A DNA stretch of 64,000 nucleotides from Candidatus Latescibacterota bacterium (GTDB lineage: Bacteria > Latescibacterota > UBA2968 > UBA8231): positions 980,631 through 1,044,630 of the forward strand of contig CBDCNM010000001.1 in the NCBI GenBank assembly GCA_965219385.1, written 5' to 3'. Shown here one piece after another: positions 1 to 64,000 of this stretch (positions within the stretch are counted from its first letter, which is position 1; each line of letters starts with the position of its first letter). A program made the translations under genes and the position numbers. The notes below the pieces were generated by a model, which saw only the letters and a program-made list of their open reading frames with translations, ran no database searches and was not told the origin of the DNA.

Positions 1-12
1 GGAACTCGTGAG

Positions 13-1029
13 GTGGAGTGCCTCCACTGGAGCGAGGCTTATCCCATTACCCCGAAAGAACACGGGATGGCCTACCTGATGGACCATCGTCATTTATGGC
101 TCCGGTCCACGCGGCCCCATGCCATTTTACGGGTCCGCAGCGAAGTGATCAAAGCCTGCAGGGACTTTATGGATGAGAGGGGGTTTACCTTGGCGGATGC
201 GCCTATTTTTACCCCGGCTGCCTGTGAAGGGACCACCACACTTTTCGAAACCGATTACTTTGGCGAAAAAGCCTATTTGACTCAGAGCGGTCAACTGTAT
301 ATGGAAGCGGCGGCTATGGCCTTTGGTAAGGTCTATTGTTTGGGTCCAACTTTCCGCTCGGAAAAGTCAAAGACCCGCAGACATCTGACCGAGTTCTGGA
401 TGATCGAGCCGGAAATGGCTTATTGCGATCTGGCTGGAGATATGGATCTGGCCGAAGATATGGTGGCCTATATCGTGGAGCGGGCGCTGGAGAACAGACA
501 GGAAGAATTAAAAACCCTGGAGCGGGATACCAGCAAGCTGGAAAGGATCCAAAAGCCTTTTCCCAGAATTTCTTATCAACAAGCTATTGGTATTTTGCAT
601 GAGGAGGGGAGTGATATTCAGTGGGGTTGGGACCTTGGAGGTGACGACGAGACCATTGTTTCGCAGCAGTATGAATCTCCTGTTCTGGTGCACCGCTACC
701 CCCTTGAGGTCAAGGCCTTTTACATGAAAGAAGATCCACAGGATCCAAGACTAGCACTTTGTATGGACATGCTCGCGCCCGAGGGGTATGGAGAGATCAT
801 CGGGGGGGGGCAACGCGAGGACGATCTGGTGGTCCTGGAAAAGAAGATTCAGGCCCATGAACTTCCCCAAGAAGCCTTTGAGTGGTACCTTGATCTTCGG
901 CGTTATGGGAGCGTGCCGCACGCCGGTTTTGGCATGGGTATTGAGAGGGTGGTGACCTGGATCTGTGGCCTCCACCACGTGCGTGAGACCATTCCATTCC
1001 CACGAACCTTACAGAGGTTGTATCCATGA
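13..1029 (+). CDS. asnS: Asparagine--tRNA ligase (5' partial, runs off window)
   Basis: Class II aaRS motifs [41 protein letters not shown]-terminal OB fold missing. Confidence 0.93.
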
Positions 1030-1063
1030 CAATTTTCCGTCAGATCGTCAGATTGAAGAAAAT

Positions 1064-1091
1064 ATGCCGTATAATATATTTTACGTAAATA
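1064..1091 (+). other. dif-like Xer recombination site 1
   Basis: ATGCCGTATAA-TATATT-TTACGTAAATA: 11-6-11 layout with ATAA/TTAY core resembling E. coli and B. subtilis dif. Confidence 0.7.
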
Positions 1092-1100
1092 TCTAACACC

Positions 1101-1329
1101 TCAAGCAAAACGCTTCATTCCAGCCATCTGCCTAACCGCCAACGAATCAGCAAGCGAAATAACGACTGCGTCGGACTCCTGGCCGTTCAGCAATAGCTCC
1201 GTTTCCTGTACTCGCAGCCGCAGGATGGTACGAAGGCTGAGCGCGAATTTGGGACGGTCGGGCTCAGCCTGTTGCCACGTGCCTACCAGTTCGTCGGCGT
1301 GTGCGTTCGCGTTGGGTAGGAGTCCTCAT
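1101..1329 (-). pseudogene. Possible small frameshifted ORF divergent from the recombinase
   Basis: GAAAGGAG SD then ATG at 1329 gives only 21 aa; removing 1 nt joins a 74-codon open frame (GLLPNANAHADELVGTWQ...MKRFA*). Confidence 0.35.
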
Positions 1330-1353
1330 CAGTGCGGGCTCCTTTCAAATTTG

Positions 1354-1381
1354 ACTAATGATAATTACCCTTCTAGTTAGT
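1354..1381. other. Quasi-palindromic tyrosine-recombinase-type site upstream of recombinase
   Basis: ACTAATGATAA-TTACCC-TTCTAGTTAGT; arms 8/11 self-complementary around a 6-bp spacer. Confidence 0.5.
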
Positions 1382-1477
1382 TAAATCAATATCTTGTTGA
1401 TGACAAAATTACTGGTTATGGCTATATTTAAAGTCCCTGGCACAGACTCCTCTTTTTCAGCGTTGAGAATTTCTAGC

Positions 1478-2422
1478 ATGGAAAACTTGCCTGTTGCATC
1501 ATCGGATCGCACGACACTAATTCGCACCGGTCCACTCGAACAATTTCTCGCCGGACAATTGAGCGAAAGCACCAGACGGGCCTACTTGGCCGACCTTTGC
1601 CGTTTTTTTGGCACTGATGATATTCAGCTGGACGATATCCGCTCGGTAACCTTTCAAGATGTCATTGAGTTCCGCAACCAGCTGGCCAGCCAAGGTTACA
1701 AACGCACGACCATCAACCGCAAGTTGTCCAGCCTGAAAGCCTTTTTTAAAATGATGGTCGCAACCGGCCTCATTGACAAAAACCCAGCGGATTCCACTCT
1801 GGTTCGTGGTTACAAGGTCGAGGATGCCCTGACCGGAAAAGCCATAGCCAACCAAGCGCTCAAACAGATCCTCAAGACCATCTCAGAAGAAAAAAACAGA
1901 CTGGCGCAAGCCCGTGATACGGCGATTGTTCATTTTTTGACCTTTGGCGGTCTGCGCCGTTCGGAAGTTGCCAATATAGCCTGGGATGATATCCGACCAG
2001 AAGGCGTTTTCTACCTTCTCAACCTCCCGCAGACCAAGTCCGGCGTTCCCCAGGAGATCAAACTACAACCAGTTGTCATCCACTACATGAATCTGTACCG
2101 CGAAACCCTTCTCGAAAACGGCTATACAGCACAAGGCAAAGCCTTCATAAGTCTTGCGCGCAATCAGTCGCACGGCAAGCCTCTGACGGATCAGTCGATT
2201 AACCTGATGGTTAAAAAATACGCCTTAAAAGCCGGTGTGCCCCACAACATTACCGCACATATGTTCCGTCATACCTGCTGCACGCTGGCTATTGAAGGCG
2301 GCGCCAAGCCTCAGCAGGTCCAGGCCCACTTGCGCCACAAAGACCTGAAAACAACCATGCGCTATTATGAGAACCGGGAAAAATTGACGGATAATGCGTC
2401 TGACTATATAAATTTGGGATGA
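1478..2422 (+). CDS. XerC/XerD-like tyrosine recombinase
   Basis: Catalytic R (GLRRSE), K (QTKSG), HxxR (HMFRH), H (LRHKD) and Y (TTMRY); SAM-like N-domain (TRRAYLADL, TINRKLSSLKAFF); ATG 1478 chosen over ORF start 1394. Confidence 0.92.
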   Translation: MENLPVASSDRTTLIRTGPLEQFLAGQLSESTRRAYLADLCRFFGTDDIQLDDIRSVTFQDVIEFRNQLASQGYKRTTINRKLSSLKAFFKMMVATGLIDKNPADSTLVRGYKVEDALTGKAIANQALKQILKTISEEKNRLAQARDTAIVHFLTFGGLRRSEVANIAWDDIRPEGVFYLLNLPQTKSGVPQEIKLQPVVIHYMNLYRETLLENGYTAQGKAFISLARNQSHGKPLTDQSINLMVKKYALKAGVPHNITAHMFRHTCCTLAIEGGAKPQQVQAHLRHKDLKTTMRYYENREKLTDNASDYINLG

Positions 2423-2446
2423 TTATTTGGAATTTTTTGCTGGATA

Positions 2447-2474
2447 AAGTTACATAAAAAATTTTATGCGGCAT
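2447..2474 (-). other. dif-like Xer recombination site 2
   Basis: Minus strand ATGCCGCATAA-AATTTT-TTATGTAACTT; arms 10/11 and 8/11 identical to site 1, inverted. Confidence 0.72.
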
Positions 2475-2489
2475 TATTATTTAAAAACC

Positions 2490-4274
2490 TCAAATCCGGC
2501 CAAACATCCGATCCAGCTCTGTCAATAGAATCTTCACAATGATCGGCCTCCCGTGAGGACAGACAAAAGGCTCCCTGGCTTTTAATAACCGCTCGATCAG
2601 TACCTGCATATCCTTTGAGGAAAGTTTCTCACCGGCTCGGATGGAGGTGTGACAGGCATAGGAAGCTGCCATGGCCTCTTGCAGGGTGTTCCTGATTTGT
2701 TTTTCCTCCAGAAGCTCATTGATAATTTTGCTGAAAACTTCACCTTCCCCCCAATCCTTCATTTCCACTGGGATGGATTCCACCAGGATGGTCCCAGGGC
2801 CAAATTCGCGCACGCCGAACCCAAGCCCTTTGAACAATCCCAGTGCCTCTCGCACCACTTCCATCTCCACTGAATCGAGATTTAACGTCAAGGGAAAGAG
2901 CAATTGTTGGGAGGCTGTGGCTTCGGCCTGGAATTGATCCAGGGCATCTTCAAAGCGGATGCGTTCATGGGCCACATGCTGGTCAATAATAAGGATTCCA
3001 TCCTTGATCGGCGCAATGATGTACTTGTTGTGCACCTGCCAGATAGCTGGGGCCTCCTCGAGATCCTCAAGCGCCGATTCCCCTACCTCATTCTTTTCTC
3101 CTGATTTGATGAGCTCTTCGGTGGCGGGCTTTGAAGGGGCCAGCAGGGACAAGGACAACTGATCCGTAGACTGGGCCTTCACCAGTTGAGGGCCCTTGTT
3201 TACCGACTCACCACTAGAAAAAAGAGATGAAGGCGATTCACCAACTTTTAATGGCTGAAATTCAGCCTCTGCGCCATACTTGAAAGAGGCGACCTCAGGC
3301 ATTTCCAGGGCCTTTCTAACGGCGGCTTGAATCACTTCACCCACACGTTTTTCGTCGGCAAAGCGGACCTCGCGCTTGGTAGGGTGAACATTGACATCGA
3401 TTTGCCTTGGGTCGAGGTTCAACCAGACAACAAATGAGGGGTGTTTATCCACAAGCAACCCACCGTAACCCCTGTAAACGGCCTGAATCAGGCCTTTGGA
3501 ATATACCGGCCGCCCCCTTACGATTAGAAACTGTTTGCCCCTGGAACGGCGACAGTGCGCCGGGCTGGATACAAAGACCTTGACTTCAATGCCCTCTTCA
3601 TCCAGTTCGGCTTCGTGCAATTCTTTAGAATCCACCCCCAACAAATCCCCTGCCCTTTCACGCCTTCCTCCGGGCAGCAGATTGAGGATGGTCCTGTCCT
3701 GATGCACCAAGCCAAATCCGACCCTGGGATGGGCTGCCGCCAACTGGACCATACTCTGGGTTATATAACGGGTTTCCGTTTCGACGTGGCGCAGGAACTT
3801 CCTGCGAGCCGGGGTATTAAAAAAAATATTCCGCACCGAGATGGTAGTCCCCACCGCACGTGAGGCGGCCTTCAGTTCGCGCCGGATCCCCCCCTCGATA
3901 ACCAGGTAGGTACCTTGGGCTTCTTCAGCCGGCCGGGTCTCTATGGTCATACGCGAAACAGCACCAATACTGGCCAGGGCTTCCCCCCTGAATCCCAAGG
4001 TAGAAATGCCAAATAAATCCGAGGGAGAATCCATCTTGCTGGTCGCATGTCGTTCAACCGAAAGAACCGCATCTTCGCGCACCATGCCCACTCCATCATC
4101 CACCACGGTTATAGCCTGCCTACCCCCGGCTTTCACCTCTACGCGCACCCTATTAGCCATTGCATCCAAAGCATTTTCGACCAGTTCCTTAACAACCGAA
4201 GCAGGTCGCTCAATAACTTCCCCAGCGGCTATCTTTTGTATGATATTGTCCGACAAAACCTGTATTTTAGCCAT
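2490..4274 (-). CDS. mutL: DNA mismatch repair endonuclease MutL
   Basis: IAAGEVIERPASVVKELVEN, GFRGEAL, DQHVAHER, CPHGRP. Confidence 0.97.
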   Translation of the reverse strand: MAKIQVLSDNIIQKIAAGEVIERPASVVKELVENALDAMANRVRVEVKAGGRQAITVVDDGVGMVREDAVLSVERHATSKMDSPSDLFGISTLGFRGEALASIGAVSRMTIETRPAEEAQGTYLVIEGGIRRELKAASRAVGTTISVRNIFFNTPARRKFLRHVETETRYITQSMVQLAAAHPRVGFGLVHQDRTILNLLPGGRRERAGDLLGVDSKELHEAELDEEGIEVKVFVSSPAHCRRSRGKQFLIVRGRPVYSKGLIQAVYRGYGGLLVDKHPSFVVWLNLDPRQIDVNVHPTKREVRFADEKRVGEVIQAAVRKALEMPEVASFKYGAEAEFQPLKVGESPSSLFSSGESVNKGPQLVKAQSTDQLSLSLLAPSKPATEELIKSGEKNEVGESALEDLEEAPAIWQVHNKYIIAPIKDGILIIDQHVAHERIRFEDALDQFQAEATASQQLLFPLTLNLDSVEMEVVREALGLFKGLGFGVREFGPGTILVESIPVEMKDWGEGEVFSKIINELLEEKQIRNTLQEAMAASYACHTSIRAGEKLSSKDMQVLIERLLKAREPFVCPHGRPIIVKILLTELDRMFGRI

Positions 4275-4306
4275 GGTTCAATGATTATACCAATATACCC
4301 TCTGCT

Positions 4307-4879
4307 TCACATTTCAGCCCAGAGGGCCTCACGCGCTTTTTCATAGTCTTCCAGACTGATTCTTCCTTCGCGAAACTCTTTTTCCAGCTCTTGCAGGCGC
4401 CGGCGAGGAGATCCAATTCCCTTCCGATCTTTTTGAACCTGGCTCCATAAATGCCAAAGCCCCAACCCGAACAGACCGGCTACGAAACCAACCCCGGCCA
4501 GTTCCTTACTTGTTATATCCTCACTGTCTTCATAGCCGACGGTAATGCCCTGGGACCTCCAGTAACTCACTTGTTCGGGCGGAATCTCCTGATTGCCCTG
4601 AAGAACAATAGCCTGGGTTGTCACCTCTCTGTCCTCATGGGTTAACTGAACCGGTTCTTTCAACTGGCAATTCAACCCAAATGGGGTGATCGTAATATGC
4701 TTGAGCCGACCCTCGGTACTGAAGCCTTGGAATTGCTCAGCAGTCACGGGGATTTCGGGCGAGTTGAGAAAATTCAAACCCAAAACAATAAAGAGCAATC
4801 CACCTGCCAGGGCCAATGAAAACTTTACTGGGGAACCAGAAGTATGCCCATCTTCTTTTTTACTATTCAATTCTAACAT
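4307..4879 (-). CDS. Hypothetical membrane protein (two TM helices, short C-terminal SHOCT-like helix)
   Basis: Two hydrophobic segments; C-terminal GRISLEDYEKAREAL. Confidence 0.6.
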   Translation of the reverse strand: MLELNSKKEDGHTSGSPVKFSLALAGGLLFIVLGLNFLNSPEIPVTAEQFQGFSTEGRLKHITITPFGLNCQLKEPVQLTHEDREVTTQAIVLQGNQEIPPEQVSYWRSQGITVGYEDSEDITSKELAGVGFVAGLFGLGLWHLWSQVQKDRKGIGSPRRRLQELEKEFREGRISLEDYEKAREALWAEM

Positions 4880-5777
4880 CTTTTCTCAGGACCTCTCTAT
4901 TATGCCGGGCGGATTGTTGAATCCAGTCGTGAAAAAAATGGGCTGAAACAGCTTCATCCCCGCCAAAAATGGGTGCCTGGCCAAACCGTATAACATCTCC
5001 AAAGTCCCTGTACTGCGCTTCCAAGCCTTCAGAAGACTTCAATTGATTTTGCTTGAACTCCACGGATCCATGGCTTCCGTAGAGCTGAATTATCGCCTCT
5101 TCTTGCTCGCCAAGCCCGTTCACCTGAAAAACGGCTTCCAAACCATCTTTGAATCTTAACTGAGCTACCATCACATCTTCAACCGGTCGATTGAATCCCA
5201 GGCTCTGCGACCGAGCGAAGATTGAATCGATTTCCCCAAAATACTCTAAAATCAAACATATATAGTTAAAACCGTGCAGCAAAACTACCCCTTCCCGCTC
5301 GTTCTCAGTCCACTTCTGCGGCAAGGATACCCTCAGGTCAAAAAACAAAAGCGATCCAATCTCTCTTTCCCTTAAAATACGGCGAATAGTTGTACCGAAA
5401 GACGAAAACAGAACATCGGCCACTACAGCAAGTCGGGCTCTTGATTGGCCGCACCGGGAGACAATTGTCCGTGCCTGCCGGCATGTTCGAGCCAAGGGCG
5501 AATTGCACAGGATATGTTTACCGGCTCGAATTGCTTCTTTGAACCAGAATTCGCTCTCCGATAAGGGAGTACAGAGGACGATCCCTTTTACTTCAGGATT
5601 GTTTATAGCCTCCGAATAATCCGTGGTGTCCGGAGACTGTGGAAACACTGGTTGGAGATCCTCAAATACCTTGATGACCTCAAATTCACCCAGGTTTTCC
5701 AGAGCAGATAAATGCATAGGCAAATTGCATCTTCCCAGAATGGCCAATCCACCTCCCATATCCTTGCTCATACCCAA
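4863..5777 (-). CDS. Divergent Gfo/Idh/MocA-family oxidoreductase
   Basis: DYSEAINNPEVKGIVLCTP...AIRAGKHILCNSPLA pattern. Confidence 0.65.
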   Translation of the reverse strand: MGMSKDMGGGLAILGRCNLPMHLSALENLGEFEVIKVFEDLQPVFPQSPDTTDYSEAINNPEVKGIVLCTPLSESEFWFKEAIRAGKHILCNSPLARTCRQARTIVSRCGQSRARLAVVADVLFSSFGTTIRRILREREIGSLLFFDLRVSLPQKWTENEREGVVLLHGFNYICLILEYFGEIDSIFARSQSLGFNRPVEDVMVAQLRFKDGLEAVFQVNGLGEQEEAIIQLYGSHGSVEFKQNQLKSSEGLEAQYRDFGDVIRFGQAPIFGGDEAVSAHFFHDWIQQSARHNREVLRKDVRIE

Positions 5778-5868
5778 AAATCCTTCGAATGATACGGGGG
5801 AAAAATATAATAGGGTGAAAATTATTCCTGTTGAATTTCGTCTTTGGGTTCCTCTGGTTAAGGAGGGC

Positions 5869-6807
5869 TCAAATGGTTTTTTGTTTTATACTTTGAGCCA
5901 ATCGTCCATTAAATTCACGGGCTGGATAGTATCCATCTAGGCGCAGCAAATGATTGTGAGCGATGGTTTCCGCAATAACGGTAATATTCTTACCCGGAAA
6001 CAGCGGAACGGTTATCTCTCGGATATCTACCCCCAGAATGGTATGGACGGTATCTTCCAGGCCTATTCGCTCATATTCGGCATCTTCGTCCCAGTCCACC
6101 AATTTCACCATGACTTCTACCCGTTTTTGTCGGCGGATTCCCCTGATTCCAAACATCTTCTTCACATTAATCACGCCAAGACCTCGAATCTCCATATGAT
6201 CCTGTAAAATATCCGGACAATCCCCCATGAGCAGTCCCTGGGGCTTCCGCTTAATGATCACGGTATCGTCCGCCACCAGTCGATGCCCTCTCTCCACAAG
6301 ATCCAGCCCCACTTCGCTTTTGCCTATTCCACTACGTCCGGTAAAAAGTAAACCAATCCCATGGACGTCTATCAAGGTGCCGTGGACGGTTACTTCAGGG
6401 GCAAAAAACTCTCCCAGATAAAAATGTAAAAGGTGAATAAACTTAGTGGTCCCAAATTCCGATCTGAGCAAGGGTATCCGGTACTGGTCTGACAGGTCTT
6501 TTAAATCCGAGATCAACCTCCCAGTCCCCGTCACGACCACACAAGGAAGTTCAAACTGATAAACTATCTCAAGTGCTGCCCGCCGTCGTTCCCTGGATAG
6601 GCTGCGAAGATACGCGATTTCATGGTTGCCCAAAACATGCACCCTGTTTATGGTGAATACTTCGACAAAGCCGGTCAAAGCCAGGGCTGGGCGTTGTATA
6701 TCGCTGCTGTTAATGGTGCGATCCAGGCCCTCTTCACCCGCGCTCAGCCGCAGTCCCAAATGCTTTCCATAGGTCTTTAGAAAGGTGCGAATCGAAATCT
6801 CTTTCAC
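5869..6807 (-). CDS. hprK: HPr(Ser) kinase/phosphorylase
   Basis: GRSGIGKSE Walker A, GHRLVADD, MEIRGLGVIN; start GTG 6807 inferred. Confidence 0.95.
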   Translation of the reverse strand: MKEISIRTFLKTYGKHLGLRLSAGEEGLDRTINSSDIQRPALALTGFVEVFTINRVHVLGNHEIAYLRSLSRERRRAALEIVYQFELPCVVVTGTGRLISDLKDLSDQYRIPLLRSEFGTTKFIHLLHFYLGEFFAPEVTVHGTLIDVHGIGLLFTGRSGIGKSEVGLDLVERGHRLVADDTVIIKRKPQGLLMGDCPDILQDHMEIRGLGVINVKKMFGIRGIRRQKRVEVMVKLVDWDEDAEYERIGLEDTVHTILGVDIREITVPLFPGKNITVIAETIAHNHLLRLDGYYPAREFNGRLAQSIKQKTI

Positions 6808-6811
6808 GTCT

Positions 6812-7711
6812 TTAAACCATGTTTTCCACGATGCGCCTATAGCCATCGTATCTTATTGGGGCAATTTCACCGCGCTCTACGGCCTCCCTCACCGCACATC
6901 CTGGCTCGTGTAGATGCACACAATCCCTAAATTGGCAATGCAACACCAAAGGGGCCATTTCCGCAAAATACTCGACCAGAGTGGAACGTTCTACTTGCCA
7001 AAGTCGCAGCTTTTTAATGCCGGGCGTGTCCGCTACAGAGCCCCTGGATTCTTTCAAAGGGTACAATCGCACCGCAGCCGTGGTGTGGCGACCTCGATCG
7101 TGTCTTAACATCAGGGATTTGGTCTTAATGGAAAGATCGGGATCAATTCTGTTCAACAGAGTCGATTTCCCGACACCGGAGTATCCAATGAGAACCGAAA
7201 CCCGGTCTTTGAGCACCTCCTTGAATTCATCTAAACCCACGCCCGTCTTGGCGCTGGTATAGTATACCTTGTAGCCAAGGTCCAGATAAACCTTGCCTAC
7301 CGGCTGAACCAGGTGTTCTGGATCCAGATCAACCTTGTTAATACAAATAATGGGTTCCACATCCCCCTTGTGCGCCATGACCACCGCCCGGTCGATGAAA
7401 CCCACTCGCAAAGCAGGACTGGAAGTTGCTACTACAATAATTAGTTGATCGAGGTTAACGGCTACGATTTGTTCGTAGGGCTTTGATCCACTGGCGGCGC
7501 GAGAAAACTTGGAATACCTGGGATATACCTTGTCAATAACCCCGCCCTCAGGAGAGGTGGGTTCGATTTCAACCCAGTCTCCCACGATCACAGGTGCACT
7601 ACTGGTGCGCTTACCGGCTTTAACGCGCCCCCGGAGCTGACATACCCACTGAACATCACTCACCTCTACCAGGCATTGTAATCCAGATACTCGAATTACA
7701 CGTCCCTTCAT
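6812..7711 (-). CDS. rsgA: Ribosome small subunit-dependent GTPase A
   Basis: NKVD, GYSGVGKSTL, GRHTT, DTPG, CQFRDCVHLHEPGCAV. Confidence 0.96.
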   Translation of the reverse strand: MKGRVIRVSGLQCLVEVSDVQWVCQLRGRVKAGKRTSSAPVIVGDWVEIEPTSPEGGVIDKVYPRYSKFSRAASGSKPYEQIVAVNLDQLIIVVATSSPALRVGFIDRAVVMAHKGDVEPIICINKVDLDPEHLVQPVGKVYLDLGYKVYYTSAKTGVGLDEFKEVLKDRVSVLIGYSGVGKSTLLNRIDPDLSIKTKSLMLRHDRGRHTTAAVRLYPLKESRGSVADTPGIKKLRLWQVERSTLVEYFAEMAPLVLHCQFRDCVHLHEPGCAVREAVERGEIAPIRYDGYRRIVENMV

Positions 7712-7724
7712 GGAAACCCCTGGC

Positions 7725-8447
7725 TCACTCCCCCCAGGCCAGGCGTTCAGCTGTATAGGGAGGCCACCCGGCTTGAAGTATTTTTTCCTGAGTTTGTTTG
7801 ATAGGATACTCTACCCGCAACAATTCAACATATTGACGCTCGAGATCCCATAGGGCAAAAGCGGCTCTCCAGTCGCCATCTCTGGGCTGACCTACACTGC
7901 CGGGATTAACCAGGTATTGATGATGACTAACAGCTACTTTCGAAGAAGTCAATGGCACCACTTGTCCCTGCATCTTGCAATAGATGGCCGGGTAGTGCGT
8001 ATGCCCAATAAAACTCATCCGCCAATCAAGACGCTCCATACACCAGGCCACCTGATCGTAGAGGAAAAGAGGTTCCCATTCTTCTGGTTTGATGGGATTG
8101 GCATGAGCAAAGGCGCCACCGAATTCAACTCTGCGATAAGCAAATGACCGAAGATATTCGATTTCATTGGGGGATAGGAAATCGCGGGATCTCAAAATGG
8201 TATCTCGAGCAAGAGAGTTTAGAGATTTCAAATGCCGTGTGTCCACCATGGCCTGCTCGTGATTGCCCAGAATGCACACGGCCTCAACCTCTTGCAGACG
8301 GTTGAGACAAGCGACTGGATCTACCCCGTACCCCACGGCGTCACCAAGAGAGAAAAAACGTTCAGCCCCTGCTTTTTGGGCAGCGATTAAAGCGGTTTCA
8401 AGGGCTTCTAAATTGGCATGGATATCGGCTAGCAGCGCAAGTTTCAT
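7725..8447 (-). CDS. Metallophosphoesterase
   Basis: DIHAN, LGDAVGYG, GNHE, GHTH, NPGSVGQPRDG. Confidence 0.9.
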   Translation of the reverse strand: MKLALLADIHANLEALETALIAAQKAGAERFFSLGDAVGYGVDPVACLNRLQEVEAVCILGNHEQAMVDTRHLKSLNSLARDTILRSRDFLSPNEIEYLRSFAYRRVEFGGAFAHANPIKPEEWEPLFLYDQVAWCMERLDWRMSFIGHTHYPAIYCKMQGQVVPLTSSKVAVSHHQYLVNPGSVGQPRDGDWRAAFALWDLERQYVELLRVEYPIKQTQEKILQAGWPPYTAERLAWGE

Positions 8448-8485
8448 ACCGGGTTCCCCGCTCTCCTTCTTTTTCGCAAAATCGG

Positions 8486-9424
8486 TCAGGTAAAAAGCGC
8501 GCTGATTGAGGTTTCCTGATGGATTGCCTTGATGGCGCTGGCAAAAAGCGGTGCGACCGAACACACCTGTATCTTGGAGTTTCTGCTACCTGGCGTTAGA
8601 GGAATCGTATCCGTAATTGCAAGACATTCGAGGGCTGAGTCGTTTATGTGGTTTGCCGCATCTCCGGCCAGAGTTCCGTGTACACATCCGGCATAAATCT
8701 TGCTACATCCCCCCTCTCGGACGGCCCGAGTCCCGTCAAATATTGATTCTCCTGTGATAATTTCATCATCAAAAAAAATCACATCCCTGCCTTTTACATC
8801 GCCTATGACCCCATGTACCCGCATCTGTCCATCAAGCCCCCGCCGCTTGTCAATCACGACGAGGGGCAATCCCAATCGTTTGGCATACGATTCAGCAACC
8901 TTGGCACGGCCGATATCCGGGGCGGCGGCAACACAATTTTGGAGGTCCACTCTGGAATAATAAGCGCAAATGTTGGGAACGCCACTCAATTGATCCACCG
9001 GCATTCTACAAAAACCCATGATCTGCGGACTGTGCAGACTCATGGTCAAGATGCGATCAGTCCCAGCCTCGTTGAGCAGATCGGCCATCAAGCGACCCGC
9101 AACGGAAATGCGGGGTTCGTCCTTGCTGTCGGACAAAGCATAGGGATAATAGGGTAAAACCGCGGTAATCCGTCCGGCTGAGGCATACTTTAGAGCATCC
9201 AGGGCAATGAGGAGTTCCATCAGATATTCACTCACCGGGGGGCATGAAGTCTGGATGAAAAACACATCGCACCCACGCACATTCTCGCATATTTTAACCT
9301 TGATATTCTCGTTGCTGAAACGCACAAATTCAATCTGGCCCAGCTCCAACTCTAAAGCCTCACAAATACCCCGCGCCAGTGGCCGGTTGCTCTGACCAGC
9401 AAAAACCTTAAGGGGTCCGCTCAT
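8486..9424 (-). CDS. prs: Ribose-phosphate pyrophosphokinase, paralogue 1 (divergent)
   Basis: ENVRGCDVFFIQT, RITAVLPYYPY, DKRR, DDEIITG. Confidence 0.88.
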   Translation of the reverse strand: MSGPLKVFAGQSNRPLARGICEALELELGQIEFVRFSNENIKVKICENVRGCDVFFIQTSCPPVSEYLMELLIALDALKYASAGRITAVLPYYPYALSDSKDEPRISVAGRLMADLLNEAGTDRILTMSLHSPQIMGFCRMPVDQLSGVPNICAYYSRVDLQNCVAAAPDIGRAKVAESYAKRLGLPLVVIDKRRGLDGQMRVHGVIGDVKGRDVIFFDDEIITGESIFDGTRAVREGGCSKIYAGCVHGTLAGDAANHINDSALECLAITDTIPLTPGSRNSKIQVCSVAPLFASAIKAIHQETSISALFT

Positions 9425-9520
9425 CTTTACATTCTATTCTTTTCCTAAGTGGCTAGCCCCAGAGTTATATTGGACACACGATAAGCCCTATATTTTAGGG
9501 TCGAAAGGAGGGTGTCCCTC

Positions 9521-9853
9521 ATGAGCCAAAGACAGAAGTCTGGTAAAGAAAACGGCCGGTTTTCGGCCAAGCGTAAAAGCGAAGCGGTGCTTCGCCTGTT
9601 GCGGGGTGAAGATCTGGATCTGCTGTCGCGCGAATACCAGGTGACGGCCACAAAATTGAGCCAGTGGCGCGACGCCTTTTTAGCAGCGGGCCAAGCCGGG
9701 CTGCAGAAAAGCGCCTCCGATGCGCCCGATGGCCAGGTCGAAAAGCTGCAAGCTAAAGTCGGTGAATTGACGATGGCCAATGATTTACTGGAGCATAAAA
9801 TCGAGCGGCTGGAGCAAGGGCTCCCTTTACCAGCGCGGCGGTCGAAGCCATGA
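9521..9853 (+). CDS. IS3 OrfA (HTH transposase subunit)
   Basis: RFSAKRKSEAVLRLLRGEDL; stop overlaps orfB start (ATGA). Confidence 0.85.
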   Translation: MSQRQKSGKENGRFSAKRKSEAVLRLLRGEDLDLLSREYQVTATKLSQWRDAFLAAGQAGLQKSASDAPDGQVEKLQAKVGELTMANDLLEHKIERLEQGLPLPARRSKP

Positions 9854-10771
9854 GTGGAGCCTATTCGATCGCCACCCACACACGCTATGGGCTCCAACGG
9901 GCCTGCCGCATCTGGCAGGTGCCGCGCTCGACGGTCTATGCCCACTGGCACCGGTCGGACGGTGAGGGATCCATCGACTCCCACTCGCCTAAAAAGCGGG
10001 GACCGATGGGCCCGTGCTCGGACCCGGTGTTGGTCGAGCATATCCGCCAGGTGCTGGCTGAATCGCCTTTTCATGGGGAAGGCTACCGCAAGGTGTGGGC
10101 GAAGTGGCGCTTTGCCGGGCTCCGCACCTCGAAGGAGCGGGTGCGGCGGCTGATGCGTGAGCACGGCTTGCAGGCCCCTTCGCGCGTGGGGCATCCGCAC
10201 GGCCCCAAAGCCCACGACGGCACCATTATCACCGAGCAGCCCGACGTGATGTGGGGCACGGATGCGACAACGACGATCACCCTGGAAGAAGGCCAAGCGC
10301 ATGGCTTTGTCGGCGTCGATCATTGTACCTTTGAATGCACGGGAATCCATGCCTCGGCCAAGGGGGATCGCTTCGAAGCGATCGAGCCGATCCGGCAAGG
10401 CGTCCGGGCACACTTTGGGGGCTATGCCGCCCCGATCGCCGAGAGGCTGAAAATACGGCATGATCATGGCTCGATCTACGTATCGGATGATTTCCAAAAT
10501 GAACTGGATTTCCTCGGCATGGTATCCTCGCCCTCCTTCGTGCGCGAGCCCCAAGGCAACGGTTGCGCCGAGCGCTTTATTGGCCTGCTCAAAGAGAATC
10601 TGCTGTGGGTACGCACCTTTTCTACCATTGAGGAGCTGCGGCGATCCCTCATCGAATTCAAGCAGCAATACAACCAACCAGCAGTGGATCCTGCAACGCC
10701 ACGGCTATAAAACCCCGGCCCAGGTGCGACAGGAAAAACGCCAATCCCAGTACGCCGAGGCGGCGGGATGA
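9850..10771 (+). pseudogene. IS3 OrfB integrase core, frameshifted near the C-terminus
   Basis: WGTD, RHDHGS, GNGCAERF; AACC duplication near 10672 separates the WILQRHGYKTPAQ tail. Confidence 0.8.
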
Positions 10772-10824
10772 AACCCAAAATAGTGTCCAATAGATCTAGG
10801 GCTTGACACAAGTCTTTTGCCGAT

Positions 10825-11493
10825 TTACAACATATTCATTTCTTCACGTGCTTTATTGACTATGGGAGAATTGGTAAAATCTTTGGTTATTTGTTTCAAT
10901 ACCCTTTTTTGATTGGCGCCATCCCCCGCCGAACCATAACAACGAGCCGCTTCAAGGAGGGCCAAAGAAGCCTGCAAGGTGCCTTCGTGGGCCGCGGCGT
11001 ACTCCTGATATTTTTTAGCGGCTTTCAGCAAGTCTCCCTGGGCTTCCCAACAAGCTGCCAGGCCATTCCATGCGGCAAAAACCAGGATATCTAATTGACC
11101 ATAGTCGTCGAGATAAGTCTGATAAAGGCGTTGGGCATCAGGGTAACGCCCTTGGGCATAATAGCGATTGGCCAGGATCAACACAGCCTGTCCCGCGGCA
11201 GATGTTCCTTCGAATCTTGTAGTTAATTCTTCTCCGAGCCGGACGGCGTCATCGAGGCGGCTTTCCTCCTCCGCCATCCAGATTTCCCCCAGCTTTATCG
11301 CCGCTTCAAACCGGGCTTCCTCTTGAGCCTTTACAATGAGATGGATCGCCAAACACAGGGCAACCACACCGACTCCACCGGCGATAAACAACTGAAGCCG
11401 CTCCCGAACATATTCGCTGGCTTGAAGGATCCATTCTATAAATTGATCTTCCCTAAGCTCGCTCTTGCTTAATTTTTTTCTCTCTCCTGGCAT
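10825..11493 (-). CDS. Membrane-anchored TPR protein (YfgM-like)
   Basis: N-terminal KSELREDQF, one TM helix, TPR-like helices. Confidence 0.75.
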   Translation of the reverse strand: MPGERKKLSKSELREDQFIEWILQASEYVRERLQLFIAGGVGVVALCLAIHLIVKAQEEARFEAAIKLGEIWMAEEESRLDDAVRLGEELTTRFEGTSAAGQAVLILANRYYAQGRYPDAQRLYQTYLDDYGQLDILVFAAWNGLAACWEAQGDLLKAAKKYQEYAAAHEGTLQASLALLEAARCYGSAGDGANQKRVLKQITKDFTNSPIVNKAREEMNML

Positions 11494-11509
11494 AGTATAA
11501 CTTCCTCAT

Positions 11510-12037
11510 CTAGTACTGGATAAGACTTTCAACGCGGTAACCACCCAACCGCTGTCGGCCGTGCAGAAAACACAATTCTACCATAAAATCAATCCCGATG
11601 ATATGCCCGCCCAAGCGCTCGACAAGCTTACAGGCCGCTTGCATAGTCCCTCCCGTAGCGAGCAAATCATCAACCATCAATACCCTCTGTTCGGGAAAAA
11701 TTGCATCCTGATGGATCTCCACTGCATCCGTACTATACTCTAGAGTGTACTCCTGCCTTAGAGAAGCAGCAGGCAACTTCCCTGGCTTGCGTACGGGTAC
11801 AAAGCCACACCCTCGCAACACCGCCATAGGGGTTCCCACAACGAAACCACGAGATTCTACTCCTACAATCAAATCGATCTCTTCATCGGCAAAAGGCTGC
11901 AACATGGCCTCCACAGCCGCTTTCAAGCCTTCTCCATGCTTCAGTAAGGTCGTTATATCCTTAAAAGAGATGCCAGGTTGGGGAAAACCCGGAACCTCGC
12001 GGATAAAATCTTTGTAATTAAATGGGTTGACAGGCAA
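11510..12037 (-). CDS. apt: Adenine phosphoribosyltransferase
   Basis: FKDITTLL, ESRGF, RKPGKLP, VDDLLATGGT; TTG start at 12037 inferred. Confidence 0.95.
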   Translation of the reverse strand: MPVNPFNYKDFIREVPGFPQPGISFKDITTLLKHGEGLKAAVEAMLQPFADEEIDLIVGVESRGFVVGTPMAVLRGCGFVPVRKPGKLPAASLRQEYTLEYSTDAVEIHQDAIFPEQRVLMVDDLLATGGTMQAACKLVERLGGHIIGIDFMVELCFLHGRQRLGGYRVESLIQY

Positions 12038-12123
12038 AGCTTCTCTTGAAGGTCTAGCAGGTTTATTTATGTTGTTATGTTTTTGTTTAAGATAGTGTTG
12101 GGGGTTGGGTGTGTCAATTGGTT

Positions 12124-12151
12124 TATTTACATAAAAATTATTATACGGCTT
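12124..12151 (-). other. dif-like Xer site 3
   Basis: Minus strand AAGCCGTATAA-TAATTT-TTATGTAAATA; both arms 10/11 identical to site 1. Confidence 0.7.
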
Positions 12152-12371
12152 TGTTATTCGATCTGAACCCGCACGGCCCCGCTTTTGAAAATTCAGGTTA
12201 AAATAAGGCATAAATAAAAGGCGCGGCCGCCGTGCCCTCGGTGAGAACTATCAACAAGCCGAGCAGGATAAGGGTCGCAAAAATTGGCCCCAACCACCAT
12301 TTCTTACGCACCCTCATAAAATCCCACAACTCCTTAACTATACTAAATTTACTTGGCATCTCTCACCCTCT

Positions 12372-13328
12372 TTAATCAAGTAAACGGCTCACAGACTCCC
12401 CGTGGTGAATCGCCTTTATGGCCTCCCCTATCATTCGACCGACGGAAACCACTTCAATCTTATCGGTGGGTTTTTCCGCTGGAAGAGGAATGGTATTGGT
12501 GACGACAAAGGTCTCAATCGGAGATGCATCAATACGCTCGAGGGCATTTCCAGCAAAAACTCCATGGGTACAGCCGGCCAAAATACGCCGTACCCCCTTC
12601 TCTTTAAGGAGTTTAACTGCTTCCATCATGGAACCTCCAGTGAGGACTTCATCATCGAAAAGAAGGGCATCCTTCCCTTCTATATCTCCAATAATATTAA
12701 GTATTTCAGCCTGTTCATCATCACCGTGTCGTCTTTTGTCCATAATGGCCAGTGGCAAATCTATCCTGCGGGCGTAAAAACTCGCTTCATCTGCACTTCC
12801 AACATCCGGAGATACCACCACAGCGTTGTTTAAATTCTTGGTTCTCAGGTGATTGCAAAGCAGCCCAGTCGCCCAGAGCTGATCTACTGGGATACGAGAA
12901 AAAGCAGCAATCTGCGGAGAGTGCAAGGTCATAGTCAAGATCCGGTCCGCCCCAGCGGTCTCGAGCAGGTCGGCCATGAGCCGCGCTGATATCGAGATAC
13001 GGGGCTCGTCTTTCTTATCTGAACGCACATAGGGGAAATAGGGCAAAACAGCGGTGATCCGCCGGGCAGATGCATACTTGAGGGCATCGATCAGGAGCAA
13101 AAGCTCGATGAAATGGTCATTTACCGGGGAACTGGAAGTCTGCACCACAAACACATCGTCTTCGCGGACATTTTCCCGAACCTTGACTTTGATATTATCG
13201 TTGGGACTTCGCTCTATGCTCTGGCGCCCTGGCTGGATATCAAGGTATTCACAGATTTCGTAGACAAGCCCGGAATTGCTTGTACCGGCCATGACCTTTA
13301 GATAATTCTTCATTTCGGCAATTCCCAA
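12372..13328 (-). CDS. prs: Ribose-phosphate pyrophosphokinase, paralogue 2
   Basis: YFPYVRSDKK, LHSPQI, SPDVG, DKRR, DDEVLTGGS. Confidence 0.92.
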   Translation of the reverse strand: MGIAEMKNYLKVMAGTSNSGLVYEICEYLDIQPGRQSIERSPNDNIKVKVRENVREDDVFVVQTSSSPVNDHFIELLLLIDALKYASARRITAVLPYFPYVRSDKKDEPRISISARLMADLLETAGADRILTMTLHSPQIAAFSRIPVDQLWATGLLCNHLRTKNLNNAVVVSPDVGSADEASFYARRIDLPLAIMDKRRHGDDEQAEILNIIGDIEGKDALLFDDEVLTGGSMMEAVKLLKEKGVRRILAGCTHGVFAGNALERIDASPIETFVVTNTIPLPAEKPTDKIEVVSVGRMIGEAIKAIHHGESVSRLLD

Positions 13329-13422
13329 CCTTAAATTTCAAAAACGCCGTGAGGACATACCCAGAAGCCTGCGATCACCTTGTGCTGCTCCCTCCAATCT
13401 TCCCGGGGGTTGTCCTAATATC

Positions 13423-13451
13423 TTGACAAGACGAGAACCCTATGCTAATTT
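13423..13451 (+). promoter_or_regulatory. Sigma70-type promoter for the TA operon
   Basis: TTGACA-17 nt-TAATTT with TG extended -10. Confidence 0.5.
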
Positions 13452-13497
13452 GCCGCTCTGTACGGTTCGGGTAATGCCCTGGAGAAGATAACCAACC

Positions 13498-13755
13498 ATG
13501 CCGCGCGTGAATATAATGCTGCCCGAGAACCTTTTAAACCAGATGGACCAAGTAGCCGCTGCGGAGGACATGAATCGCAGTCAGCTGGTGCGCACCGCCG
13601 TACTCGCCTATTTCGACCGGCTTGCTGAAACCAATCAGCGCCAGCAACGCCAGAATGATATCCTGAGAGCCATGGATATTCAGGACCACCTGCGACAGAC
13701 CCATGCGCCCTGGGATGCGCTTAAAATACTACGAGACCAGCGAGAAGAAGCATGA
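13498..13755 (+). CDS. Ribbon-helix-helix (CopG-like) antitoxin
   Basis: RVNIMLPENLLNQMDQVA...NRSQLVR; overlaps the PIN gene by ATGA. Confidence 0.8.
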   Translation: MPRVNIMLPENLLNQMDQVAAAEDMNRSQLVRTAVLAYFDRLAETNQRQQRQNDILRAMDIQDHLRQTHAPWDALKILRDQREEA

Positions 13756-14180
13756 TTCGGTATGCCCTTGACACATCGGTTATGCTCCGCTGGTTTACCC
13801 CGGCCCACGATCCGGATACGGAACGGGCCCTGCGTCTGCGGGCCGAACACCTGAATGAGACGGTAGAATTGGTGGTCCTGGATCAATCCATCTTTGAGCT
13901 TATTCACGTGCTCAAAGAAAGCACCCAATTCAACCAGGAGAGCATTGCCGATACCCTTGATAGCCTGGAATTCATGCATATCCACATCATTTCTTACAGC
14001 CACGAAATCGCCAGGAAGGCAGGACAAATCGCCTGTGAATACAATATCGGCATTTATGCGGCTTGTTTTGTCGCTCTCGGAGCCCACCTGCGCTGCCAGG
14101 CTGTCACCAGCGACGAGGAATTGTACCGGAAGGTCTCCTCTCTGCCCTGGACGATCCTCCTGACCCACCTGAATTTCTAG
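13752..14180 (+). CDS. vapC: PIN-domain VapC-like toxin
   Basis: YALDTSV, IFELIH, AVTSDEEL. Confidence 0.8.
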   Translation: MIRYALDTSVMLRWFTPAHDPDTERALRLRAEHLNETVELVVLDQSIFELIHVLKESTQFNQESIADTLDSLEFMHIHIISYSHEIARKAGQIACEYNIGIYAACFVALGAHLRCQAVTSDEELYRKVSSLPWTILLTHLNF

Positions 14181-14183
14181 ACC

Positions 14184-15368
14184 CTAAATCCGCTTCAACG
14201 CCTGCTCGATATCGGCCACCAACTCATCGGCATCCTCGATACCCACTGAGTAGCGCACCAATTCGTCCTTGATTCCAATGGCCAGGCGGTCCTCCCGACT
14301 CAAATCGTAGTATGAAACCGATGCCGGATGGGACACCAGGCTTTCAACGCCCCCCAGGCTGGGGGCGATATAGGGAATCTTCAAAGCGTGGATGAAACCG
14401 CGCGTACGGGCGAGATCCCCATCAACATCAAAGCTTACCACCCCACCAAACCCCCTCATCTGCTGGACCGCGATATGGTGGTCGCCATGACTTTCAAGCC
14501 CAGGATAGTATACCTGCTTGATCTTATCCTGGCCCTCCAGATAATGGGCAATGTGTTGTGCCGTTTTGTTCTGGTGCCCAACCCGCAGGGCCAGGGTCTT
14601 CAAACCCCGGATAAGCAGATACGCCGTATTGGGATCCACCACTCCTCCCATCACTTTCTGAAAATCCTTGATGGCTGCTACCAGAGGGGCAGATCCACAG
14701 ATACAACCCGCCATGAGATCATTGTGACCTCCCAGGTATTTGGTGGCGCTGTGGATGACGAGATCCACATTGTACTCGAGAGGCCGCTGGTTTATGGGCG
14801 TGGCAAAGGTGCTGTCGATTAAAACCTTGAGTCTGTGTTCTCGGGCAAACGGCACGAGCCGTTCCAGATCAACTACGTGGAGATGAGGATTGGTCGGCGA
14901 CTCGGTGAAAATAATTCGGGTATTGGGCTGGATTGCGGCTTTTAGGGCATCAAAATCTCCCGGTTTCACAAAGCTACTCTCGATGCCGAATTTTTTGACC
15001 GTATTGCAAAACTGGGTCGTCTTGCGATAGCAATCCTCCGTGATAATCAGGTGCTGCCCACTCCTGAGCATAGCGAGCAAAGCCGTGGTTACAGCACTCA
15101 TTCCGGTGGGAAACAACAGCGCTTTTTCAGCATGCTCCAGAGCTGCAATTTTATCTTCAGCACTTTTCTGGGTGGGGTTCCCATAGCGGCCATACTCGAA
15201 GTGTTGCCGCTCTCCTGCCGTGTACTCTTCGACTTCGTCCAGGTTTTCGAACACGTAGGTAGCAGTCTGAGCAATGGGATTGGTCAGAGATTGGGCAAAT
15301 TTTATCCGCTCTTCTCCGCCGTGTACCGACTCAGTAGAAAGACCGGCAAAGCCCTTATTTTTGTTCAT
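14184..15368 (-). CDS. Cystathionine gamma-synthase-like PLP enzyme (plant-like motifs)
   Basis: YGRYGNPT, DCYRKT, ESPTNP, HSATKYLGGHND, SLGGVESL. Confidence 0.85.
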   Translation of the reverse strand: MNKNKGFAGLSTESVHGGEERIKFAQSLTNPIAQTATYVFENLDEVEEYTAGERQHFEYGRYGNPTQKSAEDKIAALEHAEKALLFPTGMSAVTTALLAMLRSGQHLIITEDCYRKTTQFCNTVKKFGIESSFVKPGDFDALKAAIQPNTRIIFTESPTNPHLHVVDLERLVPFAREHRLKVLIDSTFATPINQRPLEYNVDLVIHSATKYLGGHNDLMAGCICGSAPLVAAIKDFQKVMGGVVDPNTAYLLIRGLKTLALRVGHQNKTAQHIAHYLEGQDKIKQVYYPGLESHGDHHIAVQQMRGFGGVVSFDVDGDLARTRGFIHALKIPYIAPSLGGVESLVSHPASVSYYDLSREDRLAIGIKDELVRYSVGIEDADELVADIEQALKRI

Positions 15369-15369
15369 A

Positions 15370-16707
15370 TCAACCCTTTTCCAGCGCTTTGAGGACTGCC
15401 TGCCGGACTTTTTCATACTTTGCATTGACCTCGACGAGCCGGTTCCGATAGTTTGGTTCGACCCCAAATTCAGCAAGCCTATCTTCGTGATACCCAATTT
15501 TATAATCAGAGAACTTCAAACCGTGTGCGGTTGAAACGACCAGTACCTTATCAGTGCTTTTTACCTTTTTCTTTTGGACCAGCTTGAAAAGCGCGGCCAG
15601 AGCCACGCCAGTGTGTGGACAAGTAAAAAGACCCGTCCTATCCGCCCGAGCCGATGCATTGGCCAATTCGTCTTCTGTAGCCTGCTCGACAATGCCATCG
15701 AATTTTTGCAGGGTTCGCACCGCTCGTTCCCGGCTGACAGGATTGCCGATCTGAATCGCCGTAGCAAGCGTGGCACGGGCTTTTTGTACCTTAAAAGTTT
15801 GAAAATTATCCAGATAACTTAAATACAGGGGGTTGGCATGGGCCGCCTGGGCAACGGCAATACGCGGCAGGCGATCAATGATCCCCATTTCCTTCATTTC
15901 CAAGAACCCCTTACCTAGAGCACTCACATTACCCAAATTCCCCCCGGGAATCACGACCCAATCCGGAACGGACCAATCATCCTGCTGGACTAGTTCTATG
16001 GCTACGGTTTTCTGCCCCTCGATCCGCAGAGAATTCATCGAATTGGCCAGGTAAATATTCTCCTTATGACATATTTCCTTCATCAACTCCATACACCCAT
16101 CAAAATCCGTATCCAGATACAAGGTCAGGGCGCCATTGGCAATGGGCTGGATGAGCTGGGCGGGGGAGATTTTGTCCCTGGGCAAAAATACAAACACCGG
16201 TATTCCGGCAGCCGCACCGTAGGCTGCCAGTGCCGCCGAAGTGTCCCCGGTCGAAGCACAGGCTACAGCAGGGATGTTCTGACCTTCGGCGATCATTTGT
16301 TTAACCATCGAGACCAAAACGGTCATGCCCAGGTCCTTGAAAGACCCAGTATGACTGTTGCCACATTGCTTGACCCACAGGTCTTCCACCCCGATCTCCC
16401 TGCCGAGGCGTTCGGCCTTGAAAAGATTGCTGCCCCCCTCATACATAGAGACCACATTCGCGTCTTCCACCACAGGACAGACCATCTCCTTTTTGCCCCA
16501 GACCGAACTGCCATAAGGCACCTCGGTGCGCATATAGCGTTGGTCAAAAAGCTTCATCCAGGCATAAGCCGACTTTCGCTTCAATGCATCCATATCGTGG
16601 CGCACTTCAAGCAAACCGCCACAATTTTTACACTCGTACACAATCTCAGTCAGCGGGTACCGCTCACCTCGACAGTGCAGGCATTGAAACCAGGCTCGGT
16701 AGGCCAT
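15370..16707 (-). CDS. thrC: Threonine synthase (plant-like type)
   Basis: [40 protein letters not shown]. Confidence 0.93.
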
Positions 16708-16730
16708 ATATCTTTTCTCGGGTAGACGGG

Positions 16731-17273
16731 CTAATTCAATATACGGCGTAATAATAACTGCAGCAACAGAATATCCACGACTGTCTCAGGAAATATATAG
16801 CTTGCATTGTAGAACAGCGAATAGAGCCAGACAGGTTGTCCCTGCGGAGCCATTTGCCCCCAAAATACAATCCCGGAAATAAAATGTGCGAGAAAACGCA
16901 GGGTGTTCCCCAGGAGGACTCCGGTTATAATCTGTACTGGAAGGGCATAGGGAGCAGCTCTGGCAGCAGTTGTCCGCGGGAAACCCAGCCCTGCCATTCC
17001 GGCAAGGCCAAAAGCTATTGGGTAATCTAAAGGGAACTGGATGGGATGAATCCAATGAGGTTCAGAGATAAAATGCACCATCCCATAAACCCCACCTGCA
17101 GCTACGCCCCCTTTCCACCCATGCCTGAATGCCACAACAAAAATCGGCAGCATGTGCAGACTGATTGAGCCACCATAGGGCAAGCGAGGTACAGGCAGGA
17201 TTTTTGAAAACCCATCGAGAAGTATGGCAAGTGCTATCGCCAATGCTATTTCGCTATAAAGCCGAATATTCAT
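16731..17273 (-). CDS. thiT: ECF S-component thiamine transporter ThiT-like
   Basis: [36 protein letters not shown]. Confidence 0.85.
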
Positions 17274-17480
17274 AAATCAGCCAAAAAGACAATTTTGACT
17301 TTTCTAAACCATTGCTCCACAAGACAAAAAATCATAGAAAATTTAGGAACCCCAGTAGGATTTCGGGCGTTTAATCCAATACGAGCCATCCCGGTCATGG
17401 CTCGTATCCCTCCCTTGCGGCCAGAGGCATTTCGTTTCGCTTCTGGCCGTTTTTATACCTCTAACCTCTTGATTTATAAA

Positions 17481-18488
17481 CTAATTTAGGCGCTGAATTA
17501 TAACTATCCCCATGGGCATTTCAACAATATCGCTTACTTCACCTGTTTGAAGTTGTAAGACCGCTTGCTCAAATGGTTCTAAAAGTTCGCCCGGTCCAAA
17601 AAAACCCAAATCTCCCCCATCCTGGGCATTGGGTGCCTGAGAAAATTGATGAGCCAGCTTGCCAAAATCTTCCCCCTGCTCAAGACGCTGTAGTAAATCC
17701 CTGGCTTCGGCCTGTGTTTTCACAAGAATATAGCGCGCCCTCATCTTGCCATCCATTATAGAGCGAATCGCTTCCATTCTGAGGTTAATGGCGTGGTTTA
17801 TCAGAGGGTCTTGAGCTAGTGTTTTAGCACGGCTGTAGTAATCGAGGGACTGCCTGTATCGGGCCTGCAAAGCGTAGAGGAAAGCTATGTTGTTATAGGC
17901 TTCGACATCATCGGCGAGAACCTCTAGGACCTTGTGATAGTGGTCAACTGCCAGATCCAGCGAATCCTGTTGAGTAAAATAATAGCCCAGGAATCTGTGA
18001 GCTTGGGGATTGGCTGGACTCAATTGTAAAGCAGTATCCAGATGGGCCCGGGACTTGCCCGGCAAGCCGGCCTGCAAGTACAGGACTCCGAGCTGGGCCT
18101 GAAGCCCGGCGGATTCAGGGGCAAATGAGCGCGCCTTTTGCACATAGTGGATGGCCGAATCCAGCTTTCCACTGGCCATAAAAGCCTCGCCAATCTTAGC
18201 GAGGACGGATATCTGGCCGGGTTTTTCAATCAAAGAACGCTGCCAAGTATTCTTCGCCTTTTCAAACGCCCCAATCCGCAGATAAAACTCCCCCAGCCGA
18301 TTTAAAAACCGCGCACTTCCAGCACCTGCCTCCAGGGCCTTTTCGTACTCTTCGACTGCCAGTTCCAGGCGGCCCTGGACAGCAAAGTGATCACCCCGCT
18401 GTATGTGTTTTAAAATTTCAGGTTCCTCCTGAGCGGCCACTCCCTTCCAGGCCAGACCTAAACAGCCTAGCAGCACTATGTACAGCAT
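17481..18488 (-). CDS. Secreted TPR protein with C-terminal parvulin PPIase
   Basis: Signal peptide, TPR repeats, GEDFGKLAHQFS...GGDLGFF. Confidence 0.85.
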   Translation of the reverse strand: MLYIVLLGCLGLAWKGVAAQEEPEILKHIQRGDHFAVQGRLELAVEEYEKALEAGAGSARFLNRLGEFYLRIGAFEKAKNTWQRSLIEKPGQISVLAKIGEAFMASGKLDSAIHYVQKARSFAPESAGLQAQLGVLYLQAGLPGKSRAHLDTALQLSPANPQAHRFLGYYFTQQDSLDLAVDHYHKVLEVLADDVEAYNNIAFLYALQARYRQSLDYYSRAKTLAQDPLINHAINLRMEAIRSIMDGKMRARYILVKTQAEARDLLQRLEQGEDFGKLAHQFSQAPNAQDGGDLGFFGPGELLEPFEQAVLQLQTGEVSDIVEMPMGIVIIQRLN

Positions 18489-18515
18489 CCCAAACCTTCC
18501 TTTGTGGAGACGTAA

Positions 18516-19292
18516 CTAGGGTTCCTGACAGAGCTTGCAAAACACCTCCCGGGTAATCTCCCGGATGAGAAGCCCCTTATCCAGGCCGGATAAAGAGGCG
18601 GTCTTGGTGGAACGATCCAGGTCACAGGACGGAAGGTCGCCCACATCAAACCGCCGGCGCAGCGCGCTTACTTGTTGGGCATTGAGGGTGTTTACCGATC
18701 CAAGTTGATGGGCAACCAAGGCGATTTTGGCGAAATGTTCTACGGTTTCCATCTTGAAATGCGCATCCATGACCCCCTTTCCCAATGTCACTACCCCGTG
18801 GTTGGCCATCAACACAGCGTCGTGATCTTTGAGCAGGGGCTTCATGGGCTTGACAATATCAGGTCCTCCCGGCGTGCCATAAGCTGCCAGTGGAATCCCT
18901 CCCATAGCGACGATCACTTCGGGCAAGATACACTGAGTCAGTTCGATTCCCGCCACGGAAAAACCCGTAGCTGTAGGGGGGTGTGCGTGTACAATGGCCT
19001 GAATATCCTGGCGCATCTTATAGATCTCCAGGTGCATGCGGATCTCGGATGAAATCTTCATGTGGCCCGCGACCTGATTGCCATCCATATCACAGGTAGA
19101 AACCATGTCCTCGGACATGAAACCTTTACTGACACCTGTAGGGGTACATAGAATGCGATCCCGACCCATGCGCGCGCTAATGTTGCCGTCATTGGCCGCT
19201 ACGAAACCGCTCTGATAAATCCTTCTGCCTACTTCGCATATATCGCGTCGGATGGCATGAGGAGGGTTTGGACTCCAGGTGTCTTCTGCCAT
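18516..19292 (-). CDS. Class II aldolase with probable BMC encapsulation peptide
   Basis: GNISAR, TPTG, SSEIRMH, HAHP, ANHG; C-terminal LIREITREVFCKL. Confidence 0.88.
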   Translation of the reverse strand: MAEDTWSPNPPHAIRRDICEVGRRIYQSGFVAANDGNISARMGRDRILCTPTGVSKGFMSEDMVSTCDMDGNQVAGHMKISSEIRMHLEIYKMRQDIQAIVHAHPPTATGFSVAGIELTQCILPEVIVAMGGIPLAAYGTPGGPDIVKPMKPLLKDHDAVLMANHGVVTLGKGVMDAHFKMETVEHFAKIALVAHQLGSVNTLNAQQVSALRRRFDVGDLPSCDLDRSTKTASLSGLDKGLLIREITREVFCKLCQEP

Positions 19293-19444
19293 GTAAATCC
19301 CCTTTCAAATAGAGATGAGTTGGAGCCGGCTTGGGGGCTTGCTCCACAGCAGAGGGGGTTGCCGGTACAACAGGCACATCCCGGTGAGAGGCATGGTGTG
19401 GGGGATCGCGGACAGGGTGCGGAGGGTATCAGGTTAAGCGCCAG

Positions 19445-19726
19445 CTACTTGGTTTTGGAAATCGGCAATACGGTTTCAAGACTTTCATGAGGACGTGGAA
19501 TTACATGACTGGAGATCACCTCACCTACCTTTGCCGCAGCCAGCGCACCGGCGTCTGTTGCAGCTTTGACCGCGGCGACATCCCCTCGGACTACTGCAGT
19601 GACCAGCCCTCCACCTATTTGCTGCCACCCTATAAGTTCGACGTTGGCGGCCTTGGCCATGGCATCGGTCGCTTCGATCATAGCCACCAATCCGCGCGTC
19701 TCAATCATACCCAGTGCTTGGCCCAT
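19445..19726 (-). CDS. BMC-H microcompartment shell protein (EutM/PduA-like)
   Basis: [10 protein letters not shown]...DAMAKAANV...GDVAAVKAA...HVIPRPH. Confidence 0.96.
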
Positions 19727-19999
19727 TTGAAATTCACTTGCAACAGTCGGACTTGTAACAGATCATGCGATCTCACCAAGCCCTTCCACTGCCCTCCTTT
19801 CCTCGTAGGCATTCCAGACTAATGATAAATTTAGAAAAATAGGGGGGGGCGTATTCAAAGTCAAGATTTTATCCTCCCTTCCCCAAGTACCAGCTTGACA
19901 ATTTCAGTAAGGCCTCGCTATTTTTTGCCAGAATATGATTTGACCTATTCTAGCTTTTCATCAGACCTCAGAAGCCGTCTCAAACTTGAATAGGATGCA

Positions 20000-21115
20000 A
20001 TGTCCAGCCCAATTGGCCGTCCCGTACTTGCCTGCTGTTTTGCCTTTGTTCTTGCTGTGCCGCCCTTTCCGCTTCTGGCCGAACCCTATATAGCCTTTCG
20101 GGAGGGCTATGCCTGTAGTAGCTGTCATGTCAACCGCACAGGTGGAGGCATGCGCAATGAGTTCGGAGAGCTGTTTACCCAGACGGATATCTCCCCATTG
20201 ATGCAGGAGGCCTCCGAGAAAGCCATGGATTTTTCGCCCGAGGTGGGTACCAGCATCACCCTTGGAGCTGATTTCATGGCCGTGCACGAAATCTTCTTCC
20301 CAGTGGATGACCAGCAGGACTCCAAAAACTCCTTTGATATACCCAGTGGCAATCTGTACCTGGAGGCCCATCTGGTGCCCGAGGTGCTTTCTCTATACCT
20401 GGATGAAACTGTAACTCCGGCGGGCGCCAGCAGTCGCGAGGCATTTCTCCTGCTGCAGTCCCTGCCCTGCAGCGGCTATCTCAAAGCCGGCCGCATGCTC
20501 CTCCCCTATGGCATCCGGGTCTGGGATGACGAAACCTTTACCCGGCAGGTGACAGGCTTCAACTACGACAACCAGGATATGGGAGTGGAGGTCGGCATCC
20601 AACCTCGCAACCTGACGCTTAGCATGGCCCTTAGCAATGGGACCCAGGGAGGACGCGACAGCGACAACGATAAACAGATCTCGTCCGTGGGGTCGGTATA
20701 TCTCAATAATGTGGTTGTGGGAGGATCGTTCTCGTGGAACAAGTCGCGGGGGATAAAACGACTGGTATTCGGACCTTACGGCAGTGTAAAACTAGGGGCA
20801 CTGACCCTTCTGGGAGAGGTGGACTGGGTGCAGGACTCAGAGGAGTCGGGTGATTTTGAACAGGATCAGTTCCTCTTTTTCACCAGCCTGAATTATTGGC
20901 ACCAACACAGCGTGAATTTTCGGGTAGCCTTCGACTTTCTCAACCCCTACAAAGACATCGAAGAGGATGAAAAGAGCCGCGCTACCCTCGGGGTTCACGC
21001 CTTCCTGACTCCCTACCTGGAAGCAAGTGCCTTCTACAGGCTCAGGGACAGCATTCCCCAGGATGTGCAGGGCAACGTCAATACCTTCACCCTGGCCCTG
21101 CATTCCTTCTTCTAA
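20000..21115 (+). CDS. Monoheme cytochrome c fused to a probable outer-membrane beta-barrel (Cyc2-like architecture)
   Basis: Signal peptide, single CSSCH near mature N-terminus, alternating beta strands, terminal Phe. Confidence 0.7.
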   Translation: MSSPIGRPVLACCFAFVLAVPPFPLLAEPYIAFREGYACSSCHVNRTGGGMRNEFGELFTQTDISPLMQEASEKAMDFSPEVGTSITLGADFMAVHEIFFPVDDQQDSKNSFDIPSGNLYLEAHLVPEVLSLYLDETVTPAGASSREAFLLLQSLPCSGYLKAGRMLLPYGIRVWDDETFTRQVTGFNYDNQDMGVEVGIQPRNLTLSMALSNGTQGGRDSDNDKQISSVGSVYLNNVVVGGSFSWNKSRGIKRLVFGPYGSVKLGALTLLGEVDWVQDSEESGDFEQDQFLFFTSLNYWHQHSVNFRVAFDFLNPYKDIEEDEKSRATLGVHAFLTPYLEASAFYRLRDSIPQDVQGNVNTFTLALHSFF

Positions 21116-21134
21116 GAGAAGACAGGTCAGGCCC

Positions 21135-22229
21135 CTACATGCGAAACAGGAATTGAATTATATCTCCGTCCTGGACAACATAATCTCTTCCCTCGGTTCG
21201 GACCTTGCCTTCATCCCGCAATTGCCCCATACTTCCGGTGGTTTCCAGGTCCTTGAAAGTAGCGACCTCTGCCCTGATGAAGCCCTGTTCCATATCAGTG
21301 TGGATTCTTCCCGCCGCCTGGGTTGCCACCCTACCATGAAGCAACTGCCAGGCTTGTAACTTCTCGTTAGCCAGGGTGTAAAAGATAATTAGATTCAACA
21401 GGTTATAACCGGCCAGAACAAGCCGATCGAGACCTGTTTCAGGCAACCCCAGATCCGCCAAAAATTCCTGCCTGTCCTCAGGAGGAAGCTGGACCATTTC
21501 CGCTTCAATCTGGGCGGATATGGCTATAACCTGATCCCGGCCAACCTGTGTCCCAATTTCCGAGGCCCAATTTCCCCCCTCTCCTGCCGCCTCTTCCTCC
21601 GAGACATTGGCCACGTAGAGTACAGGTTTCGTCGTGAGGAATTGATAGTCGCGGATGGCATCCTGTTCATCAACCGCAAGTCCGAGACCGCGTACAGGCA
21701 CGCCTTGGTGCAGCCCCGCTTCCACTTTCCTGAGGGTCTCAAACTCCAGCCGACGCAGCGGATTACTTTCTGTTTGAACGATTTTTTCCAACCTCGATAA
21801 CCCATTCCCCAGGGTTGCGATATCCGCCAACATCAATTCCACCTCCACCGTCTGCATATCCCTCAAAGGATTGACCCTCCCATCCACATGGGCTACCTGG
21901 GGATCCTCAAAGCAGCGCAGAACGTGCACTAGGGCATCGGCTTCCCGCACCAGCCCGAGAAAGGCATTGCCCAGCCCTTCACCTTGACTGGCCCCGCGTA
22001 CCAGGCCGGCGATATCCATAAACTGAATACTGGTTGCGGTGCAACTCGCGGGCCTTAAAATCTCATTCAGTCGTTCCAGGCGCTGGTCTGGCACCTCGAC
22101 CACACCTACATTGGGCTCTACCGTGCAAAAAGGATAGTTCGAAGCTTGGGCGGTCCCATGGGTCAAGGCGTTAAAAAGAGTGGATTTACCGATATTAGGT
22201 AGGCCGATGATGCCAATAAAGAGTGGCAT
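21135..22229 (-). CDS. ychF: Ribosome-binding ATPase YchF
   Basis: [28 protein letters not shown]. Confidence 0.96.
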
Positions 22230-22260
22230 GGTTGCCTTTATGGCTGGTTTTTGTTGTAGT

Positions 22261-22288
22261 TACTTACACAACAAAAATTATGCGTCAT
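22261..22288 (-). other. dif-like Xer site 4 (more degenerate)
   Basis: Minus strand ATGACGCATAA-TTTTTG-TTGTGTAAGTA. Confidence 0.55.
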
Positions 22289-22293
22289 TTTTC

Positions 22294-24009
22294 CTATTCA
22301 TCCTCTTCTGCCGGGAGTGCCGGCTCCACGATGAGGGTCTTTTCCCTCCGCAGGAGTGCCTGTCCCGGGGCGCCCCCCCTGGGTTTGGATACGTACTTTA
22401 CCTGGGTGTACACCACCGGGACCTTCTTGGCGGTCTTTCCCTTGCTCCAATAAGCGGCAATGGCAGCCGCTTCTTCGAGGTTTCTTGCACCCGGCTCTTC
22501 CCTGTGCTCTTCGCGCCGCAGCACTACGTGGGCCCCGGGATAGCCATGGGCATGGAGCCAGATGTCGTTCTGGGCAGCCAGGCGATGGGTTAGCTGGTCG
22601 TTCTCCCTGTTGTTGCGCCCCACCCAAACACTCCACCCCTTCGAGGTGCGATAACGCCGCGGATGGACAGATTCTTGCTGCCGTTTTCTTTTTCTTTCCA
22701 TCTTTTCCGCAAACTCGTTTTTTTCCAACCAATTTTGAATCCCGGCACAATCCACCTCTCCCTCTTCCTCGAACCGCCCTAGGAGGACTTCCACTTCTGC
22801 TAGTTGCACCTCCATTTTCTTTATGCGGCCGGGCAAAATCCGGCAGCGGCGCTGGTATTTCCTGGCGGTTTTCAAAAAATACTTCCCATTATCCGCTGGG
22901 CTACGCCTTGGATTCAGTTCTATTTTTACCGAGGTTGTACCAGAAATGTCGTAAATATCCCGCAGTTCCACCTCCTGAGCCCCAGGCCGCACCTGGGCCA
23001 ACTGGGCCATGAGGATATTGCCTTTTCTTTGCAGTTCGTCTACTGCGCCGGCCTCTTCCAGATCTTGCCGAAGGGCCCGAATCTTTTTTTGCATACTTTT
23101 ACGGGTTTTTATCAGAATTTGCTCTAGGTTCTGCTCCCGTTGCTGGTTACCCGCCGAGCTTCTTCCTCCTTGATAAGCCCGTACAATGGCCTCGCTGATG
23201 GAGGGCAACATCCTACAGTTTTCTTTTTTTCCCAAGGGCTCAAGCGCTGAAAACACCTCCTGGTCTCCTCTTTGCCAGATGAAGCCTTTGGTCCCCCTAA
23301 AGCAGAAGTAGAGTCGGCTGGCTTCCTCCCAAAGCCGTTCCAGGTCCCCCTCAACCGTTTGGGTTGCATCCAACTCAACCGGCAAATTGGCCCGGTGGAG
23401 TATCTCAGGAGCCAGGGTTTTGTCCATGCCGACCACAACCCGAGCCATCAAATCCGCAACTGGACCGTCCCTACCCTGGATTGCGGCCTTGAAATCCGCC
23501 CAACCGTCTTCTCCCGGCAACAACCGCTTTTGCCCTGCGGGAGGTGTATAGTATTGCCCTACAGATATGCGCTGGGGCTTTTTATTTTGCGCTTGTGCAG
23601 CCCACTTTCCCAGAACTTCCCCGGTCTGTTCCCCGATCAGACAAACCTGGCAGTAGGGCCGTATCAGCTCAAAGATTAATTGTCCATAACTGATTGAGCC
23701 CGTTTTATTTTTCCTGCTCAACCTGATGTGAATAATACGGTCTCTCTTCTCTGCCCAGATATCCTCTACCCGGGCTCGATGCAAATACCTTTCTGGACCG
23801 TTTAGTGGAACGGGGTTTTCCGGCTTCAGATCGCCGTGCAAAGCGCACAGATAGCCCTGTGGACCGACCCGGGCGTAGACTTGGGGGCCGCGATCGCATG
23901 AAAACCCCAGACTTTCCGCACTGGACACTGCTGTGGTGATTTTTTTGCCCTTCAGGAGGTCCTGCAACTCGGCAGCAAGCGCCTGTAAAGTGAAATAATC
24001 GAATGCCAT
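22294..24009 (-). CDS. rqcH: NFACT/RqcH (FbpA-like) ribosome quality control protein
   Basis: MAFDYFTL start; VGRNNREND, WLHAHGYPGAHV, AAYWSK. Confidence 0.85.
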   Translation of the reverse strand: MAFDYFTLQALAAELQDLLKGKKITTAVSSAESLGFSCDRGPQVYARVGPQGYLCALHGDLKPENPVPLNGPERYLHRARVEDIWAEKRDRIIHIRLSRKNKTGSISYGQLIFELIRPYCQVCLIGEQTGEVLGKWAAQAQNKKPQRISVGQYYTPPAGQKRLLPGEDGWADFKAAIQGRDGPVADLMARVVVGMDKTLAPEILHRANLPVELDATQTVEGDLERLWEEASRLYFCFRGTKGFIWQRGDQEVFSALEPLGKKENCRMLPSISEAIVRAYQGGRSSAGNQQREQNLEQILIKTRKSMQKKIRALRQDLEEAGAVDELQRKGNILMAQLAQVRPGAQEVELRDIYDISGTTSVKIELNPRRSPADNGKYFLKTARKYQRRCRILPGRIKKMEVQLAEVEVLLGRFEEEGEVDCAGIQNWLEKNEFAEKMERKRKRQQESVHPRRYRTSKGWSVWVGRNNRENDQLTHRLAAQNDIWLHAHGYPGAHVVLRREEHREEPGARNLEEAAAIAAYWSKGKTAKKVPVVYTQVKYVSKPRGGAPGQALLRREKTLIVEPALPAEEDE

Positions 24010-24107
24010 ACCTGTACCTCACCCGTGCCCGTATTCTGCTCAAAGCCGATCAAGCCGGCTGGACCGATACCCACATCGGCCAAGCGCTGGAGGGTGGGTG
24101 CGACGAA

Positions 24108-26879
24108 TCAAGACCCCATCCGTTCCAGGCTGGCCTGGAGTTTGGCAAGACTGGTGCGATATTCATCCTGACGAGACCGCTCTTTCTCGACCACCTCGGC
24201 AGGAGCGTTGCGGAGAAATCCCTGGTTGCCGAGTTTGACTTCCAGCCCTTTCAGCAACCCCTGGAACTTGGCTATTTCCTTTTGCAGACGTTGCTGTTCG
24301 GCCTCCAAGTCAATCAGACCTTCGAGCGGCATGTAGACTTCGACCCCCCTCAACACGGTACTGCCCGAAGCGGGTGGCTGAACCAGGTTCCGTCCGACCT
24401 CCACTTCCTCGGCCCGGGCGAGCAGTTGGATACTGGTGCGCTCCTGGTTCAATAAATCCTCCACTGTATCTACGCTCGTCGAAAGCAGTACCTGGACCCT
24501 CTTTCCAGCAGGGATATTCAAATCCCCGCGGATGGTGCGCACCGCCGTCACCACCTCCTGCAGGGTGTTCATTTCCTCCTCGGCTTTAGCGTCAATCCAG
24601 GCGGAATCAACCGTGGGCCAGGAAGCAACCATGATACTTTGGGGCCTGCCTTCCGGGTCCAGCGGCAAGACCTGCCAGAGGGCTTCAGTGACAAATGGCA
24701 TTACCGGATGCATCATTCTCAGCGCTGCCTCGAGTACTTCAATCAGGGTTTGCTGGGCTTGGAGCCGCTCTTCGGAAGGGCCACTGGAAAAACGAATCTT
24801 GGCCAATTCGAGGTACCAGTCACAATAATCGCGCCATAAAAAATCGTAGAGGGTGCGGGTCACCTCGCCGAAGCGGTATTCCTCCAGGTAGCGGTCCACG
24901 GCTTTAGTGGCATGCACCAGCCTGCTGCGGATCCAGCGGTCGGCCAATTCACTGCCCCTGGAGTGAGCCTTGCCCGGGTCGTAATCCTCTAGGTTCATCA
25001 GCACAAAGCGCGCGGCGTTCCACAATTTATTACAGAAATTACGGCCGGTCTCAGCGCTCAGAGAAGACTGGACCTGATTGTTTTCTATCTCGGCATCAAA
25101 GCGCACATCCTGAACTGCCCCTGCCTGGTGCAAAAGGCTGAAACGGGTGGCATCGGCCCCGTACAGGCCGACCAGATCCAGGGGGTTGAGACCGGTACCC
25201 AGGCTTTTGCTCATGCGCCGGCCGTCCTTGGTCAACACAGTCGGGTGCACGAGAACGGTGCGAAAGGGTATTTCATCGACAAACTCTACGGCCGTCATGA
25301 TCATGCGCAAAACCCACAAATAGAGGATATCCCGCGCCGTGATCATCAGATCCGTGGGATGGAAATACCCCAGCTCCGCCTTTTGTTGCGGCCATCCCAA
25401 GGTGGCAAAAGGCCACAAGGCCGAGGAAAACCAGGTGTCCAGCACATCGGGATCCTGGACCAGGTCCTCCCCCTGGCATTGGGGGCAGAAATCAGGCCGG
25501 TCCCTGGACACAATGGGCCGGGCTCCCTTTTCCAGAGAAACCCTGAAACTGCCTTCTTGTAAGGCTTGTTCTTTTTTGCCGGCCCCCAGGGGAATCAATC
25601 CCTCGGCGCTGCAGGCACTACAGTACCAGGCCGGTATTCTGTGGCCCCACCAGATCTGCCGCGAAAGCGCCCAATCACGGATGTTTTCAAGCCACTCGAT
25701 CGCATAGCCCCGGAACCGTTCGGGAACATAGGTGATATCCCCTCGCTCAAGGTAGGGGAGGGTCTGCCGGGCCAGCGGTTTCATATCCATGAACCACTGT
25801 TCCATAGGCAGGGGTTCGATGATGGTAGAGCATTTGTCATGGTGGGGTACAGCGTGCTCGTGATCTTCCAGCTCGACCAATAAACCTGCTGCCTCCAGGG
25901 CCTCGACCACAGCCTTACGGCAGTGATAACGGTCCTGGCCCGCGTAGTGTCTTGCCTCCCCGGTCATCCGTCCATCGAAACCAATGACCTGGATCTGGGG
26001 TAGATCGTGGCGCTGCCCCACTTCGTAATCGTTCGGAGCGTGGGCCGGAGTGACCTTGACCGCCCCACTGCCCATTTCCGGATCGACATGCTCGTCGGCG
26101 ACGATGGGAATACGGCGTTCCATGAGCGGTAACAGCACTTCTTTGCCAACCGCTTCCTGCCAGCGCGGATCCAGGGGGTGCACTGCCACCCCGGTATCTC
26201 CCAGCATGGTCTCGGGTCGCGTGGTCGCCACCACCGCGTCCGGCCCCCCGTCCACACCGGGATAGCGGAGGTGCCAGAGGTGCCCCTGAATCACTTTCTC
26301 CTCGGTCTCCAGGTCTGATATTACCGTGCCACAATTGGGGCAGTAGTTTATCATGCGGGTACCGCGGTAGATCCAGCCTTTTTCATGAAAACGCTCAAAG
26401 GCTTGCAAAACCGCCTCCACATAGCCTTCATCCAGAGTAAACCGGGCCCGTTCCCAGTCGTAACTGCAGCCCAGCTTGCGCAATTGGTCGTAAATAGCCT
26501 CGCCGTAGCGGTCTTTCCAGGCCCATATTTTTTTCGTGAGTGCATCCCTGCCCAGGTCGTAACGGGTCTTTCCCTCAACCTGTGCCACTTCTTCCTCTAC
26601 TTTCATCTGCGTGGCAATCCCGGCGTGGTCAGTGCCCGGCAGACAGAAGGTTTCAAAGCCCAACATGCGCTTCCGGCGGATGAGCGTATCGTGAATGGCA
26701 TGCTGGATGGCATGTCCCATGTGCAACTCCCCGGTCACATTCGGAGGAGGGATGGTTATGCAATAGGGGTTTTTGTCCTGGGCGACTTGGGCATGGAAAA
26801 ATCCTCGTGCTTCCCAGAAGGTGTACCATTCCTCTTCTACAGCCCGAGGATCGTAGATTTTGGATAAAACCTCGCTCAT
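24108..26879 (-). CDS. valS: Valine--tRNA ligase
   Basis: PPPNVTGELHMGH, GTDHAGIATQ, SRQIWWGHRIP, RMSKS. Confidence 0.97.
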   Translation of the reverse strand: MSEVLSKIYDPRAVEEEWYTFWEARGFFHAQVAQDKNPYCITIPPPNVTGELHMGHAIQHAIHDTLIRRKRMLGFETFCLPGTDHAGIATQMKVEEEVAQVEGKTRYDLGRDALTKKIWAWKDRYGEAIYDQLRKLGCSYDWERARFTLDEGYVEAVLQAFERFHEKGWIYRGTRMINYCPNCGTVISDLETEEKVIQGHLWHLRYPGVDGGPDAVVATTRPETMLGDTGVAVHPLDPRWQEAVGKEVLLPLMERRIPIVADEHVDPEMGSGAVKVTPAHAPNDYEVGQRHDLPQIQVIGFDGRMTGEARHYAGQDRYHCRKAVVEALEAAGLLVELEDHEHAVPHHDKCSTIIEPLPMEQWFMDMKPLARQTLPYLERGDITYVPERFRGYAIEWLENIRDWALSRQIWWGHRIPAWYCSACSAEGLIPLGAGKKEQALQEGSFRVSLEKGARPIVSRDRPDFCPQCQGEDLVQDPDVLDTWFSSALWPFATLGWPQQKAELGYFHPTDLMITARDILYLWVLRMIMTAVEFVDEIPFRTVLVHPTVLTKDGRRMSKSLGTGLNPLDLVGLYGADATRFSLLHQAGAVQDVRFDAEIENNQVQSSLSAETGRNFCNKLWNAARFVLMNLEDYDPGKAHSRGSELADRWIRSRLVHATKAVDRYLEEYRFGEVTRTLYDFLWRDYCDWYLELAKIRFSSGPSEERLQAQQTLIEVLEAALRMMHPVMPFVTEALWQVLPLDPEGRPQSIMVASWPTVDSAWIDAKAEEEMNTLQEVVTAVRTIRGDLNIPAGKRVQVLLSTSVDTVEDLLNQERTSIQLLARAEEVEVGRNLVQPPASGSTVLRGVEVYMPLEGLIDLEAEQQRLQKEIAKFQGLLKGLEVKLGNQGFLRNAPAEVVEKERSRQDEYRTSLAKLQASLERMGS

Positions 26880-27119
26880 CTTTTTAATGGGGATCTATAT
26901 GGACGGTTCGATGGCTTCATTCAGATGGTTAAATATACGGGTTCGCCCCTGTCTTGACAATCCTCTGCTCTCTCCAGGTATTGCCTTTGCATTCAGCGTC
27001 TGTGCCAGCCCAGTTTTGATTTTTCCCCAAAATACCCTTTACATACCCCCTTGGTTTTATCTTTATTTGGTTATTATGGGATCTTCCCTGCTTTTTTAGT
27101 TGTAGATCGGTTCACGCGT

Positions 27120-28025
27120 ATGGTCAATTGGTCCGAACTGCTCACCGAGCAGAGAAATCCGGCCAGCACCCATATTGATGAAGTGTCCACCCTGGAAATG
27201 CTTGAGATCATCAACCAGGAGGATGCCAAGGTAGCGCCGGCTGTAAAGCAGCAACTGCCCGCTATTGCCCGGGCCGTAGACCTGGTCTTTGCCGCCCTGA
27301 AGAATGGTGGCCGGCTCTTCTACCTGGGCGCTGGAAGCAGCGGGCGCCTCGGCGTTCTGGACGCCGCCGAGTGCCCGCCTACCTTTGGCACGGATCCGGA
27401 ACGGGTCCAGGGGGTGATCGCCGGTGGCAAGGACGCTGTTTTTCAGGCCCTAGAAAAGGTTGAGGATGGTCGAACAACAGGGGCCCGGGATTTGCGGGAA
27501 AGCAAACTCTCCTCTCGGGATGTGGTCGTGGGCATCGCCGCAAGCGGGGGCACCCCCTATGTCCTGGGAGGCCTGCGATACGCCCGCGAACAATCCTGTG
27601 GAACCATCCTGCTCACCTGCAGCCCCGGCACCGCTCTCAAGGTCGAGGTGGATGTATTGATTGGACCCAAGGTGGGCCCCGAGGTAATCACCGGGTCAAC
27701 CCGTATGAAGGCCGGCACAGCCACTAAAATGATATTGAATATGATCTCCACCGGAGCCATGATCAAACAGGGCAAAACCTACAGCAACCTCATGGTGGAC
27801 CTTCAGCCCAAGAACGCCAAGCTCCAGGATCGGTCCTTACGCATTCTGTCCGCTTTGACCCGGCTCCCCCTGAATGAGGCCCGCGAATACCTGCGAGAAG
27901 CCCATGGAGACTTAAAATTGGCTCTGGTCATGGCGCTGGGGCGCCTGGAACGCCATGAGGCCAGGACGCAGTTGAAGAAACACGGTGGGGTCGTAAAAAA
28001 CGCCGTAGGCGATACAAACCCGTGA
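27120..28025 (+). CDS. murQ: N-acetylmuramic acid 6-phosphate etherase
   Basis: TEQRNP, GAGSSGRLGVLDAAECPPTF, GSTRMKAGTA. Confidence 0.95.
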   Translation: MVNWSELLTEQRNPASTHIDEVSTLEMLEIINQEDAKVAPAVKQQLPAIARAVDLVFAALKNGGRLFYLGAGSSGRLGVLDAAECPPTFGTDPERVQGVIAGGKDAVFQALEKVEDGRTTGARDLRESKLSSRDVVVGIAASGGTPYVLGGLRYAREQSCGTILLTCSPGTALKVEVDVLIGPKVGPEVITGSTRMKAGTATKMILNMISTGAMIKQGKTYSNLMVDLQPKNAKLQDRSLRILSALTRLPLNEAREYLREAHGDLKLALVMALGRLERHEARTQLKKHGGVVKNAVGDTNP

Positions 28026-28035
28026 GCCTTTCTTA

Positions 28036-28090
28036 GAAGCCGTCTTAAAATTCCTGGTGAGCCCCGAGCCCGGAATTTTAAGACGGCTTC
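28036..28090. repeat. MITE family A copy (55 bp)
   Basis: TIR GAAGCCGTCTTAAAATTCC / GGAATTTTAAGACGGCTTC flanked by TTA direct repeats. Confidence 0.8.
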
Positions 28091-28093
28091 TTA

Positions 28094-29542
28094 GCTCGAC
28101 TTTATCCATTTATGTAGCGTACGAGACGGTGTGTATCAAGCGGTTGAGTAGGCTTCGAGGGATTTTTATCAGGTCGTGTTGGTTGGGCAGGTTGGAAAAA
28201 GCCTGCCAGAGCCGTTGTCGGACCCAGGCCACGGCATCGGAAAAGGTGGGTTTTCGTTTGCCATACCAGGCCGTGGCATGGCAGGGGGAGGCGCTTTTGG
28301 GGGCCAGCCGATTGGCGATGAGGGCGACCAGACTAAACAAGGCCAAGATGACCGGCGTGGTCCGGGCAATGGCCCGCTCATTCCATTGGCGTTGGGTTTC
28401 CATGCCCAGATGGGCGCGGGCTTCCTCAAAGGTAGTTTCTACCGACCAGCGTTGGAGAAAATAGGTCAGCATTTGCCGAGGGGACAGACGCACATCGGTC
28501 GAGAGCAAGGCTTGGGGCGCGAAGCGGCCGGCCGGGTCTCGGATCAGCAGCCAGCGGAGGGGCACGGCGGGCAAGCCAGTGTGATACCACAGCGCCGTTT
28601 GGCTGTAGGTTTCCACTGTATAGGGGCCGGCGGCATACCACCGGTCCAGGGTGAGGGGGTGCCAAGGGGTAGTCGGATCGTTCAGGTGCTGCTGGAGGGT
28701 GGGCTGCCGGGCGCCTTTGCCGCGGGGGCGTCCCCGCGTGTGCGGCGTGCGGGTTGGTGGTGGGTCATACAGGGCCGCATCCAACCGCAAGCGGGTAATC
28801 AGCCCCACGTGGGGCCGAACCGCGTCGAGAAAGGCCAAGGCGGAGAAGGTGCTATCGGCGACCACGACCAGCCGGCGGGTGGGCAGCCAGCGCGCTACCA
28901 GCTTGAGCATAGTCTGCCCCCGTTGCAACAGGGTGAGGGGGGTGCGCTGGCGCTGAGTATAGTAGCGGGCCGACGGACACAGCACACTCATAAAGGGTAA
29001 GGCCCAACTTCGATCCGCCCAAGGGATAGGCGCTACCAGCATCAACGACAGCCAGCGCAAGCCGCTAGCCTTGACCAGGTGGGGCCCACTCGAGCGGACG
29101 GGATCCCGGTAGATGCCTCGGGCCCCAATCTGGGCGCCCCGGCGCCGCTCGATGGTCTCATCCAGGCCCAGGACCAGGGGCCCGTGGGGGGCAAAGGCGG
29201 CCACCAACGCCTGGAGGAGTAGCTTACTGCCGGCCAGGGGCGACCACACACAGCGGTTGAGGATCCGGTGGTAGGTTTGAAAGGTAGGCTGTTGGCTCAA
29301 GCCCAACACCTCCAACACGGCGCTGACCGTGCGTTTACCCGGGGCTAACAGCGCCCCGACCAACAGCGTCTGAGCCTGCGGCCAAACGCGGCTCGAAAAA
29401 AGGGGGGCAAAGGGCGACAAAATCGTTATTATATCTTTCGGCAGGGGGCTCATCGGTTTCTCCTGGGCTGTCGATGCTTGGATACCATCAACAGTACGGA
29501 GGATACCGGCCTCCTGCCATGCGCGTTTGGATAAAATCGAGC
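28094..29542 (-). mobile_element. IS701-like insertion sequence
   Basis: TIRs GCTCGACTTTATCCA / TGGATAAAATCGAGC with TA on both sides; single DDE transposase. Confidence 0.85.
28110..29453 (-). CDS. DDE transposase (IS701-like)
   Basis: GLDET, VADSTF, RWSVETTFEE. Confidence 0.88.
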   Translation of the reverse strand: MSPLPKDIITILSPFAPLFSSRVWPQAQTLLVGALLAPGKRTVSAVLEVLGLSQQPTFQTYHRILNRCVWSPLAGSKLLLQALVAAFAPHGPLVLGLDETIERRRGAQIGARGIYRDPVRSSGPHLVKASGLRWLSLMLVAPIPWADRSWALPFMSVLCPSARYYTQRQRTPLTLLQRGQTMLKLVARWLPTRRLVVVADSTFSALAFLDAVRPHVGLITRLRLDAALYDPPPTRTPHTRGRPRGKGARQPTLQQHLNDPTTPWHPLTLDRWYAAGPYTVETYSQTALWYHTGLPAVPLRWLLIRDPAGRFAPQALLSTDVRLSPRQMLTYFLQRWSVETTFEEARAHLGMETQRQWNERAIARTTPVILALFSLVALIANRLAPKSASPCHATAWYGKRKPTFSDAVAWVRQRLWQAFSNLPNQHDLIKIPRSLLNRLIHTVSYAT

Positions 29543-29554
29543 TAAGGATTTTCA

Positions 29555-30487
29555 ATGAAACTTCAAAGACTCGGGACCACGGATCTGCAGGTCTCTCCCC
29601 TCGGCCTGGGCACCGTGCAACTGGGCATGCCCTATGGCATTGGCCTGCTCCCTCCTCCCTCCGACATAGATTGTGCCCGACTGCTAAACCACGCCCTGGA
29701 GACAGGCATAAATTACTTCGACACAGCGCCAGATTACGGTCGCAGTGAAGAGGTCGTGGGCAAAGCCTTTGCCCATACCAACCCCAAGCCCATCATCGCA
29801 ACCAAATTGGCCCTGCGCAAGCCCCCCCTGCGAGGAGAGGCCCTGCGCCAGCATATCGAAGAATCCGTAGCCCGCAGCTTAAAACATCTGGGCCTTGAAA
29901 CCCTGGATCTGTTGCAAATCCATAACTCCGAGGGCTCTCTCTTGGTCCCCGAGCTCCTGGAGAACATGGACAACCTATCTTCAAAAGGAATAGTAAGACA
30001 CTGGGGGGCGACTACTTACTGGGAATCCGACGCCCTGGATACTCTGGCGATCCCTGGACGAATTCGGACCTTGCAAGTCGCGTACAGCCTGCTCGACCAG
30101 CGGCTTGAAAAAAGGCTCTTTCCCCATTGTAAAAAACAAAAAACCGCTGTGATATTGCGATCCATTTTTCTCAAGGGCGCGCTTTCGCATCGAGCCGGCA
30201 ACCTTCCTCCCGAACTGTCCGATTTGCGTCAGGAATCCCAAAAAGCCGGCCGGATCGCAGACGCAGCCGGAATCAGGCTACCGGCACTAGCCCTGCGTTT
30301 TGTCGCCTTTAACCCCCATGTCCAGATCACCTTGTTCGGCACCACGAGTATTGCGGAAACAAAAGCCAATACAGCCGCTTTCCAGGAGGGCCCTTTGCCC
30401 CTGGATGTAATAGAGCAATTGAACCACCTCAGAGTCGATGACGAACAAATGCTGAAACCAGTGTATCTCACACCAGGTTGGGCCTAG
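29555..30487 (+). CDS. Aldo/keto reductase
   Basis: GINYFDTAPDYGRSE, IATK, DLLQIH. Confidence 0.92.
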   Translation: MKLQRLGTTDLQVSPLGLGTVQLGMPYGIGLLPPPSDIDCARLLNHALETGINYFDTAPDYGRSEEVVGKAFAHTNPKPIIATKLALRKPPLRGEALRQHIEESVARSLKHLGLETLDLLQIHNSEGSLLVPELLENMDNLSSKGIVRHWGATTYWESDALDTLAIPGRIRTLQVAYSLLDQRLEKRLFPHCKKQKTAVILRSIFLKGALSHRAGNLPPELSDLRQESQKAGRIADAAGIRLPALALRFVAFNPHVQITLFGTTSIAETKANTAAFQEGPLPLDVIEQLNHLRVDDEQMLKPVYLTPGWA

Positions 30488-30492
30488 TGTAA

Positions 30493-30602
30493 GAAGCCGT
30501 CTCAAAACCCCCCATATCCCGGCGATATGGGCGGATTCGCCCGCCTTGTCCGCCGCTTTTTCGTTCGGGCTCGGGGCTCACCAGAAATTTTAAGAGGGCT
30601 TC
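30493..30602. repeat. MITE family A copy (110 bp)
   Basis: GAAGCCGTCTCAAAA...TTTTAAGAGGGCTTC; internal similarity to the 62573 copy in reverse orientation. Confidence 0.75.
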
Positions 30603-30660
30603 TTAGACCTGTTGGACCCTGGAGGACTATTTCTGCCGAGCAGCACTAGAAAATCCGCAA

Positions 30661-31839
30661 ATGACCATGAACTTGTTGCTGATCTCCATCGATAGCTTGC
30701 GGCTGGATTGCGTATCGCGTACCAATCCCGCCATTCATACTCCCTGTTTTGACCAGCTTACTCGCAACTTCTGGTTTTGCGAACGTCTTTTTTCCCCCTC
30801 CTCTGCTACGCGACCGGTGCACGCCTCTCTATTCACCGGCCTTTATCCTTTCGAACATGGGGTACTCGGGCAGGGGTCTCCTCGGATGCGTTCGGGCCTT
30901 TCTCACCTTTTTGAGCTTTTTGACCAGAAAGACTATGCGACTAGGGGGTATTCGGAAGCCCAGGTCATCTTTGAAGGCCTGGATTTCGCCCCCTGGATAC
31001 AGCAATTCTCCCGCAATCCAGCCAGACAGCTGGGAGCCTTTCTGAGCCACCCTACCCCCAAGTGCCTCTTCCTGCATTACTGGAGTACCCATACCCCTTA
31101 TGGCGCCGAAGATAACAGAGCCTTCGGTGAAACCGCACGGCTACTCTTTAGTGGACGACAGCATATCGTGCGCCAACGCTATCTACATGCAGTGGAAAAG
31201 GTATTTGAAAAAAAACTGGCCCCGTTGCTGGCTCAGCTGGATTTGAGCCAGTGGTGCGTCCTCATATTCGGCGACCACGGTGAGAGTTGGACCATGGAAG
31301 AGCCCTATCACGGCACGACCCTGAAAAACTCGGTGCTACGCGTCCCGCTCTATGTACACCTCCCCCGTTTAAAGGCCCAGGTCCCGACCCGACCCTTGCT
31401 CTCCATCATCGACTTGTTCCCCACCCTGGTCAATCTCTTCGAATTAAACCTGACCTACAAAGGCTACGGCCGCGATATCAGGCAGAATACCTGCTTCCCC
31501 TACCACCTGGCTCAGATCCACCCATTGCCGGGAAAGGACGACCTGACCGGTGAGGCAGCCCAGGAGCAGATACTCGGAGGCTACTACGCAGGTCCCCGTT
31601 GGGCGGTATTTGATGAACAGCGCAAGTTTACCTTTGAGGAAGGACGTGGAAAGGGAAGATTGGAACATACCCTGACCGAGGAAATGCTCGATGATCCAAG
31701 CATGGCCGCCCACTACAAGGAAGTCTATACCCGGATGCAGGCCGACTCGGCCTATGTCCATCTGCCCATTGAGCCAAGCCTCCCAACCCGGGAGAATCTG
31801 TTGCACCAGCGACTGCGAGATCTGGGTTATATGGAGTGA
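30661..31839 (+). CDS. Sulfatase/alkaline-phosphatase superfamily hydrolase
   Basis: NLLLISIDSLR, ASLFTGLYP, THTPY, GDHGE, RLRDLGY. Confidence 0.82.
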   Translation: MTMNLLLISIDSLRLDCVSRTNPAIHTPCFDQLTRNFWFCERLFSPSSATRPVHASLFTGLYPFEHGVLGQGSPRMRSGLSHLFELFDQKDYATRGYSEAQVIFEGLDFAPWIQQFSRNPARQLGAFLSHPTPKCLFLHYWSTHTPYGAEDNRAFGETARLLFSGRQHIVRQRYLHAVEKVFEKKLAPLLAQLDLSQWCVLIFGDHGESWTMEEPYHGTTLKNSVLRVPLYVHLPRLKAQVPTRPLLSIIDLFPTLVNLFELNLTYKGYGRDIRQNTCFPYHLAQIHPLPGKDDLTGEAAQEQILGGYYAGPRWAVFDEQRKFTFEEGRGKGRLEHTLTEEMLDDPSMAAHYKEVYTRMQADSAYVHLPIEPSLPTRENLLHQRLRDLGYME

Positions 31840-32330
31840 GGATTCTCCACCTCTATCCGTATTACAACCCCGCTTTCCACATCCAGAATGACAAATGTGC
31901 TGGCCTCCAGTCGTCCCATAAGTTCTCCAGGATTGAGCAAGCGACAGGGCCCAACCCGCTCGTCGCAAGCCACGTGGTCGTGGCCGTAACACACCAGATC
32001 GTAGTGGCCCGCGGCAACCAGCCCCCGGGCAATCTGAGGGTAGTGGGTCATGGCCACATGCAATCCACCCAGGTCCAGGTCGGCCAGTTCACCGTGCAGC
32101 GCAACCTGCCCGAAGCGAGCGGCCTGCTCGGTCCGCAGCCACTTGTCCCCATCATTGTTCCCCCAGACCACATGGATGGGGCCGGAAAATCCCTCCGCCA
32201 ACTGCACCAGGGTAAAAGGAGCGCAAAAATCCCCACAAAAAAGGATGACATCCGCCTCCTACATCGGGGGAAGCGCCCGTTCAAGGACCCATATATTATC
32301 GTGAATATCCGAACAAATTGCGACCTTCAT
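31827..32330 (-). pseudogene. YfcE-like phosphoesterase with in-frame TAG at codon 24
   Basis: MKVAICSDIHDN...PPM*EADVILFCGDF...GNND...GHDH...NPGE, all in one frame. Confidence 0.8.
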
Positions 32331-32341
32331 AGGGTTGTCCT

Positions 32342-32962
32342 TTATTTTTTTGCAGGGTTGAAAACGGCGTACTGCTCGCCGAGCTCTGCAAAAACCTCCT
32401 GCCAGCGCGCCGCATACGAGGCGTGATCGTAGGTGGGCACAAAACCAAGTTTGAGGTAGGTCTTGATAGCGGGAATCCGGAAGTCATCGGTCCGCAGCAC
32501 TATGGGGCGCCGGGGCAAGGCCAGCGCCGATTCTATTGTTCGAGCAGTGACATGGCTACCCAGCCCCTTGCCGCGGTGGCCTGGATGTGAGGCCACCCAG
32601 CCGATTTCCCAGCTTTTTACCCCGCCAATCGTGCGGTCGTACACGCTGCCAAGGGCGCCAATTTCCCCCCCCACAACCACGAAAAACTGTGTTCCTTGCA
32701 CCAGATCTCCCTCGAGTTCCGCCCGGATTCTCTGCAAATCCCAAACCCCCAACTCGCCATTGGCATTGAGCGCCTCCATCCATCCACTTTCATCGCCCTC
32801 CTGGTAGGTGCGCAAGAGGTAGCCTTGTTCCAGTTTGCCAACCAGCGGAGCAATCTGGTGGGGATAGCGCATCAGCAACTGCGGCTTTGGCTGCTCTTTG
32901 TTGCTCCCCAGTGCTCGCTTGAGAAAATTTGTGAGGATTTTGCTGCCCGCCACTTTCAGCAC
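32342..32962 (-). CDS. GNAT acetyltransferase
   Basis: HRGKGLG; AIKTYLKLGF. Confidence 0.8.
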   Translation of the reverse strand: MLKVAGSKILTNFLKRALGSNKEQPKPQLLMRYPHQIAPLVGKLEQGYLLRTYQEGDESGWMEALNANGELGVWDLQRIRAELEGDLVQGTQFFVVVGGEIGALGSVYDRTIGGVKSWEIGWVASHPGHRGKGLGSHVTARTIESALALPRRPIVLRTDDFRIPAIKTYLKLGFVPTYDHASYAARWQEVFAELGEQYAVFNPAKK

Positions 32963-33376
32963 CTATTGATCGGCCTTGTTGCACCGATACAGAGAGGACT
33001 TGTACTTTTCCGGGAAATGAGGTTCCAACACCACGACCTCGCACTCGGGAAAGGCTTCCTTGAGCCCTGGGGGCGCCCCCTGGTCATACCCCAGGGCAAT
33101 GATCTGCGGCTGGATATCCGCCACTACCTTGAGAAAGTTTTGCGGCCCACCAGGATACCCTAGGCGCACATTGTTTATCTGTGCCAAACCTTCCAGCTTG
33201 GCCTTGCGCTCCTCTTCGCCCTGGTCCGGATAGCGGCCTTTGATGCGGCGCACATTTTCGTCCCGGGCCACCACCACGTACAGCTCCGAGCCCAGGGCCC
33301 CGGCCTGCTTTAAAAAAGATAGGTGGCCGGGATGCAAATAGTCGAATGTTCCACAGCACAAAACGCGTTTTCCCAT
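32963..33376 (-). CDS. Cytidylyltransferase-family protein, RibL-like FAD synthase
   Basis: GTFDYLHPGH, VVVARD, IALGYDQ, KSS. Confidence 0.8.
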   Translation of the reverse strand: MGKRVLCCGTFDYLHPGHLSFLKQAGALGSELYVVVARDENVRRIKGRYPDQGEEERKAKLEGLAQINNVRLGYPGGPQNFLKVVADIQPQIIALGYDQGAPPGLKEAFPECEVVVLEPHFPEKYKSSLYRCNKADQ

Positions 33377-33398
33377 GAATCCCCCAGCCCTTGGAAGA

Positions 33399-33917
33399 TC
33401 AGAATTTTTCATTGGCCCTGCGGTCAACCCAAAAATCCATATCTCTATCCTGTTTGAAGATGGCGCCGAAGCGACGGGCATCGGACCGGGTTTTGAAATA
33501 GCCGATGCGCACCCTTGTGCCTTTTTTGCCGGGATTGGGGACAGCGTACGCGGGGTAGCCTTCTGCAGTGAGTTCGCGCACCATACGACGAGCGGTCTGG
33601 GCATCCGCATAGACCCCTACCTGCACGGTGAACTCCCCTTCTGGGTCGTAGTACACCGGTGCATTCGTTGCGTCGGGGGCATCCTTTGGTATCAATGCAT
33701 GTTCCGCACCCGACGCTTCTTCAGTTTGGTCAATTTCCTGTGTTTGTGGGACCTTTTCGGCTTGTGGAGTTTCTACGATCACTAGCTCATAGCGCTCTTC
33801 AGCTTCTTCCTCTTCCAGCCCCAATTCGTCCCGGGAATCGATTTCCCCGCTTCCACACCCCCCCAACCCCCATAAAAGAACACCGGATAAAAACCATTGC
33901 CAGCTCCTAGCGTACAT
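33399..33917 (-). CDS. SPOR-domain lipoprotein
   Basis: Lipobox LGGC; FTVQVGVY...RVRIGYF. Confidence 0.8.
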   Translation of the reverse strand: MYARSWQWFLSGVLLWGLGGCGSGEIDSRDELGLEEEEAEERYELVIVETPQAEKVPQTQEIDQTEEASGAEHALIPKDAPDATNAPVYYDPEGEFTVQVGVYADAQTARRMVRELTAEGYPAYAVPNPGKKGTRVRIGYFKTRSDARRFGAIFKQDRDMDFWVDRRANEKF

Positions 33918-33934
33918 ATCTCCAGATGCTACGA

Positions 33935-35221
33935 TCAATGGACTGTTTTCAGGGCTTCGTAGTGGACCCGCAAGGTCTGATCGATATCCTGATCCGTATG
34001 CACTGCAGAAGGAAACATGCATTCGAATTGGGATGGCGCCAGGTAAATCCCCCTTTTTAAGGATTCCCAGAAGTAGTGTTTGAAGCGTTCTGTATCCGCC
34101 CTCGAGGCGCTGTGAAAATCCCTCACCTCCGCATCCACAAAGAACATGCACATCATGGCCCCTACCTGATTTACCGCATAGTTGAGCCCCAGGGTTTTCA
34201 AGTTCTCTTTAATCCCCTCTCCCAGCCTTTGCGATATATCCCCGAGCCGCTGGTACACCCCCGGCTCGGACAGCATCTTCAGCTGCGTGAGACCGGCGTG
34301 CATCGCCAGAGGATTGCCCGAAAGGGTGCCGGCCTGGGTTATCTTCTTGCCCAGGGGCGAAACCTCCTGCATGATCTCCTTCTTGCCCCCATACGCCCCT
34401 ACGGGCAGGCCCCCGCCGACGATCTTCCCCAGGCAGGTCATATCCGGTACGACCCCGTAGTATTCCTGGGCGCCCCCGGGTCCCAGACGGAAACCGGTGA
34501 CCACCTCGTCAAAAATCAGCACCATGCCCTGGTCGTGGGAAATTTCCCTCAAGCCTTCCAGGAAGCCTTCGCGCGGAGGCACCGTGCCCATATTGCCCGC
34601 CACGGGCTCGACTATGAGCGCAGCGATCTCACCAGGGTTTTTCAGGGTTGCCCGTTCGACCGCGGCAAGGTCGTTGAAGGGCAGGGTGATGGTATCGGAG
34701 GCAACCCCCTGGGGAATCCCGGGACTATCGGGGGCCCCAAGAGTCAGGGCCGAAGACCCTGCTTTGATCAGGAAGCTGTCACCATGGCCGTGCCACCCCC
34801 CTTCAAATTTGATTATCTTGGAGCGCTCGGTATAGCCTCTGGCCACGCGGATGGCCGCCATGGTGGCCTCAGTGCCCGAATTGACCATTCGGACCATTTC
34901 AATGGATGGCACCATCTTCACTATCTGTCTGGCCAGATCGACTTCGACTTCTGTAGGGGCTCCAAAGCTGGTACCCCGGTCACAGGCCTCCTTTACCGCT
35001 TGCGTGACCTGTGGATGGGCATGCCCGAAGATCAGTGGCCCCCATGAACACACGTAATCTATGTATTCCCTCCCATCGATATCGAAGATATGGGCTCCCC
35101 AACCATGGCTGATAAAGGGGGGGCCTCCTCCAACAGCGCCAAAAGCCCGTGCTGGACTGTTCACCCCACCGGGGATAAAATCGCCCGCTGCTGCAAAGGC
35201 CCGCTCAGATTTACTTTCCAC
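33935..35221 (-). CDS. hemL: Glutamate-1-semialdehyde 2,1-aminomutase
   Basis: IPGGVNSPARAF, NSGTEAT, FDEVVTGFR, LGKIVGGG. Confidence 0.96.
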   Translation of the reverse strand: MESKSERAFAAAGDFIPGGVNSPARAFGAVGGGPPFISHGWGAHIFDIDGREYIDYVCSWGPLIFGHAHPQVTQAVKEACDRGTSFGAPTEVEVDLARQIVKMVPSIEMVRMVNSGTEATMAAIRVARGYTERSKIIKFEGGWHGHGDSFLIKAGSSALTLGAPDSPGIPQGVASDTITLPFNDLAAVERATLKNPGEIAALIVEPVAGNMGTVPPREGFLEGLREISHDQGMVLIFDEVVTGFRLGPGGAQEYYGVVPDMTCLGKIVGGGLPVGAYGGKKEIMQEVSPLGKKITQAGTLSGNPLAMHAGLTQLKMLSEPGVYQRLGDISQRLGEGIKENLKTLGLNYAVNQVGAMMCMFFVDAEVRDFHSASRADTERFKHYFWESLKRGIYLAPSQFECMFPSAVHTDQDIDQTLRVHYEALKTVH

Positions 35222-35331
35222 CTACCTCATCCTGTTGTCTTAAGAAGCCTTCTTAAAATTCCCGGTGTGCCTTCCCATAATACCACAAAAATAGATTAAA
35301 ATCAACCTTTTACGCATCTATGCTGCTTGCT

Positions 35332-36420
35332 TTAGACACCCGGCGCCCTTTCGATATGCAGCAGGTCCAACCCGGATTCGTCCTCCTCAAGGCGTTCGAG
35401 CAGGAAAATTGCGTACTTTCGCGCCTTTAAGGATATTGGCAGACCGGCCATGATTGCAAAGGGCCAATCAGCCGTCTGCAGGACCGTTAGGAATCCGCGT
35501 GGGTCGGCCACGAGCAGAGCGCCTACCCCACCAGGGCGCAGGATACGAGCCGATTCCTCCATTTGCCTATAACATTCCTCCTTAAACCCCCTGTCTTTGC
35601 TTGTGGGCACCATGCCCAACAAACAGTCTACGCTTTTTGCCGCCAGGGGTAATTCGTCCATGCTGCCGGCCAACCACACCTGGTTCCGCTCGAACGCCTT
35701 TGCCGTAACTAGGCGGGCCCGGTCGTGGTGGCAGGCGATCAGGAGATGGGGGTCGTTTACCTGCTGAAGTTGATCCAGCCCATCCTTCCCACAATCCAGT
35801 ACCACTACAATATCTTCTTCCTGGATGTCGAGGATCAGGGCGAGGCAGTAGGCCAAACTGCCCCCCAGCCCCTCTCTTTCCACCGAAGTATACCGAGGTC
35901 TACCTGCGGGAACCCGCAAACTAAAAAGAGCCCGCCGGCCAGCGACCTGCAGGTGGAACTGCATCGAATCTTTGCCGTTTCCAGGCCTGAGGCCATGGTG
36001 CTGGACCAGAAGCTTCTGTATAGACCGCGCAAGTTCCGCCCGGGTAAAGCGGTGTGCTCCTTGCAGTGTGACATTGAGTTGAAACTTTTCTGCGTTTAGA
36101 GACGCACCAAAGACCTGCGCCAGCCGTATGGCCGGACGCATTTCCAGTCGGCGAATCTTCCCGCACAAGTAGTCGAGCCCCGGGCGGCCAGCGGTTACTC
36201 TGTGAATCTCCGCCAGTACAGCAAAAATACCCTCCACCGAACGCAGCTTTAACAGTTGTTGCGGGCTGCGATAATACTTGAAGAAAATCCGCCCGTACCT
36301 CTTACCATGCTCCACGTGGACCTGTTGTATATCCTGCAAATGGGCCGACAAATCGTCGAGGACCACTTCTTCCAGCCCCCCGATTGTGGTTGCATAATAA
36401 TGGTACAGCTTTTCACCCAT
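35332..36420 (-). CDS. THUMP-like/methyltransferase-fold protein (divergent)
   Basis: YATTIGGLEEVV N-terminus; ESARILRPGG. Confidence 0.55.
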   Translation of the reverse strand: MGEKLYHYYATTIGGLEEVVLDDLSAHLQDIQQVHVEHGKRYGRIFFKYYRSPQQLLKLRSVEGIFAVLAEIHRVTAGRPGLDYLCGKIRRLEMRPAIRLAQVFGASLNAEKFQLNVTLQGAHRFTRAELARSIQKLLVQHHGLRPGNGKDSMQFHLQVAGRRALFSLRVPAGRPRYTSVEREGLGGSLAYCLALILDIQEEDIVVVLDCGKDGLDQLQQVNDPHLLIACHHDRARLVTAKAFERNQVWLAGSMDELPLAAKSVDCLLGMVPTSKDRGFKEECYRQMEESARILRPGGVGALLVADPRGFLTVLQTADWPFAIMAGLPISLKARKYAIFLLERLEEDESGLDLLHIERAPGV

Positions 36421-36434
36421 TCACTGCCCCCATC

Positions 36435-37724
36435 CTACCCCATGGGTTTTACCAGGGAAATGCCGTAACTCCCCGGGTCAATCCAAGAACCCAGACATTC
36501 CAGGATATCCTGGGTGGACAGGGCCTCGTGCGCCTTCAAAAAGTCAAACGGGTGTGCCCCCCGGCTCACCGCACTGTGCATCAAAGAGGCACAGCTTTCG
36601 ACCTGGTCAAAGTGTTGCACCAGATGCCCGTATGCCTTGCGCCTGGCACGCGGAAAATCTCTTTCTATCAGATCTCCTTTCCTGGCCTCGTGTATTTGTT
36701 CAATAATTGCTTCCTCCAGTTCCATGGGCCGGGGCACATCCCCACCCACCAGGCAGAATCCGAATTCTGGTTCGGCGTATACCTCACATCCAAAGCTCTC
36801 TACATCGATCAACCCATTCTCGTGATATCTGCGGTAGAAAATACTCGATGGTCCGAACAAAATATCCAGCGCCAACTCGGCGGCCAGTTCCCGGCGGAGC
36901 AGATCCACCCCCTTCACCTCCCCCCTCCGATCTTTGAACCCCAGGCACATGCGAGGCTGGACGATCTGGAGGCTGGACTCCTGAGGACCGGAGACTGGAT
37001 CCAGGGATTCTTTGACCGGTGGGCGCTTATACGGCAGACCATTGGCAAGTGCTCGTCGGCCGATAAAAGCCGACACCTGATCCAGCAGCCTTTTTGCTTC
37101 GACATCTCCGCTTACAAAAAGGCTCATATTTCCTGGGTGGTAGAAGGTCTGATGACACAGATCCAGGGAAGCAATATCGATTTGGCGGATGCTCTCCTGG
37201 GTTCCGGCCATGTCTACCGTGAGTGGATGTTCCCGGTACAAAGCCCGCAAGGTAGAAAAAAAGCTGACCCATTCCAGGCTATCGCTATACAGCTGAAGCT
37301 CCCTTGCTATAATCTCGCGCTCCCTTTGCACCCCTTCGACCATCAACTGGGGGCGAAGTACAAAACCCAACAACAGGTCTAAGCTTTGATCGAATCGGTC
37401 GATGCAGGAAAAAAATAGGCGGTGTTGGTAAAACTGGTATGGGCATTCACCTCAGCCCCGAGCGCCGTGAATAACTCAGCGATATCTCTTCCCGATCTTT
37501 CAAATACTCGATGTTCGAGAAAATGAGCTACGCCGTCGGGGACCTGGGTGTACTTTCCACTCCCAGGCAATTCAAAAATGCGGTCAATCGAGCCGTAGTT
37601 GACGGCCAGGATGGCGTGTTTACTACTCATTCCTTATCTTTGGCATAACGTAAAGATCAAGCCCGGCTGGTAAAACTGCATGATAGAAATGCTCAGCCAG
37701 CAATTCATTCACGATCTGTTTCAC
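36435..37724 (-). pseudogene. M16 peptidase, YmfH-like (HXXEH), two frameshifts
   Basis: Fragments GLDLYVMPK / NYGSID...AHFLEH...NAHTS / FYHPGNM; breaks near 37634 and at a T7 run near 37410. Confidence 0.8.
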
Positions 37725-37744
37725 AACCTGGATTGGCCCTTTCT

Positions 37745-39970
37745 TCAGTAAAATCGGACTATCCCCGGCCAAAGGCCGGGGCTTTTCTCCCGACTCGTGG
37801 CTCCGCCGCCGCGATTTCTAAAGCCCTCCCTACACCGCCCGCATTCATCCCCGCCCACAGGCCACAGGCCGGGGCATTCTGCGAGATTTTCGTAAAGGAA
37901 AAAAGTGGTGTCGAGTTTCACCTTCCGGGCTACATCGCTTACCTTTTCACAGGTCACGGTTTCGAGACTTTTCTCGAACTTGAAGCGGGATGGATGTGCC
38001 CCTACCAGGCTGTACTGGAGACAAAACCGCACCAGTCTTTCCCGATTGTCTTGCAAGGCCTGCAAGCGTTTTACAAGCAGACCCCGCGCCCACTCCAATT
38101 CGTCTGCATGGAGTCTGTTCCGAATCGAAGCTAATTGCTCGTTTATCTTTGCACAGACCGCCGGGTAGTCGTCCCGGTCTACGCCGGCACTAACAAACAT
38201 CAAGCCGCAAATGGGTTCGAGGTGGGACTCGATAAAATAGCACAGACCGGCCTCTTCCCGAACACATCTGAACAACTTCGAATGGACGTCCCCCCCCAAG
38301 AGGGCATTGAGTACTACCAGGGCGGGAAACTCCTCGTCGAGGATACTGATCCCGGTTCGGTACCCCTGAACAAGCTTTCCTTGATTTATTCCCTGTGATT
38401 CTCGAAATTCGCGGCAGCCGACTACATCTTTTGCACGCGGGACTCGCAGGTTGGATTGGGCAATTTTCCGTTCAGCCGGGAAAAGATTTTCGCACAATTT
38501 GACCAGCCGACTCCGATCCGCCCGTCCACTGATGAACACGTCTATGGGATTATACGTTAATAGTCTTTGGTGGAAGCTCAGTAAATTGGTGGCACTGATT
38601 CCCTGGAAATCGCACGGATCTCCCAGCATTGAAAGTCCGTAGGGTTCATCGCGACACATAGCCTTGATACAGCGGTGCTGGGCGTAAGCCATTTTGTCGT
38701 TGTAGAGTGAATCGATGTTTACTCTTAAGGCCTTTTTCTCCTGCTGCAGATAGTCCCGCCTGAATCCTCTACCTTCCAGGATAGGGTGGTAGAGAACCTC
38801 GTGGAGAAATTCGAATCCCCTGCCCAGCAGATCTTCTTTGTCATGCAGAAAGCACTCATCCACCACCTTTAGGGAAAGGTGGATCAACTGGCGATCGCCC
38901 AGTTGTTCCAAGTCGACGGAAAAGGATGCACCGTACATTTCGTCGACGCAGCGATTCAGGCTCTGCATGTCCGGCCATTGCCGGGTACCGCGTTCCAGTA
39001 GACGTCCTATCAAGGCCACGCGGGTGTTGTACTTTTTTTTGAGCAATGCCTGAACGAAAATATCCACTGTAGTGGATTTGTAATTCTGGATTTGGTGGTC
39101 GGGTAGCCGGGAAGTGTCACCACCTCCCGGCCCCCTAAGAACCGTGCGTGCGACTTTCACCGCACACGGCTCAAGCAGACGGCTTCTCTTCACCGTCGTG
39201 AAGTCCTCTGTTGGACGACCTCCGATCATGGGCCTTTCAGCCTCCAAGGTCTGCGTACCGGCCTGTTTCCCGGTATCTGAGCATCTCCTTGGATAAGTGA
39301 TCTTTGGGGCCTTCATGGTCCGTCCACCGGTTGCGCGTCAGCACCCTTTCGGGTTGGGTATGGCCCTATCTGGCGGGTTATGATTTCCCCGTGCCTTTCG
39401 GCGGCCAGCCTTCGCTTCTCGCAACATCCTGTTCCCCCTGAGGAGTTCGCCCTTCCTTGCGGTTGGGTTACTGGATCGGGACGATCCCGTCTCAGACCTC
39501 ATTGGGGTTTCGCTTTTCCGCATAAGTAAGATACAGCCAACGTAGGAGCCTACTATACGCCGGGGTCTGTGGTGTGCGCTCGGGGACAATAAAACTTCCC
39601 CTGTCACTTTTGGCGACCAAGACCATGAGAAATGTCTTTTTCACGTTTGACCCATTACGGCATTATCAGCCACGCTTCTACCGCTAACCTTTACGACGCT
39701 TACATAGGTTCACTTTCGTTCTCCCTATTGGCTTTTGCCTTGCCCTGGGTTGATTCGTGGCTACCTGCACATTAGGCTTTTTGTCTCTTGCTTCCAACCC
39801 TCCCGTTACCGGGAACGCAGGAGAGACCGGCAATTAACCTGCACACTGGTTAAGAATCACTAACTGCGTGATTCTACTCATCTTATGCGACTTAAAGCTC
39901 GCACTATATATAGGTTTATGCCGTTTTTCAGAACCAGGTTTTCAAAATCATCCTGCTCGAATTTCTGCAT
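37745..39970 (-). CDS. M16 peptidase, YmfF-like; spliced, exons 39905-39970 and 37745-39097
   Basis: Intron removal gives KNGINLYI|HQIQNYKSTTVDIF in frame; SKLFRCVREEAGLCY. Confidence 0.85.
37748..37891 (-). mobile_element. IS200/IS605-type MITE (PATE), 144 bp
   Basis: Subterminal hairpins GCCCCGGCCTGTGG... and GCCCCGGCCTTTGGCCGGGG; TTAC at both junctions; removal restores FLY-TGA. Confidence 0.75.
39098..39904 (-). mobile_element. ORF-less group II intron (IIB-like), 807 nt
   Basis: 5' GTGCG; DV GAGCCGTGTGCGGTGAAAGTCGCACGCACGGTTC; DVI hairpin ending CCCGAC; no RT ORF. Confidence 0.92.
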
Positions 39971-40093
39971 TTCTCCACTGCTTTACTGATATCACTACAC
40001 TTGCCCACAACCTAACATCCAATTTAATTTAGCTTTGCTCCCGGCCTGTGGGGGTTAGAGCGCCAAACCTGTAAAATCCACCTGTCGAGCTTA

Positions 40094-40152
40094 GAAGCCG
40101 TCTCAAAACCCCCGGCGACCTTCGGGCGCACCAGGAATTTTAACAAGGCCTC
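40094..40152. repeat. MITE family A copy (59 bp)
   Basis: TTA|GAAGCCGTCTCAAAA...TTTTAACAAGGCCTC|TTA. Confidence 0.7.
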
Positions 40153-40162
40153 TTACTGTAGC

Positions 40163-40903
40163 ATGAATGCCCTGGACAACATCAGTATCGTGCTGGTGGA
40201 GCCCGCCAATCCGGGCAATATCGGCGCCACGGCACGGGTATTGAAAAATACCGGTTTATCCCGCCTGATTCTGGTAAACCCGGGCGCATGGGATACTCCG
40301 GAAACCCGCTGGATGGCCCATGGTTCCGAGGAGATCCTCGAGGCGTGCGAAATTCATCCCGATCTGCCCAGCGCCATCGCTCAGGCCCATTTCGTCATCG
40401 GTGCCACGCACCGTTTGGGACGTTTCCGCGATGTTATTTCGACCCCCCGCGAAGCCATCACCAAACTGGCCCCCAAGGCCTACCACTGCCAGATAGCCGT
40501 TGTATTTGGCCGCGAAAAGGATGGACTCTGGCGCAGTGAACTTCTGCACTGTCATCAACTGGTCCGCTTCCCCTCTGCCGTTTCCTACCCTTCCTTGAAT
40601 TTATCACATGCTGTGCTCCTTTTTGCTTATGAATTCTTTCACGTGCTGAAACCTGTCCCCTCCTCTCCTCCCGCCAACCTTTCGACGGCAGCGGACCGGG
40701 AAAGACTCTATGCCCACATTGGCGAGGCCATGGAAGCAATCGATTTCCGACCTTATAACGACGATCCCAATAATTTTGCCCACGCCTTGCGCCGTTTCTT
40801 CAATCGAGTCCCACTAGAGAAACGGGATGCCATGGTAATCCATAAAATTTGCGGCCAGATCCGCAAATTTGCCGCTCGCCACCGCGCCTCTTCACCTTCA
40901 TAA
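40163..40903 (+). CDS. trmJ: TrmJ/LasT-family SPOUT RNA methyltransferase
   Basis: NPGNIGATAR, VFGREKDGL, SLNLSHAV. Confidence 0.88.
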   Translation: MNALDNISIVLVEPANPGNIGATARVLKNTGLSRLILVNPGAWDTPETRWMAHGSEEILEACEIHPDLPSAIAQAHFVIGATHRLGRFRDVISTPREAITKLAPKAYHCQIAVVFGREKDGLWRSELLHCHQLVRFPSAVSYPSLNLSHAVLLFAYEFFHVLKPVPSSPPANLSTAADRERLYAHIGEAMEAIDFRPYNDDPNNFAHALRRFFNRVPLEKRDAMVIHKICGQIRKFAARHRASSPS

Positions 40904-40962
40904 GTTGCCTCCTGCAGAATCCCTGGAGCGGAAGGGGCGCCCTCGACACAGTAGGAGCAAAG

Positions 40963-41949
40963 CTAGGTGGAGCCTCGCTCCATTTGCCGGGCAACCGTCT
41001 CCAAATCACTGTCGACCATCATTTTCACGACCTCTTCAAAAGAAACTTCTGGTTCCCAGCCAAGTTTCTCTTTTGCCTTGCTGGAATCGCCAAGCAGCAG
41101 GTTGACTTCGGCTGGTCGGAAGAACTTCTCGTCCACTACGACGTATTCCTCCCAATCCAGATCCACGTAACCAAAGGCCACCTGGCAGAATTCCCGGATG
41201 GAACGAACCTCACCGGTGGCGATCACAAAGTCTTCGGGGTCTTCTTGCTGCAACATCAGCCACATGGCCTTGACATAATCTCCGGCGTATCCCCAGTCGC
41301 GGCGCGCGTCCAGATTGCCCAGAGCCAGTTGATCCGTCTGGCCCAATTTGATGCGAGCGACCCCATAGGTAATCTTCCGGGTTGCGAATTCCAGGCCTCG
41401 GCGAGGGGACTCATGGTTGAACAAAATGCCCGCACAACAAAACAAATCGTAGCTTTCTCGGTAATTGATGGTAATCCAGTGGCTGTAGAGTTTGGCAATC
41501 CCATAGGGGCTGCGAGGATAAAAGGGGGTATTCTCGTTTTGCGGCGTCTCCCGGACTTTGCCGAACAACTCGCTCGTACTGGCCTGGTAAAACCTTATTT
41601 GGGGATCGAAACTGTTTATGCTTTCCAGCAGGCGGACGACGCCCAAACCGGTGATTTCACCTGTCAACAAGGGTTGCTGGAACGAGGCCTGAACAAATGA
41701 TTGAGCTCCGAGGTTGTAGACTTCATGCGGTCTGGCCTGTTCGAGAGCCAAAATCAGGGAATTCTGGTCGAGAAGATCCCCGGATATAATTTCGATCTGA
41801 TCCTGCAAGTGGTGGATGCGCTCGAAGGTAACGGTACTGCTGCGGCGAACCAGACCGAAAACCTCGTAGTCCTTTTCCAGTAAAAATTCAGCCAGATAGG
41901 ATCCATCCTGTCCAGTAATTCCGGTGATTAAAGCGCGCTTCTTGGCCAT
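40963..41949 (-). CDS. gmd: GDP-mannose 4,6-dehydratase
   Basis: [29 protein letters not shown]. Confidence 0.96.
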
Positions 41950-41961
41950 TTTGTATTTTTT

Positions 41962-44837
41962 TTAGAAAGATTGTGAATAATCTCCAATTGGGATACAGGA
42001 GCACACCAGATTGCGATCCCCCAGAGCATTGTCGAGACGGGCTACCGCCGGCCAGAACTTGTGCTCTTTAAGCCAGGGGGCCGGCATGGTTGCCTTTTCA
42101 CGCGTATATGAATAATCCCAGTCCGAGGCTACCACCATATCAAGGGTATGGGGTGCGTTTTTCAGTATGTTGTCATCCTGGTCCAAGCCGTGGTTTTTTA
42201 TTTCTTCGATCTCTTCGTGGATGGCGATCATGGCCTCGCAAAAGCGGTCCAATTCAGCCTTGGATTCGCTCTCGGTTGGTTCTACCATCAAGGTACCAAC
42301 CACCGGGAAAGACACCGTTGGGGCATGGTATCCATAATCCATCAAACGTTTAGCCACATCTTCTACTGTAATCCCCGTTGTATCTTTTAAGCTGCGTAGA
42401 TCCAGAATGGATTCATGGGCGACAAAGCCATTTTTGCCCCTGTACAGAACCGGGAAAAACCCATCTAGTTTGTGAGCTATATAATTGGCATTCAAGATGG
42501 CTACTTTAGTAGCCTGCCGCAACCCCTCTCCCCCCATCAACTTGAGATAAGCCCAGGAGATCAACAAAATGACCGCGCTGCTCCAGGGGGCCGCGGACAC
42601 TGCCCCCGTCCCCTTCTTTCCTCCGGTCCGCACCACCGGATGAGTGGGCAGAAAATCCACCAGGTGGTCGGCTACGGCGATAGGCCCCATCCCCGGGCCC
42701 CCTCCACCATGTGGAATGCAAAAAGTCTTATGCAGATTCAAATGGCATACGTCCACCCCAATTTCGGCAAGCCGGGCAAGTCCGACCAGAGCGTTCATAT
42801 TGGCTCCGTCCATGTATACCTGTGCACCGCAATCGTGGACCAAGGCACAGACCTCTCTGATCTGCTCTTCAAAAACGCCGTGGGTAGAGGGATAGGTAAC
42901 CATGAGAGCAGCCAGGCTGTCCCGATGGTCTGTGGCCAGTCGACGTAGATCCTCCAGGTCAATATTGCCCTGATCATCACACTTCACCACCACGACCCTC
43001 ATCCCGGCCATGGTCGCGCTGGCCGGATTCGTGCCGTGGGCCGAAGCCGGAATCAAGCACACATCGCGATGGCCCTGTTGTTGGACTTGGTGATATTGGC
43101 GCACGACCAGAAGGCCGGTGTACTCGCCCTGGGCCCCGGAATTGGGCTGTAGAGAAACGCCGTTAAATCCGGTGATTTCTTTTATCATCTGGGATAGTTC
43201 GGCAAAAATTATCTGGTATCCCCGAGCCTGTTCAAGGGGTGCAAAAGGGTGCAGCTGGGCAAACTCTGGCCAGGTAATCGGCATCATTTCTGTAGTGGCG
43301 TTGAGCTTCATGCTACAAGAACCCAGCGGGATCATTGAAGTCGTCAAAGACAGATCCCTGGCCTGCAAGCGGCTCATGTAGCGCAACATCTCTGTCTCAG
43401 AGTGGTAGGTGTTAAAAACCGCATGAGTCAGATATGGACTCTGACGGCAGTCTTGTGGCGCCCAGTTCAATCCATTGATTGGTTCCAGATCCACAACCGC
43501 GAAATCGAGTTGCCCGCCGGCCAGGACTGTGAGGATATCTTCCAAATCGGCTGTGCTGGTAGTTTCGTCAAGGGTGATCCCCAACCCATCTTCTCCAAAA
43601 CAGCGGAAGTTCATCTGCTGGTTTCGGGCTCTTTGCAGGATTTCTTCTCGCTCGCTTTCTTCTACCTGCAAGCGCAGCGTATCGAAAAACCGGCGATGCA
43701 GGACGGTGTGCCCCAGCTTCAGACAGCCCTGTTCGAGGACGCGGACCAAAGCGTGAATGCGCTCTGCTATCCTTTTGAGCCCTTTGGGGCCGTGGTATAC
43801 CGCGTACATAGCGGCAACCACGGCCGGCAGGACCTGGGCAGTACAAATATTGCTGGTGGCCTTTTCCCGCTTGATATGCTGCTCACGGGTCTGCAGCGCC
43901 ATCCGCAAGGCAGCATTGCCCCGGGCATCCTTAGAGACGCCGATAACCCGGCCGGGAAGCTGCCGTTTGTAGGCCTGGCGAGTGGCAAAATAGGCTGCGT
44001 GGGGTCCTCCGTAACCCATGGGCATGCCCAGACGCTGGGTATTGCCCACTACGACATCGGCGCCAAACTCTCCTGGAGGGGTTAGCAAGGTAAGGCTGAG
44101 AATATCCGCCGCAACGGCAACCAGAGCTCGATGGTTATGCGCTTGCTCGCAAAACTCTCGGTAGTCGTAAATTGCACCATCCGAGGATGGGTACTGCAGA
44201 AGAGCCCCAAATATGGGAAGCTCAAAATCGAACTCACGGTGGTTGTCTACCACTACCTCCCATCCCCGGCTGTGGGCCCGGGTCTTGACCACATCGATGG
44301 TCTGTGGGTGACAATCCACCGAGACGAAGAAGGTGCGGTGTGGTTTTTTTTTTGCACGCTGTAGATCATGCTCATGGCTTCGGCCCCAGCGGTGGCCTCA
44401 TCCAGAAGCGAGGCATTGGCAATCTCCATACCGGTGAGGTCGATGACCATAGTCTGGAAGTTCAGCAGGGCTTCCAGCCTTCCCTGCGCGATTTCGGACT
44501 GGTAAGGGGTGTACTGGGTGTACCAACCTGGATTTTCCAGTATATTGCGTTGAATCACCGGGGGCGTGATACAATCGGCGTACCCCATGCCTATATAAGA
44601 GCGAAAAATTTTATTCACCGCCGCAATATCCTTCAGTTCTTCCAGCAGTTCGTACTCGCCTTTCCCTCTTTCCATCCGGAGATCTTCACGCATGCGGATT
44701 TGCGGTGGAACGGCACGATCGATCAACTCGTCCAGGGTGTTCACCCCCAGTTTCTCCAGCATCCGGGCTATATCGCCTTCCTCAGGGCCGATGTGACGGC
44801 GAGCAAATCCATCGGTGTATTTCCAGGCTTCTCTCAT
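41962..44837 (-). CDS. gcvP: Glycine dehydrogenase P protein, split by a frameshift at an A10 run (44344-44353)
   Basis: [14 protein letters not shown] in one frame; DCHPQT...HLNLHKTF in another; one added A joins them. Confidence 0.9.
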
Positions 44838-44857
44838 ATTTATTCGCGATTCCTCTC

Positions 44858-45979
44858 TTACTTTTCTTCTTTCTTGACTCTGGATGGCACAAACGGCGGA
44901 CGGACTACCTCCGAGGGGCGGAGTTTTCCGCGGATCTCAATCTGTAATCCCGTCCCTCGTTTCCTGTAGTTCGGCTCCACAAAGGCCATTCCGATGCCCT
45001 GCTGAAGGCTCGGAGAAAAGGTCCCGCTGCTCACATGCCCAATGCCCGCCCCTTTTTCATTATAGACTCCGCACCCAGGTCGAGGTATCCCCTTTTCCCC
45101 CAGGACAAAACCTACCAGACGTCGGTATCCCCCCTCCTTCCGCTGGTTCTTTAAGGCGCGTTTGCCGATAAAATCCACATCCTTCTCCAGGCGCAAGATC
45201 CAGGACAGGCCGGCTTCAAGCGGACTGATTTCAGGACCGAGTTCATGGCCATAAAGACAATAGCCCATTTCCGTGCGCAAGGTATCCCTTGCCCCCAACC
45301 CGCAAGGCCGGGCCCCTTCTTTTTGTAATCTATGCCAAATCTTCCCTGTCCCTCCCGCCTCACAGATGATCTCGAAGCCATCCTCTCCCGTATAGCCGCT
45401 TCGACTTAACAGCACATCTTCCTCTCCTATCCGGCCCTTAGAACACCTGTAGTACTTGAGGTCGTGTAACTCTTTATCAACAAGTGATTCCATCACCGCC
45501 TCGGCCCGTGGTCCCTGGACCGCTATTATACCCTTTGCTCGACTGAGATCATCGATGACCACTGGATCAAAAGCCTTGCTGGCTTGATTTATCCAGCCCA
45601 CATCGGCCTCTGTGCGTGCGGCGTTGACCACCAGCCGGTATTCCCCCTTGGCCAGGCAATACACCAGTAGATCGTCTACCACCCCTCCACTTTCCGTACA
45701 GAAAACCGAATACATCATCTTCCCCGGACTCAACTGGCTCGCATCTCCGGGCACCAGGCGCTGGAGTAGGGCAAGGCTTTCCCTGCCGCGGATGGCGATT
45801 TGGCCCATGTGAGAGACGTCAAAGATCCCTACGTCATTGCGGACCACGTGATGCTCTTGGTTGATGCCGCTGTACTGAACCGGCATCAACCAGCCCCCAA
45901 ACGCCACCATGCGGGCCCCACTCTCCAGGTGGGCCCCATACAAGGGAGTGCGCTTTAGTCTTTCCCGCGACCGACTCAT
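44858..45979 (-). CDS. gcvT: Glycine cleavage T protein
   Basis: [26 protein letters not shown]. Confidence 0.96.
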
Positions 45980-45988
45980 TGTTTTTCG

Positions 45989-46588
45989 CTATTTGGAAGA
46001 TTCTACCAGCCGGTCCCACAATTCAGCGGCTTTCTCCTCTAACTCCCGGACAGTCCCGTTGTTTTCCACTACAAAGTCTGCCCGGGCTATTTTTTCGGCG
46101 ACCGGCAACTGCGAAGACAGACGCTGGCGAATCTCCTTCCCGCCGAGGTGGTGGCGCTGGCTAACTCGCTCAAACCGCCCTTCCTCATCGGCATGTACCA
46201 CGACAATGACATCGAAGCGACCCAGCTCGCCCCATTCGAAAATGAGAGCGGCATCCACCACCACGATGTTCTTCTTATGCGAACCTGAAGCACGGTCTAC
46301 TTGCTTCCAGAGTTCTTCTGCAAGGGAAGGGTGAACGATCCTGTTGAGGCACGCCCGGCCGGCCTCGTCGGCAAAAGCGCGCCGCCCCAGTTCCCGCCGA
46401 TTCAAAGCGCCATCCGCGTGTAGAATATCCTCGCCAAATGCGCTTTCAAGTGCCCGGCGGACTTGCGGTCTTTCAATTATCTCGTGGCCGATCCGATCGG
46501 CATCTACGAGGATAGCTCCCCTTTTTTCCAGCAGGCGGGCAAGGGTGGTCTTGCCCGAGCCCATGCCTCCGGTTACGCCTACGACCAT
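45989..46588 (-). CDS. coaE: Dephospho-CoA kinase
   Basis: GVTGGMGSGKT, DAD, IVHP, DAALIFE. Confidence 0.94.
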   Translation of the reverse strand: MVVGVTGGMGSGKTTLARLLEKRGAILVDADRIGHEIIERPQVRRALESAFGEDILHADGALNRRELGRRAFADEAGRACLNRIVHPSLAEELWKQVDRASGSHKKNIVVVDAALIFEWGELGRFDVIVVVHADEEGRFERVSQRHHLGGKEIRQRLSSQLPVAEKIARADFVVENNGTVRELEEKAAELWDRLVESSK

Positions 46589-46656
46589 ATTTGATTAGGA
46601 TCTGTTCTTCACCGCGGCGCTCGAAGCCTGACCGCCTTCAGCAAAGGCAGGACAGC

Positions 46657-47514
46657 CTATTGGGGCCCCTTGAGGTACTTGAAGAAATCCGTGTCTGCCG
46701 GCTGTACCAGCAGGGTGTTTTCATCCAGGGATTTCTCAAAGGCTTCCAGGGTGCGAGTAAACTCGTAAAAGGCTGCTGCATTCTTGTAGGCGCTGGCGTA
46801 GGTCCGCAGGGCTTCCGCATCTCCTTCCCCCCTTGTGCCTTGGGCCTTTTCGTACGCTTCGGCATTGATCTGGGCCGCTTCCAGATCGGTCTCGGCGCGA
46901 ATCTTCAAAGCCTGTTCTTCTCCTTCGGCCCGGTAGCGTTTGGCCTCGCGTTCGCGTTCGGCCCGCATCCGGTTGAACACGGCGGCCTCGTTTTCCGGGG
47001 GCAGATCGGCCCGTTTAATGCGCACGTCGATCACCTCGATACCATAAGCTTGAGCAGCCTTGTTGGAGCGTTTGGTGACCTCCAGCATCAGGGCTTCCCG
47101 GTTTTGTGAGACTATTTCGGAAAGGGTATGTTGGCCCAACTCGTTGCGCACTTCGGAATAGATGATGTCGTCGAGCCTGGCCAGGGCCCCTGACCTGGTG
47201 CGCATGGCCTTCAAGAATACCAGGGGATCTGTGATGTGCCAGCGCGCGTAGTTGTCCAGCACCAGGAACTTTTTGTCCTTGGTGGGAATCGCAGAAGGAT
47301 CGGAGTCGTAGTCCAGGAGTTGATTGGAAAAAACGACCACCTTTTGAAAGGGAGGCGGAAGTTTGAATTTCAGTCCCGGCTCCTTGTGGACCCGCACAGG
47401 CTCGCCGAACTGGATGACCACCACCTGTTCCCACTCCCTCACCTTGAACATCACCATATTGGCCACAAACAGCACTACCAGAAGCGCAACCAGAATTCCG
47501 ATAGAAATTCTCAT
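46657..47514 (-). CDS. hflC: Protease modulator HflC
   Basis: SPFH domain, DVRIKRADLP, RMRAERER. Confidence 0.93.
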   Translation of the reverse strand: MRISIGILVALLVVLFVANMVMFKVREWEQVVVIQFGEPVRVHKEPGLKFKLPPPFQKVVVFSNQLLDYDSDPSAIPTKDKKFLVLDNYARWHITDPLVFLKAMRTRSGALARLDDIIYSEVRNELGQHTLSEIVSQNREALMLEVTKRSNKAAQAYGIEVIDVRIKRADLPPENEAAVFNRMRAEREREAKRYRAEGEEQALKIRAETDLEAAQINAEAYEKAQGTRGEGDAEALRTYASAYKNAAAFYEFTRTLEAFEKSLDENTLLVQPADTDFFKYLKGPQ

Positions 47515-48509
47515 TTCACACCGTCCTTTTTGTCCAGGTTGAGGATATTGAGGAAGCCGCCTTTTTCATCTGTTTCGACGATGTACTTCTGGAAGCGCGG
47601 CAGGACTTTCTCCATGGTCTCGATATAAAGCCGGGTCTCCGTGACGTCGGGCGCCTTTTTATATTCCTCGTAGACCGCCCGAAAGCGGTCCACATCCCCC
47701 TGGGCCCTCCTGATCCGCTCTATTTTGTAGGCATCGGCCCCCTTGAGCAGCTTTTCGGCCTCACCCCGCGCCTTGGGTATCACATCATTCTGGTACCCCC
47801 GGGCTTCGTTGACCAGGCGTTCCCGGTCTTCTTTGGCGCTGATCACATCCCTGAAAGCGGCATTGACCTCATCTGGAGGAACCACCTGTTGCAACAACAC
47901 ATCGCGCACCGCAAGGCCGCACTGGTATGTATTGGTAAAGAGATCCTGCAGTTTTTCTTTGATCTCTAGCTGAATCTGCTCTTTGCCTTCGGTCAGGGCT
48001 TCGTCGAGGGTATGCTCGCCGACCACCTTGCGCAAAACAGCCTCGCTGGCATCGTGCACCAGCCCCTTTGTCCTTTCAAATACCCCCAGACCTTCCACAT
48101 TGAACAAAGCATCAACCACGTTGCTGACGCGGTATTGCACCACCAGTTCGATATCTATGATATTCTCATCCCCGGTGAGCATTAGAGATTCCTGGGGCAC
48201 ATCGCGGTAGCGCGCCGGCGGCCCTGGATCGAGGATGCGGAAGCCGATCACCTCGCTGTATACCTGGGTCACAGAGGGCTTGTAAACCTCTTCAATTGGC
48301 GAGGGCAGGTGGTAGTGCAAACCCGGGGCGGTTACCTCGGAGAGCTTGCCAAAGCGCAGCACCACCCCTTGCTCATCCGGGTCCACCTTGTAGATGCCGC
48401 TCAGGATCCACAAGGCCACCACTACTCCAACGATTGAGTACAGGGTCTTGGGGGTGAACTTGAGCGAAGAAACGGGTTTTCCACCCGGAAAGTCGAATTG
48501 TTGCGGCAT
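47511..48509 (-). CDS. hflK: Protease modulator HflK
   Basis: MLTGDENI, IPKARGEA, RLYIETME. Confidence 0.93.
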   Translation of the reverse strand: MPQQFDFPGGKPVSSLKFTPKTLYSIVGVVVALWILSGIYKVDPDEQGVVLRFGKLSEVTAPGLHYHLPSPIEEVYKPSVTQVYSEVIGFRILDPGPPARYRDVPQESLMLTGDENIIDIELVVQYRVSNVVDALFNVEGLGVFERTKGLVHDASEAVLRKVVGEHTLDEALTEGKEQIQLEIKEKLQDLFTNTYQCGLAVRDVLLQQVVPPDEVNAAFRDVISAKEDRERLVNEARGYQNDVIPKARGEAEKLLKGADAYKIERIRRAQGDVDRFRAVYEEYKKAPDVTETRLYIETMEKVLPRFQKYIVETDEKGGFLNILNLDKKDGVK

Positions 48510-48617
48510 ATTATGGTCTCCTGCGAAAATGTTTCATGGCGGTGAACACTTTAAGGGCCAGGGAAAAATGTATATCTTATCCATGGATCTGTCAACACAA
48601 TCCGCCGACCAATTCTA

Positions 48618-48646
48618 TTGACACGAAAGGTGGTTTGGCGTATCGT
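48618..48646 (+). promoter_or_regulatory. Sigma70-type promoter for clpP
   Basis: TTGACA-17 nt-TATCGT. Confidence 0.5.
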
Positions 48647-48699
48647 TTTTATAACTTACAGAAAGCTAAAATTGAGTCTTCTCAAGGATTGTTCAACCC

Positions 48700-49308
48700 A
48701 TGGCCATAGTACCTGTTGTAATCGAACAGACCGGACGCGGAGAGCGCGCTTACGATATTTTTTCCAGATTGCTGAAGGAAAGGATTGTCTTCATAGGCTT
48801 CCCCATCGATGACGCCGAGGCCAACTTAATCATTGCTCAGATGCTCTTTCTTTGCTCCGAGGATCCGCAGAAGGATATTTCCCTCTATATCAATAGTCCG
48901 GGGGGCAGTATTACCGCCGGGCTGGCCATCTACGATACAATGCGGCATGTTCCCTGCGATGTTGCCACCTTGTGTGTAGGCCAGGCCTATAGTATGAGCG
49001 CTCTCCTCTTAGCTGGAGGGGCCAAGGGCAAACGCCATGCCCTACCTCACTCCAGGCTCTTGCTCCACCAGCCCTGGGGAGCGATGCGAGGGCAAGCCGC
49101 GGATATCGAGATCCACGCTCGGGAAATTATGGAATGGCGTCAGCGCCTCAATCAGATTTTGGTTGAAGACACCGAACAATCTCTCGACCGCATTGAAGAG
49201 GTGACGGAGCGCGATTACTTCCTGTCGCCCGGTGAAGCCTGCAATTTCGGCCTGATCGATAGCATTCTCTCCTCAGCCCAACAACAGGAAACCCCAACTG
49301 AGGATTAG
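48700..49308 (+). CDS. clpP: Clp protease proteolytic subunit
   Basis: [29 protein letters not shown]. Confidence 0.96.
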
Positions 49309-49385
49309 TAGTTTGTCCCTTCAAAGGGGAAGGCAACAACCTCTTCCATCACGGCCGCATTTGCAAGAAGTACTGGGTATATACC

Positions 49386-50627
49386 TCAGGCCCTTCTTCT
49401 TCGATATACATAGGTGGGCGGTGCTTTAGCCTCTATAAACTCTCTGGTGACAACGCACTCCTTAATATCGTCCCGCGCCGGTAGCTCGTACATGATGTTG
49501 AACATTGCGGTCTCGAGAACGGCTCTCAAGCCACGAGCTCCCATTGCTTTTTCCTGGGCGTATTCCACTATTTTCTCGAGCCCTTCCTTCTGAAAGCGCA
49601 AGGTGATGCCATCCATTTCAAAAAGTTTCTTATATTGTTTGGCCAAGGCATTCTTGGGTTGAACCAGAATATCCATGAGGACGGCATCCCCCAGCGGATG
49701 GAGGGTACTGACAACCGGCAGGCGACCGATGAGTTCGGGAATCATACCGTACTGGATCAAGTCTTCTGGTTCGACCCGGCCGAGTACACGACCCAGATCC
49801 AACTCTTCGGTGTCTTCCACCATGGTGCCGAACCCTATTGCCCGTCGGCCCGTCCTCTGGCTTATTATCTTATCCAACCCATCAAAAGCACCGCCACAAA
49901 TAAACAATATGTTCTTGGTATTGATCTGTACCAGAGGCTGCTCGGGATGTTTCCGACCTCCCTTTGGAGGTACCCCGGAAATCGTGCCTTCGAGAATCTT
50001 GAGCAGTTCTTGCTGTACGCCCTCTCCCGATACATCTCTGGTAATCGATGGATTTCCCGATTTGCGGGCGATTTTGTCGATCTCGTCTATGAACAGAATG
50101 CCCCGTTCTGCCTGGTTGACATCGTAGTCGGCTGCGTGGAGAATCCTCACCAGTATATTTTCTACATCTTCGCCGACATACCCGGCTTCAGTCAATACAG
50201 TGGCGTCCACAATGGCAAAGGGGACCTGCAAAATTCGCGCAAGGGTCTCAGCCAGCAAGGTCTTTCCCGTGCCGGTAGGACCAATAAGCAGGATATTACT
50301 CTTGCTCAATTCTACGTCTGACGAGCCAGAGTAAACTCTTTTATAGTGATTGTATACCGCCACCGAAAGAGCTTTTTTGGCGCGTTCCTGCCCGATAATG
50401 TGTTCGTCCAACTGAACCTTTATCTCGGCCGGCTTAGGCAGGGGACTACCATTGAGATTGGGTTCTTGCTTATTCCCTTCTTCCAACATCTCATTGCACA
50501 ATCCCACGCACTCATTGCATATGCATATGTGGACTGAAGGTGATTCTCCCCGAATGATCTTTTCTACCTGGTTGACGCCCTTTCCACAGAAAGAACAGCT
50601 AACTTGATGGCGCGGTTTCTTGAGCAT
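49386..50627 (-). CDS. clpX: Clp protease ATPase subunit ClpX
   Basis: CSFCGK Zn finger, [23 protein letters not shown] loop. Confidence 0.97.
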
Positions 50628-50663
50628 AATTGCAGGCCCAACCTTTCTTCTCTTAACCTCGGG

Positions 50664-51323
50664 TCAACTAAGAGTCTCGTCACTACCCTCACCTATCGAC
50701 TCACCCTCGAAGGTTCCCCCGCTTTCATTTCCCGCCTTTTCAGTCCCGTCCAACATCGAGTTTGTGCTATCCCCCTCCGTTCCCTCTTTGACGCTTGGAT
50801 CTGGTGGCTCTGTTTCGGTTGCGCTGTCATGGTGCTCTTTTTTCTTGGAGGCTTCCACGTTTTCTCGCTGCTGGCCGGCCTTCATCACATTAACGGCCTG
50901 GAATCCCTTGGCTGTTTTAGTCACCATGAACTCGACTTCTTCCCCCTGAGCGATACTCCTGTCCCAGGAAGATATGTCCCGCCAGTGCACAAATACATCG
51001 ATATTCCCATCCGTGGAAATAAACCCATATCCTTTATCGTTGTTGAACCACTTTACGACCCCCTTGATCCAGCTATTTTCAGAAAGGGTTTCTTCTCTTT
51101 CCTCGGTAGCTTCTTCTGCTGGGGCTACTGCTTTACCGCTCTCGTATTCGAGAACGAGATTCCGCAGCAACTGTTTGGTGTTCTCCTCTTCTTCGAAGCC
51201 TTCCAGCAACCATTCAAACCCGTTGAATAACCCGATGACATAGGCACTATCCGAACCGTACAGCTTTCTGGCCTGTACTATTTTCTCAGCCAGGCTGGCA
51301 ATCAAATTTTTGTCTATTAGCAT
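50664..51323 (-). CDS. Cold-shock-domain protein with N-terminal helical extension and acidic tail
   Basis: KGVVKWFNNDKGYGFI, VFVHW. Confidence 0.85.
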   Translation of the reverse strand: MLIDKNLIASLAEKIVQARKLYGSDSAYVIGLFNGFEWLLEGFEEEENTKQLLRNLVLEYESGKAVAPAEEATEEREETLSENSWIKGVVKWFNNDKGYGFISTDGNIDVFVHWRDISSWDRSIAQGEEVEFMVTKTAKGFQAVNVMKAGQQRENVEASKKKEHHDSATETEPPDPSVKEGTEGDSTNSMLDGTEKAGNESGGTFEGESIGEGSDETLS

Positions 51324-51391
51324 TGAAACGCCCAATGATCCTTAACCTCCTGATTACAGGCTTCTATTATTTTTTGACATGGGCATACCCC

Positions 51392-52597
51392 GGTCGTAAG
51401 GTGAGATTATCCTAGTCCAACCGGACATAATCGCATGAGTTCCAGCGAGGAATATATATGATCGGCGATGCCTGCCGCCATAGCCGGCGTTCGTTTTCGC
51501 CAGCGGCTCTCCTCGATACGCTGCCGCAGCGCCCGATGAGGATGATGAAAGTTGTAGCTCATGGCGTCATGGAATGGGATGCGCCGCGAAAAGCACATCG
51601 TTTTCGGGTTTTGCGGGCGTTGCGCAGCCGGTCGGTCAAATTGAAGCGTTCCATGGCACTGGTGTTGGCCTTCGTCCACCCCAAGCGCGTGACCACCTCG
51701 GCCAGCTTTCCTTTGCCAAAGATCGGTTGGATTTCTATCTTGCGGACCCATCCCTTCGGCCGATGTTTGATGATCTGCGCATAGACCAAGGTGCGCGGCA
51801 TGCGCAGGATCGGGGCCGGTGGTCGCCCTTGGGCCGAGCGCCGGCACCGCCCGATAGCGTCGGCCCAAGGCCTGACGAATGGCCTCGACATAGGCCGGCT
51901 CGCCATCGGTAAACAACGCCGGCAGGGCCGCCTTGGGCGCCAGGCGCGCTTGGGCATCGGCCACCGCCTGGTGAATCGTCGCCGTCGTGCGTTTGCCCGG
52001 CACCAGCGTCACCAACACTTTGGTGTGGGGATCCAGCGCGTTGACAGCCCAATAATCCCCAACGGCCAACGGGTCATCGTCGTCGCCGATCTGACGTTGT
52101 TTCTTGCCCACATACGCCCACTTTTCATCAAACTGGAGCGCGTGTGGCGTCAACTGACGGATGCGTTGGTCATGCACTTGGCGACGGACCCGACCGCCGA
52201 CCTGCACCAAGCGACGGACGGTATCTCGTGCCACGCCGGCCCGCCGAGCCGTGGTGTTAAGCCCACAGGCACTATCCAGATGCTCGATGACCGACACGGC
52301 TTTGGCTTCCGAAATCTTGCTGTTAAACAAGGCGGTGCCTTTGCGCTCACTGAATTCTTCCCCACACTGCCGACATCGAAGATAACGGATCCGATCGGCG
52401 CCGTAGATTTTGCGAATCGTCAAGTTATTCGCCCCTCGCTGGCCATAGGTCTTGCATTCGACGTTAAGGCAGCACAAATTTTCCAAGGCTGGTCTTGGGT
52501 CCATGATATCCCTCCAATACTTGGTCGTTTGGAGAGAAAAAAAGGGCACAAGGCCAGTCTTGTTTCAAGTGGTATGGGATAATCTCAGGTTACGACC
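51392..52597 (-). mobile_element. IS1-family element, transposase frameshifted
   Basis: TIRs GGTCGTAAGGTGAGATTATCC / GGATAATCTCAGGTTACGACC; 8-bp TSD CATACCCC; Zn-finger, FDEKW, TDG, TPAMAAG motifs across frames. Confidence 0.88.
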
Positions 52598-52625
52598 CAT
52601 ACCCCCATGCCATACGATAACCCAA

Positions 52626-54077
52626 TTACTGTGCTCTGTATCTTTTGACCCCCTGAAGAATAGTCCGCCCACTAACCTTTAATATCCCCGTTATTCGGCA
52701 CCGCTACGAGCATGCCCATTAAACCCATTAACTGGCCGCCAACCAGAACCACAAAAAGAACAATCAGGGGGTGCAAATCCACACTTTTAGCCAGTACAAT
52801 GGGCTGGATAAGTAAATTGTCGATCAGCTAGATGATCACAAAGACGATCAACACATGCCAGACCATACCAATCCCTCCCCCTGTAGCCAGCGCCACGATA
52901 GCGGCAGATAGAATGCCGATCAACGGCCCCAGAAAGGGGATCATATTAGCCAGCCCTGCGACAATACCCACCGGCAAAGCATAGGGCAGCCCAACCAGCA
53001 GCAGTCCACCAACAGAAAGGGTGCCGACCGCAGTGGTAACCAAGATTAATCCACGGATATATCCGCCAATCTGGCCGTTAATCTGGTGCAGCAAGTTGAG
53101 GCAGAGTTCAAAATATTCATTGGGCACCAATTCTATCAGGCCATGAGTAATGCGCTTCCCTTCCTTTAACAAGAAGAAAGCCACAAAAGGCACGATCACG
53201 ACGAAGGTGATGCCCGAAAAAACTCCACCAAGGACTTCGGTTGTTCCCCCCAGGAGCTTTTTGGCCAAAGAACTTCCTTGTTCTTCGATCAGGGCAGAAA
53301 GGTTTAAATCCTCGCCCAGACCCGATTGCGGCCGAACCATCAGCTGTATCCTCTTCACCTCTTCGCTCAGGCGGGTGATGATGCTGGGGCCGGCACGCCC
53401 AAAATCGCCCCCCCCCTTGAAAAAACAAGGGTTTGCACCTGGACTGAATCCCTGTACCTCCCTTCCTCCCAGAACCAAAAATCAGGGGATTCTTCTCCTG
53501 AGCGAAGGGAATTGCCCTGCATCCGCAAGGTAAACGGCTCGGTCAAGGCCGGGCTTGCAATATTCAGACTGCCCTCTACAGGTTCGGTGCTCGAAGGTTT
53601 AAAGCGGAGCTTCAAAACCAGTTCTTTGGCCGGTTCGAGTTCGACCGGAAACCCAGGAGAATCTATCAGATAAAACGCAGAATGCTCGGGATCCACCCCC
53701 TTTATCCCCTCAATTATTGCGCTATCAGGACCTTTATTTAAAACAGTGACTTCCTGGTCCACCTCTTCCTGGACGAGAAACTGCTCGCTGAGTTCGATCA
53801 TCTCGGCCGTCAGCTTGGTACCGGCCTGGAAGGCCCCCAGCATTAAGCCGCTGAATACGAGAATGAATATGAACAGGATGCTGAGTACCCTGTTCACCCC
53901 CCTGCCTTCCAGGCGATCTACCAGTGGAGCCAGGACGTAAGAAAGCACAAAGGCCAGGGCAAAGGGAAGTAAAATGCCTTTAATTTTTAGAACAAACCAA
54001 AGGACAACCCCCAAAACGGCTATGCCCGCAATGAGCTTGACTGGATTCCCCAACGGGGAGGATTTTGCCTGTTCCAT
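52626..54077 (-). pseudogene. AI-2E (PerM) family transporter with Ig-like insertion; two frameshifts plus in-frame TAG
   Basis: YVLAPLVDRLE, FFLLKEG, IPFLGP, II*LIDNLLIQP, LHPL. Confidence 0.8.
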
Positions 54078-54085
54078 AAAAGCAG

Positions 54086-54694
54086 TTAAGCGGTTTGTTC
54101 TTTCTCGGCAGGTTGGTTTGCCTCTTCTACTTCGGCGACCTTGGTCTTTAAGTCCTCACGCTGGCTTTTTGCCAAATCAGCTTCCTTGGCCGCGTCTCGT
54201 GCTTCCTTGAGCAGACGGTTGGTGTGTCTCAAACGCACTGAGATCATCTGGGAAAGCTGCATGACGATCTTCAAACCCAGGCGGGGATCACTCTCAATGA
54301 GTGCCAGCAGGTCCGGGCGGAAAAAACCGACCGCCTGGCAAGGCTCTACGGCCAGGGCCGTAGCGGTTCTGGGGGACTCGTCCAGAAGAGCCTGTTCCCC
54401 AAAAAAGTCCCCAGTGCCAAAAGTGGCCAGATGCAGGATACTTCCCTCCTCCTCGGTCTGGACGATCTCTACCCGTCCGGTTACAATGAGGTACATACCG
54501 GCACCCAATTCACCTTCCCGTACAATAGATTCATCGGCAGCATAGCTGCGACTGTGCAGGATTCCTTCGATTTTGCGGAACTCTCTCCGGTTCAAATCCT
54601 GAAAAATAAGCACTTCTTTCAGAATATTGTAGAGTTCGTCTTTTTTCTGGGAACTACGGCGGAAAAGATTGCCCCAGAAAGGGTCGATAGCCAT
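54086..54694 (-). CDS. Cyclic nucleotide-binding domain protein
   Basis: GDFFGEQALLDESPRTATA; no HTH. Confidence 0.88.
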   Translation of the reverse strand: MAIDPFWGNLFRRSSQKKDELYNILKEVLIFQDLNRREFRKIEGILHSRSYAADESIVREGELGAGMYLIVTGRVEIVQTEEEGSILHLATFGTGDFFGEQALLDESPRTATALAVEPCQAVGFFRPDLLALIESDPRLGLKIVMQLSQMISVRLRHTNRLLKEARDAAKEADLAKSQREDLKTKVAEVEEANQPAEKEQTA

Positions 54695-54836
54695 AGGTCG
54701 GGATACCCTGTAGCGACTCTAAGGCTCTGCCGAAATTTAAGTTTCCCTTTTCACGCCCTAAAATTCCGAATTTCAGAGGGGAACGGCGAAATTCGGAATA
54801 CCGAAACAGAAAAGTAATTTTTCGGCAAGGCCTAAA

Positions 54837-54876
54837 GGCAAAAAACGACCCCTTGTAACAAAAGAGCCGTTTTGCC
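54837..54876 (-). terminator. Probable terminator after trxA
   Basis: Hairpin GGCAAAACGGCTCTT/AAGGGGTCGTTTTTTGCC followed by TTT. Confidence 0.45.
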
Positions 54877-54908
54877 AGTATGTCCTGATTTACTATTCTA
54901 ACGCTGTT

Positions 54909-55238
54909 TTAACTTGCCAGGACCGCATCTAATTTCTCAGTGATCTGTTGCTTGGGAACAGCCCCTATCAACTGACCCTCAACCTTGCCTTCCTTAAAGA
55001 TGAGAAGGGTGGGAATACTTCTAATGCCGAAATCTGCAGCGGTTTTCTGCGCAGAGTCCACATCTATTTTGCAAATTTTGGCCTTTCCTTCGTATTCACT
55101 GGACAATTCTTCGACGATTGGAGCGATCATGCGGCAAGGCCCACACCAGGTCGCCCAGAAATCAATCAATACGGGAACATCCGATTCCAGCACCTCCCGG
55201 GCAAAATTTTCGTCGGTTAAAGCAATAGGTTCGCTCAT
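54909..55238 (-). CDS. trxA: Thioredoxin
   Basis: WCGPC, IRSIPTL. Confidence 0.96.
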
Positions 55239-55332
55239 TCTCTTTCCTCTTTCAAAGCAGTTTTTAAATAATATAACTAACAAATAATCAGGAGGTTATC
55301 ACAAAAAACACGATATCAATATAACCAGTGGT

Positions 55333-56382
55333 TTAGTTCCTGTCAACCCTGTTTTGTCCCTGCCCCGCACAGAGACGATGGACCAACAGATCCATGACCG
55401 TAGATTCCTGCCTGCGGCTCCGCGACCTCAATCGGACCTCCGCTTCCAGCAACGCCGCCAGCCCTTCCCAGAGCCGCTGGGGGGAATTGCGCCGGGCCTG
55501 GTCCAGATAACCTTGGAGAAAAAAAGGAGCAACCCCCAGGTGGGCGGCCATCTGCTCCCGGGAAAACCGACCCTTTAACAGATCCTGAGCCCGCAGAAGC
55601 AAACGGAAATGTCGGCCGATCATAGCTATAGTTCGGCCAGAATCCTCCCCATGGGCCATCAAACTATGCAATAGATGCATGGATTTCTGGGTGTTTTGAT
55701 AGCCTATGGCATCGGTTAGTTCAAAAATACCGGCACCACGGGTCACCCCCACCACTTGCTCCACCGCTCGCCGGGTAATTTTTTTAGATTCTTCGGTAAA
55801 AGAAGCAAGCTTGTCCAGGGCACCGGCCAGCTCACGCAGGTGGGGACCGATGTAGAGCCGCAATAAATCCACCGCTTCCGGTTCGATCCGCATCCCCTGA
55901 TCGCGAACGAAATCCTGGATCCATTGGGGCAGGCGATTTTCAAAAGGCACGCGAAACTCTAGAGCATGGCCCTTCTTGGCCATTTGGCCAAAAAACTTGC
56001 GGCGCAGATCCACCTTACCCCCCACTGCGATCAGCAAGGTCGTTTCCGCAGGAGCCTCGATTATGCTTTCCAGTTGTTTGCAATCCCCGGCAGATAACTT
56101 TTCGCAGCCCTTCAGGACCACTAGGCGGTGTGCAGCCATCATTGGGTAGGCCAGGTAGACTTTGAGGAAATCCTCAAAGACAAAGTTATCCCCGTGGAAT
56201 AGATCCAGGTTGAAATCGCGGGCCGAGGAGGGAGCCAGTTCTTCGGTCAACCAGGCACAGGTGTTATCGCGTTCGAAGTCCTCATCTCCGTGCAAAAGGT
56301 AAAAAAGGGCTCGTTTGCCACTCTTTATTTCCTTGCGCAAAGCAGCCGGTGAAAGCCCTTGCCGACGCTGCAATTTACCCAC
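55333..56382 (-). CDS. holA: DNA polymerase III delta subunit
   Basis: YLLHGDE, DFNLDLF, IFELTDAI. Confidence 0.88.
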   Translation of the reverse strand: MGKLQRRQGLSPAALRKEIKSGKRALFYLLHGDEDFERDNTCAWLTEELAPSSARDFNLDLFHGDNFVFEDFLKVYLAYPMMAAHRLVVLKGCEKLSAGDCKQLESIIEAPAETTLLIAVGGKVDLRRKFFGQMAKKGHALEFRVPFENRLPQWIQDFVRDQGMRIEPEAVDLLRLYIGPHLRELAGALDKLASFTEESKKITRRAVEQVVGVTRGAGIFELTDAIGYQNTQKSMHLLHSLMAHGEDSGRTIAMIGRHFRLLLRAQDLLKGRFSREQMAAHLGVAPFFLQGYLDQARRNSPQRLWEGLAALLEAEVRLRSRSRRQESTVMDLLVHRLCAGQGQNRVDRN

Positions 56383-56402
56383 CTGCGTCTTCCCCTGAGG
56401 AA

Positions 56403-56594
56403 CTACTCTTCAATATCCTGAAACTCGGCATCGACAGCCCCATCCTTGTCGAAACCTGTTGGCTCTTTGCCATTTTTGGACCTTGAGGGGGGGGGGGGGG
56501 CCGTTCCACGGCGCTGTCTCAACCCTATGGATTGGAAAATTTGGTAGAGCAAAATTCCCATTACCAGTGCTACCAGCAACTTTAACACAATCAC
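56403..56594 (-). CDS. Small membrane-anchored hypothetical protein
   Basis: TM helix, Pro run, C-terminal VDAEFQDIEE; GGAGG SD. Confidence 0.6.
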   Translation of the reverse strand: MIVLKLLVALVMGILLYQIFQSIGLRQRRGTAPPPPSRSKNGKEPTGFDKDGAVDAEFQDIEE

Positions 56595-56618
56595 CGCCTC
56601 CGGAAAAAGGCAAAAGAC

Positions 56619-57095
56619 CTAATCCTTCCCGGGCCACTTGAGGGGAAAAGGCTCGGTCTTATCGGCATCCTCCCATAGTTTTTTGAGATGCGCATTGTAG
56701 TGCACCTTTACTGCTTTTTCTATCCGGTCGATTTGTTTATTGGCGCTGGGTATAAAGGTCGCAAAATCGGGCTCGACAATCTTCTTCAAGGAGTTTTCCA
56801 GGGCCCGTTTGAGATTATTGTGTGCTGCTTTTAAATACTTGTTCTCTGGAGGTCCAACCGTTTCCAGATCCTTTCGGTAATTTTCGATGACCTGCGCAAT
56901 GTCTTTGGCCATATTGCTCATCCCCTCTGTGCGCAGGTAGGTCCGGTACTGTGCCAGGGTTTTCTGGTACTTTTCGAGGGGTTTGACCTTCTGGATATAG
57001 GGCGTGAGTTCGTCGGGTCTCTCTGCACATCCCCACATCCAACAAACCAGCAGTAGGATTCCTAGCTTCTTCACAATTTTATGCCTCCATTTCAT
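56619..57095 (-). CDS. Hypothetical lipoprotein
   Basis: Lipobox-like MWGC. Confidence 0.65.
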   Translation of the reverse strand: MKWRHKIVKKLGILLLVCWMWGCAERPDELTPYIQKVKPLEKYQKTLAQYRTYLRTEGMSNMAKDIAQVIENYRKDLETVGPPENKYLKAAHNNLKRALENSLKKIVEPDFATFIPSANKQIDRIEKAVKVHYNAHLKKLWEDADKTEPFPLKWPGKD

Positions 57096-57163
57096 GTATA
57101 ATTTTACCTCAAGCCCAGTGCCCCCAACCTAATAATCGCACCCCTGCCAGTCAAGTATTAAAG

Positions 57164-58012
57164 CTAACCCTCTGGCCCATCCTGCTCCTGATGGGGCATT
57201 TTGAACAAAACCCCGTTTAATTCCCCCCCCAAAAGCAAGGTAAACGCTACCATAACCCCTCCGAGCACCCCGTAGACCACACTATAATAGCTGAAGCTCT
57301 GGATAAAATACCTGAATCCCCCTGCGATAAACGACCAGAGGAGTAAAAAAAGCAGGCTTCCGGGAAGCACATCCAACCAGCGTTGTTTGATATCCGGGGC
57401 CAAGCGGTAAATACAGGCAACCACGATGAGAGTGCCCCCTATTCCCGCGGCGCGACGCAACAAACCGACCAGAGAAGGAGCCTTTTCTAAACCCGGCCAG
57501 TAGAGATGCAACCAGGCCTCGAGTTGTTCGCCAAATACGAATAAATTAAATAGAAAGACCAGAGAAGATCCCATGCTGACGACGAGAACGAGGGAAAGCG
57601 TGCGCCGCTTCCAAAAAGATCGCTTTTCCCGGACATCATAGGCCCGATTCAGAGCGCTCATGGTGGTAGACATACTGGCCGAGGCCGGCCAGATCACCCC
57701 CAGAATGCCAAAAAAGAACAGGCTTTGATACGAACTCCATAGATACTGGATATTTTCCTCGATAATGCCCAGCAAGGTCGGTGGGATGATGATCCCCAGA
57801 TCCACCAGCAGTTGCTTAAAAGCATCGGGAGGGGTGCCCGTGATAATCAACAATGCGGTCAACACCAGAAGACCGGGAAATATGGCAAAAACCCAATCGA
57901 ATGCCATGGCCGCGGCGGCATCTGTACATTCGTGCTGGGATGTAGCTTTCCCCGTCGTCCGAATGATCTTGCCCCAGGAGATCCGGGGTAGTTTTATGTA
58001 TTTTTTAACCAT
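57164..58012 (-). CDS. YihY/BrkB-family membrane protein
   Basis: AAAMAF..FAIFP, ALNRAY, LLGGELN. Confidence 0.88.
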   Translation of the reverse strand: MVKKYIKLPRISWGKIIRTTGKATSQHECTDAAAAMAFDWVFAIFPGLLVLTALLIITGTPPDAFKQLLVDLGIIIPPTLLGIIEENIQYLWSSYQSLFFFGILGVIWPASASMSTTMSALNRAYDVREKRSFWKRRTLSLVLVVSMGSSLVFLFNLFVFGEQLEAWLHLYWPGLEKAPSLVGLLRRAAGIGGTLIVVACIYRLAPDIKQRWLDVLPGSLLFLLLWSFIAGGFRYFIQSFSYYSVVYGVLGGVMVAFTLLLGGELNGVLFKMPHQEQDGPEG

Positions 58013-58025
58013 CTGAGCGGATGGC

Positions 58026-58796
58026 CTAACCCTTTATATACTCCATGACCGAATCAAATATGTGGCCATTGGTAGAAAACGCGTCCTTGCCGTAGATGGT
58101 GGCCTGCCCACGCCAGTCTGTAAAGGTTCCTCCCGCCTCTTCCAGAATGGGCAATAATGGGCCGCAATCCCAGGAATTCACGATAGGGTCAAAACTGCCC
58201 TCGGCCCGACCAGTGGCTACCAGGATGTGTCCATAACAATCCCCCCAACCTCGCCGCAGTCGGACCGCTGTACCCAGTGCCTCCCACGCATCACCTCTTC
58301 CGCACCTGGCGAAACTATCCCCGCTTGTGTAGCAGATGCAGGCCTCGCTCAAGTCGCGGACATCTGAAACCTTGGCCCTTTTTCCATTCCACCAGCACCC
58401 CTCGCCCCTAGCGGCCCAGACCAGTTCGTCCAGGGCCGGCATGTATACAACCCCCACTGTGACCCCATCCGGGTTTTCCATGGCGATGAGCACTCCGTAG
58501 AGGGGGACGCCCTGGATGAAAGACTTGGTCCCATCTATGGGATCGATTATCCAGCGATTTCCGGAGCGGCTTTCCTTGTGGCCAAACTCCTCGCCCACGA
58601 GGCCGTCCTCTGGATAGGTCCTCTCGAGCATTTCCCTGATTTTTTGTTCGGCTTCCCGGTCGGCCACGGTTACGGGAGACTCATCGGGTTTCCATTCTGG
58701 CTCCACGTGGGTCTGATAATACCGCAGTGTAATCTTGCCAGCCTGCCAAGCGGCTTCCACGGCAAATTCCATCCTGTGGCACAGGGAATCACTCAT
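58026..58796 (-). CDS. hisN: Inositol monophosphatase-family histidinol-phosphatase
   Basis: SPVTVAD, GEEFG, WIIDPIDGTKSF, WDCGP. Confidence 0.8.
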   Translation of the reverse strand: MSDSLCHRMEFAVEAAWQAGKITLRYYQTHVEPEWKPDESPVTVADREAEQKIREMLERTYPEDGLVGEEFGHKESRSGNRWIIDPIDGTKSFIQGVPLYGVLIAMENPDGVTVGVVYMPALDELVWAARGEGCWWNGKRAKVSDVRDLSEACICYTSGDSFARCGRGDAWEALGTAVRLRRGWGDCYGHILVATGRAEGSFDPIVNSWDCGPLLPILEEAGGTFTDWRGQATIYGKDAFSTNGHIFDSVMEYIKG

Positions 58797-58910
58797 CGGC
58801 TTATCCCTTTTCCATTTTTTGGAGCGCCTTGGATTCCCTTGTTGCACAAGCGGTTGTTTATCGCCAAGACTCTACCCTTGCAAATTATATATGTTCTCAC
58901 ACAGATACTA

Positions 58911-58941
58911 AAAAAGAGGGGGTGGTAGCTCATCCCCTCTT
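58911..58941 (-). terminator. Intrinsic terminator after sigma/small ORF
   Basis: AAGAGGGGATG...CACCCCCTCTT followed by T tract on the minus strand. Confidence 0.6.
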
Positions 58942-58964
58942 CGATTCATCAGGCGTCGTGGTGC

Positions 58965-59123
58965 CTAGGTTGGCGCGTGGGAATTTTTCCCAGCAGAGGC
59001 CTGCTGTCCTTCGGGTTGAATATCCGCTAAAACAGCCCGAACTTTCTTGCGAAAGCTGGCTATTTTGACTTCGACTTCTTCAATGGAACGCAGTAGCTCC
59101 TCCTCCATAATGTCTGTGGCCAT
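58965..59123 (-). CDS. 52-aa small protein (not in ORF track)
   Basis: AGGAG SD, then MATDIMEEELLRSIEEVEVKIASFRKKVRAVLADIQ...HAPT*. Confidence 0.6.
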   Translation of the reverse strand: MATDIMEEELLRSIEEVEVKIASFRKKVRAVLADIQPEGQQASAGKNSHAPT

Positions 59124-59189
59124 CTTAATGCTCCTACCCAATAATTTAAAGGAGAGACCAGACTTCGGGGGGAGGTATTTAACTGATGT

Positions 59190-60050
59190 TTAAGCATTGT
59201 TGTAGATCCTCAACTGATCGCTGCGACTTGGATGCCGCAGACGATGCAGCGCCTTCTCCTTGATCTGGCGAACCCGTTCACGGGTTAACCCGAAGTGGGC
59301 GCCGATCTGGTCCAGAGCCATGGGCTCTTCGCCATCAAGACCAAAATACAGCTTGAGGATCTCGGCTTCGCGCCTGACAAGACCACACAGGGCAGAATCA
59401 ATCTGACCGCGCAAACAGCCTCGTATAACCTGATTCTCAGGAGATTCTTGCCGCTCATCGGGAAGTATATTGAGCAGGCTGTGATCTTCCTCTTCCTTGA
59501 AAGTCGCATCCAGCGAGCGAACCGACCGACCACACATCAGGGTTTCCTTGATCTCCGCCACCGGTAGGTCCAACTGTGCAGCGATTTCTTCGGGCTTGGG
59601 GTCGTCGGTGCGTTCCTGTTGCAACAAGCGTGAAGCTTTGGAAATTTTGTAGAGCAGGCCGATTTTGTTGAGCGGCAGCCGGACTGTGCGGGATTGTTCA
59701 GCAAGGGTTTGGAGAATGGCCTGGCGGATCCACCAAACGGCGTAGGATATAAATTTAAACCCTTTGTCTTCGTCAAAACGCTCGGCTGCTGTGATCAGGC
59801 CCATATTGCCCGCACTGATCAGATCGGCCAGAGGTACCCCGCGGTTCTGATACGCTTTTGCAACACTGACCACAAACCTCAGATTGGCCTCGACCAGCCG
59901 GTTGCGGGCTCTTTCGTCCCCCTGTTTTATTTTGCGCGCCAGTTCCACCTCTTCGGCCGTGGACAGGGGACTGGAATTGGCGATCTCTGCCAAGTAGCTG
60001 CCCAGAGAATCCTCCATGTCCCAGAATGAAGTTTTTGTCATCTCCGCCAT
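59190..60050 (-). CDS. RpoD/SigA-family sigma factor (short, lacks region 1.1)
   Basis: ANLRFVVSVAK, KFISYAVWWIRQ, LTRERVRQI. Confidence 0.93.
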   Translation of the reverse strand: MAEMTKTSFWDMEDSLGSYLAEIANSSPLSTAEEVELARKIKQGDERARNRLVEANLRFVVSVAKAYQNRGVPLADLISAGNMGLITAAERFDEDKGFKFISYAVWWIRQAILQTLAEQSRTVRLPLNKIGLLYKISKASRLLQQERTDDPKPEEIAAQLDLPVAEIKETLMCGRSVRSLDATFKEEEDHSLLNILPDERQESPENQVIRGCLRGQIDSALCGLVRREAEILKLYFGLDGEEPMALDQIGAHFGLTRERVRQIKEKALHRLRHPSRSDQLRIYNNA

Positions 60051-60173
60051 GTGCCATTCCTCTGTTTTGAGATGCTTGAAAGGAACAATGCCAGAGAAAA
60101 AGGCCAGGCTATAAACATAGCCGGGCTCTGAAAAACTGTCAAGAATTTTCTCAGACTCTTCGCCGGGATGGGT

Positions 60174-60899
60174 TTACCCTTCTAGGGAATTTTGCTGTAT
60201 GACCAGAAGCTCATAAATGCCCTTTGTCCCCACATCGAGCATCTCATTGGCCTCTTCCCGGGTAAAGGGCCGCCCTTCTGCCGTACCCTGCACTTCGACT
60301 ATTCCGCCGCTTCCCGTCATCACCAGATTCATGTCGGTCTGAGCCCGGACATCCTCCTGGTAACAAAGGTCTAGAAGCACCTGATCATCAACCACCCCCA
60401 CACTGATTGCCGCCGCTGCGTCCAGCACGGGATTGTTATCTAATTTTCCATCTTTAACAAAGTTATTAACAGCCTCTACCAGAGCAACATATGCACCAGT
60501 AATTGAAGCGGTTCTCGTCCCCCCATCGGCTTGGATCACATCGCAATCAACGTACAAGGTGCGTTCCCCCAAGCCCTTGAGATCGACGATCGAACGCAAC
60601 GATCTACCTATCAACCGCTGGATCTCCCGGGTCCGCCCGTTGACCTTGCCGGTAGTGGATTCCCGAGCAATCCGTTTGCCGGAAGACCCTGGAAGCATGC
60701 CATATTCCGCCGTCAACCAACCCTTGCCGGTTCCGACCAGAAAAGGAGGCACCCGGTTCTCTAGGCAGACTGTGCAGAGTACCTTGGTCTGCCCCATTTC
60801 TATAAGCACCGCACCTGGTACTGTATTCAGGTAGCCCCGAGTCAGGGTAATCTCTCGCAACTCATCCACGGATCTTCTATCAGGACGTTCAAACGCCAT
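60174..60899 (-). CDS. rph: Ribonuclease PH
   Basis: [26 protein letters not shown]. Confidence 0.96.
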
Positions 60900-60909
60900 G
60901 GGGCATCGT

Positions 60910-61746
60910 TCAACGTTGAGGTTGCAAATGCAGGCGGTAATCCATGCCTTCCATTTCTACCAAATGACACATCTCCATCAGGCGAGAATAGACGCGCCCA
61001 TGCGAAAGTTGCTGAATCTCGCTTGAAGGCTGGTTGGTAGTAACTATGGTAAAACGCTCCTCCCCATAACGGGCATCCACCAGATCGTAGAGCATTTCTT
61101 GTTCCCATGGGGTGTCTCGTTGAACCCCGAAATCATCCAGCAACAAGTAGGGCAGTTTGCACAATTCTTCGAAGATTTTCCAGGTTTGTCCATAGTCCTT
61201 ACTGGTCTCGGAGAAGGTGTCTCGCAGCTTCTGAAAATAGGTGCGCGAAAGATTAATAAAACGCCCGGCCTTGCAACGGTGCAGGATCAATTCGTTCAGC
61301 ATAATGCATCCGAGCAGGGTTTTACCGGTTCCGGGAGAACCGTACAGCAAATATCCCCGGCGCGGTTCATACCCGCTGTCAGCCAGGGTAGAGACATAAC
61401 TCTGGACCATCTCGGCAAACTCTACAGGAGTCCCATCCGGAGCCAGGATGTGGAAGTCTTCCTGAAACTTCCACCTGTAGCGCTCGGGAATATCCGCTTG
61501 CTTGAACAGACGCGCGACTTCGGACAACCGTCTCCTGGCCGCTCTGCAGGTACACCATTGATTTTTGGACTGTTCATCCCAGTACTGATAGGGAGAGCGG
61601 CCTCCACACCGGCATATATCAGATATGCAGGTACACAATTTCAAACTACCGTAACGGCCGACCTCTACCTGAGAGTCGTAGTAAATCCGCACGCCACCGC
61701 AACGGGAACACGGCCCGGGCGTTACCACCTGTTCTAATTGACTCAT
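60910..61746 (-). CDS. DnaC/IstB-like AAA+ ATPase with Cys-rich N-terminus
   Basis: [31 protein letters not shown]. Confidence 0.8.
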
Positions 61747-61755
61747 TTGCCTGGT

Positions 61756-62253
61756 TCACTGGCTGTCCTTGAGGGCCCGTTCTAGGTCTCGCTGGACTTC
61801 TCGGTTGGCTATGGCCTCGCGCTTGTCGTACTGCTTTTTTCCTCGAGCCAGGGCAAGTTCAACTTTGGCCCTACCCCGTTTGAAGTAGATCTTCAGGGGC
61901 ACTAAGGTCAACCCCCGTTGTTCGGAGCGGCCGATCAAGCGGCGGATCTCCCCTTTGTGGAGGAGTAGTTTGCGGGGCCTTTCGGGGTCGTGATTGAAAC
62001 GGTTGGCAGGCTCATAGGAGCTGATATGGACACTGTGGAGGATGACTTCCCCTTTTTCGATGGCAGCGTAGCTATCTTTGAGGTTGACTTTGCCGGCGCG
62101 GAGGGACTTTACTTCAGTGCCCTGCAAAACAATGCCCGTTTCGTAGAAGCCCAGAATTTCATAGTCATGGCGTGCTTTGCGGTTCTGGACGATGATTTTT
62201 ATGCCATTCTTCTCCAGATCGGTCGAAGCTTTGTTTGTTGGTTTGGCGCTCAT
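61756..62253 (-). CDS. smpB: SsrA-binding protein
   Basis: [28 protein letters not shown]. Confidence 0.97.
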
Positions 62254-62302
62254 GGTTACCCCTTGACGGTAAGGGGATCCTCCTTTAACTTTTTAGCTGG
62301 GT

Positions 62303-62390
62303 GCCGAAGTGGCGAAATTGGTAGACGCGCTGCGTTCAGGGCGCAGTGGGGCATGCCCCCGTGGAGGTTCGAGTCCTCTCTTCGGCACCA
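62303..62390 (+). tRNA. tRNA-Leu(CAG)
   Basis: Acceptor GCCGAAG/CTTCGGC, anticodon arm CTGCG-TTCAGGG-CGCAG, long variable arm, TTCGA, encoded CCA; upstream TTGACG-17-TAACTT. Confidence 0.96.
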
Positions 62391-62426
62391 TTTTTATCTC
62401 TTTAAAAAATTAACGATTTAGGCCAG

Positions 62427-62454
62427 GCCGGGCAAGTTGATCGCCCGGCTTTCT
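62427..62454 (+). terminator. Terminator after tRNA
   Basis: GCCGGGC...GCCCGGC followed by TTTTCT. Confidence 0.65.
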
Positions 62455-62464
62455 CGTCTATTTT

Positions 62465-62756
62465 CAGTACTTCACGAAATACCCGTACCTATTTGGACCT
62501 CAAGGCCGGAGGGGATTTTGCCGGCGGCGTTTTATGGGGGGTGGAGCGAGGAAAAGAGGGCTCTGGGACTCAGAAGCCGTCTTAAAATTCCTGGTGAGCC
62601 CAAAGCCCGAGCGAAAAGGCGGGGGCCGGCGGAGGTTTTGAGATGGCTTCTCAGGCCTGCCTGGGGGGTGGCGGGGAGCAAGAGCGCCTTGGGCATCATA
62701 AAACGCCAGAGGCACAATCCCCGCACAGCCCCACCCGCCGATTCCGTGAAGTACTG
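62465..62756. mobile_element. MITE family B (292 bp) with nested family A MITE
   Basis: TIRs CAGTACTTCACGAAAT / ATTCCGTGAAGTACTG; 5-bp TSD ATTTT. Confidence 0.75.
62573..62650. repeat. MITE family A copy (78 bp)
   Basis: TCA|GAAGCCGTCTTAAAATTCC...GGTTTTGAGATGGCTTC|TCA. Confidence 0.8.
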
Positions 62757-62784
62757 ATTTTCAACCCTGGAAAGGAGAGCAAAC

Positions 62785-63162
62785 ATGGCAAGCTTCCTCC
62801 ACACCCGCATTCGCGTCAGCGATCTGGACCGATCTATTGACTGGTACTGTAAGCATCTGGGTTTTTCTCTGATCAACCGGTCGGATAAATCCCCGGCCGG
62901 CAATCACATCGCCAACCTCGAACTTCCCGGCAATGAACATACCTTCGAACTCACCTGGTCGGCGGACTACGAACTCAAGGTCCCGGAGGACCTCATGCAT
63001 ATTGCCATTGGGGTGCCCGATCTTATCGCTTTCTGTGACCGGCTTGAAAAAGACGGTATCGAAATCTGGCCTGAGGACTGGAGAGAGACCTTTGTCTCGG
63101 GAAGAAAAATGGCCTTCATCGATGATCCTGATGGCTATGAAGTAGAATTGTTAGAGAGGTAA
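62785..63162 (+). CDS. VOC/glyoxalase I family protein
   Basis: FLHTRIRVSDL, ELTW, HIAIG, DPDGYEVEL. Confidence 0.88.
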   Translation: MASFLHTRIRVSDLDRSIDWYCKHLGFSLINRSDKSPAGNHIANLELPGNEHTFELTWSADYELKVPEDLMHIAIGVPDLIAFCDRLEKDGIEIWPEDWRETFVSGRKMAFIDDPDGYEVELLER

Positions 63163-63191
63163 TCCGTCCCTTCCGGGGCATCTCTTCTTTG

Positions 63192-64000
63192 TCAAACCGC
63201 ATCCGCGTAGATTCCGGTTTCACCCTCGGTTTTGCCGATGATCACCGCACCACAGGTATCGCTAAACACGTTGACCGAGGTCCTGCACATATCGAGAATA
63301 CGATCTGTTACCCAGATGAGACCTACCGCCTCTAGGGGCAGGCCCACCACCCCGAGTATAATGGTGATGGCGACCAGACTGGAAGCTGGGATTCCCGCAA
63401 CTCCTATGGACGTCAGCAAGGCCAGAAGCACCACGGTAAGCTGGGTGGCAAAACCCATCTCAAAACCTTGAAGCACGCCGTAGATCTGTCCAATAAAGAC
63501 CACTACCACGCATTCGTACAGAGCCGTACCATCCATATTCACAGTAGCTCCAAGAGGCAGGGTAAAGCTGGTCGTGCGACCCGAAACGCCGGCGTCTCTC
63601 TCAACGGTCTCCATGGTCACCGGCAGGGTCGCCGCCGAGGAGGCGGTTGAGAATGCCGTAAGCAGCACCGGGGACATAGCTCTGTAGTGCTGGGCCGGAT
63701 TGACGCGACCGATAAGTTTGAGCAACAAGCCCAGGGTTATGAAAAAATGGATGGCCAGGGCTAACAGCACCGTGAGGAAAAACAGGAGCAATGGTTTGAA
63801 GGCGCCAAATCCCGTCCGGATGATAATGGGCGCAACCAGCCCAAAAACACCAATGGGCGCAAACTTGATAATCAGATCGGTTATCTTCATCATAACGCTC
63901 TGGGTCCCTTCCCAGAACTTCCTTTGTGACTCGCGGAGAGACTCGGGAAGCCGGCTGATGAAGAAGCCAAAGAGGAGGCTGAAGGTAATCAGGCCGAGCA
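63192..64000 (-). CDS. Dicarboxylate/amino acid:cation symporter (5' partial)
   Basis: FSTASSAATLP, GATVNMDG, DRILDMCRT. Confidence 0.92.
   Translation of the reverse strand, partial: LGLITFSLLFGFFISRLPESLRESQRKFWEGTQSVMMKITDLIIKFAPIGVFGLVAPIIIRTGFGAFKPLLLFFLTVLLALAIHFFITLGLLLKLIGRVNPAQHYRAMSPVLLTAFSTASSAATLPVTMETVERDAGVSGRTTSFTLPLGATVNMDGTALYECVVVVFIGQIYGVLQGFEMGFATQLTVVLLALLTSIGVAGIPASSLVAITIILGVVGLPLEAVGLIWVTDRILDMCRTSVNVFSDTCGAVIIGKTEGETGIYADAV

Follow-up and report, generated by a model that had tools for sequence, protein, structure and literature searches.

Locus layout at the inferred replication terminus

The window is the whole stretch of 64,000 nucleotides that was analyzed, taken from contig C1 of a 5.8-Mb genome of the Latescibacterota. 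Its left flank is the 3' part of asnS, the structural gene for asparaginyl-tRNA synthetase (1..1029, plus strand; Pfam tRNA-synt_2, E 5e-73), of which tblastn found one copy in the genome. The cumulative GC skew of contig C1 reaches its maximum, the inferred replication terminus, at position 968 (C1:981598), with genes mostly on the plus strand to the left and mostly on the minus strand to the right. A XerC/D-type dif site lies 96 bp from this maximum (1064..1091, plus strand; 37.6 bits with the position weight matrix (PWM) described below) and is composed of a C arm (1064-1074), a central region (1075-1080), and a D arm (1081-1091). It is followed by a spacer specific to this genome (1092..1353, about 263 bp, GC content 0.58), by a near-palindromic 11-6-11 site designated P (1354..1381; arms 1354-1364 and 1371-1381, central region 1365-1370), and by a sigma-70-like promoter (1400..1428, plus strand; -35 at 1400-1405, -10 at 1423-1428, 10 of 12 positions matching). 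The structural gene downstream of this promoter (1478..2422, plus strand), here called X, encodes a divergent Xer-like tyrosine recombinase of 314 amino acids counted from the ATG. A second XerC/D-type dif site lies inverted behind it (2447..2474, minus strand; 36.5 bits), and mutL (2490..4274, minus strand; Pfam MutL_C, DNA_mis_repair, HATPase_c_3) forms the right flank and is convergent with X. Two additional dif-type sites oriented as the right site are present farther downstream, one at 12125..12151 (minus strand; 38.0 bits) and a weaker one at 22262..22288 (minus strand; 23.7 bits).

The two sites next to X form the cores of an inverted repeat (I1) with arms of 36 nucleotides at 1053-1088 and 2450-2485 that are 75% complementary, and each core is a 28-bp site of 11-6-11 layout, on the plus strand at 1064-1091 and on the minus strand at 2447-2474. 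In both sites the less conserved XerC-like arm points outward and the conserved XerD-like arm points inward (C-D...D-C). The sequence-only reading had described a unit between asnS and mutL bounded by inverted sites in this order, and the inverted repeat and the PWM scores agree with that description.

The spacer at 1092..1353 contains a stop-to-stop frame of 74 codons on the minus strand (1101-1325) with no ATG, GTG, or TTG near its start. A blastn search of this genome found no second copy of the spacer, and a search of it against Rfam gave nothing of note, the top match reaching 20 bits compared to a gathering score of 100. In the loci of relatives, the upstream dif site and P are separated by roughly 15-50 bp, in contrast to the spacer of this genome, and the contigs of a sequencing run from a related but diverged strain (X1) leave 1092-1345 uncovered. 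The position at the skew switch is shared, as X was found there in all five closed or nearly closed X-bearing genomes examined (this genome, labeled G000, as well as G018, G002, G013, and G008). When the sign of the skew was followed in 10-kb steps in five relatives, the X locus coincided with a sign change in four of them (G018, G002, G008, and, more weakly, G013), the pattern in the fifth, G017, being ambiguous.

Recombinase X and its inheritance

The reading frame at 1478-2422 is uninterrupted and all catalytic residues are present, so that the sequence-only reading was right to call the recombinase intact. X matches the Pfam model PF00589 (Phage_integrase) with 90.8 bits, well over the cut-off of 27.1, and has a SAM_1 match besides. 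Alignment to the XerD motifs identified R160/R161, K187, H261, R264, H287, and Y296/Y297 as the catalytic residues, and these are invariant among 12 aligned homologues. Scores with the models for the known Xer families all stay below the respective cut-offs, with 128.3 bits for XerC (TIGR02224, cut-off 335.15), 121.9 bits for XerD (TIGR02225, cut-off 329.6), 79.3 bits for XerS (NF003462, cut-off 267), and 111.4 bits for XerA (NF040815, cut-off 220), XerA being among the top matches of X in NCBIfam and the PDB. The genome also possesses, on contig C2, genes for a XerD (355 bits, cut-off 329.6) and for a XerC that scores slightly under its cut-off (333 bits compared to 335), and 25 of 26 family members were found to have genes of the XerC/D type. 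From these comparisons, X is predicted to be a third, divergent, and catalytically intact Xer paralogue beside XerC and XerD.

Apart from this genome, 63 genomes of its family were searched and X was detected in 48, compared to none of 87 genomes that represent 13 further families in the phylum. It is single-copy in every genome that carries it, except for two in which the gene is split across fragments, and its neighbors are the same core genes, mutL and leuS. Pairwise identities of X and MutL are correlated (Pearson 0.97, Spearman 0.73; 41 loci giving 820 non-independent pairs), and X, with identities of 59-99%, is more conserved than MutL with 34-98%. Two family members without X, G015 and G017, hold a different, Cre-like recombinase gene in the same slot; the one in G017 has a palindrome of its own upstream and lies between two directly oriented sites, and G017 also retains the inverted dif pair. 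In genus g16, which lacks X, a single near-symmetric site is found (G015 and G106).

A mobile element had been offered in the sequence-only reading as one option, and this part of it was not supported, as X is a single-copy gene of one family, located at the terminus, whose divergence parallels that of mutL. The ends of the unit do carry oppositely oriented XerC/D sites as pdif modules do, but the same module was not encountered in different replicons or positions, and the flanking dif-type sites are inverted rather than in the direct orientation of an IMEX. Because X is single-copy, confined to one family, and diverges in parallel with mutL, and because XerC and XerD are encoded elsewhere, the unit does not appear to be a mobile pdif module. 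As judged from these distributions, X has most plausibly been inherited vertically and the unit would not be a transposable cassette.

Flanking dif-type sites and inversion of the segment

A dif PWM trained on related sites was scanned across the 5.8-Mb genome, and its scores place the flanking sites above chance. Only six sites reached 23.7 bits or more, all of them within C1:953692-1002918, and the next best match had 18.2 bits. The six sites are ordered around X so that the three on one side are all on the plus strand and the three on the other side are all on the minus strand, with housekeeping genes in between, namely miaA, der, rimP-nusA-infB-rbfA-truB-pnp, and asnS on one side and mutL, hprK, rsgA, prs, ychF, and valS on the other. 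Given such housekeeping genes in the intervals, an interpretation of this DNA as IMEX islands was rejected. In G018, G002, G013, and G008, two dif sites each were found in the 40 kb to the left and right of the locus. A genome of a sister family without X (G029) has the same dif motif once, at a skew change; a candidate dif in G025 (1 mismatch) was dropped as evidence, no skew change being present within 12.5 kb of it. With a 28-bp length, an 11-6-11 layout, a position where the GC skew switches, and genes for XerC and XerD in the same genome, the flanking sites resemble chromosomal dif, except that the latter is single-copy per chromosome and six copies occur within 50 kb in this genome. Their features indicate that the flanking sites are probably the lineage's own ordinary dif of the XerC/D type.

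The geometry of the sites relative to X is maintained in relatives. In this genome, the D arm of the right site starts 25 bp past the stop codon of X, and in most of the pairs listed the distance between the stop codon and the downstream site is 9-24 bp. A downstream site in the same position and orientation is present in 12 of 12 loci of one set and, within 200 nucleotides, in 39 of the 52 loci with enough downstream sequence of another. Among 56 loci, the upstream site is on the plus strand in 29 and on the minus strand in none, and the downstream site is on the minus strand in 42 and on the plus strand in 3. The outer arms of the dif sites vary between genera. Between the two flanking sites of this genome, 2 of the 6 central positions are different, and unlike central regions were counted in 22 of 27 pairs.

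Comparison of 22 close genomes reveals that the flanks leuS and Z trade sides around a segment dif-ORF174-mutL-P-X-dif, with form A in 10 genomes and form B in 12. On the tree of these genomes the orientation changed at least 6 times, and 5 of the changes are forced by well-supported branches. In the sister pair L050/L053, the homology switches inside the 27-bp site, with agreement at 43 of 45 positions on its outer side and at 44 of 45 on its inner side. The cassette of this genome is itself inverted with respect to loci of other genera (L061, L063, L096, and L101). X is convergent with mutL here, whereas mutL is upstream and co-directional in 48 of 56 loci and downstream in none of the 56, and by tblastn the gene upstream of X in relatives is mutL and not asnS. 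Both orientations thus exist between genomes, and the option of an invertible unit raised from the sequence is borne out by the flips, at least 6 in the set of 22, whose breakpoints fall within the sites. Logan contigs from runs X5, X6, and X8 have the reference orientation across 390-4500 and no joint at the sites, contigs of this kind being unable to display minority forms. The possibility that unlike central regions mean that the sites never recombine was considered and rejected, because sister genomes have flipped despite having sites that now differ. Taken from genome comparisons, these data show that the dif-bounded segment inverts repeatedly over evolution, and we infer that XerC and XerD, encoded elsewhere, catalyze the flipping.

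Site P and the proposed role of the module

The quasi-palindrome noticed in the sequence-only reading at 1354-1381, upstream of the gene, is present, and related loci carry it ahead of X as well, in 12 of 12 cases of one set and 51 of 56 of another. It is situated 97 bp from the ATG of X, its arms are complementary at 8 of 11 positions in this genome, and it is unique in this genome when up to 1 mismatch to the family pattern is allowed; the family consensus of P is unlike the right arm found here. P has two like arms that are as conserved as X and that differ from the arms of the flanking dif sites. Its center is kept as TRCCYG in either orientation, and according to the tree the orientation of P relative to X has changed at least 4 times, 3 of the changes being forced. 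As the orientation flips while the center is kept, a recombination core fits better than a directional regulatory element. A gene beside its own site at the terminus is the XerS/difSL type of arrangement, and P is the putative cognate site of X. The promoter at 1400-1428 is the best promoter-like match in the region and starts 19 bp past P, and the stretch GCTATATTT containing its -10 element is also found in L059 and L077. As P directly precedes this promoter, it could also be an operator only.

The explanation that we favor, and regard as probable, is that a single-recombinase module resembling XerS/difSL is nested in an invertible dif pair at the terminus, the assignment of enzymes to sites and the role in dimer resolution being its proposed parts. 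The two ordinary dif copies, with their XerD-like arms inward, recombine with each other and the intervening DNA flips. With the crossover located inside the dif sites, the inner arms move with the segment and the module therefore always stays bracketed by dif sites at the terminus. A homodimer of X would bind both arms of P, pair the P sites of sister chromosomes, and exchange strands across the 6-bp center, and this crossover would convert a chromosome dimer into monomers, either side by side with XerCD, acting at the flanking dif sites, or as a reserve for it. X bound at P would probably control its own promoter as well. A single-recombinase module inside a dif pair had already been suggested in the sequence-only reading, and that suggestion gains from the finding of a conserved X with a conserved P of its own at the GC-skew switch, with dimer resolution as its presumed role.

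Several points speak against this explanation. As canonical XerC and XerD and dif-type sites are already present, a second dimer-resolution system looks redundant. In the work on Acinetobacter plasmids, reversible inversion by XerC/D is described only between sites with identical spacers (PMC9947245), and the two flanking sites here are unlike in their central regions. FtsK of E. coli is reported to activate XerD when arriving from the XerD side and not from the XerC side (PMC2673442). With the XerD-like arms pointing inward, the XerC side would be the first that FtsK encounters on its way along either replichore, so that there is no obvious gain for resolution by XerCD.

Alternatively, X itself might be an invertase acting on the flanking dif-like repeats, with P as an operator or accessory site rather than the crossover site. 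Hin acts from within its own invertible segment, and X likewise lies inside the flipping segment, with a downstream site close behind its stop codon (within 200 nucleotides in 39 of 52 loci), with P abutting its promoter, and with inverted pairs in X-bearing genomes compared to the single near-symmetric site of G015 and G106 in the X-less g16. However, the flanking motif is the same as the single dif of the X-less G029, the inverted pair is kept in the X-less G017, and the flanking arms are unlike the arms of P, whose two like arms are what is expected of a homodimer site. The arms of P are conserved like X whereas the outer dif arms vary between genera, and a center conserved in either orientation is unusual for a simple operator, so that an invertase X is considered unlikely. 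A C-D...D-C bracket is the layout of pdif modules, flanks in direct orientation characterize an IMEX, and the unit might be a mobile dif module or IMEX, transferred from replicon to replicon through XerCD recombination and lying here by chance. The bracket itself, the different recombinase gene in the same slot of G015 and G017, and the direct-orientation sites around the gene of G017, which look IMEX-like, speak for such an origin, and D and C modules are named among pdif modules (PMC13141974). It is nevertheless very hard to credit for an X that is single-copy apart from the two fragment-split cases, is missing from all 87 genomes of other families in the phylum, was located at the skew switch in each of the five genomes examined, and sits beside mutL and leuS with a divergence that parallels that of MutL.

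In a further explanation, the inward dif-type sites would serve mainly as oriented roadblocks or unloading sites that shield P, the true dif, which X alone would resolve, and flips would be an occasional side reaction. The order of the six sites around X, with housekeeping genes between them, and the orientation rule across 56 loci are in line with it. XDS are described as dif-like terminus sequences where XerD unloads Smc-ScpAB in B. subtilis (PMC11840125, citing Karaboja 2021), and in an in vitro system XerCD-dif is reported to have halted FtsK whichever side it came from (79% and 83%; PMC2800217). However, the sites do recombine, as in L050/L053, and the six-site array is not general because in G018, G002, G013, and G008 the 40 kb to the left and right of the locus contain only two sites; we hold this explanation to be improbable. 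A more elaborate version, a nested polar terminus compartment, is equally doubtful. In it, inward XerCD-dif sites would act, depending on their orientation, as roadblocks or unloaders for FtsK, SMC, and perhaps replisomes coming in along the two replichores and insulate P, X would carry out dimer resolution, possibly independently of FtsK, flipping would be a tolerated consequence, and X might serve as host factor of an undescribed cassette system.

The favored single-recombinase module can be compared with several described systems. XerS/difSL of streptococci and lactococci, like XerH/difH and XerL/dif, has one Xer recombinase beside its own site at the terminus as one inherited module, the gene beside its site being the hallmark of XerS/difSL (PMC5357621; for XerL, PMC9765430). 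X differs from XerS in its score (79 bits compared to 267), and P, with a 6-bp center and near-perfect 11-bp arms, differs from difSL, a site of 31 bp with an 11-bp center (PMC5357621). In addition, canonical XerC and XerD are present here and the module is nested between inverted dif sites. The dif of archaeal XerA consists of two 11-bp inverted repeats and a 6-bp center and is used by a single recombinase in a gene-site module (PMC5357621). The 11-6-11 inverted-repeat site and the adjoining single recombinase are thus shared, whereas X scores 111 bits compared to 220, the host is bacterial, and the skew-switch module is flanked by XerCD-type sites. In pdif modules of Acinetobacter plasmids, oppositely oriented XerC/D sites also bound and invert a segment (PMC9947245), but here the segment is chromosomal, at the terminus, single-copy, and conserved vertically across a family, it carries, in place of resistance genes, a recombinase together with the site belonging to it, joined in one genus by mutL, and flips occurred even between pairs with now unlike central regions. 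Canonical XerCD/dif likewise has a 28-bp 11-6-11 site at the GC-skew switch of a genome encoding XerC and XerD; here, however, the site is an inverted duplicate and not unique, as this genome has six copies and the relatives examined have two. As with the XDS of B. subtilis (PMC11840125), there are several dif-like sites spread over the terminus region, but here both arms are kept and the sites recombine.

Among the titles and abstracts surveyed, no account of this arrangement was found, the papers concerned being on Acinetobacter plasmids, on Xer in general, or on unrelated soil microbiomes. Descriptions of Xer/dif assign a single site to each chromosome, on which either XerC together with XerD or one recombinase alone acts. 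Both of these Xer kinds are found together in this family of Latescibacterota, and the ordinary dif is duplicated head-to-head, with the DNA between the copies flipping on short evolutionary time scales, sometimes together with mutL. If the proposed roles are true, chromosomal dif sites can drive recurrent inversions of the terminus, recruitment of a third Xer paralogue in addition to XerCD is possible, and the family offers a natural system for the effect of site orientation relative to FtsK.

P-type sequences extend beyond the site upstream of X. G008 has three perfect P-type palindromes, and X-bearing relatives contain many hybrid sites with one P arm. Such palindromes and hybrid sites suggest that X may have other or additional substrates besides P. 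In relatives, arrays of hybrid P half-sites bracket metabolic gene cassettes.

Organization of the unit between asnS and mutL

The 1.4-kb unit between asnS (1–1029, + strand) on its left and mutL (2490–4274, − strand) on its right is bounded by an inverted repeat with 36-nt arms (1053–1088 and 2450–2485) that are 75% complementary, and each side presents a 28-bp dif-type core of 11-6-11 layout, the left one at 1064–1091 (+) and the right one at 2447–2474 (−). In both sites the outward arm is variable and ends in YATAA and the inward arm is the conserved TTAYGTAA, which resembles the XerD-binding arm of dif from E. coli and B. subtilis, and because of this resemblance the layout is named C|D...D|C, as in the sequence-only reading, with a putative arm assignment. 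Within the unit, a spacer of 263 bp (1092–1353) restricted to the source genome is followed by a quasi-palindrome (site P, 1354–1381), a sigma-70-like promoter (1400–1428; the top match of the region, 10/12) and an intact tyrosine recombinase gene (X, 1478–2422). Inverted dif-like sites, an intact recombinase gene between them and a quasi-palindrome upstream of that gene had been proposed by the sequence-only reading, and all three were confirmed. The contigs of a diverged related strain (run X1) end at position 1091 and restart at 1346, and therefore the spacer may be absent or different there.

Among 56 loci of relatives, all turned so that X lies on the + strand, P was found upstream of X in 51, and 53 of the loci extend 600 nt or more in that direction. 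A dif-type site on the − strand is located downstream of X in 42 loci, and among the 52 loci whose flank is long enough it lies no further than 200 nt from the end of X in 39. A + site is located upstream in 29; sites of opposite orientation occurred in none of the loci upstream and in three downstream. The commonest order is mutL(+), an optional dif(+), P, X(+), dif(−) and leuS(−). In the g13-type cluster, leuS itself lies between two direct-orientation dif-type sites with differing central regions (L051, L052, L053, L059, L068 and L076; ~3945 and ~6870–6890). The source genome has no such leuS at its terminus, only a distant homologue at C1:305899–308334 with 37–47% identity in two HSPs.

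Inversion of DNA bounded by dif-type sites

In a genus-level cluster of 22 genomes, the dif-type pair encloses 3.5 kb comprising the interior gene ORF174, mutL, P and X, and the outside genes leuS and Z exchange sides, leuS being on the left in 10 genomes (form A) and Z in 12 (form B), which is the exact outcome expected from inverting the enclosed segment. On a tree of the interior DNA, orientation changed at least six times, five of these changes being forced by well-supported branches, a number close to the mean of 7.6 obtained with shuffled labels, and opposite orientations occur in sister genomes separated by about 0.03 substitutions per site. In the sister pair L050/L053, 43 of 45 positions agree in the outside sequence leading to the site, and from the site onwards 44 of 45 positions of the inside sequence agree with the other partner. 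Because homology switches partner there, the breakpoints of this inversion lie within the 27-bp sites; the comparison was ungapped, and small indels blur the remaining pairs. Many flips of the DNA bounded by dif-type sites have thus occurred, their breakpoints falling inside these sites, and the earlier proposal of an invertible dif module is supported.

The gene order around X in relatives bears on the same point. X is convergent with mutL in the source genome, and mutL is upstream of X and co-directional in 48 of the 56 loci and downstream in none. In four loci (L061, L063, L096 and L101) a dif(+) site lies between mutL and P, and in comparison with these only the P-X cassette of the source genome is inverted. 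On Acinetobacter plasmids, oppositely oriented XerC/D sites are known to invert the DNA between them, reversibly only when their spacers are identical (PMC9947245). The central regions of the dif-type pairs compared here are identical in 5 of 27 cases and differ at one to four positions in the others.

Position at the replication terminus

A weight matrix was derived from 19 related sites that had been picked with a short degenerate motif, and with it the left and right sites score 37.6 and 36.5 bits, respectively. Only six sites of the entire 5.8-Mb assembly score at least 23.7 bits, the next best having 18.2, and all six lie inside C1:953692–1002918, at C1:953692 and C1:966809 outside the window and at 1064, 2447, 12125 and 22262 within it. 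Three + sites are left of X and three − sites right of it (+ + + | − − −), with housekeeping genes between them over a span of less than 50 kb. In the four relatives checked, only two dif-type sites each lie within 40 kb of the locus in either direction.

On contig C1, of which the window spans C1:980631–1044630, cumulative GC skew is highest at C1:981598, at a distance of 96 bp from the left dif-type site, and genes are mostly on the + strand to the left of the peak and mostly on the − strand to its right. When skew was sampled per 10 kb over 40 kb on either side of X in four further family genomes, it changed sign at the X locus in three (G018, G002 and G008), with a weaker change in G013; by the same sampling, G017, which lacks X, gave no clear skew. 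Because of this peak and these sign changes, the X locus is the replication terminus. The G+C content of the terminus region (the whole window; C1:950000–1050000) is 0.53–0.55 versus about 0.60 in the rest of the genome. Two prs paralogues for ribose-phosphate pyrophosphokinase (8489–9424 and 12375–13328) flank the extra site at 12125, and a McrBC-type restriction pair (AAA_5 ATPase and McrC; C1:950866–953695, in locus coordinates L005 10236–13062) terminates exactly at the outermost left site.

Recombinase X, site P and their proposed working

X contains Phage_integrase and SAM-like domains, and its active-site residues, which do not vary among 12 homologues, line up with their counterparts in E. 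coli XerD. Its best matches among curated models, XerC (128 bits, cut-off 335), XerD (122, cut-off 330), XerA (111, cut-off 220) and XerS (79, cut-off 267), are all far under the cut-offs. As the source genome encodes a separate XerD (355 bits) and XerC (333 bits) elsewhere, X is a third Xer paralogue; XerC/D-type genes are present in 25 of 26 family genomes. At an E-value cut-off of 1e-25, X was detected in 48 of 63 other family genomes and in none of the 87 that represent 13 further families of the phylum, and the public names of its close homologues indicate Latescibacterota metagenome-assembled genomes. Pairwise identities of X and the adjacent MutL are correlated (Pearson 0.97, Spearman 0.73; 41 loci, 820 pairs that are non-independent, X and mutL being linked), and X varies less than MutL, with identities of 59–99% versus 34–98%. 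This pattern points to vertical inheritance under strong constraint. A mobile dif module, as the sequence-only reading had also considered, was rejected since X is single-copy, confined to one family and diverges in step with MutL.

P follows the pattern ACTA-NN-GATAA, 6 bp, TTAT-NNN-TAGT, found upstream of X in all 12 loci of the first set; the source genome's copy has one mismatch and is the only one in that genome at this level. Its centre is kept as TRCCYG, but its direction with respect to X varies (forward in 16 and reverse in 25 of 41 scored loci), and the X tree requires at least four changes, three of them forced. The close pair L059/L077 has collinear flanks, and the reversed part there is the site or its centre alone. 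Since the centre is conserved while its direction is free, P fits a homodimer-bound recombination core better than a directional regulatory element. Autoregulation of X through P is also likely because P ends 19 bp from the −35 element of the X promoter. A gene adjoining its own site is a hallmark of XerS/difSL, and two 11-bp inverted repeats around a 6-bp centre are the dif layout of archaeal XerA, according to PMC5357621; X beside its putative own site P resembles the former, and P with its 11-bp inverted arms and 6-bp centre the latter.

Genomes without X show what else may occupy this position. G029, which belongs to a sister family, carries a single dif-type site, located at a skew change, and G015 and G106 (genus-level group g16) have one near-symmetric site each. 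In G015 (L025 5962–7000) and G017 (L024 ~5611–5685 and 5727–6743) the slot beside mutL is filled by a Cre-like recombinase 23–27% identical to X, and the DNA upstream of the G015 gene resembles one loxP arm. G017 retains the inverted dif-type pair, just 23 bp apart ("empty"), followed by a palindrome similar to P (3 mismatches), then the Cre-like gene and a weaker direct-orientation site, an arrangement that suggests integration of an element into one member of the dif-type pair. Given these Cre-like genes in genomes lacking X, the terminus slot repeatedly hosts modules of a palindromic site with its own recombinase, whose textbook role (Cre/lox on P1, XerS/difSL) is multimer resolution. The source genome also has two Cre-like genes (C2:1479975–1480865 and C2:1022258–1023157), 47–50% identical to the slot gene of G017.

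The dif-type sites, X and P are present and conserved. XerC and XerD are the putative enzymes of the flanking sites, since the motif of these sites provides the sole dif candidate in relatives lacking X. P has two like arms, matches X in conservation and invariably comes with it, and X would therefore act at P; X/P would then add a crossover between sister chromosomes and so resolve dimers. Alternatively, the inward-facing pair could form a boundary, a double roadblock around P, since PMC2800217 describes XerCD-dif as halting FtsK from either side and PMC2673442 describes DNA adjoining the XerD arm as required for FtsK activation in E. coli. The unit is a Xer module with a single recombinase, enclosed by an invertible chromosomal dif pair, and its function is assigned by inference. 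Of the earlier reading, the invertible pair with its embedded module stands and mobility does not.

Hybrid sites, in which 6 bp separate a P-type arm from an arm of another sequence, occur in many copies in relatives bearing X (84 versus 5 for a control pattern in G013, 28 versus 2 in G008 and 17 versus 0 in G018); counts were at control level in five genomes lacking X, as was the half-site count of the source genome (4 versus 4). They form same-orientation arrays around stretches of metabolic genes 1–9 kb long, for example at G013:C2:1134276–1156261 and G008:C1:5655216–5664844 (L105, L104), and some adjoin fragments of Y2-type (IS91-like) transposase genes. G008 also has, far from X, two more perfect P-type palindromes whose central regions differ (C1:191343 and C1:4492316; L106 and L107), near IS110-type and Mutator-type transposase genes.

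Follow-up and report, generated by a model that had tools for sequence, protein, structure and literature searches.

The locus studied here raises the question of what several dif-like sites, oriented in opposite directions around a gene for a Xer-like recombinase, are doing on one bacterial chromosome. Chromosomes normally carry one dif, which serves to unlink sister chromosomes. The window, by which we mean the whole analysed stretch of 64,000 nucleotides from a Candidatus Latescibacterota bacterium, had been predicted to hold four such 28-mers, and all four are present at the predicted coordinates and on the predicted strands. The number itself had to be revised: the total is six, two more having been found by a genome-wide scan. 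The features are as follows, with positions in the window except for the two extra sites, which are given on contig C1.

1..2500, no strand: GC-skew switch of terminus type, from the cumulative skew peak of C1 and the skew of the window
1064..1091, + strand: S-1, inner-left dif-like site, ATGCCGTATAA-TATATT-TTACGTAAATA
1354..1381, no strand: P, palindromic 11-6-11 element, ACTAATGATAA-TTACCC-TTCTAGTTAGT
1400..1428, + strand: promoter-like ATGACA-17-TATATT in the gap from P to the recombinase ATG, identified by consensus alone
1478..2422, + strand: Xer-like tyrosine recombinase, 314 aa, ATG at 1478 (Pfam PF00589, 1.5e-25; PF02899)
2447..2474, - strand: S+1, inner-right dif-like site, ATGCCGCATAA-AATTTT-TTATGTAACTT (- strand)
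12124..12151, - strand: S+2, middle-right dif-like site, AAGCCGTATAA-TAATTT-TTATGTAAATA
22261..22288, - strand: S+3, outer-right dif-like site, ATGACGCATAA-TTTTTG-TTGTGTAAGTA
C1:953692-953719, + strand: extra left site outside the window, matrix score 33.8
C1:966809-966836, + strand: extra left site outside the window, matrix score 26.0

The scan used a weight matrix of the arms only, trained on the four sites in the window and applied to both contigs (5,810,885 bases). Scores of 34.5-37.9 were obtained for the four training sites, and the best match beyond the six sites, with 20.6, is on the other contig. All six lie in 49 kb of the 5.8-Mb genome, three on the + strand to the left of the recombinase gene and three on the - strand to its right, and at every site the conserved XerD-type arm TTATGTAAA is directed toward the array centre. 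The original prediction had the XerD-like arm of every copy facing the recombinase gene, and both newly found sites follow this rule, being on the + strand to the left of the gene. The 11-6-11 layout is fitted by 6/6 sites, with 11-bp arms, a 6-bp centre, the inner ATAA/TTAT and the conserved XerD-type arm; the second arm is also conserved in all six. A search with GNCNYATAANNNNNNWTAYGTMAA allowing at most 2 mismatches returns exactly the four sites in the window, where 0.22 +/- 0.46 matches are expected from 100 shuffles, none of which had four or more. When at most 1 mismatch is allowed, there are 5 matches in the whole genome, all inside the cluster, and the reversed control pattern has 0.

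As for gene context, a class II aminoacyl-tRNA synthetase gene stops 35 nt before S-1 begins, S+2 has a prs-type gene on one side and an apt-like phosphoribosyltransferase gene on the other, and the gap from the end of an NFACT/RqcH-type gene to the ychF start is largely taken up by S+3. The recombinase gene and mutL converge on S+1, which is flanked by their stops, as had been noted before, and the outermost left site is also between convergent gene ends. The genes between the sites are mutL, hprK, rsgA, prs, ychF, aminoacyl-tRNA synthetase genes and similar housekeeping genes; no accessory or mobile genes were found among them.

The cumulative GC skew of C1 has its maximum at 982,000 (1-kb bins), which corresponds to window position about 1370 and falls between the inner sites at C1 981,694 and 983,077. 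Within the window, the skew is +0.028 in 1-2000 and then negative. The sites cluster at this maximum and their strand flips across it. The claim of a multi-site terminus system is borne out by the skew peak between the inner sites together with the polar layout kept in relatives. Of the 38 relatives' loci that extend 4 kb or more to each side, 33 have terminus-type skew and 0 have the opposite sign pattern.

The open frame of the recombinase begins at TTG 1394, and the representative of its database cluster has 314 aa, the length obtained from the ATG. From residues R188, H289, R292, H315 and Y324, which are invariant in the alignment with XerC and XerD, we judge the enzyme to be catalytically intact. 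It scores 127.9 bits against the XerC model (cut-off 335), 78.7 bits against XerS (cut-off 267) and 111 bits against XerA (cut-off 220), and it is a member of neither of the latter two. The original prediction called it a lone Xer recombinase, which is true locally; elsewhere in the genome, however, there are a canonical XerD (355.2 bits, cut-off 329.6) and an XerC-like gene, whose protein is slightly below the cut-off (332.9 bits against 335.15). Both are among the 10 matches to PF00589, and the recombinase of the window is therefore a third, divergent Xer paralogue. An FtsK gamma domain and SMC (SMC_prok_B model, 1034 bits) are also encoded.

P ends 97 nt short of the recombinase ATG. In the interval, ATGACA-17-TATATT is the top consensus match in 1000-2600, with 10/12 positions. 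P is unique in the genome, being the sole match at up to 3 mismatches, and it was found in 51/54 orthologous loci, its dyad symmetry maintained through changes on both arms. Its half-site ACTAACGATAA is unlike either arm of the 28-mers. P probably serves as the binding site of the recombinase itself. Because it is a third paralogue with a separate, unique palindromic site, the recombinase need not bind the 28-mers, the role in which it had been cast.

At least one 28-mer site was found in 42 of the 54 orthologous loci, and 107 of the 109 matches have the predicted orientation (upstream sites on +, 48/48; downstream sites on -, 59/61). In the other 12 loci, from some genera, the recombinase and P are present and flanking sites were not detected by the matrix. 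The flanking sites of two GC-rich loci, L044 and L049, are direct, not inverted. Each of five further chromosomes of 6.0-6.6 Mb has a single cluster, 29.5-46.6 kb long, and together these clusters hold 29 of the 31 pattern matches. In every cluster the low side is occupied by the + sites and the high side by the - sites; the arrangement is 3+3 in four of them and 2+3 in one. The consensus of 74 sites from relatives is ATGTCTTATAA-N6-TTATGTAAATA; the second arm seems more variable in their outer sites, although the search pattern itself constrained that arm. In most of the 54 loci the right inner site lies 13-64 nt past the recombinase stop, and the best-conserved inner-right site of the relatives is between convergent gene ends.

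The counts across these genomes overstate independence because the genomes are kin. The gene context of the sites varies among clades while number, span and polarity stay, an indication that the layout is under selection. Where relatives lack the third recombinase, they have one site with the same arms, at a skew switch, and therefore the 28-mers are ordinary dif-type sequences; every genome in which an array was found also has the third recombinase. The array is a conserved terminus system of one Latescibacterota family, and we have little doubt that it is a real polar array of Xer type.

The inner sites have also taken part in rearrangements. Three species pairs are collinear in the segment that the inner sites enclose, but the sequences on its two sides have changed places and orientation; the breakpoints coincide with the sites, and the central segment occurs in both orientations between species. 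The contigs of four public runs have one orientation only and no inversion joint, but contigs drop rare forms. No switchable gene or promoter is evident in the site-bounded segments, which hold housekeeping genes. It had been argued that the differing spacers disfavour recombination. This does not stand as a general rule, since one relative has three direct sites that agree in XerD arm and in spacer, the inner pair is identical in some relatives, and the inner segment is inverted between species at the sites.

The reading that we prefer, at somewhat less than an even chance, is a mirror-polar terminus array of Xer-occupied sites, the inner ones competent for recombination and the outer ones oriented marks, with SMC as the likeliest partner. 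The cell's Xer proteins would occupy the sites; the inner pair would serve chromosome-dimer resolution and now and then invert the central segment, and the outer sites would chiefly be oriented protein-DNA marks that encounter a machine moving from origin to terminus on both arms. This machine would most likely be Smc-ScpAB, and its unloading would follow the example of the XDS sites to which XerD binds in Bacillus subtilis; several spaced sites would be needed because loop extrusion proceeds in large steps. The third recombinase would most likely bind P as a homodimer. We lean slightly towards the view that the array acts on a directional machine, and the identification of this machine as SMC is tentative. 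Selection against harmful recombination alone would not give the polarity, because same-arm sites are deletion-prone direct repeats; polarity is what an orientation-dependent encounter would require. A purely XerD-based mechanism would not account for the finding of arrays only alongside the third recombinase. Also against our preferred reading are the conserved second arm, the loci where the matrix detected no flanking sites, the two loci with direct sites, and the single orientation in the contigs of four runs. In the excerpted text of PMC11840125, XerD unloads Smc-ScpAB at dif-like XDS sites of the terminus, and that of PMC10945525 states that extrusion in large steps may call for several sites and that three matS sites over 78 kb already have an effect.

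The array could also be a one-way gate, in which Xer proteins on the six mirror-oriented sites would form barriers whose effect depends on orientation, confining the end of replication and/or halting loop-extruding SMC at the terminus; the terminus-encoded third paralogue would then possibly be the dedicated factor. We consider such a gate quite unlikely. If true, it would correspond, in a bacterium, to both Tus-Ter and convergent CTCF sites, with the dif machinery as its evolutionary source.

Other explanations assign the sites to recombination itself. Each could be a full XerCD recombination site that, under FtsK control, recombines with its sister copy to resolve dimers, the multiplicity being a back-up and the polarity being inherited, since terminus-spanning inversions preserve it. 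Both arms are conserved in the 11-6-11 layout, XerC-like, XerD and FtsK gamma are encoded, and the inner sites recombined during evolution; from the geometry, an inversion between a left + and a right - site would retain the mirror polarity. We nevertheless regard redundant dif sites as unlikely: one dif is enough in relatives without the module and in bacteria generally, and active direct dif repeats near the terminus would delete housekeeping genes. Cassettes flanked by dif are efficiently excised in E. coli, and one relative retains its three direct sites of the same spacer and XerD arm. The preservation of number, span and polarity despite changed gene positions also speaks against mere redundancy. 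Alternatively, the 28-mers could be the third recombinase's own sites, used to invert or shuffle terminus segments, which would be invertible cassettes and not a part of chromosome maintenance. The inner sites are close to its gene (the right one 13-64 nt past the stop in most loci), arrays are seen solely where it is present, its catalytic residues are intact, and both orientations of the central segment occur among species. This proposal is distinctly improbable to us, given the separate, unique and dyad-symmetric P with its unlike half-site, the match of the 28-mers to the single dif of relatives without the recombinase, the housekeeping genes between the sites with no evident switchable gene or promoter, and the contigs of four runs with no inversion joint.

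The polar layout would also suit a Xer-based fork trap, where bound sites admit forks from the XerC-arm side and block their exit from the XerD-arm side, mirroring the two opposed Ter groups of Tus or RTP, with the binder gene beside the innermost sites. Opposed polar groups, 3+3, lie around the skew switch in six genomes (2+3 in one of them), the skew maximum is between the inner pair at 1-kb resolution, and the recombinase gene lies between the inner sites; the tus and rtp genes adjoin an inner Ter site. Neither Tus (PF05472) nor RTP (PF02334) was found in the genome, which is 94% complete, and therefore the terminator role would be vacant. However, we are aware of no tyrosine recombinase that acts as a polar barrier to a helicase, most bacteria are without any fork trap, and the sharp skew switch does not discriminate because it is usual at dif in trap-free bacteria. 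A fork trap is thus very doubtful. Least credible are operators or promoters of a local regulon under a transcription factor, a disfavoured reading to which we attach almost no weight. Several sites have a TATAAT-like hexamer and are in short gaps upstream of co-directional genes, but 2/6 sites and the relatives' best-conserved inner-right site are between convergent gene ends, 6/6 fall inside 49 kb of the 5.8-Mb genome, the orientation flips at the skew maximum, and the site sequence is the dif sequence.

The array, which is larger than first noted, can be compared with several known systems. Tus-Ter of E. coli and RTP-Ter of B. subtilis are replication fork traps with two opposed polar groups of sites. 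The array resembles them in its opposed polar groups around the terminus and its gene for a (here putative) binder next to the innermost sites, but its sites are recombinase core sites and no Tus or RTP homologue was found in the genome. With XerCD/dif, whose part in chromosome dimer resolution is reviewed in the excerpted text of PMC5357621, it shares the 11-6-11 core, the XerC- and XerD-type arms, the location at the skew switch and the encoded XerC-like, XerD and FtsK gamma. It differs in having six copies instead of the single copy per chromosome that characterizes dif, an extra paralogue at the centre, and an inverted pair that bounds the central segment.

In the XDS sites of B. subtilis, as here, conservation is highest in the XerD-type arm. 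Karaboja et al. 2021 reportedly found these sites to be XerD-specific, with a degenerate second arm and no need for XerC. The sites here, on the other hand, extend over the full 28 nt and conserve the second arm as well, are strictly mirror-polar, typically 3+3 in about 45-50 kb, and co-occur with a third recombinase and a palindromic site. According to the excerpts of PMC11840125, PMC10945525 and PMC11894783 that cite the XerD/XDS system, several dif-like sites are likewise scattered over the terminus beside dif, and they are Xer-bound and handle Smc-ScpAB coming from the origin, which is only proposed here.

XerS/difSL and XerH/difH are described as single-recombinase modules in the excerpts of PMC5357621. 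The recombinase gene and the cognate-looking site P similarly form one terminus module, but the genome retains XerC-like and XerD, the XerS score is far under the cut-off, and P combines a spacer of 6 bp with almost perfect dyad symmetry. In the Acinetobacter pdif modules and the IMEX arrays at dif, as covered in the same excerpts (PMC5357621), multiple 28-mers of XerC/XerD type also bound discrete segments. The segments here are housekeeping and not accessory or mobile, same-arm sites are all direct and not alternating, and the array is terminus-centred and mirror-symmetric. Finally, convergent CTCF sites stop cohesin in vertebrates. CTCF is also named as a blocker in the excerpted text of PMC12322038. 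By analogy only, opposed oriented sites there delimit a domain and affect an SMC complex that extrudes loops, as the sites here are proposed to do, but the proteins are unrelated and the machine in the present system would come from outside the bounded region.

The original prediction had reported four dif-like 28-mers with an 11-6-11 layout, and their positions and strands were as claimed: 1064(+), 2447(-), 12124(-) and 22261(-) in the window. A degenerate pattern of both arms, with at most 2 mismatches, matched exactly these four 28-mers in the 64-kb window, when 0.22 matches are expected (100 shuffles). A weight matrix of the arms only was trained on the four sites and then run across the whole source genome, which consists of two contigs (C1, which holds the window at 980631-1044630, and C2) with 5.81 Mb and about 60% G+C. 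The four training sites scored 34.5-37.9, and two more sites were found at C1:953692(+) with a score of 33.8 and C1:966809(+) with a score of 26.0, both on the + strand to the left of the recombinase. The next-best match, with a score of 20.6 on C2, was counted as noise. The scan, which had been proposed with the prediction, thus showed that the sites cluster and that the polarity rule holds for the two extra sites; the four sites stand, but the array has six in total. When the pattern was applied genome-wide with at most 1 mismatch, all 5 matches fell inside the array cluster, and the reversed control pattern gave 0 matches in the whole genome at the same threshold. Besides the 28-mers, no extended inverted repeats were found around the recombinase.

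Features of the six-site array on C1 (total 49.2 kb). Sites are named outward from the recombinase gene, with the XerD-type arm toward the centre.
S-3: C1:953692, + strand; overlaps a + gene at its stop and is opposite the stop of a - gene
S-2: C1:966809, + strand; occupies the 57-nt gap between two + genes
S-1: C1:981694 (window 1064), + strand; starts 35 nt past the stop of a class II aminoacyl-tRNA synthetase gene
P: window 1354-1381; palindromic 11-6-11 element upstream of the recombinase gene, unique genome-wide with up to 3 mismatches allowed
S+1: C1:983077 (window 2447), - strand; flanked by the recombinase gene and mutL, whose stops converge
S+2: C1:992754 (window 12124), - strand; between a prs-type gene and a phosphoribosyltransferase gene
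S+3: C1:1002891 (window 22261), - strand; between an NFACT/RqcH-type gene and ychF

Each of the six sites is in a gap between likely genes; at four of them, the longest open frame runs a few bases into the site. The prediction had argued that the position of S+1 between convergent gene ends speaks against a promoter operator. The argument holds and applies to S-3 likewise; with two of the six sites at convergent ends and all of them confined to 49 kb, an ordinary operator or promoter reading was ruled out. Some other features of the region are recorded here. The G+C content of the roughly 50 kb under the array (window 1-24000; C1:952000-1004000) is 0.48-0.56, about 7-8 points below the 0.60 of the genome. 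Two prs paralogues (window 8486-9424 and 12372-13328) are on the same strand 3 kb apart, with S+2 between them. At window 18516-19726 a BMC shell protein gene adjoins a class II aldolase gene, a pair hinting at a bacterial microcompartment locus near the terminus.

The cumulative GC skew of C1 climbs to about 960-980 kb and declines beyond, with its maximum at 982,000 (1-kb bins), that is, between the inner sites S-1 and S+1. The strand flip of the sites therefore coincides with the skew maximum, as the prediction had anticipated. Rightward of the recombinase, long ORFs are on the - strand, and the ORFs inspected beside the two left sites are mostly on the + strand. By the usual criteria, the array locus is the replication terminus. 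This assignment is made from C1 and the relatives, and no whole-chromosome picture is claimed, since the cumulative skew of C2 (4.48 Mb) is irregular with several reversals; these reversals suggest rearrangements or assembly joins. The strongest strand-skewed 8-mers of C1 turned out to be fragments of two CRISPR arrays. Once the arrays were masked, no KOPS-type polar word exceeded a skew of about 0.79 (z about 5) and no 8-mer of C1 flipped cleanly at the site array, so no FtsK-guiding motif can be claimed. The CRISPR-like arrays themselves are at C1:133638-138149 (75 repeats, 61-nt period) and C1:328785-336561 (about 109 repeats, 71-73 nt period).

The gene between the inner sites (window 1394-2422) encodes a tyrosine recombinase according to Pfam (PF00589, PF02899). 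Its translation start is likely the ATG at 1478, which gives 314 aa, and the database cluster representative is equally long. The protein scores 128 bits against the XerC model and 121 bits against the XerD model, with cut-offs of about 330. On the other hand, C2 encodes two further Xer proteins: one, at 355 bits, passes the XerD cut-off, and an XerC-like one narrowly misses the XerC cut-off (333 of 335). The Xer gene at the terminus is therefore not a lone one, as had been predicted, but a third paralogue, which we call the third recombinase. It looks catalytically competent: when it is aligned with four orthologues, XerD and the XerC-like protein, R188, H289, R292, H315 and Y324 are the same in every sequence. 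The proteins related to it, 292 at E values up to 1e-10, make up a tight family; among the best 120 of the 292, the names, where the source gives one, are generic recombinase, XerC or XerD. The best recombinase matches among solved structures (XerA-like 4a8e, Tn1549 Int and XerD; E 4e-12 to 5.5e-10) are all too distant to help in assigning a site.

A back-translated search provided 54 loci with orthologues of 58-72% identity, labelled mostly as Latescibacterota, with some Gemmatimonadota and two other. A scan of these loci, which used a matrix of all six sites (score of at least 20), found at least one site in 42 of them and, once overlaps were merged, 109 sites in all. Sites upstream of the gene are on the + strand in 48 of 48 cases and those downstream on the - strand in 59 of 61, so the oriented layout recurs in related loci, the conservation for which the prediction had called. 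The two exceptions, L044 and L049, come from GC-rich genomes in which the gene sits between direct repeats. Their direct dif-like flanks (L044:9748-10998 and L049:9708-10951, about 68% G+C) are arranged like those of an element that has integrated at dif. Where at least 4 kb is available on either side (38 loci), the GC skew is positive upstream and negative downstream in 33 and the reverse in none; four have one sign throughout and one has zero skew upstream. Five further chromosomes of 6.0-6.6 Mb were reached via their loci and searched with the pattern at up to 1 mismatch. Of 31 matches, 29 are in a single cluster per genome, with a span of 29.5-46.6 kb, and in every cluster the + sites have lower coordinates than the - sites (3+3 in four chromosomes, 2+3 in one); the reversed control matched once in total. 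Site number, span and polarity are conserved across clades, and the adjoining genes vary. In locus L014, mutL is within the inner pair and leuS is between the inner and middle right sites.

The distribution of the gene was compared with that of the array in 40 relatives. An orthologue is present in 18 of the 24 sampled genomes of the same family and in none of the 16 from three other families of the class, and convergent site pairs or clusters were found only in sampled genomes with the orthologue. Seven genomes without it have one site each within +/-10 kb of the pattern match, mostly at a terminus-type skew switch; two of the seven are single-contig members of the source's family. The arm types of these single sites are those of the array sites, and the 28-mers are therefore ordinary dif-type sequences. 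In an eighth genome without the orthologue, G028, two sites in direct orientation are separated by 9.2 kb. This locus (L070, G028:C199, sites at 8673 and 17917), from another family and with no third recombinase found, may be a Xer-integrated element. The genomes compared are all kin, and the correlation is not absolute: 12 of the 54 loci, in some genera, have the gene but no matrix-detectable flanking sites.

The element P, first met in loci without sites, is a near-perfect dif-shaped palindrome, ACTAACGATAA-N6-TTATCGTTAGT. With up to 6 mismatches allowed in 22 positions, 51 of 54 loci have it, and the next-best match within the same locus has at least 7. In the source genome it ends 97 nt ahead of the ATG, and the best promoter-like match is directly downstream of it. 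Its dyad symmetry is kept via changes on both arms: 43 cells were counted in 52 sequences, compared with 22.9 +/- 3.4 after shuffling, and kinship inflates these counts. None of 500 shuffles reached the observed value, and slid controls gave 3-18 cells. Such symmetry is consistent with a homodimer site, or with a hairpin. The half-site of P is unlike either arm of the 28-mers. Since there are three half-site types and three recombinases, we infer that the 28-mers may be served by the XerC-like protein and XerD, and P by the third protein. At its 6-bp centre, P carries a TGCCTG-type sequence or the reverse complement, the CAGGCA type, depending on the species. Between L038:9795-9828 and L032:9819-9852 the flanks are collinear (about 90% identical) and the centre alone is flipped, possibly by template switching in a hairpin or by an unusual recombinase reaction.

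In three species pairs (L015/L013, L029/L058 and L017/L018), the inner-site segment is collinear and the flanks are swapped and inverted. The alignment breaks coincide with the inner sites in all three pairs, and the two inner sites of L017 are identical (28/28 bases); these sites have therefore recombined during evolution. Logan contigs of four public sequencing runs from four studies were also aligned to window 1-20000. The long contigs of X7, X8 and X10 cover 390-9854 with no difference from the reference, and S+1 is crossed by a 1273-nt contig of a strain about 97% identical (X1). No inversion joint was found at any site in the contigs of the four runs, only the reference orientation; as contigs drop rare forms, this neither shows nor excludes switching. 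In the X1 strain, a contig joins 9445 to 10809 without window 9446-10808. The absent segment, which holds a 410-aa ORF (9445-10677) with no Pfam match, may be an insertion in the source genome.

The source genome encodes the XerC-like protein, XerD, FtsK gamma and SMC. The mirror polarity would require a partner whose approach is directional. This could be Smc-ScpAB or a replication fork on its way from the origin, or FtsK, which pumps toward the terminus. Avoidance of harmful recombination alone would not yield the mirror layout, because sites of the same arm are direct repeats, the deletion-prone orientation. One relative has three direct sites with a common spacer and XerD arm, and their persistence suggests that the outer sites recombine poorly and serve mainly for protein binding. 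According to excerpts of two papers, XerD of B. subtilis unloads Smc-ScpAB at dif-like sites in the terminus, called XDS (PMC11840125, PMC11894783), and an excerpt of a third provides large extrusion steps as a rationale for several spaced sites (PMC10945525). Since this is the nearest precedent and comes with a reason for several spaced sites, we tentatively rank XDS-like handling of SMC first, as a reading that could be correct but is far from assured.

Three other readings were weighed against XDS-like handling. The sites might be redundant dif sites; we place this second and regard it as unlikely. In third place, and rather doubtful, the 28-mers would be the third recombinase's own sites for segment inversion: the evolutionary exchange at the inner sites speaks for it, and the presence of the same arms where the gene is absent speaks against it. 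A Xer-based fork trap, ranked fourth, is improbable; forks are among the candidate directional partners, and neither Tus nor RTP was found in the source genome.

In the textbook view, bacteria have one dif, and the only extra Xer sites described, to our knowledge, are the XDS of Firmicutes. A limited search of the open-access literature (titles and abstract openings) found no description of a polar chromosomal array of multiple dif-like terminus sites, and a limited search for Latescibacteria with dif and Xer found nothing on topic. In one distant uncultured phylum, strictly polar and mirror-symmetric full dif-type sites of conserved number and span are combined with a third Xer paralogue that would have its own site and with a centre that is invertible on the evolutionary time scale. 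Should the polarity have a function, it would mean that Xer proteins can serve SMC, FtsK or replication forks as direction-sensing marks, and that terminus insulation beyond model organisms becomes testable with defined sequences and three proteins. Clustered, inward-pointing dif-like sites are also a sequence signature that can be searched for in other phyla.

When compared with known systems, the array sites agree with dif in sequence and position but not in single copy. They resemble XDS in multiplicity and place and differ from them by the conserved second arm. The geometry is like that of Ter sites, but the protein is different. P and its gene together are similar to the XerS/difSL and XerH/difH modules as outlined in an excerpt of PMC5357621; unlike XerS and XerH, the third recombinase lies outside those families and shares its genome with other Xer proteins.

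Follow-up and report, generated by a model that had tools for sequence, protein, structure and literature searches.

The window, a 64,000-nt stretch of Latescibacterota DNA, contains on its minus strand an M16-family gene split by a group II intron of 807 nt (39904..39098; copy A below), with a partner M16 gene downstream. The features considered here are:

39905..39970, minus strand: exon 1 of the M16-family gene, 22 codons, ATG at 39970..39968 (from ORFs and contiguous orthologue N-termini)
39098..39904, minus strand: group II intron with six domains, a GUGCG start and an AC end (from Rfam, a consensus fold and homology of about 100 metagenome relatives at the profile level)
39515..39899, minus strand: predicted domain I, intron positions about 6-390 (from RNAalifold closing helices, columns 7-31 with 391-409, and a weak group-II-D1D4-7 match)
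39686..39690, minus strand: EBS2, AGGUU, forming 5 bp with exon AACCU (IBS2)
39624..39633, minus strand: EBS1 hairpin loop, AUUUCUCAUG, with its register at loop positions 4-9 (UCUCAU, 39625-39630)
39437..39509, minus strand: predicted domain II (RNAalifold)
39332..39428, minus strand: predicted domain III, containing the class-wide motif AACCCGAAAGGGTGCTGACG (RNAalifold)
39174..39330, minus strand: domain IV, about 155 nt, ORF-less (RNAalifold)
39314..39316, minus strand: internal ATG at intron position 589, 12 nt into domain IV, opening 73 codons into exon 2
39139..39172, minus strand: domain V, with AGC triad and GAAA loop, identical in copies A, B and C and in L080 (Rfam)
39101..39135, minus strand: domain VI, its bulged A lying at 39104 (Rfam and RNAalifold)
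37745..39097, minus strand: exon 2, 450 codons, with a Peptidase_M16_C domain and no HxxEH motif
36435..37772, minus strand: partner M16 gene with an HFLEH motif, in three ORF pieces owing to two frameshifts, one of them at a T7 run

Exon 1 encodes MQKFEQDDFENLVLKNGINLYI, and exon 2 begins at 39097 (HQIQNYK...) in the same frame; the insertion is precise, in phase 0, within a chromosomal gene. The closest orthologue (L023, 60% identity) reads uninterrupted across the junction as MSKFEQGDFSSLCLKNGISLHF followed directly by HQTSIYKSTTVDIF, and the two exon parts are contiguous at the insertion point in 13/13 orthologous loci of related genomes, which bears out the proposal that excision would join the 22-codon exon in frame. 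Both exons are intact, exon 1 being identical to the nearest orthologue at 15 of its 22 residues. The intron itself is missing from all 13 orthologues and, save for one DV-DVI remnant, from 60 related genomes. Among the JGI metagenomes, 86 stretches matched the pattern used to find further orthologues, and none of them encodes a relative. The product of the joined exons displays an M16 fold (Peptidase_M16_C, E 4.6e-21), and the HxxEH zinc-binding motif is absent from it. The first-pass annotation had called this a chromosomal protease gene; membership of the M16 family holds, but judged from its motifs the product would be the non-catalytic member of an M16 pair and not a protease by itself. 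The last 47 or so codons of exon 2 traverse a palindromic repeat, past the point where the orthologues end. An idea that the two frameshifts of the partner gene mark a decaying operon was dropped: since homopolymers are the site of one of these two (T7 run) and also of the frameshifts in gcvP (A10 run) and in the gene of an AI-2E transporter (G9/T6 run), assembly indels are likely.

The intron begins with GTGCG (39904..39900) and ends with GAC (39100..39098), in agreement with the GUGYG and AY boundaries of group II introns; its final letters are ...CTACCCGAC. The full Rfam model RF00029 (DV/DVI) matches 39174..39098 on the minus strand with 68.5 bits (gathering score 40; E 2.3e-11), far above chance level, and the bulged A of domain VI lies 7 nt before the 3' end, as expected for the branch A. 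A consensus fold of four copies computed with RNAalifold displays six domains and comprises 192 pairs, 54 of which show compensatory changes, although this support is partly circular, the structure having been predicted from the same alignment. Of the Rfam D1-D4 models, only group-II-D1D4-7 matched (39761-39854), at 24.9 bits versus a gathering score of 34, and the class of the intron was not assigned from it. The ORF list holds no RT-sized frame within the 807 nt, and no RT/maturase of the kind carried by a mobile retroelement is encoded in domain IV. Nor was an RT remnant recognizable there: blastx of domain IV against the RT proteins of three relatives gave nothing below E 0.5, and blastn-short likewise returned noise only. 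The description of the element as an ORF-less group II intron with these ends is therefore confirmed. An independent RNA-derived contig matches the DNA from 39143 to 40014 without mismatch or gap.

Eleven places in the genome match the intron, and copy A is one of about seven ORF-less or broken copies. Two others are full-length and ORF-less, with 84% and 77% identity to copy A; one sibling is split by IS transposases, one lacks the 5' end together with the EBS1 hairpin, and the remaining copies are deletion forms and fragments. Copy A is the only member situated in a long ORF. A candidate RT-bearing sibling at C2:682779-686936 was rejected, its extra length consisting of IS transposases, and no sibling found in the genome carries an RT; all five DV/DVI matches in the genome fall in ORF-less or broken copies. 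A tree of 54 rows built from domains I to III places copies A, B and C together with L080, from a Latescibacterota MAG, and L198, from a metagenome, in an ORF-less clade (SH-aLRT 93), whose sister is the ORF-bearing L183 (SH-aLRT 96). The protein of L183 combines RVT_N, RVT_1, GIIM and HNH domains, and its score against TIGR04416 is 349 bits. Its best match among solved structures is PDB 6me0_C (E 4.5e-114), which we take to be the T.el4h RNP from Thermosynechococcus elongatus, the host of the TeI3 introns discussed below. This sister relationship, the one basis for the placement, suggests a T.el4h-like (IIB-type) lineage, whose IEP class would presumably bear the label chloroplast-like (CL). 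Among 48 informative loci of the intron class in public metagenomes, 16 are ORF-less.

Splicing by a trans-acting maturase had been proposed for copy A. The assembly, which consists of two contigs and is 93.96% complete, yielded no GIIM domain (best E 0.16), and none of its proteins passes the cut-off of 300 for the group II RT/maturase model TIGR04416. Its three RVT_1 matches all fall far below that cut-off, and all are without GIIM. The best of them, at 131.5 bits, is a 303-aa RT at C1:868203-869132, which was also the only match to the RT protein of the closest relative (E 5.8e-11) and is the nearest to a group II RT in this genome; it has no GIIM/X domain and carries an IGNxxSQ-type motif, which we take to be typical of diversity-generating retroelement RTs. 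A related RT/maturase gene that could mobilize the family in trans was thus not found in the genome, an absence that is not absolute because the assembly is scored as 94% complete.

The exon sequences expected to pair with the intron are IBS1, the last six nucleotides of exon 1 (UAUAUA, 39905-39910), and IBS2 (AACCU, 39912-39916). The search for such pairings had a divided outcome. EBS2 forms its 5 bp with IBS2 and covaries with the siblings, a G specific to copy A standing opposite an exon C where the siblings have an A opposite a U, which suggests some adaptation of copy A to its insertion site. In contrast, EBS1 of copy A pairs with IBS1 at only 2/6 positions. The position of the EBS1 loop was fixed from pairings at 6/6 positions with the own 5' exon in siblings B, D and E and in five metagenome relatives (L158, L201, L172, L179 and L219). 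The three siblings carry three distinct EBS1 sequences, each fully matched to its exon (EBS1/IBS1: UCAAAG/CUUUGA in B, GUUUAU/AUAAAC in D, UAUUCC/GGAAUA in E), a pattern of diverged EBS1 matched to own sites as in a T. elongatus-type family, and one that implies mobility in trans after loss of the ORF. The calculated duplex energies are −4.5, −2.8 and −1.3 kcal/mol for the siblings and +1.9 kcal/mol for copy A. Other 6-mers had been considered for EBS1, among them UAUGUA at intron positions 199-204, but were discarded because they fall within a conserved helix and show no covariation with the exons. Separately, GAGAAAU (39969..39975, minus strand), which comprises the tail of the ribosome-binding site and the AU of the start codon, is complementary at 7/7 positions to EBS1 loop positions 1-7; this is possibly due to chance, for which a rough estimate is 3-5%.

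Expression was assessed in four sponge metatranscriptome runs from one study, available as contigs only, which makes for a weak test in which rare spliced forms would be invisible. Exactly matching contigs cover the intron body in 4/4 runs. Intron contigs reach a depth of 10-14 as against 0-4 for the flanking exons in every run, about a 4-fold excess of intron RNA. The unspliced 5' junction is bridged in two runs and the unspliced 3' junction in one. In none of the four runs does a contig connect 39905 with 39097, and the ligated junction that had been predicted did not appear; exon 2 is for the most part uncovered. Contigs across the 5' junction are lacking from the other two runs, and one contig terminates at 39905; together with the depth profile, this would fit accumulation of the excised intron. 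Beyond these four, six runs of unstated type, from three studies, contain 78-94% of the sampled words.

We favour, with moderate confidence, the explanation that copy A is a stranded, non-autonomous group II intron copy at a non-cognate site, which splices poorly or not at all. An intron lineage of the T.el4h-like type would have lost its RT/maturase gene long ago, giving rise to a non-autonomous, ORF-less family whose members could move only with protein supplied in trans by a related intron. The family would then have spread to several genomic sites, its EBS1 loop changing site by site. The helper would since have disappeared from the genome, leaving the copies to decay, as the IS-cut copy, the loss of a 5' end with its EBS1 hairpin and the fragments suggest. 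The copy in the M16 gene would have landed at a non-cognate site, where EBS2 pairs with the exon and EBS1 does not. Because there is no maturase and no EBS1-IBS1 pairing, poor or absent splicing appears most likely; translation of unspliced RNA from the native start would halt eight codons into the intron, while the structured intron RNA is transcribed and accumulates. Several observations count against the stranded-copy explanation: the apparently intact ribozyme core (canonical ends, a domain V identical to that of the siblings, the bulged A and compensated helix changes), the exon-matched EBS2 change, the intact exons, the excess of intron over exon RNA, a genome completeness of 94%, which would leave room for a helper encoded on a plasmid or on sequence absent from the assembly, and the precedent of C.te.I1 for IEP-free self-splicing, as described in PMC4424553.

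The first four of these, with the conservation of both exons and the contig end at 39905, would also favour an intron that is still competent to splice, being removed precisely by self-splicing or by a host factor so that a normal M16 subunit is made, much as for C.te.I1. We regard this as a possible but less probable explanation. Compensatory changes at 54 of the 192 predicted pairs across the ORF-less clade imply long-term selection on the fold after loss of the ORF, and a second genome with a clade member (G061) has no GIIM domain either. However, no stable EBS1-IBS1 duplex forms in copy A, whereas every well-placed relative pairs at 6/6 positions, and the RNA contigs contain unspliced junctions, no ligated exons and almost no exon 2. 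Exon conservation, moreover, would carry no information in the event of a recent insertion (copy A is 95% identical to fragment F), and copy A departs from 13/148 class-conserved columns versus a median of 3 for its relatives. An extended form of the same idea, which we consider unlikely, is that the ORF-less clade constitutes a ribozyme-only lineage with its fold under selection and IEP-free splicing, in which self-splicing would gate expression of the M16 pair. By sequence, the candidate members are the copies of this genome, the copy in a Latescibacterota MAG devoid of the maturase domain and the metagenome copy; the EBS1 loop might then also mask the ribosome-binding site in unspliced RNA.

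A missed helper that would splice the family in trans, whether encoded in sequence absent from the assembly, carried by a plasmid or represented by a divergent RT such as the 303-aa one, appears quite improbable. The incomplete assembly leaves room for it, the TIGR04416 score of the 303-aa RT is the closest approach to a group II RT, and related IEPs are documented to splice ORF-less introns in trans, according to PMC2882425. Against this, repeats should be resolved in an assembly of just two contigs, the 303-aa RT lacks GIIM/X and has a motif presumably of the diversity-generating retroelement type, the five DV/DVI matches lead only to ORF-less or broken copies, and the EBS1 mismatch would hamper splicing of copy A regardless.

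It had further been suggested that the internal ATG acts as a bypass start, allowing unspliced RNA to yield a second M16 isoform with a 73-residue, intron-encoded N-terminus. The frame itself was correctly read: the ORF from the ATG spans 37745..39316 and enters exon 2 after 73 codons, and the open stretch, counted backwards from the 3' splice site, reaches 80 codons in copy A alone, as against 36, 29, 48 and 48 in the siblings. Yet the frame is not beyond chance, because, among 20,000 positions and frames drawn at random from this contig, 32% stay open over at least 73 codons. The ATG and the sequence around it are shared by the family, being conserved in siblings B and C, which lie in no gene (TTG in L080), and the frames from the conserved start close after 20, 26 and 7 codons in B, C and L080, respectively. 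The RT gene of relatives starts 27-57 nt into domain IV, and the ATG is better read as chance or as a leftover of that start region; since the search for RT remnants in domain IV gave noise, it is by position that it might be called a vestigial start. The ATG lies just past the predicted basal stem of domain IV behind a weak Shine-Dalgarno-like sequence, the 73 codons bear no likeness to an RT, and the variant would be without a conserved N-terminal strand encoded by each of the 13 orthologues. A two-isoform mechanism thus does not look real and is very improbable; the open frame into exon 2 would follow incidentally from insertion in phase 0 and a GC-rich sequence rather than having evolved as a bypass, and the ATG would be a family feature close to the old RT start region.

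Bacterial group II introns that lack an ORF were described in 2015 as rare and nearly always accompanied by a related RT gene, with one exception (Zimmerly and Semper 2015, PMC4424553). Here, a whole ORF-less family resides in a maturase-less genome and has a clade mate in a second maturase-free genome. Given these genomes and the 16/48 ORF-less metagenome loci, RT-based surveys may give too low a count of non-autonomous or ribozyme-only forms. Should copy A not splice, it represents a clean case of a non-autonomous retroelement that is stranded in a gene and disrupts it.

A close counterpart is TeI3 of T. elongatus, where ORF-less introns are spliced in trans by related IEPs (Mohr et al. 2010, PMC2882425). 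As there, a multi-copy ORF-less family would derive from an RT-bearing IIB-type intron, the short domain IV appears to retain the old start region, and the differing EBS sequences of the copies fit differing sites. There are also differences, on the T. elongatus data of the same paper: T. elongatus keeps several driver RT genes and this genome none, TeI3 keeps N- and C-terminal RT remnants whereas domain IV of copy A has none recognizable, and poorly matched copies are mostly intergenic in T. elongatus, while here it is the gene-borne copy that pairs poorly with IBS1.

Organellar ORF-less group II introns, which are spliced by host factors, resemble copy A in lying within a protein-coding gene whose expression would need trans factors, but they are vertically inherited at conserved positions, whereas this intron is missing from 13/13 orthologues (organellar data from PMC4424553). 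C.te.I1 of Clostridium tetani, which self-splices in a genome without an IEP gene and was the only one of its kind in over 1,500 bacterial copies known at that time, according to PMC4424553, is likewise an ORF-less bacterial intron between coding exons in a genome without an IEP-related gene. Self-splicing of C.te.I1 was shown, with use of alternative 3' sites and of a 5' site that is shifted, whereas that of copy A is putative; unlike C.te.I1, the element here is multi-copy with canonical GUGCG and AC ends (C.te.I1 again as given in PMC4424553). If copy A splices, it would add a second natural instance of a bacterial protein-coding gene whose intron is spliced independently of a maturase, and if the ribozyme-only reading of its clade were true, maturase-free group II introns in such genes would be less of an exception than the one textbook case suggests.

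The intron under study, copy A, lies within an M16-family gene and is laid out as follows.

39970..39905, minus strand: exon 1, 22 codons
39904..39098, minus strand: ORF-less group II intron, 807 nt, GUGCG start and GAC end
39316, minus strand: internal ATG (intron position 589), 12 nt into domain IV
39104, minus strand: bulged A of domain VI, 7 nt from the intron end
39097, minus strand: start of exon 2, in the same frame as exon 1

The Rfam group II domain V/VI model covers 39174..39098 over its full length (68.5 bits, E 2.3e-11; gathering score 40). The consensus fold of four copies has six domains and 192 pairs, with pairing kept through changes on both sides in 54 of these, although this support is partly circular because the same alignment served to predict the structure. 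Domain IV of copy A spans about 155 nt without an ORF, and no reverse transcriptase (RT) remnant is detectable in it. The first-pass annotation of an ORF-less intron with canonical domains V and VI and ends is thus borne out, as is its claim that excision would join the 22-codon exon in frame. In every one of 13 orthologous loci, all in genomes from the same taxonomic family, the exon-1-like part passes directly into the exon-2-like part, and the nearest orthologue (60% identity) runs uninterrupted from MSKFEQGDFSSLCLKNGISLHF into HQTSIYKSTTVDIF at the junction; in-frame exons and this contiguity confirm the intron and its phase-0 position. An independent RNA-derived contig matches 39143..40014 without mismatch or gap.

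The host had been described as a chromosomal protease gene. It does belong to the M16 family, but Peptidase_M16_C is the sole domain of exon 2, which lacks the HxxEH motif, and the gene directly downstream carries HFLEH; by motif content, therefore, the host is the non-catalytic partner in an M16 pair. A search with the host query did not recover this pair in 5 of the 18 family genomes covered. The downstream M16 gene is broken into three ORF pieces, once at a T7 run and once more not at a run (37380-37640); gcvP is split by a frameshift at an A10 run (window 44240-44420), and an AI-2E transporter gene by one at a G9/T6 run (window 53360-53500). These breaks are probably assembly indels; alternatively, the three split genes may be pseudogenes. 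Between the two M16 genes lies a GC-rich palindromic repeat (window 37745-37880; GCCCCGGCC...GGCCGGGG), through which the first gene's frame continues for about 47 codons past the orthologue ends, and which recurs at G000:C1:1320920 (82%) and in another genome, G011. Elsewhere in the window, a 560-aa DDE_5/DDE_Tnp_1 transposase ORF (28113-29792) sits amid housekeeping genes, and two ribose-phosphate pyrophosphokinase paralogues (8489-9433 and 12375-13337) share a strand less than 4 kb apart.

The intron sequence matches 11 places in the 5.81-Mb genome (G000; two contigs, C1 and C2), where the family comprises, besides copy A:

Copy B: full length, ORF-less, 84% identical to copy A, starts GUGUG
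Copy C: full length, ORF-less, 77% identity, 5' end degenerate, EBS1 hairpin deleted
Copy D: deletion derivative
Copy E, G000:C2:682779-686936: cut twice by IS elements with DDE-type transposases, in a mobile-element nest
Copy F: fragment, 95% identical to copy A
Remaining matches: 3' remnants

All five genome-wide matches to domains V/VI fall within these family copies. A long ORF surrounds copy A only; B, C and E sit between genes, and D close to the end of a frame. Exon-binding site EBS1 was placed by covariation in a hairpin loop (intron positions ~267-286, loop positions 4-9), and pairs with the 5' exon end as follows.

Sibling B: UCAAAG with CUUUGA, 6/6, -4.5 kcal/mol
Sibling D: GUUUAU with AUAAAC, 6/6, -2.8 kcal/mol
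Sibling E: UAUUCC with GGAAUA, 6/6, -1.3 kcal/mol
L158, L201, L172, L179 and L219 (metagenome relatives): same EBS1 loop, 6/6
Copy A: UCUCAU with UAUAUA, 2/6, +1.9 kcal/mol

Several other relatives compared gave no clear EBS1 match to the exon. The annotation had proposed checking exon pairing; in copy A, EBS2 does pair (AGGUU with AACCU, exon positions -12 to -8; G opposite C, against A opposite U in the siblings), whereas EBS1 falls well short of siblings B, D and E. Across 148 columns with at least 90% conservation in 51 relatives, copy A has 13 departures (median 3 among the relatives, range 0-16; 2 in ORF-bearing L183), some of these changes being compensated in helices. The end of the ribosome-binding site and the start codon of copy A's host gene (39969-39975), which lie 66 nt upstream of the splice site, are complementary to the EBS1 loop (39624-39633) at 7 of 7 positions; this may be chance (roughly estimated at 3-5%).

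In four sponge metatranscriptome runs from one study, available as contigs, the intron body lies under exact contigs at depth 10-14 in all four runs and the flanking exons at depth 0-4, an unevenness that argues against DNA carry-over as the RNA source. Intron RNA accumulates, and both an excised intron and a stable decay product fit. Two of the runs have contigs bridging the unspliced 5' junction, and one has a contig across the unspliced 3' junction; one contig ends at 39905, one base beyond the intron 5' end, and the spliced junction suggested as a check appears in no joining contig of the four runs. Over domain V (window 39109-39219) the summed contig depth reaches ~480-1210 in the four runs, with many different loose ends, and the sponge community seems to express a large number of distinct group II introns that have this domain in common.

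The original observation is therefore confirmed and its interpretation partly supported. On balance we lean toward copy A being a non-autonomous element left stranded at a non-cognate site, splicing poorly or not at all, with its internal ATG incidental. Functional splicing of copy A without a maturase, to which the EBS2 pairing and an excised-intron origin of the RNA would be congenial and the 2/6 EBS1 match and bridged unspliced junctions less so, is a distinctly less probable reading.

The trans-acting maturase proposed earlier was not found. In this genome (completeness score 93.96%) a profile search detected no maturase domain (best GIIM match E 0.16), and three RVT_1 matches, all without GIIM, reach 131.5, 35.4 and 62 bits against TIGR04416, the model for group II RT/maturases (cut-off 300 bits). 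Querying the genome with the RT from the nearest ORF-bearing relative returned only a 303-aa RT (E 5.8e-11), and the copies include no RT-bearing sibling, copy E being interrupted by IS transposases. That a helper is present but was missed is improbable. The 303-aa protein (G000:C1:868203-869132) is free-standing, lacks a maturase domain and has an IGNxxSQ-type motif, of a kind known from diversity-generating retroelements. Two large RT-domain proteins (G000:C2:3320648-3322603 and C2:3657553-3659367; open frames of 652 and 605 aa) weakly match antiviral Drt3/Drt4 models and may be defence RTs.

A domain V scan of one genome per species gave at least 113 stretches, and 80 loci (L042-L121) were compared in full. 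Among these 80 is L080, an ORF-less relative of 813 nt from a Latescibacterota MAG, the sole intron copy in a genome in which the GIIM domain was not found. A search of 60 related genomes turned up intron DNA only as one domain V-VI remnant. A 20-nt domain III motif identified 113 metagenome loci, most of them homologous across domains I-III (nhmmer), with these motif-to-domain V distances:

Within 400 nt (ORF-less): 16 loci
400-1200 nt: 1 locus
1200 nt or more (an ORF would fit): 31 loci
Too short, or domain V not found: 65 loci

The tree was built from 54 domain I-III rows (50 distinct near-full-coverage metagenome sequences plus A, B, C and L080), with identical rows merged and loci short of profile positions 95-565 left out. 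An ORF-less clade (SH-aLRT 93) unites A, B, C, L080 and L198, with ORF-bearing L183 as its sister (SH-aLRT 96), and at least five changes between the two states are required. The L183 protein has RVT_N, RVT_1, GIIM and HNH domains; among solved structures its best match is 6me0_C (E 4.5e-114), which we take to be the Thermosynechococcus T.el4h IIB intron RNP.

The internal ATG had been seen as a bypass start yielding a second isoform. The ATG and its open frame into exon 2 stand, but 32% of 20,000 random frames from the same contig are open for at least 73 codons. The ATG and its context are kept in B, C and E, intergenic copies, with TTG in L080, and the frames close after 20 (B), 26 (C) and 7 (L080) codons; measured backwards from the 3' end, the flush frame stays open over 80 codons in A, 36 in B, 29 in C and 48 in both L080 and L198. 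In ORF-bearing L067, L072, L090 and L183 the RT begins 27-57 nt inside domain IV. Translation of unspliced RNA from the native start would meet a stop 8 codons into the intron. Given the conserved ATG, the closing sibling frames, the chance openness and the lack of an RT remnant, the bypass is read as a by-product, and a functional isoform from it, for all the open frame in copy A, is very improbable.

The main significance lies in a maturase-free ORF-less family and in the commonness of ORF-less forms in this intron class. A limited literature search turned up nothing published on group II introns in bacteria associated with sponges. PMC4424553 describes bacterial ORF-less introns as rare and nearly always co-resident with a related intron-encoded protein (IEP); of more than 1,500 copies, C.te.I1 was the sole one without an IEP. 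ORF-less expansions in some genomes are reported in PMC8919778. According to PMC2882425, the ORF-less family of T. elongatus arose by one deletion, and driver IEPs both splice and mobilise it; in that family a good EBS/IBS match is the mark of retrohoming, and copies with a poor match would be expected to splice inefficiently.
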